This document shows positions 1 to 45,140 of a DNA stretch of 45,140 nt, piece after piece. The position numbers and the translations under genes are program-made. The stretch's first letter is position 1. The number at the start of each line of letters is the position of its first letter. The stretch comes from a virus. Taxonomy: Duplodnaviria > Caudoviricetes. The stretch lies in the IMG/VR virus record IMGVR_UViG_3300032242_002100, positions 1 through 45,140 of that record. One strand, given 5' to 3'. Under the pieces are notes generated by a model. It was not told the origin of the DNA, ran no database searches, and worked only from the letters and a program-made list of their open reading frames with translations.

Positions 1-471
1 AACGCCACTTGTATCAGAACGATAAACAACGCCCATGCCCGATGGATTTGTGGCCGTAGGATCGCCCTGCTCCCAGAACAGGCCGTTGCCGTCATCAAAG
101 AAGCCGACGCGCTGACGCTGGTTTGCGTATGGCGTACCGAACACAAATCCGGACGACATGTACATCGTCTTGCCCGGCTGATAGCGGATGTAAGGGCGCG
201 TTTGACGGATCGCGATATCACCAGATGCCGATGTGACGGACATCTGAATGCCACCAAGAGCCGAAACCTGAGAAATTGTCGCGCCGCCGACAATATACTG
301 CTCCCAACGCATTGGCTGGGCACTGTACTCAAAGTCAGCTTCAAAAAGGTTCTGGCTCTCAGATACCTTGAGCTTGCCGACGTTATCGCGCAAACGCTGC
401 GGCGCAATCGTAAGCGCGGAAGGGTCGTTTGAAGAATTTGATGATCCGGTAATAAGCGTCAAGCCTGACAT
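1..471 (-). CDS. Virion structural protein, YQPGK family (3'-truncated by the window edge)
   Basis: Not in the ORF track. Hand translation from ATG 471 (MSGLTLITGSS...RQTRPYIRYQPGKTMY...QRVGFFDDGNGLFWEQ) stays open to base 1. Paralogous to 44120-45140. Confidence 0.75.
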   Translation of the reverse strand, partial: MSGLTLITGSSNSSNDPSALTIAPQRLRDNVGKLKVSESQNLFEADFEYSAQPMRWEQYIVGGATISQVSALGGIQMSVTSASGDIAIRQTRPYIRYQPGKTMYMSSGFVFGTPYANQRQRVGFFDDGNGLFWEQGDPTATNPSGMGVVYRSDTSGV

Positions 472-481
472 GTTCTAATCC

Positions 482-1111
482 TTAGTATGGCGCTACGCCG
501 AATTGCGTGAAGGTTGCTGTTACAGAACCAGTTCCGCTCGTAAGGGTCACCTTAGCGAAAGCAGGGGAATATTGATAGCTGCTCTGAACCGACGTCGTCG
601 CATTAACAGCCGCCGAATCACTCGAATTAAGCCATGTCACGCTGTAAGATTGAACAGGGTTTGTCGCGCTGTTTGGATCCTGCAGTGTCTGCTGAATAGT
701 GTATGTTGCGGTTCCGGAAACGGTGCATTGAATTGCCGTTTGAGACAATGCGTACTCATCAAAACGAACCCACGGGCTCGATGCAATAGTGTTCGTTCCA
801 ACAGTAATGCCGCCAATTGCGATATTATTTTTTGACGTGATCGACGTAACTGTTGCGAAATCAAGATTTGTATACACAGATGTTGCGTTTGCGCCGTTCA
901 AAACCTCTGTTTGAGGCATACCGCTTGCATTTGTGCCAACTATTGTGAAGACGTTAGCCGATTCATTGCCAACTGGCGTTATCAAAACACGGCGCGGAGT
1001 ATCAAGTGTTCCATTGCTGATTGTAACAGTTGTTACACCTGCTGCCGCAGAGCCAATTCCGCTTGCATTTGCTGTCGCCAAAGGGCCAACCGTAACTGTA
1101 ATTGGACGCAT
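482..1111 (-). CDS. Virion structural protein (T/S/V-rich, beta-rich)
   Basis: 209 aa, co-oriented in the structural operon; shares a G-x-D/N-x-x-G...E...F-x-x-V-x-S segment with 1997-3274. Confidence 0.7.
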   Translation of the reverse strand: MRPITVTVGPLATANASGIGSAAAGVTTVTISNGTLDTPRRVLITPVGNESANVFTIVGTNASGMPQTEVLNGANATSVYTNLDFATVTSITSKNNIAIGGITVGTNTIASSPWVRFDEYALSQTAIQCTVSGTATYTIQQTLQDPNSATNPVQSYSVTWLNSSDSAAVNATTSVQSSYQYSPAFAKVTLTSGTGSVTATFTQFGVAPY

Positions 1112-1112
1112 T

Positions 1113-1277
1113 TTATTTGCCCTTCTTCCGAGCCATTGCGGCGTTGTCTATAAGGTTTGGATATGGCCGACCCGCCGCACGTGCGTGGGCTTTAGCCTGC
1201 TGCACTTTTTTGTGCGACAAATGTTTTGTATGATGATCTTTAGGAAGTTTGCTTTCCCAGAATGGCTTATCAGACAT
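1113..1277 (-). CDS. Small basic phage protein (54 aa, AGRPYPNLIDN motif)
   Basis: Below the ORF-track cutoff. MSDKPFWESK...ARAAGRPYPNLIDNAAMARKKGK; TGATG overlap with the upstream gene; fills the gap exactly. Confidence 0.75.
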   Translation of the reverse strand: MSDKPFWESKLPKDHHTKHLSHKKVQQAKAHARAAGRPYPNLIDNAAMARKKGK

Positions 1278-1519
1278 CAGCAACCCCATTTGCGAAGTGA
1301 TTTGTTGATGCGACTATCTGGATCTGCCGCCTTGGCAGAGCCAGTCATTTTGCGCTTCATCCCCGTCATTCGCTCGCAAAATGATTTATGACGTGGGTTA
1401 TCAGAATCTTTTGTTGGTGCTTTTAAATTGTGACCTTCGGCGCGAGCCGATGCACGCCCTTTGGCGTTCAAACCACCTGAAGGAGCCTTACCTTCGGAGC
1501 GAGTCCAAGCTGCTGTCAT
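1277..1519 (-). CDS. Small basic phage protein, DUF6321-like
   Basis: GGLNAKGR...SFCERMTGM...DPDSRINKSLRKWGC pattern; GAGG SD. Confidence 0.7.
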   Translation of the reverse strand: MTAAWTRSEGKAPSGGLNAKGRASARAEGHNLKAPTKDSDNPRHKSFCERMTGMKRKMTGSAKAADPDSRINKSLRKWGC

Positions 1520-1536
1520 GTTAAAAACCTCTTAGT

Positions 1537-1560
1537 AAAACGGGGGCATTACGCCCCCGC
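1537..1560 (-). terminator. Rho-independent terminator
   Basis: GCGGGGGCG-TAA-TGCCCCCGT followed by TTT on the minus strand, after 1592-1984. Confidence 0.75.
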
Positions 1561-1591
1561 CATACTATCATAACTCACACGAAAGTGCGAA

Positions 1592-1984
1592 TTAACCCAT
1601 CGTTTCCGGTTCAAGTTTGCGGCCCTTGGCAGCCGTGCCATGGCGTGCAGACGTAAATGGATTAACGTCAGAACCAGCGCGACCGCCCGACTTGCGAGGC
1701 TTGCGGCCAGCGTGGTGGTGAGCATGTTCACCGTGCATCGCAAGATGCTTGTGAGCAGCGCCACCGTGCTTACGCTTCGCACGACCACCGTGCTTGCGTT
1801 CGCCCATTTCTTCGGCTTCCGTTTCTGGATTGCCCTTGTTGTATTCCATAGGCTTGTCATGAAGATCCATTTCGGCTTCATTTACGCCTTTTTCTGGTGA
1901 CTCAGCCTTACCGCCGTGAGCATGGTGCTTGTGGTGCGCCTTACCCCCGTGGGCGTGGTGATGATGTGCCTTATGACCTTTCAT
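1592..1984 (-). CDS. His/Lys-rich low-complexity protein with five xxxGG repeats
   Basis: 130 aa; HAHGG x2, RKHGG x2, RKSGG; AGGAG SD. Confidence 0.75.
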   Translation of the reverse strand: MKGHKAHHHHAHGGKAHHKHHAHGGKAESPEKGVNEAEMDLHDKPMEYNKGNPETEAEEMGERKHGGRAKRKHGGAAHKHLAMHGEHAHHHAGRKPRKSGGRAGSDVNPFTSARHGTAAKGRKLEPETMG

Positions 1985-1996
1985 GGCCTAAGCTCC

Positions 1997-3274
1997 TTAA
2001 AAGTTCGTATACTGAGTATTGCCAAACAACCCAAGCACGGAGCTGATGTTGTAAGGCTGCGGGGATTGACGAACCACAAAACGCTTGCTGTTCGTTGTCG
2101 GGGCTTGGTTGACGCCGGAAGAACCGAAATCAATTGTGCCGCGAACGTCACCAGTCGTTGCAGTTGGATAAGTTTTATCCGCAGCAGTGAAACCAGTGGC
2201 GGCGGTGATCAAGGTCAAGGCGGTAAGCGAGTTACCAGCATTGACCAAAACTTCACCAAACGAGTCAGCACGAAGCGGGAGACCCAAAATCGTGCTTGTA
2301 CCAACAGAGTAAGAATAAGTCGTATCCGCCGAGCCGCCCGAAAGGACAACCGACTTAACGTACTTAAATGCCTTCTTACCCGTTACAGTGCTACCAGCCG
2401 TCAACGTGACCTGCTCAACCATTGGGTAGCCGTAAACATCATAACCCGAAGCCGTAGCTGTGGTGTATGTGCTTGAGGCATTTGAAGTCGTATAGGTCAA
2501 GCAGCGACCCATAATTGACTGCGGATTCCAAAGATTGATTGTGCCTGACTGACCCTGAGCAATACCGCCTGCAAGAATTGCGTTGGCTGTATTGTTCAAT
2601 GATGCAGTGATGGTGATTGGCGAGCCACTTGTACCAGCAGCAACGGCAGCACCGCTGACTGTGTAAGAACCAGTGAAACCAACACCAGGACCGCCGTTTG
2701 TCACGTTAACCGCAGGGCCGTAACCAGTGATTGTCGTGCCAGCCGCAATACCCGTTCCGCTGATGACCATCCCGATTGCCAACGGTGCATAAGATGCTGT
2801 TGAAACAATCAAGATATTACCAGCAGTACCCGACGTGCCGTTGGAAATATAACCAGACACCGAAGTGTATGTATCAATACCAACAAAACCAGACGTTCCA
2901 TTTGTATCAGCTACGCCAGTGTCCGCACGTGTAATCGACGTAATGATCGAAACACCCGTGGTCGTTGATGCAGAAGAAACAAGCGGCAACGTAAATGTTG
3001 CTGACGAAGAGCCGTTTGTCTGAGCGTTAACAATGGCAGTGGTTGATGCAGTGTAGGGAACTACGTTTAGGGTTGAAATATTATCAAAGCCCAAAAACGC
3101 ACCCGTAAATGCACCAAAGTTCTGTCCATTGAGGTATGTGTAGGGAGTACGGGGATCCAAGACCCCCGCGCCCGCATAAAAAGCCGATGTTCCCAGCTCT
3201 GGATTGTACTCATTTGGATTAAACGGCGACTGGCCGAATACCACTTGAGGACCGGAGAATGCTGTAATAGACAT
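1997..3274 (-). CDS. Virion structural / head decoration-like protein
   Basis: 425 aa, T/G/S-rich, directly downstream of the capsid gene; AGGAG SD; contains a GMVISGTGIAAGTTIT module. Confidence 0.7.
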   Translation of the reverse strand: MSITAFSGPQVVFGQSPFNPNEYNPELGTSAFYAGAGVLDPRTPYTYLNGQNFGAFTGAFLGFDNISTLNVVPYTASTTAIVNAQTNGSSSATFTLPLVSSASTTTGVSIITSITRADTGVADTNGTSGFVGIDTYTSVSGYISNGTSGTAGNILIVSTASYAPLAIGMVISGTGIAAGTTITGYGPAVNVTNGGPGVGFTGSYTVSGAAVAAGTSGSPITITASLNNTANAILAGGIAQGQSGTINLWNPQSIMGRCLTYTTSNASSTYTTATASGYDVYGYPMVEQVTLTAGSTVTGKKAFKYVKSVVLSGGSADTTYSYSVGTSTILGLPLRADSFGEVLVNAGNSLTALTLITAATGFTAADKTYPTATTGDVRGTIDFGSSGVNQAPTTNSKRFVVRQSPQPYNISSVLGLFGNTQYTNF

Positions 3275-3292
3275 GATGCAGTCTCCTTTGGA

Positions 3293-4207
3293 TTACGAAG
3301 TCGGGAACGAGCCGTAGATTGAACGCCAGTTGTAGTAACCGAACGAATAACGCTCATAGCCCTTTACAAGAAGGTTATCCGTTACAAAATCGACTTGCAT
3401 GTCGGTTTCGAACTTCACACGTTCCATGTAGGAAAGGCCATCAATGTTCGTAAGCAGGAACCACGGATACGCAGAGGTCAAAAAGTCGTTGACCATGTAG
3501 CCTTCCGACAAGCCGCCTGCCGTCGTAAGAATTGCGTTCGTATCATTATCCGCAGTGCCTGGACGCAATTCAGTCTTAAGAAGACGAATAGCAACTGGTT
3601 CAAGCTGCGGAGGAATGATCAACTTGCGCGCACGGGCGAAAACCTTAAGGCCAGCCTGATCTTTAAAGTTCGTGCGGACTGCGATCATCGCATTCAGCAA
3701 CGTAGCTTCGTTAAGGTCAACCTGAGTTGAAGGTGTATTTGCTACAGTACCGCCATCAATCGGATGGGCAGTGGAGCAAAGAGCAACACCATCACCGCCA
3801 ACGGCAGCGTTGTATGTCTGCGCGTTGTTAAGGATAGATGCACCGTAAATTTCCTTGGTCTGCTGGAATGCTTCGATCAGACCGAGGTTCGACGGATGGA
3901 ACTGCGTCTTGTAGATGTTATCGTCAATGGCTTTACGAGTAATCGCGTAGCCAAGGCCGATTTCAACGTGTTCCTGATTGTAGACATAACGCTCACCAGC
4001 GCCGTTATCGAATGCTGTCTGACCGCCTTCCGACTTCAACTGCGCGAGGCCGAGGAAGCGAAGTTCAGCGGTACGTTCGAGAGCAAGTTTCGAATCGTGC
4101 TTAGTGAAGATTTTGTCGTACTGAGATGGGATCATCTCATACTTGCCTTCAATGCCACGGAGACCGGGCAGGAGAAGGTCTTTAATTGCTGAGAGATTAA
4201 CAGCCAT
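3293..4207 (-). CDS. Major capsid protein (Mu gpT-like family)
   Basis: 304 aa; LLPGL...AITRKAIDDN...GGDGVALCSTAHP...KLIIPP...ERYSFGYYNWR is typical of this capsid family; position in the head cluster; AGGAG SD. Confidence 0.9.
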   Translation of the reverse strand: MAVNLSAIKDLLLPGLRGIEGKYEMIPSQYDKIFTKHDSKLALERTAELRFLGLAQLKSEGGQTAFDNGAGERYVYNQEHVEIGLGYAITRKAIDDNIYKTQFHPSNLGLIEAFQQTKEIYGASILNNAQTYNAAVGGDGVALCSTAHPIDGGTVANTPSTQVDLNEATLLNAMIAVRTNFKDQAGLKVFARARKLIIPPQLEPVAIRLLKTELRPGTADNDTNAILTTAGGLSEGYMVNDFLTSAYPWFLLTNIDGLSYMERVKFETDMQVDFVTDNLLVKGYERYSFGYYNWRSIYGSFPTS

Positions 4208-4220
4208 AATACCTTACTCC

Positions 4221-5144
4221 TTAGATACCAGCAAAGCCACGTGGCATCGAATTATTGAAGCCAACGATGATTTTGTTGTACGCCGTGGTGGGGTCATTGC
4301 CGTTGATCGAAACAAGTGGGCTGGTCTGACCAGGCACATAGTTCGCAAGACCAATGATGCGGAAAGGCAAGAGCGAGTTAGCAGTGTAACCGCCTGGGCC
4401 GTTAGCCGAGAGCGTGTACTGGTCTGCAAAGTAGGTCGAAAGACCGTTTGCAGTATTACCGTTAGCTTCGCCAGTTGATGCGGAGTCGTTGTAGTTGAAC
4501 GAGATGTTCTGACCAACAGACGCGAGACCAACAGCAGATGCCGTTGTATTTGAGTTTGCAGTCTGAACAATGAACTGAGCATTTGGGTCAGTGATGACGT
4601 AAGCCGTCACGTCGCCGTTTGCGTCAGAACCAGGCCAATAGTTTGAGAAAACAGTACGTTTCTGAGCTGTTGAAAGGTACTTGCAGCCGACGAACACGCC
4701 AGCGACTGGCGTAAACACCGTTGCTGTGCCGAACGTCAATGTGCTGGAGAATGCGCCAGGCACGTTGAACGTGATTGTTGTCGTGGACGATGCAGTGATC
4801 TGATACGTGCCGTTAAAGCCACCGCCCGTTGCAAAGCTCGTGCCCGTGAAGGCAACATACGAACCGACAGCAGGAGCAGCCGAAAGAGCCGTAAATGTAG
4901 CAACTGCAACACCGGCTGTTACAACGATGCCGCTGACGGCAAGCGTAGTAAGACCGGAAGAAGAAGCCTGCGCGATATAGCCAGTGCCAATACCCGTTGT
5001 ATTGGTTGCCTGAACTACGGGATCGCCAAAGAAGATTGGAGTTATATTACCAGAAGCAATAGCAAGCTGGGTCTGCTCATAAGAAGGAGTAGCGCCCGTA
5101 CCCTGATATTGCTGGAAACCGTTGGGCGCGAAAGTATTCGCCAT
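4221..5144 (-). CDS. Capsid-associated (cement/decoration) protein with an inserted beta module
   Basis: MANTFAPNGF start with GGGAG SD; sits immediately upstream of the capsid gene. Confidence 0.7.
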   Translation of the reverse strand: MANTFAPNGFQQYQGTGATPSYEQTQLAIASGNITPIFFGDPVVQATNTTGIGTGYIAQASSSGLTTLAVSGIVVTAGVAVATFTALSAAPAVGSYVAFTGTSFATGGGFNGTYQITASSTTTITFNVPGAFSSTLTFGTATVFTPVAGVFVGCKYLSTAQKRTVFSNYWPGSDANGDVTAYVITDPNAQFIVQTANSNTTASAVGLASVGQNISFNYNDSASTGEANGNTANGLSTYFADQYTLSANGPGGYTANSLLPFRIIGLANYVPGQTSPLVSINGNDPTTAYNKIIVGFNNSMPRGFAGI

Positions 5145-5244
5145 AGCGGTATCTCCCATTCAAGGAAGTCTCCGTCACAGCACACCGAGGCCATTAGGTG
5201 ACAAGAAAATAAAGTTAAGTTCCCGCACCGGGGGGAACACTTGC

Positions 5245-5273
5245 AATATAATGGCACAATACTTGTATGTAAA
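5245..5273 (-). promoter_or_regulatory. Sigma70-like promoter for the capsid operon
   Basis: TTTACA-17 bp-TATATT on the minus strand, directly after a terminator. Confidence 0.6.
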
Positions 5274-5293
5274 GAGGGGGCCGAAGCCCCCTC
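5271..5293 (-). terminator. Rho-independent terminator
   Basis: GAGGGGGC-TTCG-GCCCCCTC followed by TTT. Confidence 0.75.
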
Positions 5294-5299
5294 AATTTA

Positions 5300-5920
5300 T
5301 CATTCATCAGGTATCATCATGGGCTCATAGCCCTTGCTGATCTTTGGCCTGACACGAGAATCCTCGCGGCCCAAAAGACCTTTCGCGGAATCAATTTGCG
5401 CTTCTTTCTGACGAACAGCGTCGCGTGCCTTCTTGGCTTCAATTGCTTTGTATTTGTCCGTAATCACTTGCGGACGTTCCATCAAAATCATGCCCTTACG
5501 CTCAATGGTGTTGTAGTGACCTTCTGGCATAAGTTGGCGATGACGGGATGCCGGAACCGGCTCCCAACCTGTTGAAAGAAGCGAAAGCTGATATGATGGG
5601 TCTTCCTGACCCGCAATCGTTTTACGCTTCCATTCGTATGACCAACCTTCAGGAATAATCTTCGGGTCAATGTAGAAGTCGTCAGTGCCGCCATCAAACT
5701 CGCCAATGTGACCCTGAATTTCCGCAGCGCGTCGAGCAGCTCTCGCCAGGGGGCTTTCTTCGCGTAGGTCGGGACGGGCAGACTGACGAACCGGAGTCGG
5801 TTCTGGAAATTCATTAAAGGTTTCTTTAATTTCAGAAGGCTCATTAAAGTTATCTTTAACAGCTTTCAGAAGTGTTGACTTACGACGACCGCGCGTCGGT
5901 TTTGTTGCTGCATTTTCCAT
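5300..5920 (-). CDS. Conserved head-cluster protein
   Basis: 206 aa; PEGWSYEW...GWEPV...GMILMERP pattern; lies between the scaffold and capsid genes. Confidence 0.7.
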   Translation of the reverse strand: MENAATKPTRGRRKSTLLKAVKDNFNEPSEIKETFNEFPEPTPVRQSARPDLREESPLARAARRAAEIQGHIGEFDGGTDDFYIDPKIIPEGWSYEWKRKTIAGQEDPSYQLSLLSTGWEPVPASRHRQLMPEGHYNTIERKGMILMERPQVITDKYKAIEAKKARDAVRQKEAQIDSAKGLLGREDSRVRPKISKGYEPMMIPDE

Positions 5921-5929
5921 TATAAATCC

Positions 5930-6838
5930 TTAAAGTTTTCCAGCCTTTTGCAAGGCAATTTTATTCAAAGCATATTCCTTATCGGTCATGCCCATCATGG
6001 ATGCCATTTCACGCTCGTCTGATGTCAATCGAACAACATTAGGGCGAGATCCGGTGCCATTACCGCTCCGTGTTACGGGTGCGGCAGGCGGCGCCTGACG
6101 GCGCTGCATTGGCTTGGCGGCTTCAGACATCGGGTCTTCTTCCGTCCGTGTCACAGCCTGTGTTTTATTCATGCCAAGACGATTTTCAATGTACTGAAAA
6201 TATTCTGGGCTGTCGGCAAGAACACCATCTTCCATAGCGTCGGCATGGGCACGCATTGCACGCTCAATTTTCCGTGGATCATTGAGTGACGCCTTGTTTT
6301 GGCGCAACCATTGAGCCGACTGAGGCGTAACACGGGACGCAAGTGACTCAACCAAATCAACCTGCTGCTGATATGCTGGCTGTTCGGCTTGTTTTGGCCG
6401 TTCCTGCATAGCCCTCTTGCCATTCTCAAGCTGTAACAACTTGGCGTGGTTTGAAGACATGTCGCTTTGGTATTCGGCAGCCTTATCATAGTCACCAGCC
6501 GACATGGCCTGACTATAATTCATCTTGAGAATGTCGTTATTACGCTTCACCGTCTCAATTGCGTTGGTAATCAGGTGAAGATTTGTACTATCGACTTCAT
6601 TTTTGGCTTGATTTGCCTGCTGATACGCCATTTGAGCGCGTCGTTCGGCTTCAAAACGTGCATTTTTTTCCGCCTCAAGCTTTAACTGCAATTCACGGAT
6701 GCCGTCTTCCGGAGAAAGTTCCGCTTCCGCAGGTTCTTCTCTCTTTTCAGGCGTTTTTACTTCAACAATTTCGATATCAGGCTCTTCTGTCTTAATCGGA
6801 TCGAGCTGAATTTCGATATTTTCATTTTCTTCTGTCAT
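5930..6838 (-). CDS. Putative capsid scaffolding protein
   Basis: 302 aa; acidic N-terminus, coiled-coil core, C-terminal VRLT-x-x-E...MGMT-x-x-EYA; GGAG SD. Confidence 0.7.
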   Translation of the reverse strand: MTEENENIEIQLDPIKTEEPDIEIVEVKTPEKREEPAEAELSPEDGIRELQLKLEAEKNARFEAERRAQMAYQQANQAKNEVDSTNLHLITNAIETVKRNNDILKMNYSQAMSAGDYDKAAEYQSDMSSNHAKLLQLENGKRAMQERPKQAEQPAYQQQVDLVESLASRVTPQSAQWLRQNKASLNDPRKIERAMRAHADAMEDGVLADSPEYFQYIENRLGMNKTQAVTRTEEDPMSEAAKPMQRRQAPPAAPVTRSGNGTGSRPNVVRLTSDEREMASMMGMTDKEYALNKIALQKAGKL

Positions 6839-6848
6839 TTATGTCTCC

Positions 6849-7256
6849 TTACCAGACTTTGTCAGGGTTTTCGATGCGGCCACGGATAACCGTATCGTCA
6901 AGAAGACGGCACAAAATGTCAGAATTGTCCTTCAAATTGTTAATTGTAATGCCCCAACCGTCAGACGGGCGGAACACAACCCAATCACCGACGTCAACAT
7001 TGATGCCATCAAACCATTGTTTTGAGTCATCAACAAACGCCGAATTGCCTTTCTTCAAGACAAGACCAACTTTGCCCTGCCATTTGTCCTCGTCACGTGT
7101 TTTTCCGCTAATGATCACGCCACCGGCGGTCATTTCTGGGCGGATGTAAATTGCAACGAGAAGTTGATTGTGGAAGATTTCGATTTCGGAAAGATCACCA
7201 ACGCTTGATAAAATTTCCTGCCGCGGATCTGCGGCATGTTTCATAATGTAAGCCAT
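6849..7256 (-). CDS. groES: Co-chaperonin GroES-like
   Basis: TAGGVII mobile loop, GLVLKKG, VDVGDWVVF, LLDD. Confidence 0.85.
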   Translation of the reverse strand: MAYIMKHAADPRQEILSSVGDLSEIEIFHNQLLVAIYIRPEMTAGGVIISGKTRDEDKWQGKVGLVLKKGNSAFVDDSKQWFDGINVDVGDWVVFRPSDGWGITINNLKDNSDILCRLLDDTVIRGRIENPDKVW

Positions 7257-7265
7257 ATTTCCCTC

Positions 7266-7466
7266 TTAAAGTGTGCGATCAGCGGTTTTGCGGGCCTCGT
7301 CACAGTATTCCAATACTGCTCGGAGTGCGGTCACAATGCCGTTGTAGTATTTGTAGTCATCAAAGTTTGGAATATAGCCAAAGGCCAATACGTTCTTCAC
7401 TTCTTCAATTTGTTCTTCAATTCGTTTACGTAATTCACGCTCGAATACATCGCTTGTCGTGAGCAT
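7266..7466 (-). CDS. Small conserved head-cluster protein
   Basis: 66 aa helical protein with a D-D-Y-K-x-x-x-G motif; AGAGGGA SD. Confidence 0.7.
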   Translation of the reverse strand: MLTTSDVFERELRKRIEEQIEEVKNVLAFGYIPNFDDYKYYNGIVTALRAVLEYCDEARKTADRTL

Positions 7467-7560
7467 ATTTCCCTCTTACCCCTCTCTAGAAAGTTGGTGT
7501 GACCGGCAGGAGAGAGGGATCACCCACCGGCCACATAGTCAGCGGGGCTTTCGCCCCGCC
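7467..7560 (-). promoter_or_regulatory. Structured intergenic RNA: GAAA hairpin plus anti-SD-loop hairpin / possible pseudoknot
   Basis: GGCGGGGC-GAAA-GCCCCGCT; 13-bp stem 7498-7535 with loop TGATCCCTCTCT. Confidence 0.55.
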
Positions 7561-7566
7561 GAATCT

Positions 7567-8979
7567 TTATTTACCGCCGTAAATCTCAATTTTCTCAAGA
7601 CGGCCTTTGCCACCGCCAGCACCCGCATCCATGTCGTTGATGGTGCGATAAACCTTACCACCTGACTTGCGTGCCATTGCCATCTGCGGCATTGGAGGAC
7701 GTGCGCCCATAGGACCGCCTGCACCCATAGGAGGCATACCGCCAGGAGGCATCATGCCGCCCATTGGAGCGCCGCCCGAAGGCATCATGCCTGCTGGTGG
7801 CATTGGCGGAGGAACCGGAACGCCCTGCGGAGGACGTGGCGGCATCTGTGGCTGCTGTGGGTTGCCCATAGCGCCCGCCGGATGCTGTGCAATGACAATA
7901 TTGACGTTTGTCTTGCCCTTTGCACGACCGCCAGCCTTACGAGCAATGCGACCGCCTGTTGGACGGACGCCCGTTTCTTCCATGATGTTGCCGCCATGAG
8001 CGCGATGCTTGATGGCTTCCGGCTTGATCATCTTCTTGATCAGCTTCTTATCTTCGGCTTCATCAGGATGTTCCGCCTTGCCGCCATGCGCGTGGTGCAT
8101 ACCCTTAAGCGTCTTAGCTAAGTTGGCTTTTCTGGCGAGATTTGGATTGTCGCTATGTGATGCTTTCTCCAACTTCTTCGCCGGAATCTTTTCGCCCGCC
8201 GGAACGTGCAATGCTTTATGGAGAGAGCCCGGATGTTTGATGGCCTTCTGAATCCACTTTTCAGCTTTGCCTCCATGCTTGCGCGGCATTGCGTTAACCA
8301 AATCATCCACCGAACGATACGACTGAGGAGCATTGCGCACCAAGTCATCCGTTGACTGATACTGACGGCGCGGAGGAAGCGGGATATTGCCACTCTTATC
8401 CGCAAATTGGATTTCGGCAGGAGTAATTGGTTTGCCAGTCTGTGTGTTGATGAATTTGTTAATGGCGTCCTTGCCAACAACATTGCCATCAAGACCTGCG
8501 TGGTGTTCGCGCTTGGCTTTACCGCCATGCTTGCGGCCCATAGGCATTGCGGCACGTGCGTTCTGCAACATGTCCTGCGAAACTACGTTCGGTCCAATAG
8601 GACCGCCGCCCATTTTCTTGACCTTGCCGCCCTTCTTCATGCCACCAATATGCTTGTCGCCATCGCGGTATTCATTTGCCTTCTTGAGATCACGATTGAT
8701 CAAACGATCAACCGGAGGCATTGCGCTTCCGCCATCTTTGCGAGGTTTACGGTCTGCGCGAGGCGGGTTCTTATGGCCCTCTGCCTTCTTCAAAACTTTA
8801 CCGCCACGCTTAAACTGACGCTTTGAGACTGGGCGCATACCCGTCTTTACGTCTGCATCAAGTGCGTCTGGCGGGGTGTAACCGCTGGCATCAATCGGCG
8901 TGCCACGAGGGTCGGCGCGAACCAACCTCTCCACTTTGCTCTTCGCGGCCTTTCGGGCCGACTTGGAGGCTTCTGACAT
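7567..8979 (-). CDS. Basic low-complexity protein with about 10 xxxGG repeats and a Pro/Met-rich tract
   Basis: 470 aa; AGGAG SD; located in the head cluster. Confidence 0.8.
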   Translation of the reverse strand: MSEASKSARKAAKSKVERLVRADPRGTPIDASGYTPPDALDADVKTGMRPVSKRQFKRGGKVLKKAEGHKNPPRADRKPRKDGGSAMPPVDRLINRDLKKANEYRDGDKHIGGMKKGGKVKKMGGGPIGPNVVSQDMLQNARAAMPMGRKHGGKAKREHHAGLDGNVVGKDAINKFINTQTGKPITPAEIQFADKSGNIPLPPRRQYQSTDDLVRNAPQSYRSVDDLVNAMPRKHGGKAEKWIQKAIKHPGSLHKALHVPAGEKIPAKKLEKASHSDNPNLARKANLAKTLKGMHHAHGGKAEHPDEAEDKKLIKKMIKPEAIKHRAHGGNIMEETGVRPTGGRIARKAGGRAKGKTNVNIVIAQHPAGAMGNPQQPQMPPRPPQGVPVPPPMPPAGMMPSGGAPMGGMMPPGGMPPMGAGGPMGARPPMPQMAMARKSGGKVYRTINDMDAGAGGGKGRLEKIEIYGGK

Positions 8980-8994
8980 TGACTTCTCCTAGGA

Positions 8995-11900
8995 TTAAGA
9001 CCGGCGTCCCGGTAGCTGCTGTCGGGCAACATGGATGGCGTCGTGCAGCGGCGAACCATATCCAGATAATACATTAAGTGCGTGATCAACAACAGACCCG
9101 CCGCTTGCTTTTAGTTGGGTTGTATATGTTGATGTCACGCCAGTATTTGGGTTTGTCCAAGTAAATGTCGGTTGACCAGCAGAGTGCGCGGCGGCGAATG
9201 CTGCGCTGAAATTTGACGATGATAGATTGTTATAAGCCTCAACTGGAGACCCAGCACCAACGGCTGAAGGTGCAGACGTTCCAAAATCCTGACGGCCAAT
9301 AGACGCAGATGGGCCAGCGTTTAAATAAGCGTCAGAAGTTTGGCCTGGGTGGGCAAGAGGCGTGGCGTTAGTAGATCCGTAATCCCTCATCATTTGCGCT
9401 GGCGTAGCAAAGTCAGACGGAATACCAGCATTGATATTCGCAAGGGATTTGTTCATTCCAGCCATAGAAATGTCGGAATACGGGTCTCCTTGGTTTGGTG
9501 CTTGAACGCCAGTAAAGGCTCTGCCAATAGCAGGAAACAACCCCTGACCTTGAGACAAGTTTGCCACTTGCTGCATTGATTGCGCGTTTGGAACTTGCGA
9601 AAGAAGGTTTGATACGTAATTTAACCCTTGGCTTCCGCCAATATTTAACGGGCCTTTAGTTTCTGAACCTTGCGGTAATGGCTCACCGTAACCGCCACCG
9701 CCACCAAATTGGCTTGTCGGTTCGCCTATCTGACCGCCAGTTCCGCCCCAAGTTCCTGTATTAAAGCCAGGCGTATCACCTGCTCTTGCTGAGACTGAAT
9801 TGAACCTATCTCCTCCGTCATGACTGCCAAAGCTTGGTTGGTCATTTGAACTTTCTTCGTTGCCGCCGTAATTTGATTCAGACGAGTTGCCTTGATCACC
9901 GCCTCCGCCGTAACTATTACCGCTTGCCGAACCCGTTGATCCAGCCTCCGGCCCTTCGCCTTCGCCGCCAAAACCGAAATGCGGACGATCTTGTGCCCTA
10001 CCACCAGCAGCATGTGGGCCAAGCATAGCACGACGCTTCATCAATATTTGCCTTGCAGATTCTTTTGCCTGAGCAACTTTATCAGCATTTTTATTTATAA
10101 AATCAGATCCGCCACTTTGCTGTTCGCTGATATCGTTTGGATTTATTCCCTGACGTTTTAATTCATAGTTTTCAATTGGCCCAAATTGTTTGAGCATCAT
10201 GCTACGGACAAACTTTTCTTGGTCATCCGTTGCCCCAGCCTCGTCAGAAGAAGATTTGAAAATATCGCTTATAGACTGCCGCTTTTTGTCAGCCTCTTGA
10301 AATGCTTTATTATCGCCACTTGCAATGGCACTTTCCATTTCCTGATGTGCTTTATTGAGTTGATCATTAAGGATTTCCTTCAATTCATAATGAAACGGCT
10401 CATGAACCATGACTGATGGATATTTCGGGTCAACATACATTTTATCTGCTGGCGGGAATGTCTGACCCAGCACATTGTACGTAGACTGACTTGATAACAA
10501 ATCAAATTTGTCTGGTTGATAGCCCAATGCCGAAATAGGGTTTTTCTGTGCTGCCATGTACGCAGCATACAAAGCGTCAGATTCATTTGGCGTAAGAGGA
10601 CGCCTTATACCGCCTTGACGCTGTGCAATATCTTCCGGTTTTTCATAAATATTTCCCCGTGCGCCAGCTTGCAAATATCCGGCTTCCGGTGCGCCATAAG
10701 TTGCATCAACTGACCTGTAAAAATCTACATCAGCTTTGTTGGGGAACTTGCCTTCTGGCGGGTTATAGCTTTGCAATCCTTCTTTTGCCTTGTACGTCCC
10801 GCCTTCGTTTGGTCCTTGAATGTCGTAATAATAATCTGGAACATGAGACTTTGGCATAAGATCAGGCGGAGTTGCGGGGATTGCAACCTTTTGGCCTTCA
10901 ACTGTTGGCGCCGCAGGTATCATTGTTGGAGTGCTATGAACGTAATTTTTGCCGATATACTGGTCAGGTCCAGTACCCTCGTTGCCAAAATAGCTTCTGT
11001 CAGACGGTATTTTTTTGGTTACATTGACATCAAGCGGGGATACTGGCTGCTGGGCGTTACCATCAAGATTAATTGATCCTAACGCAGGCTGTGGTGCGGC
11101 AACTTGTGGCTGTTCCTTTGGCGTCATACCTTTCGTCCACGCCATTTTTGGCTCTGTTGACATGATATCTTTATAAACCTGCGGGAAGTCCCACGGCGTT
11201 TTTGGCGGCAATTGAACGTCGGGCGAAATGGCTACGGGCTTTGCTTCTTGAGCCGCAAGCTTTGCACGCATAGCTAACCGAGACGGTGCTTTTGTCTGTG
11301 CAACTTCCAACGCTTTATCAACAATGTCGGGCTGCGGATGACCGCTTTCCATCCATTGCTTGTCAGCAACTTCTCGCGCCAAGTTCCATGCACGCTCTGA
11401 ATCTTCTTTTGATCCAAAAGTTCCGTCAGGCATTGCATGAGTGCGGCCAGCAGGCGGATTATAGTCTGTTCCATTGCCCGCAATGTGATACGGATCAAGA
11501 TTTGGCCCTTTAGCTAACGGCGTGCTTTCTGGCTCCGGCGCTTGCGGGTTCATGTACTGCTCGTACAAGTGAAGTAATTGATCACGAACCTTCGGCGATT
11601 CCTGTGACGCTTGCTCGGCCATGTTGCTCAAACCACTAACGGCTTTGCTGCCAATGTCCTGCGCACCGCTGTATAACTGGCTGCCAACGTCAGACGCTTT
11701 GTTCTTTAGGTAATCAATGTTCTCTTCAGGAGACGGCAAGCTTTCAGCAAACTTCTGGATATTTTCCTTGTCAAACAAACCAGCAAGCGACGACAGCCAA
11801 GACGACTCGTCCTGCACGCCGCCACCTGCGGCGCGGGCAACCCGAAGGGCGTCGGTGACGAGGCCGCCGTGTTCTTTGGTTATGTCAGAAGTTGACGGGT

Positions 11901-12945
11901 CAAATGTGCCTTGGTTGCCAGTTGCGGATTTGATTTGGTGCGGATGAAAGGCAACAATTTGTTTAATTGGCGTTAAACCATCTGGGCTATCCATGAATGT
12001 CGAGGGAAGAACTATTCCATCATATCCAGATTTAATTAAATGATCGCGCAAAGCATTATAATTAACTTTATCATCAACCATTCTGGCCTGCCGACCAACT
12101 ATTTTATAATCTGGACGAGAAAATGTCGTATATGCGTCAACCAAATCTTTAATGCTATTGTAATTGTCCGCAATCAATGGATTTTTTATACTTAAATGCA
12201 CTGGCTGAACATTTGCCCCTTTACCGCGAGCAGCAAAATTAGCAAAATCAGACGCAGATTCTGGATTATCCGTGAACCAATGGCCTATTGGACTTTCACG
12301 AGATCCTGCCCCTTTGTTTGTTATTTCGTAATTTGAAAAATCAGATCCTGTCCCATGATATGTAACAGATGGAATTTCAGGATGATTACCTTCTTGAAAC
12401 TTTGCCAAATTTTCTTCACGCGCTGGGTCGCCATAAGGAATGAATGATTTATTTCCTTCAACATTTTGCGCAGTATTAAATTTTTTTTCTGTCTCAGAAG
12501 AAGGGCGAATACTACGCAATGCTTCATCCCAAAAATTAACTAAACCAGAATTTCCTTCTGATTTATGATAATCAATAGCTTGTTGAATATGGCTTCTAAC
12601 GGCATCTATATTGCCATTTTTTTCATTCCAAATATCTTGAACACGCGCTGCGATTAAAGGATTACCGCCTTGAATAGGCGCACCACCAGCTTGCGGCGGC
12701 GTCAATTGTTGCGCACCCGTAGCAAATTGCGGGACGTTGGCTTCAAGGTCCATACCCCGCAATGCTTGCGTCGGCATAGACAGTTTCTGCGTAATTATGT
12801 CACCGCCCAAATCCGTATGAGCTTGCGCTGACTGGCCCAAGTCAGTGTTATCATCAACACCGCCCTGCGTGGCATAACCGCCACGGGCAAAATGCTTCGC
12901 CACCAGTAATGCTGCTCTTACGGCCTTGTGCGGATCTTGGGTCAT
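8995..12945 (-). CDS. Polyvalent protein: ART-PolyVal-like ADP-ribosyltransferase domain plus HExxH zincin-like domain
   Basis: YHGT...GHWFTD...PVHLSIKNP...GYDGI...VAFHPHQIKSATGNQGTF; VMVHEPFH; ATGA overlap with the portal gene. Confidence 0.75.
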   Translation of the reverse strand: MTQDPHKAVRAALLVAKHFARGGYATQGGVDDNTDLGQSAQAHTDLGGDIITQKLSMPTQALRGMDLEANVPQFATGAQQLTPPQAGGAPIQGGNPLIAARVQDIWNEKNGNIDAVRSHIQQAIDYHKSEGNSGLVNFWDEALRSIRPSSETEKKFNTAQNVEGNKSFIPYGDPAREENLAKFQEGNHPEIPSVTYHGTGSDFSNYEITNKGAGSRESPIGHWFTDNPESASDFANFAARGKGANVQPVHLSIKNPLIADNYNSIKDLVDAYTTFSRPDYKIVGRQARMVDDKVNYNALRDHLIKSGYDGIVLPSTFMDSPDGLTPIKQIVAFHPHQIKSATGNQGTFDPSTSDITKEHGGLVTDALRVARAAGGGVQDESSWLSSLAGLFDKENIQKFAESLPSPEENIDYLKNKASDVGSQLYSGAQDIGSKAVSGLSNMAEQASQESPKVRDQLLHLYEQYMNPQAPEPESTPLAKGPNLDPYHIAGNGTDYNPPAGRTHAMPDGTFGSKEDSERAWNLAREVADKQWMESGHPQPDIVDKALEVAQTKAPSRLAMRAKLAAQEAKPVAISPDVQLPPKTPWDFPQVYKDIMSTEPKMAWTKGMTPKEQPQVAAPQPALGSINLDGNAQQPVSPLDVNVTKKIPSDRSYFGNEGTGPDQYIGKNYVHSTPTMIPAAPTVEGQKVAIPATPPDLMPKSHVPDYYYDIQGPNEGGTYKAKEGLQSYNPPEGKFPNKADVDFYRSVDATYGAPEAGYLQAGARGNIYEKPEDIAQRQGGIRRPLTPNESDALYAAYMAAQKNPISALGYQPDKFDLLSSQSTYNVLGQTFPPADKMYVDPKYPSVMVHEPFHYELKEILNDQLNKAHQEMESAIASGDNKAFQEADKKRQSISDIFKSSSDEAGATDDQEKFVRSMMLKQFGPIENYELKRQGINPNDISEQQSGGSDFINKNADKVAQAKESARQILMKRRAMLGPHAAGGRAQDRPHFGFGGEGEGPEAGSTGSASGNSYGGGGDQGNSSESNYGGNEESSNDQPSFGSHDGGDRFNSVSARAGDTPGFNTGTWGGTGGQIGEPTSQFGGGGGYGEPLPQGSETKGPLNIGGSQGLNYVSNLLSQVPNAQSMQQVANLSQGQGLFPAIGRAFTGVQAPNQGDPYSDISMAGMNKSLANINAGIPSDFATPAQMMRDYGSTNATPLAHPGQTSDAYLNAGPSASIGRQDFGTSAPSAVGAGSPVEAYNNLSSSNFSAAFAAAHSAGQPTFTWTNPNTGVTSTYTTQLKASGGSVVDHALNVLSGYGSPLHDAIHVARQQLPGRRS

Positions 12946-15251
12946 TGGTTTCTCGGCACGTTGGAAAGTGACGGCTCTTGGCTTTCAAGCGTCTGAAGCA
13001 TCTGCGGGTTGATCAAGCTGTTCACAATTGGAATACCGGCAGGGTTTTGAGCCAATTCTTCTGCCAACTTGATTGCCGCAAGACGTTCACGGCTTTCGCG
13101 GTCACGCTTACGGTTCTCGGCGTCAAGCAACGAGTCCTGACCCTTTTGCTGGATTTCGGCTTGCTTGACCTGCAAATCCGCCATCTTCACCGGATCTGGC
13201 TGCTGCTGACCAGTCTGACCAGCCTGTCCGACTTGCGCCTGAACCTGCGCCATACGGGCCTGAGCCGTCATTGTCTTGGCGTCGGCTTCCTGTTTATCGA
13301 TCTGCATCTTCGCCATCATTTGCTGGATTTCTGGCGGCGTCTGGCCTTGAGCCGAAGGAGGAGCCATAAACTGTTCAGGGTTTGACCAGCCAATCGCCTG
13401 CAATGCCGCCATATCAATCGCAATCGGATCGTACATGGACGGATTGGCTGCCTGCAATTGCTTCAACGCCATGATCTTCATGACGCGCTGGCCGTGCGAC
13501 GCGGTATTCGGATCAGCCTGCGGAACCAATTCGCAATTCTCAAGTGCGCGAAGGAATGTCTGCTCGTCCCACTCAAGCGACGGCTTGCGGTTGCGCTGCC
13601 AGAACGACTCAGGGTTTTCTTTGAATAAGCGTACAAGAAGCTGAAACTCTTCGGCTTGCGCGGCGTGCATCCGCTTGTGGACGGCATTCAATACTTTTGT
13701 TGCCTGCTCAATCATTGCAAGCGTCGTGCCAACTGGCGCATCGGCTCGGCCTTCGCCAACTTGTTGCTCAGATGTGCCACCAATCCGCATACCTGTCTGA
13801 GCCATATTCTCGGTCAAAGTCATCAAACCGGCGCCGACATCCTTGTACGGCAACGGCATAATCGCCTGCTGAATTGGCATGTTGCCCGTCTTGACCAGCG
13901 CACCACCGCCCGGCGGAACGCGGAAGATGTTGGTGTTCTGACGTGCGCCAGTGTCGGCCATCAAGAAGCCTGGGAAGTTGGCGTACATACCGGCGTCAAG
14001 CATCTCACGCCACGCAGCCGTCAACGCATTCGTCGTGTTGCCGAGAACGTGCAGGAGACCAATGTCGTAAAAGCCCATGCCAGGCACGAACGTATACTTG
14101 ACGAAGTTTGACCGCGCTTCAGGCAGTTCCTGATCGTCCTCGTCGTAGTTCCTGACAATTGAAAGGATTTGCTTTGACGAAACATCAACCGTGACGCGGT
14201 AAGGGATTTCAAGGCCGGTCTCTTTGCCCTTCCACTTATGCTCAAAGCCCTTGATATCCAATTCGCAATAAACTTCGTAAATCTCACGATCACGGTCTTC
14301 TGGATTGGACGAGCTTTCGGAAATGCCCTGCTGCGCCTTCTTCTCACGACGGACGGCATCGTCCTTCGGATTGTCAGGCGTCGGCAAGTCAATGTCACGA
14401 TAAACGCCAAGGATCTGCAGGCGCTTCACGACGGACGGACGCATAAACGAGCGGTGCGTAATACGTTTCGCATTGTGCAAGTCGGTCGCTGCATTGTTGA
14501 CGATCAAGTCGTCGGCATCAACGCTTTCAAGAACTGGTCGGTTGCGCAGCGGGCAATAGTAGCCCTTCTTGAACGCAGTCCCGCCAAAGCCGAGCATCAA
14601 CAACATGCGGTCGGTGTCGGGATAATACTCAGTGGCGACTGCCGTCAGAAAGTGGTTGAGGTCATTCTCAAGCGCTGTCGCGTCTTGATCCTGCTGGACA
14701 TTGCCGTCATTACCGTCAACGCGAACCTTCACTGGTCCGTCAGTAGGCAACAACTCGGAGCGAGCGTTAGCCTGAAACCGTAGCACCGCTTCGAGCAAGA
14801 GAGGGTGGCGGACGCGAGACATGCCTTCGACGGGAGCCCCATCCGCAGCGCCAGCAAGTCCAGGTATTTCGATTTTAAGCCCCAGTAGTTTGATACCCTG
14901 AGTACGATCTTCAATCCACTCACGGCGACTTTCGATGTCAGCTTCAATTCCACGGAGGAGTTCGTCTGAAATACGCCCAAGTTCGAGGTCGTCGATGTCT
15001 TCAACAAGGTTTTCAAACCAGCCACGATTCTCACGAGCTTCCGCATCCTGAATAGGCTTTCCGTCAAGACTGACAGTGATTGATCCGTCGTCATGCTTGA
15101 TCTTGATGACCGCGCCCTTCTCGTCAAACTCAGGGACGTCGCCACCGCCCGCAGCCATTTCGACAATGATATCGATTGGATCTGTCGGCTGGCTTCGTAT
15201 CTCGTCGTCAGGCAAGCGAATACTTGGCGACAGATCTGGTACTAACGGCAT
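12942..15251 (-). CDS. Portal protein
   Basis: 769 aa directly after TerL; HPLLLEA, GTAFKK, PGMGFY, APVGTT motifs and a Gln-rich C-terminal region, as in P22-like podovirus portals. Confidence 0.88.
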   Translation of the reverse strand: MPLVPDLSPSIRLPDDEIRSQPTDPIDIIVEMAAGGGDVPEFDEKGAVIKIKHDDGSITVSLDGKPIQDAEARENRGWFENLVEDIDDLELGRISDELLRGIEADIESRREWIEDRTQGIKLLGLKIEIPGLAGAADGAPVEGMSRVRHPLLLEAVLRFQANARSELLPTDGPVKVRVDGNDGNVQQDQDATALENDLNHFLTAVATEYYPDTDRMLLMLGFGGTAFKKGYYCPLRNRPVLESVDADDLIVNNAATDLHNAKRITHRSFMRPSVVKRLQILGVYRDIDLPTPDNPKDDAVRREKKAQQGISESSSNPEDRDREIYEVYCELDIKGFEHKWKGKETGLEIPYRVTVDVSSKQILSIVRNYDEDDQELPEARSNFVKYTFVPGMGFYDIGLLHVLGNTTNALTAAWREMLDAGMYANFPGFLMADTGARQNTNIFRVPPGGGALVKTGNMPIQQAIMPLPYKDVGAGLMTLTENMAQTGMRIGGTSEQQVGEGRADAPVGTTLAMIEQATKVLNAVHKRMHAAQAEEFQLLVRLFKENPESFWQRNRKPSLEWDEQTFLRALENCELVPQADPNTASHGQRVMKIMALKQLQAANPSMYDPIAIDMAALQAIGWSNPEQFMAPPSAQGQTPPEIQQMMAKMQIDKQEADAKTMTAQARMAQVQAQVGQAGQTGQQQPDPVKMADLQVKQAEIQQKGQDSLLDAENRKRDRESRERLAAIKLAEELAQNPAGIPIVNSLINPQMLQTLESQEPSLSNVPRNQ

Positions 15252-15291
15252 TTGGTAACCCTCAAAAATATGGTGTCAAAATACCCGAAAG

Positions 15292-16917
15292 TCAGACGGG
15301 ATACAACGGCACGAATGTATTGCCCTCAAAGCGGCTTGTAGCGTCAATTTCGGCTGTCCGCTCAACTCCACGTGTCATCATACCGAGATCGCGCAAGTGG
15401 CGTAGGGCTTGGCTGACGGTATCGACGAGATCGTCGTTTTTGCCTTTCGGGAACACGCTGACCTGCTGGATGACCATATCGGCCCAGATCTTATCAGGGG
15501 CATAAATCATTCCCTCTTGGAACAAATGCGATATTGAATGCAGGCGTGCGCCTTTATCCATTCGACCAACTGGCTGCAATTGGACCGAGAACAATTCGTG
15601 GCTGTATAAGCGCCGGATTTCCTGATCGACCGAGATACCGGCTGCGGTTGATTCGATCAGAAGTTTGTCCACCTTCATGTCACGGCAAGTTTTGGCAACA
15701 CGGTTAACAAGATCGTTCAGCGTCAATTTGTCTTGCCAAGCATCCACAAGCATGACTTTCGGGACGAGATCGCCGTATGTGCGCTCAACCGCCATCGGTC
15801 GCCCGTTCGGCCCAATAATCATGTTTGGCTGCGCGACGCTGTCCATTGAGAAGACGCCCCAGACGGTCATGGCGGAATAGTCGCCCTCGGTCTTGGTTGT
15901 GTAAGCGGTGTCGAGCGACGCCAGAATGTAATCAAACGGCGGGAACTGGTCGTCGTATTTCAGCCACCACTCGTTCTTGATGATGCCGCCACCACGAGGC
16001 GCTGGCTCCTGTTGCATTTGCCCAGCGAAGGCGTATTCGCCCATGATCTTTCGGTCACGGTCAACGACAGACTTCGGGAATCGTTCGGGGAATAAGAGAT
16101 GGCCGTCTTCTGTTCGGCTATCAATGTAACCGAGTTTTGTCGGATAAGCGCGAAGCGGGTCAAATAGCATCGGCAGACAGATGTGGTCGTAACCCAATTG
16201 CTTGTCGAGGATAACGCCAGAAATGTCGTCCGTGTGCAGCCGCTGCATGATGACAGCAATGACAGACCGCTCAGGATTGACGAGACGGGTCGGTACGGCT
16301 TCCAAGAACCACTCAATCGTTGACGACCGAACGACTTCAGACGCGGCGTCTTGAACGGACAAGGGATCATCTATCAGGACGCGGTCGGCACGGGCGCCGG
16401 TGATTGAACCTGCGGCAGTCGCCTGACGAAAGCCCATCTGGGTGTTTTCAAACTTGGTCTTCTGGTTTTGGTCGCCAGATAATTGAACGTGCGGCCAACG
16501 CTTCTGATACCACTCGGACGTCACAAGGCGGCGCATCTTCGTCGCGTCACGGATGGACAGATCAAGACTGTGGGCGGCGCAAAGATACCGCAAGTGCGGC
16601 ATGTTGCACGGACCCCACTCCCACGCGGGCCAGAAGACGTTGAGGAGCAGCGACTTCATGAAGCCTGGCGGGATATTGATCAACAGGCGGTTGTAAGGCT
16701 TGCCGTCAATTTCCTCGCCGTCTGTTATCGCCTCAAGGTGAGCGCAGATGAAGTCAACGTGCCAACCGTGAATATAAGGCGCACCAGGCTCAACGACATG
16801 CCACGCCTGACGAACAAACTCCGCCAGTGACCGCTTACACTTCTCACGTGAGTTGATCAGCATCTGTTCCCTCGCGGGAATCATCATGCCTTTGTACTTG
16901 ACGTAAACTTCGGCCAT
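15292..16917 (-). CDS. terL: Terminase large subunit
   Basis: Walker A PPGFMKS, Walker B VLIDDP, MQRLH, QQEP, nuclease motifs SLDTA and DDLVD. Confidence 0.95.
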   Translation of the reverse strand: MAEVYVKYKGMMIPAREQMLINSREKCKRSLAEFVRQAWHVVEPGAPYIHGWHVDFICAHLEAITDGEEIDGKPYNRLLINIPPGFMKSLLLNVFWPAWEWGPCNMPHLRYLCAAHSLDLSIRDATKMRRLVTSEWYQKRWPHVQLSGDQNQKTKFENTQMGFRQATAAGSITGARADRVLIDDPLSVQDAASEVVRSSTIEWFLEAVPTRLVNPERSVIAVIMQRLHTDDISGVILDKQLGYDHICLPMLFDPLRAYPTKLGYIDSRTEDGHLLFPERFPKSVVDRDRKIMGEYAFAGQMQQEPAPRGGGIIKNEWWLKYDDQFPPFDYILASLDTAYTTKTEGDYSAMTVWGVFSMDSVAQPNMIIGPNGRPMAVERTYGDLVPKVMLVDAWQDKLTLNDLVNRVAKTCRDMKVDKLLIESTAAGISVDQEIRRLYSHELFSVQLQPVGRMDKGARLHSISHLFQEGMIYAPDKIWADMVIQQVSVFPKGKNDDLVDTVSQALRHLRDLGMMTRGVERTAEIDATSRFEGNTFVPLYPV

Positions 16918-17390
16918 CAGTCGTCAACTTCCTCGCCAGCAGCCGCAATGGCCGCAGCAAGGATATCGTCAAGAGCATCAAGATGGTCGTCTTCAAGCTG
17001 ATCTGGCAAAACCGTCTTCGTTTCGATCTTGATCGGGCCGCCATCAGCTCCAGTGACCTCTTTTCGGTCAGTATAGTCGTCTCTGAACCGAGATCCGACT
17101 GATTTCAGCCACAATTGGGCGTTGAAGTTCTTGTCGCCCATATGCGTTTTTGCAAGCGATTCCCAGTGAGCCTGCGAATGAGTTTGCGCACGTGCGAGAG
17201 CGGTCGCAAATTCTGGATGCAAATCACGCCAGTCAAAGATCGTTGCTTTGGCGACATCCAACTCCGAAGCCATCTGCGCGATAGAGTGACCGAGCTTTCC
17301 ATATTCAATAATTTTGTCGCAATACTCCGGCTTGTAGCTCGAAGGGCGACCTACTTTTAATTTGTCTTCTGGTTTTTTTCTCGGAGTCAT
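16917..17390 (-). CDS. terS: Terminase small subunit
   Basis: GRPSSYKPEYC plus HTH...HPEF...EVTGADGGPI; TGATG-coupled to terL; an alternative GTG start lies at 17402. Confidence 0.85.
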   Translation of the reverse strand: MTPRKKPEDKLKVGRPSSYKPEYCDKIIEYGKLGHSIAQMASELDVAKATIFDWRDLHPEFATALARAQTHSQAHWESLAKTHMGDKNFNAQLWLKSVGSRFRDDYTDRKEVTGADGGPIKIETKTVLPDQLEDDHLDALDDILAAAIAAAGEEVDD

Positions 17391-17456
17391 TCGCTCACCC
17401 ACATTACAATACTGTCAGAGGATATTTCTATCCTCCGACAATATCATAATATTGTG

Positions 17457-17792
17457 TCAATCAAAATCCGGATCAATACCAGCATCCATCACCAATGTTT
17501 CTTTGATGCTCTTTGCTGGTGCTTTGGTTGCAGACTTCATGGCGAACTGACCGAGAGGCGTGTCGGCGAGCATCCCCAGCGCGTGCAAATATGTATCCAT
17601 GATAGCACGTTCGTTGTTGCGCTCTTCCTCGGTCTTTTTACGTTCAGCGATAATCTTTCGGATGATCTTGACGTCGAATCCGTTGCCCTTGGCCTCAAGA
17701 AAGACTTCCTTGATTCCTTCGGCGATAACGGCTTTCTCGTTTTCTAGGTTCTCAATACGATCAATGATAGACTGCAACTGATTGTTTTTCAT
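17457..17792 (-). CDS. gapR: GapR / DUF2312 (UPF0335) nucleoid-associated protein
   Basis: QLQSIIDRIENLENEK...IKEVFLEAKGNGFDVKIIRKII...YLHALGM. Confidence 0.9.
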   Translation of the reverse strand: MKNNQLQSIIDRIENLENEKAVIAEGIKEVFLEAKGNGFDVKIIRKIIAERKKTEEERNNERAIMDTYLHALGMLADTPLGQFAMKSATKAPAKSIKETLVMDAGIDPDFD

Positions 17793-17886
17793 AACGATTC
17801 CCTCTTTTGCTCGGCGGGATGCCGAAGCCGAAACATTGCTTCAAAAATTATTTTTTATCAAGTGTGCATTTTTTTCACTTTTATTG

Positions 17887-17915
17887 TTGACATGAGAAAT
17901 ATCTTCTCATATGGT
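17887..17915 (+). promoter_or_regulatory. Sigma70 promoter with a palindromic operator in the spacer
   Basis: TTGACA-17 bp-TATGGT; ATGAGAA-atatc-TTCTCAT inverted repeat at 17892-17910; AT-rich upstream tract. Confidence 0.75.
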
Positions 17916-17960
17916 CATTCTTGTCAGCAACCACTGACGACGAACCAGATGGAGATGATT

Positions 17961-18137
17961 ATGATTATCGAAACAAGCTGCAACAACTTCTACAAAGTCC
18001 GCGAAACAAACAATGCCAACTTGGCTCACGTCTGGTTCGGCATCGAAGTAAAGCGCGTCAAAGGCGAATGGGTTCCAAAAGCAAAAGCCAAAGAAACCCT
18101 GGTTCGCAAAAAAGCCAGCCAGATTATTTCAAACTGA
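17961..18137 (+). CDS. Hypothetical early protein
   Basis: GGAGA SD then ATG; 58 aa; followed by a hairpin. Confidence 0.65.
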   Translation: MIIETSCNNFYKVRETNNANLAHVWFGIEVKRVKGEWVPKAKAKETLVRKKASQIISN

Positions 18138-18141
18138 AAAC

Positions 18142-18157
18142 GGGGGCTTTGGCCCCC
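18142..18157 (+). terminator. Weak terminator / hairpin
   Basis: GGGGGC-TTTG-GCCCCC with no clean U tract on the plus strand. Confidence 0.45.
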
Positions 18158-18184
18158 AATCACTTTAATTTTACGGAGACAAAA

Positions 18185-18520
18185 ATGAAAAACCTTATCG
18201 GACCAAAAGACGTTGTAGCTACAATTAACGATATCCATGATTGGATAATTGACGCTCAAAAAGGCGAAGAAGCGTGTTATTTTATCGGAGAATTATCACG
18301 CGCTCGCATTATTGACCAAAACAATAAAACAATTATTTCCGACAGTGCCAACCATGTTTGGGGGTTACATAAAAAAGGATTGGTTAATTTGGTGCAGAAG
18401 AAAGGCCAAAAAACCGAAACCCTTATGCTCATAAAACACAAAAGCGAAATGGTCGAGAAAATGATCCGATACCATGCTTATCATTACATCATGCAACGTA
18501 CAGATTTGAGGCAGCATTAA
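18185..18520 (+). CDS. Hypothetical protein
   Basis: GGAGA SD; 3' part of ORF 17921-18520. Confidence 0.65.
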   Translation: MKNLIGPKDVVATINDIHDWIIDAQKGEEACYFIGELSRARIIDQNNKTIISDSANHVWGLHKKGLVNLVQKKGQKTETLMLIKHKSEMVEKMIRYHAYHYIMQRTDLRQH

Positions 18521-18521
18521 A

Positions 18522-18743
18522 ATGGATAAAGTTTATTTTGTTACTGCAACGGTTCAAGTTGGCGAAACCCGCAGCCAAAAGACCTTCGCGCTCAAAACCA
18601 AGTCAGACGTTGATAATTTCGCCAAATACGCCATGCGGACTGGCTATTACATCAATCGTGTCACGACGATGCCGTTGATGAATTGGTCTGACGCTTTGGA
18701 TGAGTCGGACCAAGAACTTCTTAAAATTCACGCATTAGCTTGA
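18522..18743 (+). CDS. Hypothetical protein
   Basis: Tight operon packing; GAGG SD. Confidence 0.65.
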   Translation: MDKVYFVTATVQVGETRSQKTFALKTKSDVDNFAKYAMRTGYYINRVTTMPLMNWSDALDESDQELLKIHALA

Positions 18744-18753
18744 GGAGAAAAAT

Positions 18754-19014
18754 ATGCAAGACGTTGAAATGCCAGAACACTTCCAACAAGAAATCTATGG
18801 TTATTCCGATAATCTTCTTGAGGCGGCGTTTGCCCTTTACGGGGCGTACAAAGATCAATTTGATGACCAAACAGCCGTCATGAAGACCATCGCCCACCTA
18901 CTGAGTTGCGCCATGGGGATGTCCGCCATCACCATGACACGCGAAATGGCGCACGATTTTATGGCGACGCTTTTGGAAAGCAGCAGGGAGAAATCAAATG
19001 ATATCGCAAAATGA
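18754..19014 (+). CDS. Hypothetical protein
   Basis: GAGGAG SD; 86 aa. Confidence 0.7.
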   Translation: MQDVEMPEHFQQEIYGYSDNLLEAAFALYGAYKDQFDDQTAVMKTIAHLLSCAMGMSAITMTREMAHDFMATLLESSREKSNDIAK

Positions 19015-19219
19015 TATCACTGAAATTCTTTTGGCAATGCCTGACGAACCGACGTTCAACGAGTATTGTTTTTCCAAAAACCCACGGCTGTGGGCATTGT
19101 GGTGCAAGGTTCGCAACAGGCAGCCGACACCGAGTTATGTATGGACTGAAGGCGACGTTGTCGTCTCTTTGGATAAAATGATTGAGGAATATGATGAAGC
19201 TGGAAAACGAACTGCGTGA
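18998..19219 (+). CDS. Hypothetical protein
   Basis: GGGAG SD; short overlap with the upstream gene. Confidence 0.6.
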   Translation: MISQNDITEILLAMPDEPTFNEYCFSKNPRLWALWCKVRNRQPTPSYVWTEGDVVVSLDKMIEEYDEAGKRTA

Positions 19220-19406
19220 TTTCCTTAATAAACACGAAATGACGGTTGAGGATCTGGCGACCATTATGGGCAAAACCCGACGCACAATTCACAATTGGCT
19301 GATGACGCCGGAGTTGATGCCGATGTCAGCCAAACTGGTCATCAGATCCATTAACAAGGGCGACATGAAAATTGACTGGGTAGCCAAACAGTTGGTCAGT
19401 CAGTGA
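19191..19406 (+). CDS. XRE/Cro-type HTH protein
   Basis: MTVEDLATIMGKTRRTIHNW HTH; GAGG SD. Confidence 0.8.
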   Translation: MMKLENELRDFLNKHEMTVEDLATIMGKTRRTIHNWLMTPELMPMSAKLVIRSINKGDMKIDWVAKQLVSQ

Positions 19407-19413
19407 GAGGGGG

Positions 19414-19443
19414 AAAATGGAGGCTTTCGGGCCTCCATTTTTT
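19414..19443. terminator. Bidirectional terminator
   Basis: AAAATGGAGGC-TTTCGG-GCCTCCATTTTTT between convergent genes. Confidence 0.85.
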
Positions 19444-20053
19444 AAAACGGTATCTCGTCGCCATTCTCCCACCGAAATACCATCTCGTCGTCAATACCCA
19501 CAGATGACGTTTTAATGGCCGTCAGCGGGTCTCCAATAGCTGACCGAACCTTCGTGACCGAAATGCCTGAAAACGCCTCCTTGGCCTTCGCTAAGGCTGG
19601 GAAGCCCTCAATCAGACGACCGATCTCTTCCAACAAGAAAACCGCAGTCGTTCGCCCCTCAACTATGACGTGCCGTGCGTCGGCGTTTGTCCGTACAATC
19701 GCGACCACTTTGCCGCTTGGCGTCGTCACCTCCCAAACTTCGGGCGGCAGGGTTTTTGCGCCAGTTTCCTCGGCTGCCTTGTCCGCAGCTCTCCAAGCCT
19801 TGATCATGCGGCGTGACTCCTGCCGGACCTCCTCAAGGTCGCCGTGGTAAATGGCTTGATTGAACAGGTAACGCTGGCGGTCAAACTTCTCGCGGAGTTC
19901 TTTCGGGACCAGCAACCTCAAACGGTCACAGCCCCATTTCTTTTCCATTTCAATGGCGACCAGATCAACCTCGTCAATTTCCTCCTGACCGGCAATGAAT
20001 GTTCCAGGGGTACGGTTCCATGTCGGTGCCTTCTTGTCAGTTGCCTTCGCCAT
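19442..20053 (-). CDS. Hypothetical protein ending in an SSB-like DEIPF tail
   Basis: 203 aa; GGAGG SD. Confidence 0.75.
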   Translation of the reverse strand: MAKATDKKAPTWNRTPGTFIAGQEEIDEVDLVAIEMEKKWGCDRLRLLVPKELREKFDRQRYLFNQAIYHGDLEEVRQESRRMIKAWRAADKAAEETGAKTLPPEVWEVTTPSGKVVAIVRTNADARHVIVEGRTTAVFLLEEIGRLIEGFPALAKAKEAFSGISVTKVRSAIGDPLTAIKTSSVGIDDEMVFRWENGDEIPF

Positions 20054-20336
20054 TGTGTTCCTCCACAGATTTTACGATCCACTCGATAACGTCCGGATGA
20101 TGTACGGACAACAGACCAGCATCCTTGTTCCGCGCCACCCTGTCCCCCTTCACGCCGATCTGCCACAGGTTCTTCGGACCGACCGCGTCACGGTAGAGCT
20201 TCAGGCTGGTCCAACCGTTCTGACACCACGCCGTCACTTTGACCAACACCCACTCGTCTCTTGCCGCAATTTGAACGTCATCCTCACGGACCTTCAACTT
20301 CCTGTTTCCGAATTTTCGGTATCCTTTTTTCGTCAT
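20037..20336 (-). CDS. Hypothetical protein
   Basis: MTKKGYRK start with AGAGGGA SD; 99 aa. Confidence 0.65.
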   Translation of the reverse strand: MTKKGYRKFGNRKLKVREDDVQIAARDEWVLVKVTAWCQNGWTSLKLYRDAVGPKNLWQIGVKGDRVARNKDAGLLSVHHPDVIEWIVKSVEEHNGEGN

Positions 20337-20366
20337 GGCAACTGTCCCTCTTTTCGGTCCTCTTAT

Positions 20367-20433
20367 GGGTGGGGGGGCTCCTACAGAGCCCCACCCCACC
20401 CCTCACTACCTTACTAATGTATAGTAGTGGGGG
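20367..20433. other. Two adjacent imperfect G/C-rich inverted repeats
   Basis: GGGTGGGGGGGCTC-ctaca-GAGCCCCACCCCACCC and CCTCACTAC...GTAGTGGGG. Confidence 0.55.
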
Positions 20434-20481
20434 TTTACTTCCGCATCACTTCCGCACGACTTCCGCATTTTTATTGTTGTT

Positions 20482-20494
20482 TATCAATGGCTTA
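20482..20494 (+). promoter_or_regulatory. IHF consensus site 1
   Basis: TATCAATGGCTTA matches WATCAANNNNTTR; AT tract upstream. Confidence 0.65.
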
Positions 20495-20571
20495 GTTTTT
20501 TGACTTCCGTCACTTCCGTCAACTTCCGTCATACTTCCGCAAATCACTTCCGCATCCACTTCCGCTAACAA

Positions 20572-20584
20572 TATCAATGACTTA
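20572..20584 (+). promoter_or_regulatory. IHF consensus site 2
   Basis: TATCAATGACTTA, exactly 90 bp after site 1. Confidence 0.65.
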
Positions 20585-20656
20585 CAAAATCACTTCCGCA
20601 GACTTCCGTCCGACTTCCGCATCACTTCCGTCATACTTCCGCACGACTTCCGCAGG

Positions 20657-21046
20657 TCATTTTTGGGATCTTCCTCTCTTCTTTTTGGGTGGGTTATCCT
20701 TATGGGCAATGAGCCATTCCCTGAACTCTTTTTGCTGCTGAATGGGCTTTTCGAGCATCTCTTTGACGTCTGGGTCATGGCTTGAAAGGAGCGTGAACCT
20801 GTTCAATATGCCCTGAATAACGAAATATTCGCCCCGCAGAAAGTCGTCCGTTTGCTTTGAATCCTTGACCATTTCCCAATGGTTCATGATCTGGAAAGCA
20901 TGGTTTATGACTTCCCTTATGGCCTGATGCCGTGACGCATTCAGACTTTTGGATTGCTGAAGCAACTTTTTCAGATCGTCAATTTCGGATTTCAGCCAGT
21001 AGTTTTCCCGCAGGAGCTGCTCATTTGTAGGTAGTATTTCTGTCAT
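20657..21046 (-). CDS. Hypothetical coiled-coil protein with a basic C-terminal tail
   Basis: MTEILPTNEQ start with GGAGAGGGG SD; ends PPKKKRGRSQK. Confidence 0.65.
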   Translation of the reverse strand: MTEILPTNEQLLRENYWLKSEIDDLKKLLQQSKSLNASRHQAIREVINHAFQIMNHWEMVKDSKQTDDFLRGEYFVIQGILNRFTLLSSHDPDVKEMLEKPIQQQKEFREWLIAHKDNPPKKKRGRSQK

Positions 21047-21194
21047 TCCCCTCTCCATTACAGCCGCAATGCCACATGAGAACCGACCACATTCCATGCG
21101 TCGGGCCGAGATGTGCGACCATCATCCAACCCAGTCGGTGATACTGCTCAACGTCCTGCCAGCGGACGTATCTGAATAGACCAGTTTGAATCAT
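21021..21194 (-). CDS. Small hypothetical protein (57 aa)
   Basis: Below the ORF-track cutoff; MIQTGLFRYVRWQDVEQYHRLGW...SVLMWHCGC; ATGA overlap with the methylase stop. Confidence 0.65.
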   Translation of the reverse strand: MIQTGLFRYVRWQDVEQYHRLGWMMVAHLGPTHGMWSVLMWHCGCNGEGNDRNTTYK

Positions 21195-22399
21195 GGCAAA
21201 TTGTTTTTAATACGACGACCTATCCACGCCATGACCGGAACCGCCATGCTGTTTCCAAGAGCCTTGTATCGTGGCCCGTCTGCCGCTCCCGGAATGGCCG
21301 TATAATCGTCGGGGAAACCCTGTAGCCGCTCACATTCTCTTGGCGTAAGGCGACGGACGGACATTGATTGCGCCACTGCCGCAAGATTACTTGTTTTGGG
21401 GTGCGCTTTAAGGGTGACGCTTACTTCCGTATTGTCGCCCATCCCGTGCGATCCTTCGTTTGCGTAAAATGACGTTGCAATCGGCTGCGCCACCCCTGCA
21501 TGTTGGCTTGTCGTAAGACTTGCAGTCGTATCTGTGCTGAAATTCATTTGATCAGGCATTGCGTTAACATGAAATGCCACCAAATCCGTAGCATCTTTCC
21601 AGTCACGGGCTTTCATCGCACTGGCTGTGCCGTCATCAGTATATTCGCCGAATGCAACCATACGGGCGGCTATAACCGCATCTGCCTCTACTCTGTCGTT
21701 GCCTGTGCGACTGAAAGGAGGGCCGCCTGTAACAGTGGGGGCAACGCCTTGCCCCTTTTCTCGGCTCGGCGGAGAATCCCGGCGCAAGCCTTCGCGCTCA
21801 AAAAGAACTTCTGCGGGATCAAATTCGTCTCGAGCACTTGCGACAACGAACACACGACGGCGTCGTTGGGCCACTCCGAAATATTGAGCATCGAGAACTC
21901 GCCACGCAACTGATCTTTTCGGTCCCACAACCATACCCGCGTTTGTCCATTTGCCCCCTGTCGGGACGAGTGGGTCATCATTTCCCGCAAGGGCTCCGAG
22001 GAAACATCCGAAGGCATTGTCTTTGACTGAGAGGACGCCTGGGACGTTTTCCCAGACGATGATGGTTCCGTTTCCATCAGATCGAAGATTGTCAATTGCA
22101 TCTGCAAGCCTCACAAATTCCAATGTTAAATTACCACGGTCATCTTCAAGACTGTTACGCAGTCCTGCAACGCTAAACGCCTGACACGGCGTGCCACCGA
22201 CAAGGATGTCTGCGTCCTTGATCCAGTCCTGCTCACGCAAGACGGTAAAATCCCCGTGAAGCGGAACATCCGGATAATGATGCTCCAATACTTTACGGGG
22301 AAATTTATCAATTTCGCTGAATGCCAGCGGAACCCACCCCAAAGGATGCCAAGCGACAGAAGCCGCCTCAATTCCTGAACATACGGATAAATATTTCAT
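21191..22399 (-). CDS. dcm: C5 cytosine DNA methyltransferase
   Basis: SVCSGI (I), GGTPCQ (IV), WENVPG (VI), QRRRRVF (VIII), RLTPRECERLQGFP (IX), ALGNS (X). Confidence 0.95.
   Translation of the reverse strand: MKYLSVCSGIEAASVAWHPLGWVPLAFSEIDKFPRKVLEHHYPDVPLHGDFTVLREQDWIKDADILVGGTPCQAFSVAGLRNSLEDDRGNLTLEFVRLADAIDNLRSDGNGTIIVWENVPGVLSVKDNAFGCFLGALAGNDDPLVPTGGKWTNAGMVVGPKRSVAWRVLDAQYFGVAQRRRRVFVVASARDEFDPAEVLFEREGLRRDSPPSREKGQGVAPTVTGGPPFSRTGNDRVEADAVIAARMVAFGEYTDDGTASAMKARDWKDATDLVAFHVNAMPDQMNFSTDTTASLTTSQHAGVAQPIATSFYANEGSHGMGDNTEVSVTLKAHPKTSNLAAVAQSMSVRRLTPRECERLQGFPDDYTAIPGAADGPRYKALGNSMAVPVMAWIGRRIKNNLP
21688..22101 (-). CDS. Nested alternative-frame ORF resembling the M.EcoHK31I beta polypeptide
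   Basis: GAGG SD 7 nt before the ATG; CSLSQVLE...FFLSAKACAGILRRAEKRGKALPPLLQAAL. Confidence 0.7.
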   Translation of the reverse strand: MQLTIFDLMETEPSSSGKTSQASSQSKTMPSDVSSEPLREMMTHSSRQGANGQTRVWLWDRKDQLRGEFSMLNISEWPNDAVVCSLSQVLETNLIPQKFFLSAKACAGILRRAEKRGKALPPLLQAALLSVAQATTE

Positions 22400-22407
22400 A
22401 TATCACC

Positions 22408-24510
22408 TTAATCTATCGCACCAATAACCCTGTAACCTTTTGCCTTTGACCGAGGGTCGTAGATCGCGATCTCAATCACGCCATTCTTGACCCACGTATC
22501 AATAATTTGTTGTGCAAGCCTGTCCGTCACTTGCGTATATCGCACCATCATGGCGACGGCTGGGAAATTTGAGTTTGGACGACCCCAACCCTTCTTGTCG
22601 TTAAAATCCTGCTGCATCTGAATGAGCGCCGTCCGCAATAACGGCTTCTCAGGCCACTTGGCAGGCGAGTTCGCAGTCACGCTTGACGGGATTGCGACGA
22701 GCGACTCCTTGCCACCGAATTGCCCGATATTGACCTTCTTCATCTCAAACGTCTTATCCCACCCGTCAGGCGCATATTTGATCTTCTGGGCCTTGATGGT
22801 GCCGAAGTCCTCGCCTGACTCGCGCTGAACCATGAGGATGAAGTCGGCGGCACCCTCAAACACCGTAGAACCGCGCAGGTTACCATTTCTCGACGTGTGG
22901 TGAACGCCCATGACCGAACACTTGAATGCCTGCCTGACGGCGTCGCACGCGCCAATAAACAGCGTCATATCTTTCTGAAGGTTTTCGTCAGCGCCAGGCA
23001 GAACACGACTGACCGTATCAATGACAACCATGACCGGCATCTCGGCGATCTTGGCAATATGCCCGACCGTCTTGAGAAGTTTCATAATGTCGTCTTGGTG
23101 CATGAAGTTGATTGACTGCGAAATCAAATAGAACGGAGCCTCATCCGCCTTGACGTTGAAGTGCTGCTCCCACGCCATGATGCGATATTTGATGTCGGCA
23201 AGACCTTCGTTCGTAATGTAGATGACAGGGCCGGACTTCCGGATCTTGAAGCCAAACCAGTCGTCAAGACCGCAAGCAATTGAGAGCGACAAACCTTGCA
23301 CGAGAAATGACTTGCCACCGCCTGGGGCGCCACCCGTCAGACCAAACGAGTTCTCGGCAATGATCTTGTCCACAAGATAGTCTGGGTCTTTCATAGCCTT
23401 GATTTGGCCGACATCCATGTAGCTAAATGCGCCGTCAGGCAGAGGCTCAACCAAAATTTCGCCCGTCTCAGGGTCAAACGAGTATGTTTTGCCATAAACA
23501 GGATCTTCGGCCTTTGCCGGTTCTTCGCGCTTCGATGGCTCCCTCTCGGCGTGCTTCGTGACCTTATCCTCCCACTGAGAATAAGCTGCCCACCACTTCT
23601 TTGAGAACTCCGTAATGCCGCGACATTCCCGCTCAAGAAGTTCGGCATTTGTCATGTTGTGATCAACAAGACGCGACTTGACCTTCCGCTCATAAACAGA
23701 AAATGCGTTGTGCATTTCCTTCTCCATCAACGAGTGGCTCATCATTGGCGCATCTCGACGGAGCGACACAACCGCCGCCCAAATCATCTTTGCCATGTAA
23801 TCTTCGCGGCCATCAACAATTGAACCAAATGGCGTCTTGGCATGCAGTGGTGTTGGTGTGGTGACACTTGTGGTGCCTTCTGGTAAGCGTGTGCTTCCGC
23901 CATGCTCGGCTGCCAGTTTATCAATCTCGTCACACAGCCACTTTGGAGCGACAGCAATTCCGACAGCCCAAGGCTCAAGACCTTCGTCCCACGTGTAAAA
24001 CTTGCCGGACTCGTGGCGCGACGGGGTGAGGACTGCAAAGCCGCCCTGCCCTCTGATGTCAACGCCGATGCTTGTCTTACATGTTGGCGGCGTCCATCCG
24101 TCCGGCGCTTGGAAAATTAACTGCTTGCCGCCGCCGCCCGTCGTTTGGGTTGCCGTCTCAAGTTCAGCCAGATTTGTAGCTACACTTTGTATATACGACC
24201 ACCAGCCACCGGCGTTGCTGTTCTTATACGTATCAAGGTCAATAACGAACTTGCCGCCTGACGCCTTGCCCGTGATGATGCCCATATTGGCGCGGCTGGT
24301 AAACTTGCCGTTCGTGCCATACCACTCGTTGAACGTCTCTTCCGACGTTAACTCGTTTTCGTATTGCCGCCAGTTGACTGCTGGGCGCTTCCACTGTGTT
24401 CCCATTTTGGGAACTTGTGACGGTACAACCTGAATACCCATATCACGATATAGGCGTGCATATTCCGATGGGTCGGCAAAGTCCGGATCAAAATTTTTAA
24501 TAGGGTTCAT
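22408..24510 (-). CDS. Bifunctional prim-pol / RecA-family (AAA_25) helicase
   Basis: NMGIITG, VIDLD, TGGGG, DIRGQGGF at the N-terminus; GAPGGGKS, VVIDT, HHT, RGS in the helicase part. Confidence 0.9.
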   Translation of the reverse strand: MNPIKNFDPDFADPSEYARLYRDMGIQVVPSQVPKMGTQWKRPAVNWRQYENELTSEETFNEWYGTNGKFTSRANMGIITGKASGGKFVIDLDTYKNSNAGGWWSYIQSVATNLAELETATQTTGGGGKQLIFQAPDGWTPPTCKTSIGVDIRGQGGFAVLTPSRHESGKFYTWDEGLEPWAVGIAVAPKWLCDEIDKLAAEHGGSTRLPEGTTSVTTPTPLHAKTPFGSIVDGREDYMAKMIWAAVVSLRRDAPMMSHSLMEKEMHNAFSVYERKVKSRLVDHNMTNAELLERECRGITEFSKKWWAAYSQWEDKVTKHAEREPSKREEPAKAEDPVYGKTYSFDPETGEILVEPLPDGAFSYMDVGQIKAMKDPDYLVDKIIAENSFGLTGGAPGGGKSFLVQGLSLSIACGLDDWFGFKIRKSGPVIYITNEGLADIKYRIMAWEQHFNVKADEAPFYLISQSINFMHQDDIMKLLKTVGHIAKIAEMPVMVVIDTVSRVLPGADENLQKDMTLFIGACDAVRQAFKCSVMGVHHTSRNGNLRGSTVFEGAADFILMVQRESGEDFGTIKAQKIKYAPDGWDKTFEMKKVNIGQFGGKESLVAIPSSVTANSPAKWPEKPLLRTALIQMQQDFNDKKGWGRPNSNFPAVAMMVRYTQVTDRLAQQIIDTWVKNGVIEIAIYDPRSKAKGYRVIGAID

Positions 24511-24568
24511 AATAATTCGCCAATAATTCGCAAAATTCCGGATTCGGGATTTATTCCCCGCGATTTAA

Positions 24569-25024
24569 TTATGTAACAGTTTCATAAGCATATCGGGCCA
24601 GTAGCGCAGCCTCAGCGCGACCGTGATCTTTCTTTCGCGTAAATCCCTGACACTTGGGAAATAGTTGGATGGCAAGTGCGCGAGCATCTTCCTTGTCCGA
24701 CGACAGTTTAAAGTGCTTCTTCCACTTCTGCGGCGTCGATAACCGCAATGGAATATGGTGCGACGCAATAACACCAAGTGCAATACCAAATGCCACGCCG
24801 AACTTGAACGTGCTGGCGACGCCTTGTTTCGGCATGGAATGTACCAATTCAACCATTGCCAGTTCAGGGGCGTATTTATCAATCAAGTCTGAAAGCGCCG
24901 AAGCATTGATCTGATTATCAACAACCGGAACATCATAAACGGATACAAGATTATTCTCAGGAAAGTAGAAAGCGACGGCACCAGACACACCTGGGTCAAG
25001 TCCCATAATCACATCATGTATCAC
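24569..25024 (-). CDS. RuvC-like Holliday junction resolvase
   Basis: GLDPG, VELVHSMPKQGVASTFKFG, PQKWKK, DHGRAEAAL. Confidence 0.85.
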   Translation of the reverse strand: MIHDVIMGLDPGVSGAVAFYFPENNLVSVYDVPVVDNQINASALSDLIDKYAPELAMVELVHSMPKQGVASTFKFGVAFGIALGVIASHHIPLRLSTPQKWKKHFKLSSDKEDARALAIQLFPKCQGFTRKKDHGRAEAALLARYAYETVT

Positions 25025-25212
25025 GCCGCTCTCTCCAATTTTCTTTTATCATGCACAATAAAGTCGTCAGCCGTAATCTTGCCCTTGGACGCCAGAATAA
25101 GATCCAGCCGCCATTTATAAGGGACATGATTACGCTGACGCCACTTTTTGTAGGTAAAATATGGCACGCCAAGAACCTCGGCGACCAACTCGACGAGATC
25201 CCAGTCAATCAT
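25021..25212 (-). CDS. Cro-like HTH protein
   Basis: VAEVLGV...KKWRQRNHVP; coupled start and stop codons. Confidence 0.65.
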   Translation of the reverse strand: MIDWDLVELVAEVLGVPYFTYKKWRQRNHVPYKWRLDLILASKGKITADDFIVHDKRKLERAA

Positions 25213-25442
25213 TACGCGGCACCCTTCGGTGGCAACATTACGTTATAGAATGCAAGGGCGACGCGCTCACGCACATCGTCATCCATCATCTCGGTAATGG
25301 CTGTGCAAAAACCCGCAAAAATATTAAGGATCGTGCCCGCAGGAAGGCCGTTGATCACCTTGCCGATTTCCTCCGCAGCCTTCCGGTCACGTTCGGCAAT
25401 TTTATCTTTAAAACTTGGGCGTAATTCAACAATTTCTGTCAT
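25212..25442 (-). CDS. Hypothetical protein
   Basis: Operon packing; start uncertain (MMTEIVELRP region). Confidence 0.55.
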   Translation of the reverse strand: MTEIVELRPSFKDKIAERDRKAAEEIGKVINGLPAGTILNIFAGFCTAITEMMDDDVRERVALAFYNVMLPPKGAA

Positions 25443-25797
25443 CGTCTTTGTCCTGTACTGGTGAGAAATCAACTTCTATTGGGTATGTTCTTAATGGTGC
25501 GTTTTGAGTTTCATAATCGCCCAAATAACAAAACCAAGGTTTTTCATTGACGTAAAAGTTACCATTTTCGTAAACTTCAACATACAGCTTACGCTTCACT
25601 GGCTTTGCTTCCATAAGGTCGCATGTGCTGACTTGGCTGGACTTCCCATCAAGACGCCACGAATGCTGACACCAACCAAGATCAGGCCAGTAAATAGCAC
25701 CCATAACGCAATATGGCTCAATCCCGTCCAACGCAAATATGCGCGTCTTTAATTGCTTGCCGTAAGTAACGTATTCTTTTCCCTCTTCAACTTTCAT
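25426..25797 (-). CDS. Hypothetical protein
   Basis: 123 aa; GAGGG SD. Confidence 0.65.
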   Translation of the reverse strand: MKVEEGKEYVTYGKQLKTRIFALDGIEPYCVMGAIYWPDLGWCQHSWRLDGKSSQVSTCDLMEAKPVKRKLYVEVYENGNFYVNEKPWFCYLGDYETQNAPLRTYPIEVDFSPVQDKDDDRNC

Positions 25798-25804
25798 CTC
25801 GCCC

Positions 25805-26047
25805 TCACGGTAAATTTAATTGAACAGTTGTAAGATCATTTGCACCAATCTGCGCCAGCGTTGAACTTGCAATGCCTTGCATGATCAATGCCGCGTCAGG
25901 GCTTTCTGTTGGCACGTTCGTAATTTGTGTAAGCGCGTTATCCATAAGATCAATCATTGCGGCAGCATTGTCGCACAAGACGCCGACTTGCGGGTCCGTT
26001 GAGAAACTGCGCCACGATAAGAGTTGTTCAATAATTTGTAATGACAT
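25805..26047 (-). CDS. Hypothetical protein
   Basis: GGAG SD; first gene of the leftward replication operon. Confidence 0.65.
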   Translation of the reverse strand: MSLQIIEQLLSWRSFSTDPQVGVLCDNAAAMIDLMDNALTQITNVPTESPDAALIMQGIASSTLAQIGANDLTTVQLNLP

Positions 26048-26077
26048 TGTGTAACTCCAATTTCAAATCACAAACGT

Positions 26078-26142
26078 AGTTTTGACATTTTGTCCAAATC
26101 TGTCAAGTAGCCCTTGACGAATAATTTGGATGTCGGCATATT
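26078..26142. promoter_or_regulatory. Back-to-back divergent promoters
   Basis: Minus strand TTGACA(26106-26101)-17-AAAACT; plus strand TTGACG(26114)-17-CATATT; both spacers contain ATTTGGA. Confidence 0.55.
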
Positions 26143-26173
26143 CTCAGCATAACTTATTTTGATTGGATTACCT

Positions 26174-26923
26174 ATGAACCCCTTTGAACGATACGGCATC
26201 GAACACCTTTCCCCGTCGTCCTGTAACTTGTTTGTCTCCTCACCTGCGGCGTTCGTTATGTCAAAATGCTTTGGCATCCGTTCACCCGTGGGCGCTGCGG
26301 CACATAGGGGGACGTCTGTGGAATCCGGTATTGTCCACTGCCTTTTGACCGGCGAACCGATTGCCGAGGGGGTGAAAGTCGCAAATAAGCAATTTGCGTC
26401 ACTTGCCGCTTTGACTGGCGACCCCCGTAAAGAGAAAGAGGCGGCTGCTGTCCCTGAAATGGTCGCCATGGGGGTCAAGGAACTTGAGGGCTACGGGAAG
26501 CCGTCGTCCACCCAAGGCAAGATTGAATACCGCGTTGAGGGGCTTCTGGTCCCGATGATCGGTTTTTATGACCTGGAGTGGGAAGACCATGGCGTCCTGA
26601 CGGACATTAAGACAACCCACGCTTTACCGTCAAAGATATCCACGAACCACGCCCGTCAGGTTGCCCTTTACGTGGCCGCACGCGGCGACAATCTGGATGC
26701 GCGGGTAACTTACGTGACACCCAAGAAGTCGGCCACTTACGCCATTGAGAACAAGCGTGAACACGTTCGTTCTCTTGAGCGTATTGCTCTGACAATTCAA
26801 AGATTTTTAGGAATTAGTGACGATCCAAAGGAATTGGCGTCACTGGTCGTCCCCGACGTTGATTCGTATTTGTTTGCCGACCCTGTGTCGCGCCAACAGA
26901 CGTATGAGATTTGGGGATTGTAA
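26174..26923 (+). CDS. PD-(D/E)XK nuclease (Cas4/RecB-like)
   Basis: HLSPSS, RGTSVE, GFYDL, DIKTT, QVALY. Confidence 0.85.
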   Translation: MNPFERYGIEHLSPSSCNLFVSSPAAFVMSKCFGIRSPVGAAAHRGTSVESGIVHCLLTGEPIAEGVKVANKQFASLAALTGDPRKEKEAAAVPEMVAMGVKELEGYGKPSSTQGKIEYRVEGLLVPMIGFYDLEWEDHGVLTDIKTTHALPSKISTNHARQVALYVAARGDNLDARVTYVTPKKSATYAIENKREHVRSLERIALTIQRFLGISDDPKELASLVVPDVDSYLFADPVSRQQTYEIWGL

Positions 26924-26973
26924 GGCAAGGGGCTGGCCAAACAGCCTCATAACCGTAGTAAGGAAACTGTAAA

Positions 26974-27630
26974 ATGGCACTTGGTCTTAATCTTTCGGCG
27001 AACGCCGGTGGCGCTAATTTTCTCCCAATTGTAAAGTTTGATGCACGTTCAGGCCGGATTTTCCGTCGTGATCGCGCCAACGGGGAAAATACCGATGTTG
27101 ATATTACAAAGAGCTTTAAAGCCGTATTTGATTTTGAAAATATCGAAGTTGGTTGGATTGATTTCAACACGGGTGGCGCACCGCACTTTGCGATGGCCCC
27201 TCACGGTGAAATTACGCCTGAAAAGCCAACTGAGGCGCATAAAGAGGGCATTCGTTGCGTTGTTAAGCTGGCACCTTCATGTGGCGGTGACATTCGTGAA
27301 ATTGCCTCAAATGCCAAAGCCTTCTTGCGCGGCATTGAACAGCTCCATGATGACTATGTGGCTGGGGCAAAGAAAAACCCTGGTAAGCTGCCAGTTGTGG
27401 AACTTGCGGATACTGTCGCCATCACAAGTGGCGAAGGCGCACGCAAGTCAACAAACTACAGCCCCGTGTTTGAGATCACCGGATGGGTCAAGCGCCCAGA
27501 AGGTATGAACGATCACGGTCACGCCGCTACGCCTGCGGCAACCGAACGTGCCGCACCTCCGGCAACGGGTTCAAGCCGCGTGTCTGCACCTGCAAAGAAA
27601 GAAGTTGCGGACGACGAAGACTTTGGATGA
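26974..27630 (+). CDS. Putative ssDNA-binding protein
   Basis: Follows the nuclease; beta-rich core, flexible linker, acidic DDEDFG tail; AAGGA SD; followed by a hairpin. Confidence 0.6.
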   Translation: MALGLNLSANAGGANFLPIVKFDARSGRIFRRDRANGENTDVDITKSFKAVFDFENIEVGWIDFNTGGAPHFAMAPHGEITPEKPTEAHKEGIRCVVKLAPSCGGDIREIASNAKAFLRGIEQLHDDYVAGAKKNPGKLPVVELADTVAITSGEGARKSTNYSPVFEITGWVKRPEGMNDHGHAATPAATERAAPPATGSSRVSAPAKKEVADDEDFG

Positions 27631-27639
27631 TATGAAATA

Positions 27640-27663
27640 GGGGGTGGCCTTCGGGCCGCCCTC
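27640..27663 (+). terminator. Hairpin / terminator
   Basis: GGGGGTGGCC-TTCG-GGCCGCCCTC. Confidence 0.6.
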
Positions 27664-27679
27664 GCTTATGGAGAATACA

Positions 27680-27937
27680 GTGAGATTCCTTTTGACGATG
27701 AATATGCCCGTTCGTTCGGGAGCCCTTATCCACCAAGTGATGTGCGAATATCCAAAGGCAGCGTCATTGGATGACTTTGTTGAAGCGTTGGAATCCAACG
27801 ACTTTCTGATCGTCGAAGAGTTTTACAAGGACGTGCAATCGGGATCTTATTACAGCGCCGGTATGATTGCGATCAATCACAGGCATATTGGTAAAATACG
27901 CGCTATTAATGAGAAAAACCCGCAGTTTAGAGACTGA
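27680..27937 (+). CDS. Hypothetical protein
   Basis: GGAGA SD then GTG. Confidence 0.65.
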   Translation: MRFLLTMNMPVRSGALIHQVMCEYPKAASLDDFVEALESNDFLIVEEFYKDVQSGSYYSAGMIAINHRHIGKIRAINEKNPQFRD

Positions 27938-27938
27938 C

Positions 27939-28238
27939 ATGAAACTATTGAATGAAAGAGAAAAGACACATGGGCCATACAGCGAGGTAGCCAAAATGTC
28001 CCAGAAACTGAAAGCCATATTGCGTCGTGGCAAGAAGTGGGACGACTTGAGTGACGCGCAAAAAGAATCCCTTGAAATGATTGCGTCGAAAATCGCACGT
28101 GCATTGTCAGGGGAACCAAATGAGCCGGATCATTGGATTGATATTTCCGGTTATTCACAACTTATTGTTAACGAATTAGAGGATAATACAGATGTTGGAT
28201 CAAGCACAAACACAGAATCAGACACAGAATGGGCATGA
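27939..28238 (+). CDS. DUF6378-like protein
   Basis: LNEREKTHG...KIARALSG...DHWIDISGY. Confidence 0.75.
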   Translation: MKLLNEREKTHGPYSEVAKMSQKLKAILRRGKKWDDLSDAQKESLEMIASKIARALSGEPNEPDHWIDISGYSQLIVNELEDNTDVGSSTNTESDTEWA

Positions 28239-29013
28239 CGAGATTGATTACAAAGCACGTAATCAAGAAATTAAAAGATTACATCAGTCAGGAGTTTCGG
28301 AAGAGGAACTTGTTGCCAAGTTTGGCATCAGCCCAGCCCGCGTGTGGCAAATTGTGACGGACTGGAAAAGCCCATCAAGCCAAAGAAGGAAAGCATTGAA
28401 TAAAAAGATTGAAGATATGGAGTTTTCAGTCAGAACAAAAAATGCTCTTTTGAATAACAATATTAAAAAGATTTCGGATCTTCTTCCATGGACCGAGCGT
28501 GATCTTCTTCGCATGCCAAACTTTGGTCGCAAAAGCCTGAACGAAATGAAAGAAGTTTTGGAATACATGGGTATTCAGCTTAAAGTTAAAGAAGATAATG
28601 GAAACATTGGCTACGACATTACGCGCAATGCGATAGATAAATATTTGTCCCCCCGCGCCAGTGTATTATTCAATAAAAAGTATGTTATTGGCCCCAATGA
28701 ACGTGCGTCAAATAGCCCTCAAATTACTGGTTCCGTTAAAACTCGATATGAAGATGGGCTAACAAATGACGGAACCATAGTGAAGGCGGATCAGGAAGAC
28801 ATTGCCATCAATACGCACGTTCACGCTCTTCTTGTGAAGGAAAATGAGCGTTTGAAGAAGAATATTGGCACAATGCGCGACGTTTTGAAGGAAGTGAACG
28901 CCCGCCAGCAGGAAGACAGCGACAAGCTGATTGAGTTGCTGGAACACATCAAGGCCAACAGCATTAAGCGCAATGATCGGTTGGTAGAGATCCTGAAGCA
29001 ATATCAGTATTGA
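28192..29013 (+). CDS. HTH plus RNA polymerase alpha-CTD plus coiled-coil protein
   Basis: RNQEI...FGISPARVWQIV HTH; IEDMEFSVRTKNAL...PNFGRKSLNEMKEVL alpha-CTD; GAGG SD. Confidence 0.85.
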   Translation: MLDQAQTQNQTQNGHDEIDYKARNQEIKRLHQSGVSEEELVAKFGISPARVWQIVTDWKSPSSQRRKALNKKIEDMEFSVRTKNALLNNNIKKISDLLPWTERDLLRMPNFGRKSLNEMKEVLEYMGIQLKVKEDNGNIGYDITRNAIDKYLSPRASVLFNKKYVIGPNERASNSPQITGSVKTRYEDGLTNDGTIVKADQEDIAINTHVHALLVKENERLKKNIGTMRDVLKEVNARQQEDSDKLIELLEHIKANSIKRNDRLVEILKQYQY

Positions 29014-29038
29014 CGGATGCCCAAATCGGGCGTACCGT
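29010..29038 (+). promoter_or_regulatory. Sigma70 promoter
   Basis: TTGACG-17 bp-TACCGT. Confidence 0.6.
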
Positions 29039-29042
29039 TTTC

Positions 29043-29115
29043 ATGTTTAGCGGCTCCTTCCTCCCAAGCCTCTGACATTCGGTGACTTACCTCGGCCTTC
29101 GGGCCGGGGACTTTT
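29043..29115 (+). ncRNA. Candidate small RNA with an anti-Shine-Dalgarno loop
   Basis: Hairpin with CCTTCCTCCCA loop, then CCTCGGCC-TTCG-GGCCGGGG-ACTTTT terminator; has its own promoter. Confidence 0.55.
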
Positions 29116-29136
29116 ATCAAACTTATTGAATTACAT

Positions 29137-29385
29137 ATGGAGATGAACATGACGATCAATTGGATTGGTCCGTATCCTATCGTTGAAGACCAGAAGCGTT
29201 ATGCTGACGACATCACGGTGCAGGAGCTTGTGCGGCTGCGCGTTGAGAATGAACGCTATCGGTCGGCGTTGAAAGAAATTCAAAAGATATGTGCCAGCGA
29301 CGCCGCAGAAGTGAAGCCATTGCACGCCATCATTGACTGCCTTCAAGAGTCCAGCGTTGCTCTCAATCCGGAGGATTATGCGTGA
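29137..29385 (+). CDS. Hypothetical protein
   Basis: 82 aa, coiled-coil; the start may be 29149 (GGAG SD). Confidence 0.6.
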   Translation: MEMNMTINWIGPYPIVEDQKRYADDITVQELVRLRVENERYRSALKEIQKICASDAAEVKPLHAIIDCLQESSVALNPEDYA

Positions 29386-29645
29386 TGGATATTGCACAAC
29401 GCTTGGCACAGTGGGCCGAGAACGATATGCGGGCAGAATCGGTTGCTCTTGAAGCAAAAGACGAGATTGAGCGGTTGCGGGAAGCGTTGAAAAAACTTTC
29501 ATGTAATTGCGCCTCAAATTGCGATTTGGAAAGTGATGATATTTGCCCGTCGTGGATTGCCCGTGCCGCACTAAAGGGAGATGGGCCAATCAACGAAGCT
29601 CAAATACTGGCGACGAATAGGTACGAGAGCGAAGGGAGAAATTGA
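29382..29645 (+). CDS. Hypothetical protein with a Cys cluster
   Basis: GGAGG SD; EAKDEIERLREAL, CNC...C...CP. Confidence 0.65.
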   Translation: MMDIAQRLAQWAENDMRAESVALEAKDEIERLREALKKLSCNCASNCDLESDDICPSWIARAALKGDGPINEAQILATNRYESEGRN

Positions 29646-29827
29646 TGGAAACGGTAATACTCCAAATTGCGGCAGTAATACTTTCATGCGGCGTCGCGTT
29701 TATTGGCGGATACATTTACCAAATTAATGAATCAACAAATGCCTTGACCCACATGAGCAGCATTATTGAGCAGCAGGACGCGCACATAGACTGGCTGCAA
29801 ACGCGCTTAAAGAAATACGAAGTGTAA
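29642..29827 (+). CDS. Small membrane-anchored protein
   Basis: N-terminal hydrophobic helix; GGGAG SD. Confidence 0.6.
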   Translation: MMETVILQIAAVILSCGVAFIGGYIYQINESTNALTHMSSIIEQQDAHIDWLQTRLKKYEV

Positions 29828-29927
29828 CCACAAAGCCACACTCAGGCTTGTCAAGACGAGACAGGAGGTTCTTATCTGTTATGTTGACCACGTCGAGGTC
29901 GTCTCGGCGCAATTACGGAGAAGCACG

Positions 29928-30323
29928 ATGAAAGTATTGATATTATGTACCATCATGGCCGCAACACCAGTTTTGGCTCAAGACGCAAATGCCCTTCTGA
30001 CCTTGGCGGCCAACAGACACGGAATAGATCCCGCAATCGTACATGCCATAGCAGAAGTTGAGAGCGGAAAGCGTTGCGGACTTAAAGACGGGCCTCACAG
30101 AGGCATTATGCAAGTCAGCCGAGGGGCGGCAGAGGAAGTGGGAATGGCGTGGCCTCCACGGTCTTGCGAAGACGAAATTGAAACAGGTATAAGATATTTG
30201 GAATTGGCCCTGAAGCGTGGCGGTATTGGATGCCAAGGGGTAACTTTATACAATACGGGTATTAATGCCCGCCCTCATTGCTCCGGATACGGTCAAAAGG
30301 TCATGCGAGAAAAAAGGAAATAG
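29928..30323 (+). CDS. SLT-domain lytic transglycosylase with a signal peptide
   Basis: AIAEVES, GIMQV, GIRYL, YNTG; N-terminal MKVLILCTIMAATPVLA. Confidence 0.85.
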   Translation: MKVLILCTIMAATPVLAQDANALLTLAANRHGIDPAIVHAIAEVESGKRCGLKDGPHRGIMQVSRGAAEEVGMAWPPRSCEDEIETGIRYLELALKRGGIGCQGVTLYNTGINARPHCSGYGQKVMREKRK

Positions 30324-30328
30324 GGATC

Positions 30329-30604
30329 ATGAAGCGTTGGTATAAACCCGAAGAAACAGTTCAATTGGCGTGTCCTTTGTCTGTCGGTCAGGCGGAATCC
30401 GGACGTTATACGTATTGCGTGTCCGAAAAGTGCATGGCTTGGACATGGATGACAACTGAACTTGACGAAGAAACCATTGATGAGAATGACGATGTCCCTG
30501 TTGGCTGGAAGGTAAACAGTGAACCCTTTAAGGTTGGAAAGAAGACAATGGTCAAAATCATCAAAGTGCCAACCTATGGGCGTTGTGGCATGGTTTTGTC
30601 CTGA
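30329..30604 (+). CDS. Cys-rich hypothetical protein
   Basis: CP...C...CMAW...GRCG. Confidence 0.65.
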   Translation: MKRWYKPEETVQLACPLSVGQAESGRYTYCVSEKCMAWTWMTTELDEETIDENDDVPVGWKVNSEPFKVGKKTMVKIIKVPTYGRCGMVLS

Positions 30605-30615
30605 TTGTCATACTT

Positions 30616-30644
30616 TTGAAATCGGAGGCATTTAAAGGTATAAT
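30616..30644 (+). promoter_or_regulatory. Sigma70 promoter
   Basis: TTGAAA-17 bp-TATAAT. Confidence 0.7.
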
Positions 30645-30689
30645 GACAAAGTGCGATGGGCACGCCCTGACTACAAGAAAGGACGTATT

Positions 30690-30935
30690 ATGCCAGAAGT
30701 CATAGATTTCAAATCGCGCAAACGTGAGCCTGAACAAGCATCTGAAAGTGGTAATGTGCCAAATTGGCTACAGGGCATTTCCTCAGATGAATATGTCTCC
30801 AAAATGGTGTCTGGTATTGTCATTCTTTGGAATGATGAAGAGGAAATTTCACAAATTCATACGATCAACTTAACCAGCGTCGACCTTCTGTGGTATTCAG
30901 AAATACTTCGTCAGCAAGCAATGGATGGTGAATAA
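30690..30935 (+). CDS. Hypothetical protein
   Basis: AAGGA SD; MPEVIDFK start. Confidence 0.65.
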   Translation: MPEVIDFKSRKREPEQASESGNVPNWLQGISSDEYVSKMVSGIVILWNDEEEISQIHTINLTSVDLLWYSEILRQQAMDGE

Positions 30936-31225
30936 TGCACTGGAATTATCGTGTCATAAAATCCGTACCTAACGAGCAGGACATCATTCAAGGTTTTGAT
31001 GAAGTCACTTACGCCGTGCATGAAGTTTTCTATGACGATGACAATGAAATTCAAGGATGGTCAGAAGATCCGGCATCGCCATTTGGCACAGAAGTCAGTG
31101 AAATCATTGGCGACGTGTTTTACATCCTTGATGCGTTTGACAAACCAATCTGCCTTCTTCAGGAAGGCGACCTGACGGAGACAGACCAATACATAAATAT
31201 TGAAATTGTTAAGATGGATTCTTAA
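30935..31225 (+). CDS. Acidic phage protein (WNYRV...HEVFY type)
   Basis: TAATG coupling; 96 aa. Confidence 0.7.
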   Translation: MHWNYRVIKSVPNEQDIIQGFDEVTYAVHEVFYDDDNEIQGWSEDPASPFGTEVSEIIGDVFYILDAFDKPICLLQEGDLTETDQYINIEIVKMDS

Positions 31226-32154
31226 AAGACATACTCGCCACGAAAAACTGGCCGACCTCTGACCATTTCGCATATCTCTGGCGGAAGCATTTCACCCGTT
31301 TCGTCAAAAGTAATGACAACAAAGCCTTGCTGCCAGCGCGACGGCTGTCCTTCTGTGTATTCAAACTGCGGACCAAACGGGTCGTTCATCATGCCCAATT
31401 CAACGCCCCAACGTGTGCCATTGCGGTCACGGACGGCGGTCAATTGAAGTTGATGCGTGTGGCCTGAAATCAAATTTACGCCACTGTGTAGCGAATTGTT
31501 ATATGCGGCGTGAATGCCAGACCGAAACCTGTGTCTTACTTCCGTGCCATTGATGTTGACGGCGTAAGAAAATTTCCATTCCGGAAACTTGTTGCGCATA
31601 CTGCCGACGTAATCGTCAAGTTCACTTGCCTGGCTGATCAAATAGTTATCAACGCGGATATCGTGGTTGCCAACTGTCCACATTTTGTATTGCGCCTTTG
31701 GAAGCATTTTAAACCACTTCAGGGCGGTTTCTATTTCCTTATCAACCTTCGGTGCTTTACTACCCATAATTGAGCCGTGGCGTGAGACCCTTGCGCCATC
31801 AATAACATCGCCATTCATGACGATGCCATCTACTTTTAACTTCTTGGCAAGTTTAACAAATGCTTGGTAAATGAGCGGCGGTTCACCCGTCCATATGTGA
31901 AGGTCAGAACCAATAATCCATACGGTATCGGGAGCATCTATCCTGATCATCTTCGGGTATGACCAAGTATGATAGTGTTTATATGTATCAGGGATGCCGT
32001 TTGGAAATCTTTTATTCGCTTCGTGCAAACGACTTTGGAAAGTTGATTTCGGGACATTGATTGAATCAGCGGCATTCATTTGATGACCACCGAAAGCTTC
32101 ATAGATACGTAATGTTTCAATAAGAACTTCATCTGGTAGTGGTCTGGTCGCCAT
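31222..32154 (-). CDS. Calcineurin-like metallophosphoesterase with an N-terminal HTH
   Basis: SDLH, NGD, GNHD, GHTH motifs; AGGAG SD. Confidence 0.88.
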   Translation of the reverse strand: MATRPLPDEVLIETLRIYEAFGGHQMNAADSINVPKSTFQSRLHEANKRFPNGIPDTYKHYHTWSYPKMIRIDAPDTVWIIGSDLHIWTGEPPLIYQAFVKLAKKLKVDGIVMNGDVIDGARVSRHGSIMGSKAPKVDKEIETALKWFKMLPKAQYKMWTVGNHDIRVDNYLISQASELDDYVGSMRNKFPEWKFSYAVNINGTEVRHRFRSGIHAAYNNSLHSGVNLISGHTHQLQLTAVRDRNGTRWGVELGMMNDPFGPQFEYTEGQPSRWQQGFVVITFDETGEMLPPEICEMVRGRPVFRGEYVF

Positions 32155-32315
32155 TAAAAGCTCCTGTAATCATTGGTTATTTTTAACACATAAATCTTAT
32201 TAAGGAAAATAAGCATTAACAATAGTTTGTTACACAAATAAAACTGATGGACAAATCATATTTTATGAGCAAGGATAATTTTGCCGATATGGCTTTTATT
32301 ATTATGGAGAATGAT

Positions 32316-32618
32316 ATGTTTGAAATAGTGGGGTGGATATTAGTAATTGCGGTGATTGCGGTCATCGCTTGGTCTTCCTTTCTGGCCCTGACTGGAATCA
32401 GCCTGTTTCCGTCAATGGATGTTCAAGGGCTTGCACAGCACGACATGCGTTCAATTTCTGACTTCTTCGTTAAGTATTTTGACAAGTCATTTGTCATTTA
32501 TATGATGGCATTGAAGTATGCGCTTCCTATCCTCATTCCAATCTTTCTGTTTATTGACCCGAAAATATCAATAGGAATGGGGTTCCTCCTTCTTGCCGTT
32601 ATCATTGATAAATTGTGA
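32316..32618 (+). CDS. Membrane protein (2-3 TM segments)
   Basis: Hydrophobic segments; GGAGA SD before ATG 32316; AT-rich upstream region. Confidence 0.6.
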   Translation: MFEIVGWILVIAVIAVIAWSSFLALTGISLFPSMDVQGLAQHDMRSISDFFVKYFDKSFVIYMMALKYALPILIPIFLFIDPKISIGMGFLLLAVIIDKL

Positions 32619-32627
32619 GTTGGAATT

Positions 32628-32852
32628 ATGGAGAAGCGGGGGCCGTATAAAAAGAGATATGCAGTCCCCGCAAAGCAGCAGGGGCTAATGATCTGGCAAT
32701 TGAAACCATGGTCATGCCGATACATTATTGACACGCCGACACGTAAAGAAACCTTTTATTGCGGCGAGTTGGTTGCTCAAAGATCGTATTGCGCGATTCA
32801 CGCCGCCATTTGTTACAGGCCGTTTGATGAACAAGACGATGACGAGAATTGA
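32628..32852 (+). CDS. gcrA: GcrA C-terminal-domain-only protein
   Basis: L-x-x-x-x-CRYII...YCG...SYCAIH...CY matches the GcrA CCCH domain. Confidence 0.75.
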   Translation: MEKRGPYKKRYAVPAKQQGLMIWQLKPWSCRYIIDTPTRKETFYCGELVAQRSYCAIHAAICYRPFDEQDDDEN

Positions 32853-33048
32853 TCCGCCACTGCCACTTGAGACGCCGAAGGGCAAAGCAATGGCACACTT
32901 CATTATTGATTACGGGATTGAACACCATTTGATGTTCGTTTGTTTTCAAGACGAAACAGGCGAATGCTGGACGTGGCAAAACCCCGAAATCAGGATACAA
33001 AAAAACGCGACGGTCGGTCGCGTCTCTTTATCTATTATCGGAACATGA
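32839..33048 (+). CDS. Hypothetical phage protein
   Basis: IDPPLPLETPKG...IDYG...GECW; 3' part of ORF 32728-33048. Confidence 0.65.
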   Translation: MTRIDPPLPLETPKGKAMAHFIIDYGIEHHLMFVCFQDETGECWTWQNPEIRIQKNATVGRVSLSIIGT

Positions 33049-34669
33049 GGAAAAAGTTACCGCCTCCACTACTAGAAGCGGTAACATAAGTAATGACGAT
33101 GATACCCTGTGCGCCAGCGCCGCTAGGCCCAGTAAGACCTCCTCCAGCTCCACCGCCGCCGCCTCCACCACCGCCTCCATAAATACCGCCAGCACCTCCA
33201 CCATAACCTGTAGCGCCACAACAGTTATTAAATCCTCCTCCACCGCCGCCTCCACCCGATCCATATGTTGGGGAAAAAGAATATTCTGTTCCAGCGCTGC
33301 CAGCGCTGCCAATAGCTGAAGTACCGCCAGCACCGCCAGCGCCTCCAGAGCCAGCGTCTCCAGATCCCCCAGTCCCACCTGGTGAACCCGCTGGCACTGC
33401 ACCCGCACCACCAACATTCCCGGATCCGTTTTTACCGCCGCCACCACCGCCGCCGCCAGCCGCAGAATTACCAGCACCGCCGCTCCCCCCAGCAAATTTT
33501 GTTGTACCTGTTGATGCCGCAGTAGTGCCTCCTGCCCCAGCAGACGTACCGCTACCGGGAGATCCTCCTGCCGCGACAAGAGATGTGGTATTAAATGTTG
33601 TGTTACCTCCAGCAATGCCAATGGCACTAGAAGTTGAAGAACCGCCACCGCCAATTGTGTACGAAACAGATGCCCCAGGTGTTGCGGAAAAATTGTTTAT
33701 CTTTGCATAGGCTCCACCACCCCCACCACCGCCTCCGGATCCGGATCCGGACCCGCTACTTGCGCCACTTGCACCCCCACCAATACCTTCAATAGTATTG
33801 GCAGTACTGTCCCAATCGCTTGGTACAGTCCATGATGTTCCAGATGTTAAATATATATTTTTTGTCGTACCAGGCGCATATGTGATAACAATAAGACCCT
33901 GTTTGGCAACTCCGCCTGTTTGTAACGATGAACTACTTCCAGCAGCTCCACCGCCACCAGCGCCATACAACCCACCATTACCACCCGTTGCAGATGTAGC
34001 AGATACGGAACCACCGCCACCGCCACCGCTACCGTGGGTAGAGTCATATTCTGTACCGTTCCCGCCAACTCCAGCAGGTGTTCCTGATGTTCCTGCCGCT
34101 CCTCCAGATCCGTTATCACCCGCTCCGCCAGCACTAGCGGCTGTGGATGACGCGGCAGAGGCATTATTCCCCGCACCGTTTTGACCTGCCGCACCACCAC
34201 CACCAGATGCCGATACGTTCCCACCAGTATTTCCGCCGTTCCCACCACTAAATTTTGTTGTTCCAATGCCAGAAGCGGATGCTCCACCACTAGCTCCCGT
34301 AAGTGTACCGCTCGTAGATCCAAGTCCTCCGTTGCCACCTTTTGCGCCAACCGAAGATGCAGCTAAAGAAGCGCCATTAAACCACGTATCCCCACCGGCA
34401 TTACCGTTAATAAAAGATGCGCCAGTTAAAGTGACTCCTACACCCGCAGCGCCAATAGCATAAGTAACGGACCCTCCTGGAGTAAGAGCCAAATTTGTAA
34501 TTTTGGAATACGCACCACCTCCACCACCCGTAGCATTAACGGACCCACCCCCTGCTACTGCACCACCTCCACCCGCCCCAATACATTCAATAGTATTAAA
34601 CGTATTATTCCAATCGCTTGGCACGGTCCAAGACGTTCCTGAAGTAAGAAAAATACTGGTAGTTGCCAT
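33035..34669 (-). CDS. Glycine-rich adhesin / receptor-binding protein with two tandem domains
   Basis: Two copies of LTSGTSWTVPSDW...NTIE-x-IG ending in G-x-IVITY; polyglycine runs. Confidence 0.8.
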   Translation of the reverse strand: MATTSIFLTSGTSWTVPSDWNNTFNTIECIGAGGGGAVAGGGSVNATGGGGGAYSKITNLALTPGGSVTYAIGAAGVGVTLTGASFINGNAGGDTWFNGASLAASSVGAKGGNGGLGSTSGTLTGASGGASASGIGTTKFSGGNGGNTGGNVSASGGGGAAGQNGAGNNASAASSTAASAGGAGDNGSGGAAGTSGTPAGVGGNGTEYDSTHGSGGGGGGSVSATSATGGNGGLYGAGGGGAAGSSSSLQTGGVAKQGLIVITYAPGTTKNIYLTSGTSWTVPSDWDSTANTIEGIGGGASGASSGSGSGSGGGGGGGGAYAKINNFSATPGASVSYTIGGGGSSTSSAIGIAGGNTTFNTTSLVAAGGSPGSGTSAGAGGTTAASTGTTKFAGGSGGAGNSAAGGGGGGGGKNGSGNVGGAGAVPAGSPGGTGGSGDAGSGGAGGAGGTSAIGSAGSAGTEYSFSPTYGSGGGGGGGGFNNCCGATGYGGGAGGIYGGGGGGGGGGAGGGLTGPSGAGAQGIIVITYVTASSSGGGNFFLMFR

Positions 34670-34938
34670 TATAATACTTTCGGAGGTATTTGTTCTACAG
34701 TTGGAGCTCTATAGTCAGTAAATTCTAATGGCACATCATTTTCATCTGTAAATGCGCCATTAATATATTTTGATATTCCAATCTGTATATTTAAATACAG
34801 TGTAATATCTGGATAGTTTGCTGATTGTTGTTCGGGGATTTTAACAATGTGATTTGGAATTAAATCAATTTCATCAACAACAATGATGTTATCAACGACA
34901 TTTGTTTCTTGATTAATCCATGCAGCATTAAACGGCAT
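34669..34938 (-). CDS. Small tail-fibre-associated protein
   Basis: GGAGG SD; AWIN...VVDNIIV pattern; TAATG coupling. Confidence 0.6.
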   Translation of the reverse strand: MPFNAAWINQETNVVDNIIVVDEIDLIPNHIVKIPEQQSANYPDITLYLNIQIGISKYINGAFTDENDVPLEFTDYRAPTVEQIPPKVL

Positions 34939-35239
34939 CTTTTTCCTCCACAAAAACTTCGCCAGGAATGCCGGTCCCTTTAATGATATTTACGATGCGG
35001 CTGTTATCCTCCAAAGCGACAAACTCATGCCATTGCTCTGGCTCCCAATCAATTACGTCTCCGGCCAAAACGACGCGATCCCAGTTTTGACCACGGGCTG
35101 TAAATGATCCGCGTGCTACAACTGTGATATGGACATTATCTTCCGTATGCCAGTGCATTGGAAGAATGTCGCCCTTAAACGGAAAATCGTAAATCGTTCC
35201 ATATAATTTTCCAAATGATAGATTTTTTGACTGTAACAT
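34928..35239 (-). CDS. Cupin-fold protein
   Basis: PMHWH...HITVVARG...WHEFVALED. Confidence 0.8.
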   Translation of the reverse strand: MLQSKNLSFGKLYGTIYDFPFKGDILPMHWHTEDNVHITVVARGSFTARGQNWDRVVLAGDVIDWEPEQWHEFVALEDNSRIVNIIKGTGIPGEVFVEEKDAV

Positions 35240-35251
35240 TTAATTTCCCTC

Positions 35252-36331
35252 TTACGCTTGCGTCCCGACCGCTATTACATCCCAAGTTGATGAAGCTGTA
35301 TTATATATGCAGCCTACATAAGTTGTTTTTGCAGAAGTCAAAGATGTTGGCAATGTTGTCCCAATAACTCGATATGCAGCATTCCAAGCTGTAATTGTAA
35401 CAGCACCAGATGGAATAATCCGAATAATAAGTTTTTGCCCATCAATTGGTGAACCAGACGGGGCTGGGAAAGAAGCGATTGTACTTGCACCAATAGCCAG
35501 TTCATAAATGTCAGCAGTATTGCTGTTTGGTGCTGTAGAAGTAGACGCAACCGACTGAATGCGAGGCGTTATAACACCTGATGGCGTAATACTTCCCGTA
35601 ATTACTGCGTTTCCGCTTACAGTTAAATTTGCTGTAGGTGTTGTTGCTGTTCCTGTACCAGAACCAACGCCAGTTGCGGTAAATGTAACACCAACTGTAT
35701 TTCCGGAAGCGCCAACGAGGGTAAAGTTTGTTGAACCAACTGATGTAATTGTATAAGTTTGCCCAATGACAAATGAACCCGCAGTAACACTTATGTTACC
35801 AATTGACGTATTGCCATAAAGATTTGTTACTGCGCTCGCTCCAGTTCCAAGGTTTGCCGCGCCCTGCGTTGTAATATACCCAGAAAGCGATAGATTTGTC
35901 AGATTTTGAAGAATGCCGTCATCAGCAATTTGAATATTGGTTCCGTCCGAGTAAACGCAGGTATGGTAGCTCTGCGGCAATGTAATGGATGAACCCCCAC
36001 CACCCGATGACAATGTGAGCGTAAATGACCCAGACGTGTTGTTATAAACAATCCACTGACCACCAACTCCAGAAGGAATTTGGATTGAAAGATTTTGCCC
36101 AAGAACGCCTGTAATATTGAGAACTAAGGGTACATATGAATATGGCGGGTTTGCTGCCGGATATGTTGCAACAAGAGTAATTGTCGAAGTAACGCCCGTG
36201 ACAGAAATGTTTTGAACAGTTCCAAGCGCCGCGTCAGTGTTGGTAAAGTTTGCGTTAAGCGTCGTTCCCCAGTTGGTATCTACGCCCTGAACTGGTTCCG
36301 TAAGATTCTTATTTACAGTTTGCGTTGCCAT
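35252..36331 (-). CDS. Tail fibre protein
   Basis: WGTTLNAN N-terminus; AGSFVIGQTYTI...ATGVGSGTG module; GSPIDGQKLIIRI...WDVIAV C-terminus. Confidence 0.75.
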   Translation of the reverse strand: MATQTVNKNLTEPVQGVDTNWGTTLNANFTNTDAALGTVQNISVTGVTSTITLVATYPAANPPYSYVPLVLNITGVLGQNLSIQIPSGVGGQWIVYNNTSGSFTLTLSSGGGGSSITLPQSYHTCVYSDGTNIQIADDGILQNLTNLSLSGYITTQGAANLGTGASAVTNLYGNTSIGNISVTAGSFVIGQTYTITSVGSTNFTLVGASGNTVGVTFTATGVGSGTGTATTPTANLTVSGNAVITGSITPSGVITPRIQSVASTSTAPNSNTADIYELAIGASTIASFPAPSGSPIDGQKLIIRIIPSGAVTITAWNAAYRVIGTTLPTSLTSAKTTYVGCIYNTASSTWDVIAVGTQA

Positions 36332-36342
36332 TTTACGGTCCC

Positions 36343-38769
36343 TTAGATCGCGGCTTGAGCGACATCAAGCGCCTTAACAATGTGGTCATCCGGCACATCA
36401 AGCAATGGCTCGGTCGTCTTATTGACTTGCTTCTTGGCCGTTTCCGCCGCCGTCACAAGCCGTTCGGCCTCGTCCTCTGGTGTTATAGCACGACCGCCCG
36501 TCGCCCTGCCAATCCTGCCGCCTGAAGCTTCATTGGGGACTTCTTCTTGCGGTTTCTGGCCTTGCTTGGCTCCGTATGCGGCAGCCATACCCATTTCCGT
36601 GCGACGGATAATGTTTCGAATGTTCTGCGACGATTGGCTGGCATTTAAAATGCGCTCAAAGTCTGCCGGATTACTTGATGCAATAAGTTGCGCAATGCGC
36701 GGGGCAAGAGTTTGGTCAACGCCGTGGTTGTATTTCAAAATAGCACCAGTCAAAACAGTACCGCCCAAGCCAAGTGCGCTCAGAACAGGGTGCTTCATAA
36801 TTTCATCACGGTTTTCCCACGCCGCTTTTCCGGCTTCAATGCCGCCAAACATTTCAGCCGCAAGCAACTGTGCCGCCGTTGACGAATTACCGCCCACGGC
36901 AGTCTTCAACATGTTCATCATGCTTTCGCGGCGGATGTATGCCTCAAGTGCGGCAGCCTGATCTTCACCAAGACCCATTGCAAGTTTTTGACGAGAAGAT
37001 GGGCTGTTAAACATACGCGCAACATTGCTGCTGTCGTTCATGTTTGATGCGCGATTAATGATGTCGCTTGACATGCCCATGCCGAAAAGTTTCTGGTCAG
37101 CAGAAGACATTTTCTTAAACGCATTCATTGCGTCATCAGTATTGTATGCGTTCATGTTGCGAAGGAAGTTTGTTCCCGCCTCATGAGCATCTTGCGCACC
37201 AAAGAACTTTGCAGCTCCTGCACGTGCCTGATTGTATTCAGGGACAGCCGTATCAAGTTTTTCGCGCAATGTATCTCGAACGTCTTTATAGGCATTGCCA
37301 AGCTTATTTGCTTGATTGCTGTAAGCTGCATTAACCTTGTCATCCAAGGACTGTTTTACATAATCCCAGAACTGAAGATTTGGCGTCGCTGTAGATCCAT
37401 CAGGATTTACCTTTAATGTCCAATTTCCATTGGCATCTTTAATAAAAGGATTCTCAACAGTCGGATGGCCAGCAGCAGCAGAAATGTTTTTTCCTAAGTT
37501 GACGGCATCTTCAATTGAGTTTTGAACAACTGGCGCTTGCATAAGCTGGGAGAAGTCATTGTCCCACATAGATTGTGCCGCAGGCTGAGAATACGCTTTA
37601 CTGTAAGCATCTTTGTTTTCAACGCGAGACATGCGTGTCAAAGCGTCTCTTACGTCTGCCGCACCAGTTCCGTCACTTACACCAATTGCATTCCGCATAT
37701 AGTCAGCAAGGCGAGAACCCTGTATTTGAAAGCGTGATTCAAGTGGGGTTTCCAAATATGCGCCAGCTTCTGGCGAAAGGTTCTTAACCGTCCTTGCCAA
37801 CATGCGTGTTTGAGCGCCACCAATATCACCGACAACCCAAGGCTGTCCTGCTTGCTGTGCCGCCTGAATGTCTTCTGCGCTCATGCCAAGTGCTGGACTT
37901 TTCGGTGAAACGCCTTGAAGTTTTGCTTTTGCAGCGGCATCTGCTTCCATTGCAGCACGAACACGCTGAGCCGCTTGGTCGCCTGTTTTGGCGCCCGTAA
38001 ACTTTTCAAGTCCCGCGCCAATCAGTCTCCCACCCACAGGGATACCTGCGACAAGCGGGATTTTGACTGGTCCGATACTTGGCCCTGCGGTGACTGCCTC
38101 TTTTGCGGAAGCGAGGGCATTTTTAATTCTGTCTTCTGTTGTATCGCCCTGCTCAATCCCTGTGGCTGCGCCGTAACCTGCGGCAAGAGCGCCACCACCT
38201 GCAATGTCTCCTGCAAGGCCAGCCGCGCGGCTAAGCGTTCCTGGTCCTGCAAAGCGTTCGACGGCTCGAGCAACCATTGGTCCGACTTTTTCGGCACCGA
38301 ACGAAGGCAGAAGCGGAACGGTGCCAATAGCACCCACAGCGGAAGCAACAGGATGCCGATAAGTTTCGACCTGCCTTGCGGCCTCCTGCTTGGCGCGAAG
38401 GTCATTGTACCGCTCAGAGTAGGTAGCTCCCTCTCCCTGCCCTGCTGCGGCTCCTGCGGCGGCTGTTGCGGCATTGACACCCCATGAACCGAGAGGGATG
38501 TTTTCTGCGGGATTTGCGGCCATGAAGCTTTTGAGATACGGGGCTGCTGCGCCTGCCCAACCGAATTGTTGCCCTTCATCAGTTGCAGCACGTTTGATAT
38601 ATCCCTCTTGTTTGACCTGACCCTGTAGGCCGCTGATATGCGCCTGCAATTGTTCATCCGACATCCCCGACAAATCTGTCGCAGAAGATGACGGCGCCTG
38701 ACGAGTCTGAATAAATTTATTCAAATCTTCGTCAGACATTGCTGAAAAGTCAGGTGTAATATCAGCCAT
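36343..38769 (-). CDS. Internal virion / DNA-ejection protein
   Basis: 808 aa, Ala-rich and helical; two SxMSDExL repeats at the N-terminus; EASGG and RATGG near the C-terminus. Confidence 0.7.
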   Translation of the reverse strand: MADITPDFSAMSDEDLNKFIQTRQAPSSSATDLSGMSDEQLQAHISGLQGQVKQEGYIKRAATDEGQQFGWAGAAAPYLKSFMAANPAENIPLGSWGVNAATAAAGAAAGQGEGATYSERYNDLRAKQEAARQVETYRHPVASAVGAIGTVPLLPSFGAEKVGPMVARAVERFAGPGTLSRAAGLAGDIAGGGALAAGYGAATGIEQGDTTEDRIKNALASAKEAVTAGPSIGPVKIPLVAGIPVGGRLIGAGLEKFTGAKTGDQAAQRVRAAMEADAAAKAKLQGVSPKSPALGMSAEDIQAAQQAGQPWVVGDIGGAQTRMLARTVKNLSPEAGAYLETPLESRFQIQGSRLADYMRNAIGVSDGTGAADVRDALTRMSRVENKDAYSKAYSQPAAQSMWDNDFSQLMQAPVVQNSIEDAVNLGKNISAAAGHPTVENPFIKDANGNWTLKVNPDGSTATPNLQFWDYVKQSLDDKVNAAYSNQANKLGNAYKDVRDTLREKLDTAVPEYNQARAGAAKFFGAQDAHEAGTNFLRNMNAYNTDDAMNAFKKMSSADQKLFGMGMSSDIINRASNMNDSSNVARMFNSPSSRQKLAMGLGEDQAAALEAYIRRESMMNMLKTAVGGNSSTAAQLLAAEMFGGIEAGKAAWENRDEIMKHPVLSALGLGGTVLTGAILKYNHGVDQTLAPRIAQLIASSNPADFERILNASQSSQNIRNIIRRTEMGMAAAYGAKQGQKPQEEVPNEASGGRIGRATGGRAITPEDEAERLVTAAETAKKQVNKTTEPLLDVPDDHIVKALDVAQAAI

Positions 38770-41700
38770 TATGGTGCAACCTGCTGTTGTGATGACTTAC
38801 GACGCGCTTGCTCCGCAAGGGCTTTTTTCAACATTTCGTCTTTAGTTAACGTCGGCGCTGTAGGTGTAGGAGTAGAAGGTGAACCAGATGCCGCAGTATA
38901 CCACGGATTATCGCGGTGATATTCGTAGTAAGCCTTCTCAATATTGTCTTTCGCTGGATCCATATCTGCAATTTTTTCATATGATCCCATTTGAGCTTTT
39001 GCTTTTGGCTGGATAATATTTTCATTAATCCATTGGAAAGCTTGTGGAAGCATTGAAACGCCAGGCGTGCTTTGCAAGAAGCGATTAAATTCGTTTACGC
39101 GAACAGGAGAACCTGCAAGTTCCTGTCGAGCAATTTCGCTACCCATGGCTGTGCGAAGCTTATCAAGAGCCTGTGCGTCGGCAGGGTTTGTCCCCGTCCA
39201 CTGCTTGATGAAGTTATCACTGAACCCAGCTTGTTTAAAGAACGCCGAAGCACCAGCAAGAGTTTCTCCCAACGGACCGCCGCTGACCAAAGCTTCTTTG
39301 GTTTTTGGATCAAACATGACGCCCATCATGGCACGCGACTGGTTCAATGCGTTTGTTGCATCAAGAGCTTCTTGTTCTGCTTTTGACTTAACGCCCGCTT
39401 GAATTTTGTATGCTTCCGGCGCAAGTGTTGTTGGCAATTCAGCTTGCTTTGTTACTGCTGACAAAGATGCCGATGCCAATTTATCTCGCATATCTTTCCA
39501 TTGCGTCAATGCAACTTGTTGGTTTTGTTTTGCCTGTGTAGCAAAATTTAGATAATCCTTATCTTTTCCAGATGCGATCATTGCTGGGTCTTTTGCCATT
39601 TGCAGATATTTTTGTGCATCAGAACCATACTCATCAGCGATTGAACGCTGTTTAATAACTTCAGGATCTTTATCAACTTCAGAGTAAATGGCCTGCGTTT
39701 GTGCAACTTGAGGATTGGTAACGGAAGGTTTTACTTCAGGCTGTACTGCCGCAACTTTCTCAGGGGAAACAGTTTTTGCAACATCAACCGCAGGCTGCGC
39801 TTGAGGCAAACCAGAAGGCGTATATGTTGGCTTGTAATTAGCGCCCTGCATTGCGCCGCCAAGATATTGCGACATGCCCGGCATTTGGGCCAAGCGAGAT
39901 TGTCTTTCAGCAAGCGGTATTGTGTCGCCCTGAACAGTATCAAAATACATTCCGTTGCCAATTGGCGTAAACCGCTGTGCCGCAAGGCCAAGTGTATCTT
40001 TCGCAATCTGTGCGTTCTGAATCTTTTGCGCCTGTACTGCTTCAGCGTAGCCACCGAGCCCCTGTAGTGCTGCGGCCCCGAAATAACGGCTTGGGGAGCC
40101 TGCCATTCTGCCAAGGCCGATAAGGATCGGGAGCAACGTGCTTTCGTTTGTCAGGCCGCTGAACAAGCCACCAGATGATGGTTGCGCACTACCCTGCTGA
40201 CCACTTGGCGCAATGCCACCAGCACGATTGTAGGCTGCCTGAACAAGATCAGAAGGAACTTGGCCGCCATGCGTTGTCTGACCAAAGTCAGGTCCAACAT
40301 CAACGCCACCCTTTGTTGTCAATTCTGGCGCAAGACCACCAAACGCACCCTTGCCATACTGGACGTGAGGCATGTCTGGATTGCTGAAATCAGCGCCCAT
40401 TGTCAGGCCGGTTTTTGCCGCGGCTTCGCGCAAGGCAGGCAAATTCTTTTCGCCAATTCCGCTGAAATCTGTCGCAAGCCCATACTGATGACCGCTTGAA
40501 TAAGGCTCTGCGGCAGGAAAGTTTGGCTCATTTGCGTGTGTCAGTTTAATCGCTGCTTGTTCTTCAGGCGAACGTGTTTCGCTGACAGGAGAAAGGCCGA
40601 TGCCCTTCTTTGCCGCCATTTCCGCAAACTGACGAAAGCGTGGCGCAACTGCTGGGTTCAACCCTTGAGAGTAAACGTCAGGCGTGTCCGTCGCAGTTTG
40701 TGCGACGTCAGAAGACGACAGAAGCCCTGCAAGAATGTCAGATGGATCTCGCTGTGTCGGGTCATAACCTACGGCCCTGCCATCAGCATGATGCTCACGG
40801 ACTACGCCGCCTTCATTAAAGAACCCAAGGAACATTTTTCCAAGGCTCAATGCTGTGCCAAGCCCTCCAAGACCACTGTCGCTTGATCCGCTTGATGGTG
40901 GGCGCATACCTTTTTGCTCGGCAAGAAGATCAGCAGGCGTTTTTTCGGATTCCGAAACAACTTGCGCCAATGGATTATTGGAGTCGTATGGGAGAACTGT
41001 TCCGCCAGATGCGAACCCAAGTAACGACAAAATGTCTTTGCTGCTTGATGCGTCTGACGCAGCCGCCTTCGCCCAATCAGTGCCCTGCTGAAGTGGACCC
41101 ATTGATGCGGGCGCTTTTGTCGGCGGGTTAACAAGATCAGACGCCGCTCCGGCGAGTCCTTTGCCTTCCTGATATATGCCCTTAAGGTCTTTGTAGTCCT
41201 TTACAGCATTTTCAATTGAACCAAGGCCAGACTGCTGTTGTTGAGGCGGCTGCGCAACGCCAAGATGCGCGACAGGCAAATTAGCCGCAGGGACAATACC
41301 TTTACCGCCTGGCAACCCACCGGGCTTGCCGCCGTAAATGCCGCTCTCAGCAAATGGTGCGTACATTTGGTTTTGCGATTGCAAAATCATTGCCAAGTCT
41401 GTTGGGCTGATCAGACTGCCGCCATCATACTTGTGGATTCGACCGCCTTCGGCATACATGCCTTGGCCTTCAGAGCCGCCAACACCACTGTCTCCAGTGA
41501 CGTTGCCCATCATATTACCAAGATAACTTCCAAAACTTCCAACCGCGCCACTCAACCCACCGCCATATCCAGAATCTGGGCTATATCCATGATTTACGCC
41601 ATATGTTGGAGAAAACCCGCCGGATACTCCATCACGCCCTCCATTCCCAGAAATATTTTGACTATTTTTTTGTCTTTGGATGTCGTGATGATTATTTCCT

Positions 41701-42977
41701 ATTGGTGTTGTTGGCGTTGTCGGTGTTGAAGTATCGGCGAAATAATTAATGGGAGTTGTTTTTGCCCCTTCAGGAACTTCAAATACCGGAGCAAGTGATT
41801 GGGCTGAAGCCGCAGGGGAAATACCTCCAGCCATTTGCCTACCGATTTGAGATTGCAAGCCAGCCGTATCAATAGATGACGGCATACCGCCTACAGCGAA
41901 GCCCTGCATTGCGTGTTGCGGCAATACACCGCCGCCTTCAGATGCCGCCTTGTCGTAATCAACCATTTTAAAGCCTGATGGGTGAATACCAACGGCTTCT
42001 GGATGAATTTTTTCAACTTCGTCAGCCATGAAACCAATATGTTTCTGGCCTGCTGGGTCGCCCTTATACTCAAACTTATGGATCGGCAGACCTTCGTCCG
42101 TTTCACCAATACGCTCAATGTTTTTCTTAAGGCGGCGGTCAGAACCAAACCAAGATGTCGGCTGAGTGGCTGTCGTTGTTGAACCTGACAATGCGCCAGT
42201 GCCTTCCGCAATATTTGCGAGGAACTGAGCAACTTGGAACGGATAAGCCTGTTGCTGTTGGAACTGATTGTAAAGAGCCGCAAGACCGGCTTGCTGCGTC
42301 TGTTGCTCCAAAGTACCTGCACCAATTTGCGCTTGAGCGCCCTGCAAACCTGCCGCCTGCGCCCCTGCACCCAACTGACCAAGTTGTGCCCCAGCGCCCA
42401 ATAAACGGGCTTGGTTGGCCTGTTCTGCGGCAAGCTGTTGTCCCTGCTGCTGTTGAGCAACTGCTTGCGCCTGCGTGTAGCCTTGGTTCATCAAATTGGC
42501 GATGGTCTGGCTATTGGAAAGATTTTGCTGATACGCCAAATTGGCTTGCGCAATACCAGAACGGTCGCCTCCAAAAGCTCCAGCAGAAATTCCCTGACCC
42601 GCCAAAGCTGACTGCTGTTGAGCGTTCTGTTGCCCTTGAGCCGCCATTGTCGTGCCAAGAACAGTATTGAGGTATGGCGACAAATATTGCTGAGTATTAA
42701 GTTGGTTTGGGTTGACTGCGCCCGCCCCCGCCATCGTCATTTGGGCGCCAACGCCGTAGTAAGGTTGTGCTTCATTTGCGGCGGCGTTTACGCCACTAAT
42801 ACCCGCATACTGCTGCTGGTTAACAGGCGCAACAAAGGCGTTTGGGTCAGTTGAATATTTCTGGAACGGCGTCGCAGCAACTTTTTGCGCGTTTGCGTTG
42901 ACGGAATTATATCGTGCCAATACCTCTGGTGGGATTGATACTTGTGAAGTTGAGGTACTGGTTTTTCCGCCGCCCAT
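38769..42977 (-). CDS. Large ejection protein with an internal S74 autocleavage domain and an M15 peptidase
   Basis: MGGGK..Q/A-rich N-terminus; SDRRLK...GFMADEVE...VDY; RS...SGHQYGLATD...DMPHVQ. Confidence 0.8.
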   Translation of the reverse strand: MGGGKTSTSTSQVSIPPEVLARYNSVNANAQKVAATPFQKYSTDPNAFVAPVNQQQYAGISGVNAAANEAQPYYGVGAQMTMAGAGAVNPNQLNTQQYLSPYLNTVLGTTMAAQGQQNAQQQSALAGQGISAGAFGGDRSGIAQANLAYQQNLSNSQTIANLMNQGYTQAQAVAQQQQGQQLAAEQANQARLLGAGAQLGQLGAGAQAAGLQGAQAQIGAGTLEQQTQQAGLAALYNQFQQQQAYPFQVAQFLANIAEGTGALSGSTTTATQPTSWFGSDRRLKKNIERIGETDEGLPIHKFEYKGDPAGQKHIGFMADEVEKIHPEAVGIHPSGFKMVDYDKAASEGGGVLPQHAMQGFAVGGMPSSIDTAGLQSQIGRQMAGGISPAASAQSLAPVFEVPEGAKTTPINYFADTSTPTTPTTPIGNNHHDIQRQKNSQNISGNGGRDGVSGGFSPTYGVNHGYSPDSGYGGGLSGAVGSFGSYLGNMMGNVTGDSGVGGSEGQGMYAEGGRIHKYDGGSLISPTDLAMILQSQNQMYAPFAESGIYGGKPGGLPGGKGIVPAANLPVAHLGVAQPPQQQQSGLGSIENAVKDYKDLKGIYQEGKGLAGAASDLVNPPTKAPASMGPLQQGTDWAKAAASDASSSKDILSLLGFASGGTVLPYDSNNPLAQVVSESEKTPADLLAEQKGMRPPSSGSSDSGLGGLGTALSLGKMFLGFFNEGGVVREHHADGRAVGYDPTQRDPSDILAGLLSSSDVAQTATDTPDVYSQGLNPAVAPRFRQFAEMAAKKGIGLSPVSETRSPEEQAAIKLTHANEPNFPAAEPYSSGHQYGLATDFSGIGEKNLPALREAAAKTGLTMGADFSNPDMPHVQYGKGAFGGLAPELTTKGGVDVGPDFGQTTHGGQVPSDLVQAAYNRAGGIAPSGQQGSAQPSSGGLFSGLTNESTLLPILIGLGRMAGSPSRYFGAAALQGLGGYAEAVQAQKIQNAQIAKDTLGLAAQRFTPIGNGMYFDTVQGDTIPLAERQSRLAQMPGMSQYLGGAMQGANYKPTYTPSGLPQAQPAVDVAKTVSPEKVAAVQPEVKPSVTNPQVAQTQAIYSEVDKDPEVIKQRSIADEYGSDAQKYLQMAKDPAMIASGKDKDYLNFATQAKQNQQVALTQWKDMRDKLASASLSAVTKQAELPTTLAPEAYKIQAGVKSKAEQEALDATNALNQSRAMMGVMFDPKTKEALVSGGPLGETLAGASAFFKQAGFSDNFIKQWTGTNPADAQALDKLRTAMGSEIARQELAGSPVRVNEFNRFLQSTPGVSMLPQAFQWINENIIQPKAKAQMGSYEKIADMDPAKDNIEKAYYEYHRDNPWYTAASGSPSTPTPTAPTLTKDEMLKKALAEQARRKSSQQQVAP

Positions 42978-42978
42978 A

Positions 42979-43467
42979 TCAATGCTCCGTCACGGAATGG
43001 CCCGTGGTTGCCCCATACAAAAAGAACGCGCCACTTGGCTTGCCAAACTGCCGTTCATACAATTTGACTTTCGCCTCAGTGCGATTGTTTGACAAAACAC
43101 CGATAATCAGTGGAATGCCCAATGAATCAGCAACTTGCTTTGAGAAGTCACACAACCTACGTGCGCGACCGCCTTTGGCATTTCGAAAGTCAGGATGAAC
43201 GAAAATGGCCTTTTCTTCAAGAACGAGATCGTCAGAATACCACATTGATCCAATTCTCAAAAGTATCGCACCCTCGGCAATTCCACCTGATTTGCCAATA
43301 ATTCCAATTAAACCATGATCTCGGTTTACGGCAGGCCAAATTTCGGCCAAAAGCTTTGTGGGGTTCGGGTTTACAAAACCATTTTCCTCGCACCCCATGA
43401 GCGCAAGGTTCATGATGTCATCAAGATCGCTTGGTGTCGCAATACGTATTTTAAGATCGTCTTTCAT
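42979..43467 (-). CDS. GNAT-fold acyltransferase-like virion-cluster protein
   Basis: IRIATPSD, FVHPDFR, LYER motifs; precedes the ejection genes. Confidence 0.75.
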   Translation of the reverse strand: MKDDLKIRIATPSDLDDIMNLALMGCEENGFVNPNPTKLLAEIWPAVNRDHGLIGIIGKSGGIAEGAILLRIGSMWYSDDLVLEEKAIFVHPDFRNAKGGRARRLCDFSKQVADSLGIPLIIGVLSNNRTEAKVKLYERQFGKPSGAFFLYGATTGHSVTEH

Positions 43468-43475
43468 ATTTCCCT

Positions 43476-44117
43476 CTAATCTTTTTTCGGACCAGGTAAT
43501 TTCTGCAAAGTCTTAATCGTTTTGGCCCGCATTTTTTTAACGAAAGCATCAAGGATTCGATGCCCTCGGTCTAAATCACCGCCGCCGATATGTAATACGT
43601 CTTGGGGGTGAATAACGTACTCGCCGCCAGCGGCGACAATTGGAACTGTATTAACTTCTCCGCCTGTAGCGCGGCCTTGAATGTCTGACCCATATGGGCC
43701 TGATGATGACTGACCGTACATGCCACCCTTCTGGCCGTAAGGCGTACCGCCAAATATACGACGAGCGGACTTGAAGCCCGCCATTGTATTGCCTTCGCCC
43801 ATGGCCGAGATAATGTCAGCCGGAATAACGTAGGAGCCTGAATGGACGTGCATTGGCAAATGGTCAGTGCGGCCAGCCACAGGGCTGTGAATTGGGCCAC
43901 TGAAAGGTTTTGGCGTCTTTGGAGCCTTTGGCATCTTTACGCCAGTACTCTTCGCCATAAAACTTGGCATGTGTCCGCCAAAAGCTTTGTGGGGCTTGGC
44001 TTCACGTGCCGTAGACAATGCAGCCGCAATTGCTTGATCTTTTGGATGACCAGCATGGATCATCTCGGCAATATTGCCGCTAATTGTTTTTTGAGATGAC
44101 CCGTGCTTCAATGGCAT
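43476..44117 (-). CDS. Conserved protein with two G-[SE]-YVI half-repeats and xxxGG motifs
   Basis: MPLKHGSS..ISGNI..QAIAAAL N-terminal module; GRTDHLP..SGSYVIPADII and AGGEYVIHPQDV. Confidence 0.7.
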   Translation of the reverse strand: MPLKHGSSQKTISGNIAEMIHAGHPKDQAIAAALSTAREAKPHKAFGGHMPSFMAKSTGVKMPKAPKTPKPFSGPIHSPVAGRTDHLPMHVHSGSYVIPADIISAMGEGNTMAGFKSARRIFGGTPYGQKGGMYGQSSSGPYGSDIQGRATGGEVNTVPIVAAGGEYVIHPQDVLHIGGGDLDRGHRILDAFVKKMRAKTIKTLQKLPGPKKD

Positions 44118-44119
44118 AA

Positions 44120-45140
44120 TTACACCGTCAAGTTCCAAAATGAGAGAGATCCAAGGCAGGCGTTTGTGCCAGAAAGAGTTCTTGCCGCAACCGTATATGT
44201 ATCGCTCGCACTAAACCCGTTACCCGAAAGCGATGCAGTATAACCCAATTGAAGGTCAAAGTTATATCCAGTTGACGCGACAGCGTTTGTTTTAGATTGG
44301 TTTGTAGCAGTTGCATATGAAGTCATGACAATATTGTCAGCGGTATTTGTTAATGACGTGGATGCCACATCAACATCAACTTGTCCTCCGGATAAAGCAC
44401 CAGAAGTCCAAGACGTACCGCCGCCAAGTGTTGCATTTTTGATTAAGACAACTTCATAATTTCCGCTACCAATTGGCAAAAATGTCATGGATTCCGGAAT
44501 GACAATAGCGCCGTAAAAGCCTGAATTGACGCGAATTGATACGATAGGCGTAAATGATGTTCCAACGGTTACGTTACTTGTTGGACGCGCAATATATTGT
44601 TGCGACGTCTGTTCATAACCGCCTTCTGAAATAACCGTTGAACAAATTTGTTGGAGAATCGCAGGGGTTGGGGAAAGTGAACCAGACGATATAATTTCAT
44701 AACGCAAAGGCAAAATTGCCGTTTGCATGTAAACAAGAGTTAAGACGTTTGCATTGTTGAAATTGTGGGCCGTGTAAAAGACACCATTATCAATAAATCC
44801 GCAGCGGACGCTCCCAACGCCAAGCCACTCAAAGTCAAACCAAAGAATTTGTGTTTTGGTCAAATCAAGTGTGATTCCAGAAGGGCCAGTCCCGTCAAAT
44901 TTGTCTACGTTCCAGTTTGCTTGTGTGACATATCTGGTATTAACTACTACGCCAGATGTATAAGTTCTGATCACAAATCTAACGTCAGTACCATTTTGCT
45001 CAAGATAAACACCATTGTATGCGCTGTAATATCCAACCCTTTGCGTCAAATTGGTTTGAGTTGCCGCCATTGAAAATGTTTGCATCGTGAGCAAACTTTT
45101 ACCAGGCTGGTAAGGGAAAACTCGGTAAGTTTGAGCCAGT
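44120..45140 (-). CDS. Virion structural protein, YQPGK family (5'-truncated by the window edge)
   Basis: The frame stays open to the window edge: LAQTYRVFPYQPGKSLL...QRVGYY...FEWLGVGSVRCGF...LPLRYEI. Confidence 0.75.
   Translation of the reverse strand, partial: LAQTYRVFPYQPGKSLLTMQTFSMAATQTNLTQRVGYYSAYNGVYLEQNGTDVRFVIRTYTSGVVVNTRYVTQANWNVDKFDGTGPSGITLDLTKTQILWFDFEWLGVGSVRCGFIDNGVFYTAHNFNNANVLTLVYMQTAILPLRYEIISSGSLSPTPAILQQICSTVISEGGYEQTSQQYIARPTSNVTVGTSFTPIVSIRVNSGFYGAIVIPESMTFLPIGSGNYEVVLIKNATLGGGTSWTSGALSGGQVDVDVASTSLTNTADNIVMTSYATATNQSKTNAVASTGYNFDLQLGYTASLSGNGFSASDTYTVAARTLSGTNACLGSLSFWNLTV

Follow-up and report, generated by a model that had tools for sequence, protein, structure and literature searches.

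A recurrent A/K-x-G-G peptide tag in predicted virion proteins of an environmental podophage: a probable cleavage signal with a two-module protein as candidate cutter

A short peptide tag, [FYMRHK]-[AK]-x-G-G, recurs in six proteins of a podophage (a short-tailed phage), and as a sequence feature it is confirmed. The window analysed here is the whole of a 45,140-nt stretch of DNA; the IMG/VR record from which it comes is 79% complete, so the window is smaller than the whole genome. The tag is probably a site at which proteins are cut during maturation. We also lean towards the fuller reading in which the cuts fall at module junctions, before the Ala/Lys of the tag, and the protein encoded at 43476-44117 is the likeliest cutter; that the repeated module of this protein is itself the catalyst is suggested only tentatively.

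With this strict pattern, taken over from the initial annotation, 28 matches were found in the 36 annotated window proteins, against 4.6 expected from composition shuffles (maximum 13 in 2000). Six proteins hold 25 of them: 1592-1984 (5), 7567-8979 (10), 8995-12945 (4), 36343-38769 (1), 38769-42977 (3) and 43476-44117 (2), so that the earlier tally of about 25 copies, with the peptides quoted for it, was recovered. Requiring V, I, A or L two residues past the Gly pair left 22 matches against 1.2 expected, all 22 in the six proteins, and shuffles within 30-residue windows had a similar outcome to composition shuffles. Taken singly, 36343-38769 is weak (one match, p about 0.1-0.27), as is 43476-44117 (p about 0.02-0.05); the tags of both are kept in relatives. 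Because the pattern was derived from the window, the independent test is that on 160 related loci, which are related phages and thus non-independent samples; their ORFs contained 476 tags versus 45 expected. The enrichment over composition-shuffled controls that the initial annotation had proposed to look for is therefore present in both sets. Among the relatives, tags were found in 0 of 64 portals, 1 of 46 large terminases, 0 of 13 scaffolds and 0 of 5 capsid proteins. The claim that the capsid protein, large terminase and replication enzymes of the window carry none fails for replication, as the primase-polymerase (22408-24510) has KASGG at residue 82; this is probably a third chance match, beside the portal MAAGG and the 4221 FATGG already regarded as such.

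The tagged genes, their parts and one tag-free neighbour are as follows.

1592..1984, minus strand: basic His/Lys/Arg-rich protein, 130 aa, with five tags in the pattern scan (residues 10, 21, 63, 71 and 97)
7567..8979, minus strand: basic low-complexity protein, 470 aa, with ten strict and two loose tags, between the cargo gene and GroES
8092..8280, minus strand: cassette bounded by two tags in the 7567 protein (residues 234-296), weakly fusellovirus VP2-like (PF25632, E 2.4e-4, below cut-off)
8995..12945, minus strand: polyvalent cargo protein, 1316 aa, after the portal gene, with tags at 19, 371, 978 and 1279 (loose at 357 and 990)
11902..12372, minus strand: ART-PolyVal ADP-ribosyltransferase domain of the cargo protein (residues 192-348; PF18760, E 1.4e-22)
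36343..38769, minus strand: probable second ejection protein, 808 aa (phrog_5880, E 5e-46), with a strict tag at 755 and a loose tag at 747
36346..36504, minus strand: C-terminal trailer of the latter, 53 residues from the Ala of the tag to an xxALxVA helix, a predicted removable anchor
38769..42977, minus strand: ejection protein, 1402 aa (phrog_4287, phrog_6121), with an ejection domain and tags at 360, 508 and 655 (loose at 345, 516 and 720)
Residues 279-329 of 38769..42977, minus strand: S74 chaperone (PF13884, E 4e-10)
Residues 773-845 of 38769..42977, minus strand: VanY/M15-like peptidase (PF02557, E 1.3e-4, below cut-off)
42979..43467, minus strand: tag-free GNAT-like acetyltransferase (phrog_1249), flanked by the module gene on one side and ejection genes on the other
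43476..44117, minus strand: candidate cutter or reader, 213 aa, comprising a helical hairpin, a tag (44), module 1, a tag (149) and module 2, from sequence and model

We infer from PHROG and Pfam matches and gene order that the tagged proteins are virion-associated, and for 1592-1984 and 7567-8979 from position alone. The first of these two had no Pfam, PHROG or NCBIfam match, and relatives of the second carry tags in 28 of 28 cases (135 versus 4.0 expected). The VP2-like cassette is present in the window copy only and missing from all fetched relatives; a likeness by eye to residues 370-428 of crAss001 gp45 was discarded, no alignment being obtained. None of 52 relatives of the GNAT-like protein has a tag. 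The 8995-12945 protein has the features of polyvalent proteins, namely an ART-PolyVal domain, large size, a place after the portal gene and a domain content that varies in relatives; KEHGG (357) and RAAGG (371) follow its ART-PolyVal domain, and both its short leader and its trailer bear an xxALxxA helix. Among complete relatives of the second ejection protein, 14 of 14 have their last tag at most 80 aa from the end, with the Gly pair invariant in 17 of 17 trailers, and in 21 of 30 cargo proteins a single tag sets off a short terminal piece. The xxALxxA helix of such terminal pieces may be the packaging anchor, and is a better candidate than the tag for the head-packaging role suggested in the initial annotation.

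Tags avoid folded domains. Across 52 Pfam domains, 0 of 106 strict tags fell inside a domain where 11.0 were expected, and 26 of the 106 lay within 30 residues of a domain edge (7.6 expected), which bears out the earlier placing of the tags at module boundaries. Other Gly-Gly pairs likewise avoid domains (15 inside versus 31 expected) and cluster at edges (41 versus 24), so part of the tag signal is generic linker glycine. Across relatives, modules are shuffled at the tags.

The single mapped cut that coincides with a tag (n = 1) is in T5's tape measure protein. pb2 is cut after R1127, as found by mass spectrometry (PMC10038345), and this cut falls on the Ala of a tag, R|AEGG, three residues ahead of its first Gly; of the three A/K-x-GG starts that the 1219 residues contain, A1128 alone falls within the last 200. 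In lambda gpH, FATGG occupies 733-737, with 120 residues (about 12.5 kDa) left to the end, compared with a reported fragment of ~14 kDa; the available text of a 2025 paper states that the cut site and catalyst are unknown (PMC12617516). Both proteins resemble the window in having x-A-x-G-G at or near the mapped or expected cut; next comes a short Gly-Glu element that looks like the one in the 43476 protein. They differ in that one or two tags lie in a tail protein with the Gly-Glu element in the same chain, whereas the window has 25 tags on six head or ejection-module proteins and a separate two-module gene. For JBD30, a cut was proposed by its authors at R1066, outside any tag, from prediction only, and the accessible parts of the Douge and F-pyocin papers contain no mapped tape measure cut. 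From the scan of the lambda gpH locus 80 near-identical copies were left out, and Kelch-design matches to lambda YATGG were dismissed as chance.

The link to crAss-like phages, raised in the initial annotation, proved right at the sequence level: in 100 of the 103 kb of crAss001, strict tags occur in gp45 only. Density of gp45 (cargo C1) on the portal spans residues 425-552, with 12 copies on the portal wing, and the available text of that study reads gp45 as a single continuous chain (PMC10172136). We found that A425 opens a tag, N|AFGG, with the following one at 559, and that two others flank the tail-barrel piece (214-245); the Ala residues of the gp45 tags are A207, A261, A330, A425 and A560. 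A425 may also be the mere start of a folded domain. Like the window proteins, gp45 is podophage cargo in which several tags bound resolved pieces, and its portal-bound domain opens with a tag and contains a Gly-Glu element. PF25725, the crAss cargo protein 1 domain, had no window match in a Pfam scan or six-frame search. When 13 published crAss001 band peak lists were re-matched, the portal, gp47, gp49 and gp50 were found, and gp45 rose above chance in 0 of 13, an absence weakened as evidence by that of the tag-free gp46 from the same bands. Neither the semi-tryptic tag-edge masses (1929.83, 2119.97 and 2258.08, checked by eye) nor the tag-spanning peptide (2985.44) appeared in these lists, which decides nothing because gp45 was identified in no band.

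Since the T5 cut and the crAss001 piece both start on the Ala of the tag, the scissile bond is likely the one before Ala/Lys, not after Gly-Gly, and since tags lie between modules and at the mapped T5 cut, they likely mark cuts in virion-packed proteins. The initial proposal of a cleavage site thus gains from domain avoidance, the T5 cut and the gp45 start, while cleavage of the six window proteins is a prediction.

The best candidate for the cutter, judged from sequence, is the 43476-44117 protein, which is built of three parts.

43998..44117, minus strand: N-terminal helix-turn-helix (phrog_2423)
43749..43904, minus strand: module copy 1, residues 72-123, in which Asp85 is conserved and Ser/Ala takes the place of Glu (136 parsed relatives)
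43518..43673, minus strand: module copy 2, residues 149-200, opening with its own tag RATGG, with Glu166 (114 parsed relatives)

Copy 1 has Asp in 135 and Ser/Ala in 134 of the 136 parsed relatives; copy 2 has Glu in 114 of 114, and A150, G152, G153 and E166 are invariant in 70 of 70. The hairpin recurs in annotated head maturation protease genes of Acinetobacter and Burkholderia phages and is probably a prohead-targeting piece. The two-module part is matched by 2702 clusters at 50% identity. The protein had no Pfam or NCBIfam match and a PHROG match limited to the 44-residue hairpin, and no protease family or fold was found for the module in Pfam, PHROG, NCBIfam and fold searches. Models reached pLDDT 77, and 60 for the modules only (low confidence), with best Z values of 5.8 (hairpin only) and 3.9; no convincing solved structure was matched, viral-library matches were relatives or the hairpin, and PDB sequence-search matches of the family were chance. 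Complex prediction of residues 68-213 with the 36343 trailer scored 0.13 against a mark of 0.32, which speaks neither for nor against binding.

Direct module homology was found in two cultured phages: in Pag-Yong1 (E 3e-11), where UMO76003 has the gene order of the window and tags in its neighbours, and in F116 gp58 (E 1e-4), where the Ser-then-Glu pair of copies is as in the 43476 protein and the modules are fused to a longer protein. Through these two, the JBD30 tape measure was reached at E about 0.01; direct scores were below significance for lambda (E 0.25-0.57) and JBD30 (E 1-2.8), and direct sequence search detected no homology to T5 or crAss001, the link to crAss001 being a language-model lead only (0.85-0.86). 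Of 36 weak tblastn records, 8 were annotated tape measures, and 17, to structural proteins of cyanophages S-RIM12 and Syn33, were rejected as Gly-rich chance matches. A supposed link to pelagiphage HTVC010P was dropped too, strict tags and module both being absent there. Among 1718 ORFs, the module is absent from every large cargo protein, hence a trans-acting partner is needed for the tags of these proteins.

The tag may instead be cut by something else, either a protease of the host or the product of a phage gene that the 79%-complete record lacks. This reading, which we consider unlikely, shares the cut-site step with the preferred one, so that the confidence placed in the two overlaps. It gains from the fold searches, in which no catalytic fold was found for the module, and from the title of a 1973 paper in T5 reference lists, which points to host involvement in tail protein cleavage, and also from the incompleteness of the record: the window lacks the genes for tail adaptor and tail stabilisation that relatives have, and together with the 79% completeness this limits the earlier statement that there is no standard prohead protease to the window, where it holds. 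On the other hand, one unusual specificity would have to be shared by hosts as far apart as E. coli, Bacteroides and probable alphaproteobacteria, a module-like stretch lies beside the tag in T5, lambda, JBD30, crAss001, F116, Pag-Yong1 and MW202675, and the last of these, a complete relative, has no annotated prohead protease.

Rather unlikely as well is that the tag stays uncut and serves for docking, binding module, portal or scaffold and thereby gathering cargo into the prohead, the 43476 protein being a portal-bound hub or carrier and not an enzyme. Binding of the tag-initial gp45 domain to the portal wing in 12 copies (available text of PMC10172136) would fit docking, as would a module for which no protease fold was found and which is frequently fused to cargo, and many tag copies per protein would give avidity. 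Fusion at the C-terminus, with the module at the end of tag-bearing proteins of at least 400 aa in 52 of 150 representatives, fits a carrier role equally well. Docking leaves unexplained, however, why T5 is cut exactly at the Ala of the tag and why single tags set off short terminal pieces in second ejection and cargo proteins.

We regard as improbable a reading of the tags as flexible linkers or as joints of recombination at the DNA level, readerless remnants of duplicated module starts. Domain avoidance by other Gly-Gly pairs and the swapping of modules at tags would agree with this, but synonymous variation affects each of the two Gly codons (13 codon pairs among 345 tags), so selection acts on the peptide. 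The flanks are also constrained, with R, F and Y enriched five- to six-fold before Ala/Lys and Arg five-fold three residues further upstream, as is the invariant Gly pair of the trailers. The analogy first drawn with ubiquitin/SUMO, adenain and bacteriocin leaders, which are cut at or after Gly-Gly, is very improbable and probably names the wrong bond: the Gly pair is the most conserved part of the tag and the basic, core-like substrates are reminiscent of adenovirus core proteins, but the sole mapped cut precedes Ala, and the 36 window proteins of this 79%-complete record matched neither a ubiquitin-like fold nor a JAB, C39 or adenain-type family.

In the preferred reading, precursors would enter the prohead through their short terminal pieces with the xxALxxA helix, and the 43476 protein would be retained there through a helical hairpin of its own. 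Its two module copies would contribute an Asp and a Glu to a composite acid site, and the protein would read the residues after the scissile bond; such recognition would account for the range of residues seen ahead of that bond (R, F, Y, M, K, H). Cutting at x|A/K-x-G-G-x-V/A/I is predicted to split virion-packed precursors into separate injectable pieces, and would remove the anchors, release ART, peptidase and glycosidase domains, and reduce the 7567 and 1592 proteins to small basic peptides, which for 1592-1984 are predicted to be mostly basic. Where a similar module follows the tag within one chain, as in tape measures and crAss001 gp45, it would act in cis.

Giant phages such as SPN3US also carry a short consensus on many internal proteins that are cut in head maturation, as far as the available text describes them; they have a recognisable prohead protease, whereas none such was found here. 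Giant-phage prohead proteases cut after a Glu-ending motif, and the recognition proposed here, of residues after the cut bond, differs from this. As in the present phage group, polyvalent proteins combine shuffled ART-PolyVal, InPase, ParB, M15 and lysozyme domains in large, putatively packaged or injected proteins, for the processing of which zincin (MPTase) or assemblin domains were proposed (Iyer et al. 2017, PMC5512222). The available text of that paper mentions no tag, and no MPTase or assemblin domain was found here. The available text of the T5 and lambda papers (PMC10038345, PMC12617516) names no motif either, and our literature search, which reached few subscription papers, found no published description naming it.

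More broadly, it is possible, though doubtful, that this is an undescribed maturation protease of tailed phages: a ~50-residue acid-pair module cutting x|A-x-G-G, acting in cis in siphophage tape measures (lambda gpH, T5 pb2) and crassvirus cargo, and here as a free-standing pseudo-dimer in trans on anchored polyproteins, so that any cassette between two tags would be deliverable. If true, lambda gpH would be cut at F733|A734 in dependence on Glu755, and possibly at Y778|A779, the cut of T5 pb2 at R1127|A1128 would depend on Glu1143/Glu1147, and the crAss001 structure would have to be read anew, with two gp45 pieces that lie 420 Å from each other as distinct fragments. Such a protease would also account for effector cassette swapping in a widespread group of environmental podophages (2702 module clusters), and would offer a simple code to load and release phage-head proteins.

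In the initial annotation, about 25 copies of a short x-Ala/Lys-x-Gly-Gly peptide (the tag; strict pattern [FYMRHK]-[AK]-x-G-G) had been counted by eye in six virion-associated proteins, named here by start coordinate:

1592-1984, tagged protein
7567-8979, tagged protein
8995-12945, cargo protein
36343-38769, probable second ejection protein
38769-42977 (-), first ejection protein
43476-44117, 213-residue candidate cutter

The strict pattern matched 28 times in the 36 window proteins versus 4.6 in shuffles, and 25 of these matches were confirmed in the six proteins. The other three are probably due to chance, including one in the primase-polymerase that had been missed when the replication enzymes were described as tag-free. 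For an independent test, 160 related loci were fetched using the portal or the 43476 protein, and contained 476 strict tags versus 45 expected, although their mutual relatedness means that these counts overstate independence. These tags were restricted to related proteins of those same classes, in answer to the proposed check for enrichment by class. Written more fully, the consensus reads R-x-x-[RFYM]-[AK]-x-G-G-x-[VAI]; synonymous variation in its Gly codons places the constraint on the peptide. A useful negative control is the 544-aa protein of 33035-34669 (-), which lies among tail genes and consists of two similar halves with 34% glycine; although it contains 87 GG pairs, none of them forms a strict tag. 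In one related locus (L007, 8821-10289) the 7567-like gene is broken into two overlapping frames by a frameshift or assembly error, and it is whole in L008 and L009. In a distant podophage (L250, MW202545; 1787-3136 and 3941-4456), the capsid gene is followed by two tagged proteins, a basic one with 11 tags and a small one, a placement unlike that of 7567.

The tag is probably a maturation cut site, cleaved before the Ala or Lys. Maturation of virion-internal proteins by cleavage at a short consensus is already known, and polyvalent cargo is described in the accessible text of PMC5512222; our literature search found no paper naming the tag or connecting tape measure processing with podophage cargo.

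The 43476 protein consists of a 40-residue helical hairpin, a tag, a first copy of a module of about 50 residues, a second tag and a second copy. The hairpin recurs in Acinetobacter and Burkholderia phage genes annotated as head maturation proteases. Among 150 family representatives at 50% identity, copy 1 (parsed in 136) has Asp in 135 and Ser/Ala replacing Glu in 134, and copy 2 (parsed in 114) has Glu in all 114. Because an element of the JBD30 tape measure has both acids within one copy, the two copies may share out one site between them. Across 1718 ORFs, no large cargo protein contained the module, and in the wider database it is often terminal in fused, tagged proteins; in MW202545 it forms the end of a Cys-rich protein. 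Homology of the module reached significance for Pag-Yong1 and F116 gp58, and starting from these two the match to JBD30 was marginal. Lambda scored below significance, and no homology to T5 or crAss001 was detected. The records of Planktothrix phage Pag-Yong1 (L249), MinM2 and Pra-JY27 state different cyanobacterial hosts, yet all three are 65,014 bases long and share one match, and they may be a single phage. A language-model search gave a crAss cargo domain as the nearest named family, which we take as a lead only. The module may be the catalyst; it would act in trans in the window phage and in cis within tape measures and the crAss001 cargo protein gp45. No protease family or fold match was found for the module, and the 43476 protein may be a carrier instead. 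That a host protease, or a phage protease missing from the record, cuts the tag is rather unlikely, and overlaps with the preferred reading.

The record is 79% complete and carries portal, terminase, capsid, GroES, probable scaffold, GNAT and ejection genes of a short-tailed phage; tail adaptor and stabilisation genes are present in relatives and absent here. A virion protein family is represented at each end (1-471 and 44120-45140 (-)) by a different paralogue, which shows that the record is not a closed circle; some 10 kb including tail genes is missing. The GroES co-chaperonin gene (6849-7256 (-)) is flanked by the 7567-like gene and by the probable scaffold gene, an arrangement conserved in relatives, and such a co-chaperonin is found in Pag-Yong1 and crAss001 too. 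The host may be alphaproteobacterial, as a GapR-like nucleoid protein (17457-17792 (-); PF10073, E 7e-27) is encoded upstream of the terminase genes. In the protein of 28192-29013 (+), a weak helix-turn-helix precedes the RNA polymerase alpha C-terminal domain (PF03118, E 8e-20), and the protein is possibly a transcription decoy or activator.

Cleavage at the tag can be compared with published fragments and structures. T5 pb2 is cut after R1127, according to the mass spectrometry in the accessible text of PMC10038345, and the sequence there is R-A-E-G-G, the sole such site within the last 200 residues. Lambda gpH has F-A-T-G-G 120 residues before its C-terminal end; its ~14-kDa fragment is described in PMC12617516 without a mapped boundary or a known catalyst, and the DT57C paper (PMC10713586) saw no motif conserved across the C-terminal fragments of tape measures. 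In crAss001 gp45, density was resolved for residues 425-552, bound to the portal, and for residues 214-245, in the tail barrel (PMC10172136). A/K-x-GG starts occur at nine places in the 842 residues, one of them being residue 425, the Ala of N-A-F-G-G, and both resolved pieces are bounded by further tags. The similar motif that the initial annotation mentioned for crAss-like phage proteins is borne out in the gp45 sequence, and our literature search found no paper naming it. We also re-matched 13 MALDI peak lists (PMC6235969, supplement 8) to 27 crAss001 proteins, after setting aside peaks from trypsin autolysis and a few others of low quality. Portal, gp47, gp49, gp50 and others were identified in these lists, and gp45 was at chance level in 13 of 13 bands, which is weak support since tag-free gp46 was likewise absent.

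Two published views count against cleavage at the tag: the authors take gp45 as continuous in the accessible text of PMC10172136, and R1066, the JBD30 cut proposed from peptide-cutter prediction in that of PMC11445458, falls between tags at 1019 and 1081. An uncut docking peptide is nevertheless unlikely.

The initial annotation had also placed tags at module boundaries. A Pfam scan covered 60 large tagged proteins, 56 taken from a non-redundant set of 88 and 4 from MW202675; 17 were dropped (16 domain-free, one with a signal-peptide match only), leaving 43 proteins with 52 domains after one overlapping duplicate was excluded. Of the 106 strict tags, none falls inside a domain, where 11.0 were expected, and 26 are no more than 30 residues from a domain edge, where 7.6 were expected, in agreement with that placement; when the pattern was loosened, 3 of 149 tags fell within domains. 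The bias is shared, in weaker form, by other GG pairs (15 inside versus 31 expected). Moreover, identical modules with differing neighbours are joined at tags across relatives, and a VP2-like cassette in 7567, unique to the window copy, is flanked by two tags. A passive linker could likewise sit between domains, but with the constraint acting on the peptide this is improbable. The S74 self-cleaving chaperone, usually found in tail fibres, occurs at residues 279-329 of the first ejection protein (38769-42977 (-)); several relatives have two copies and some have other domains instead. A di-glycine signal of the kind used by ubiquitin and adenain is very improbable, the T5 cut preceding the Ala.

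Besides the tag as a probable cut site, a helix pattern, [VIAL]-x-x-A-L-x-x-[ATVI], was found 33 times in 30 complete cargo proteins (2.0 expected), 13 times in 14 second ejection proteins (2.5 expected) and once in 24 first ejection proteins (5.6 expected), an enrichment inflated by deriving the pattern from the same sequences. In 470 structural proteins that carry no tag, a narrower form occurred about as often as expected (15 versus 13.9). The helix lies mainly in short leaders or trailers delimited by a tag; a similar one is part of the hairpin of the 43476 protein. These sequence patterns suggest a two-part code, in which the helix would serve packaging and the tag release.
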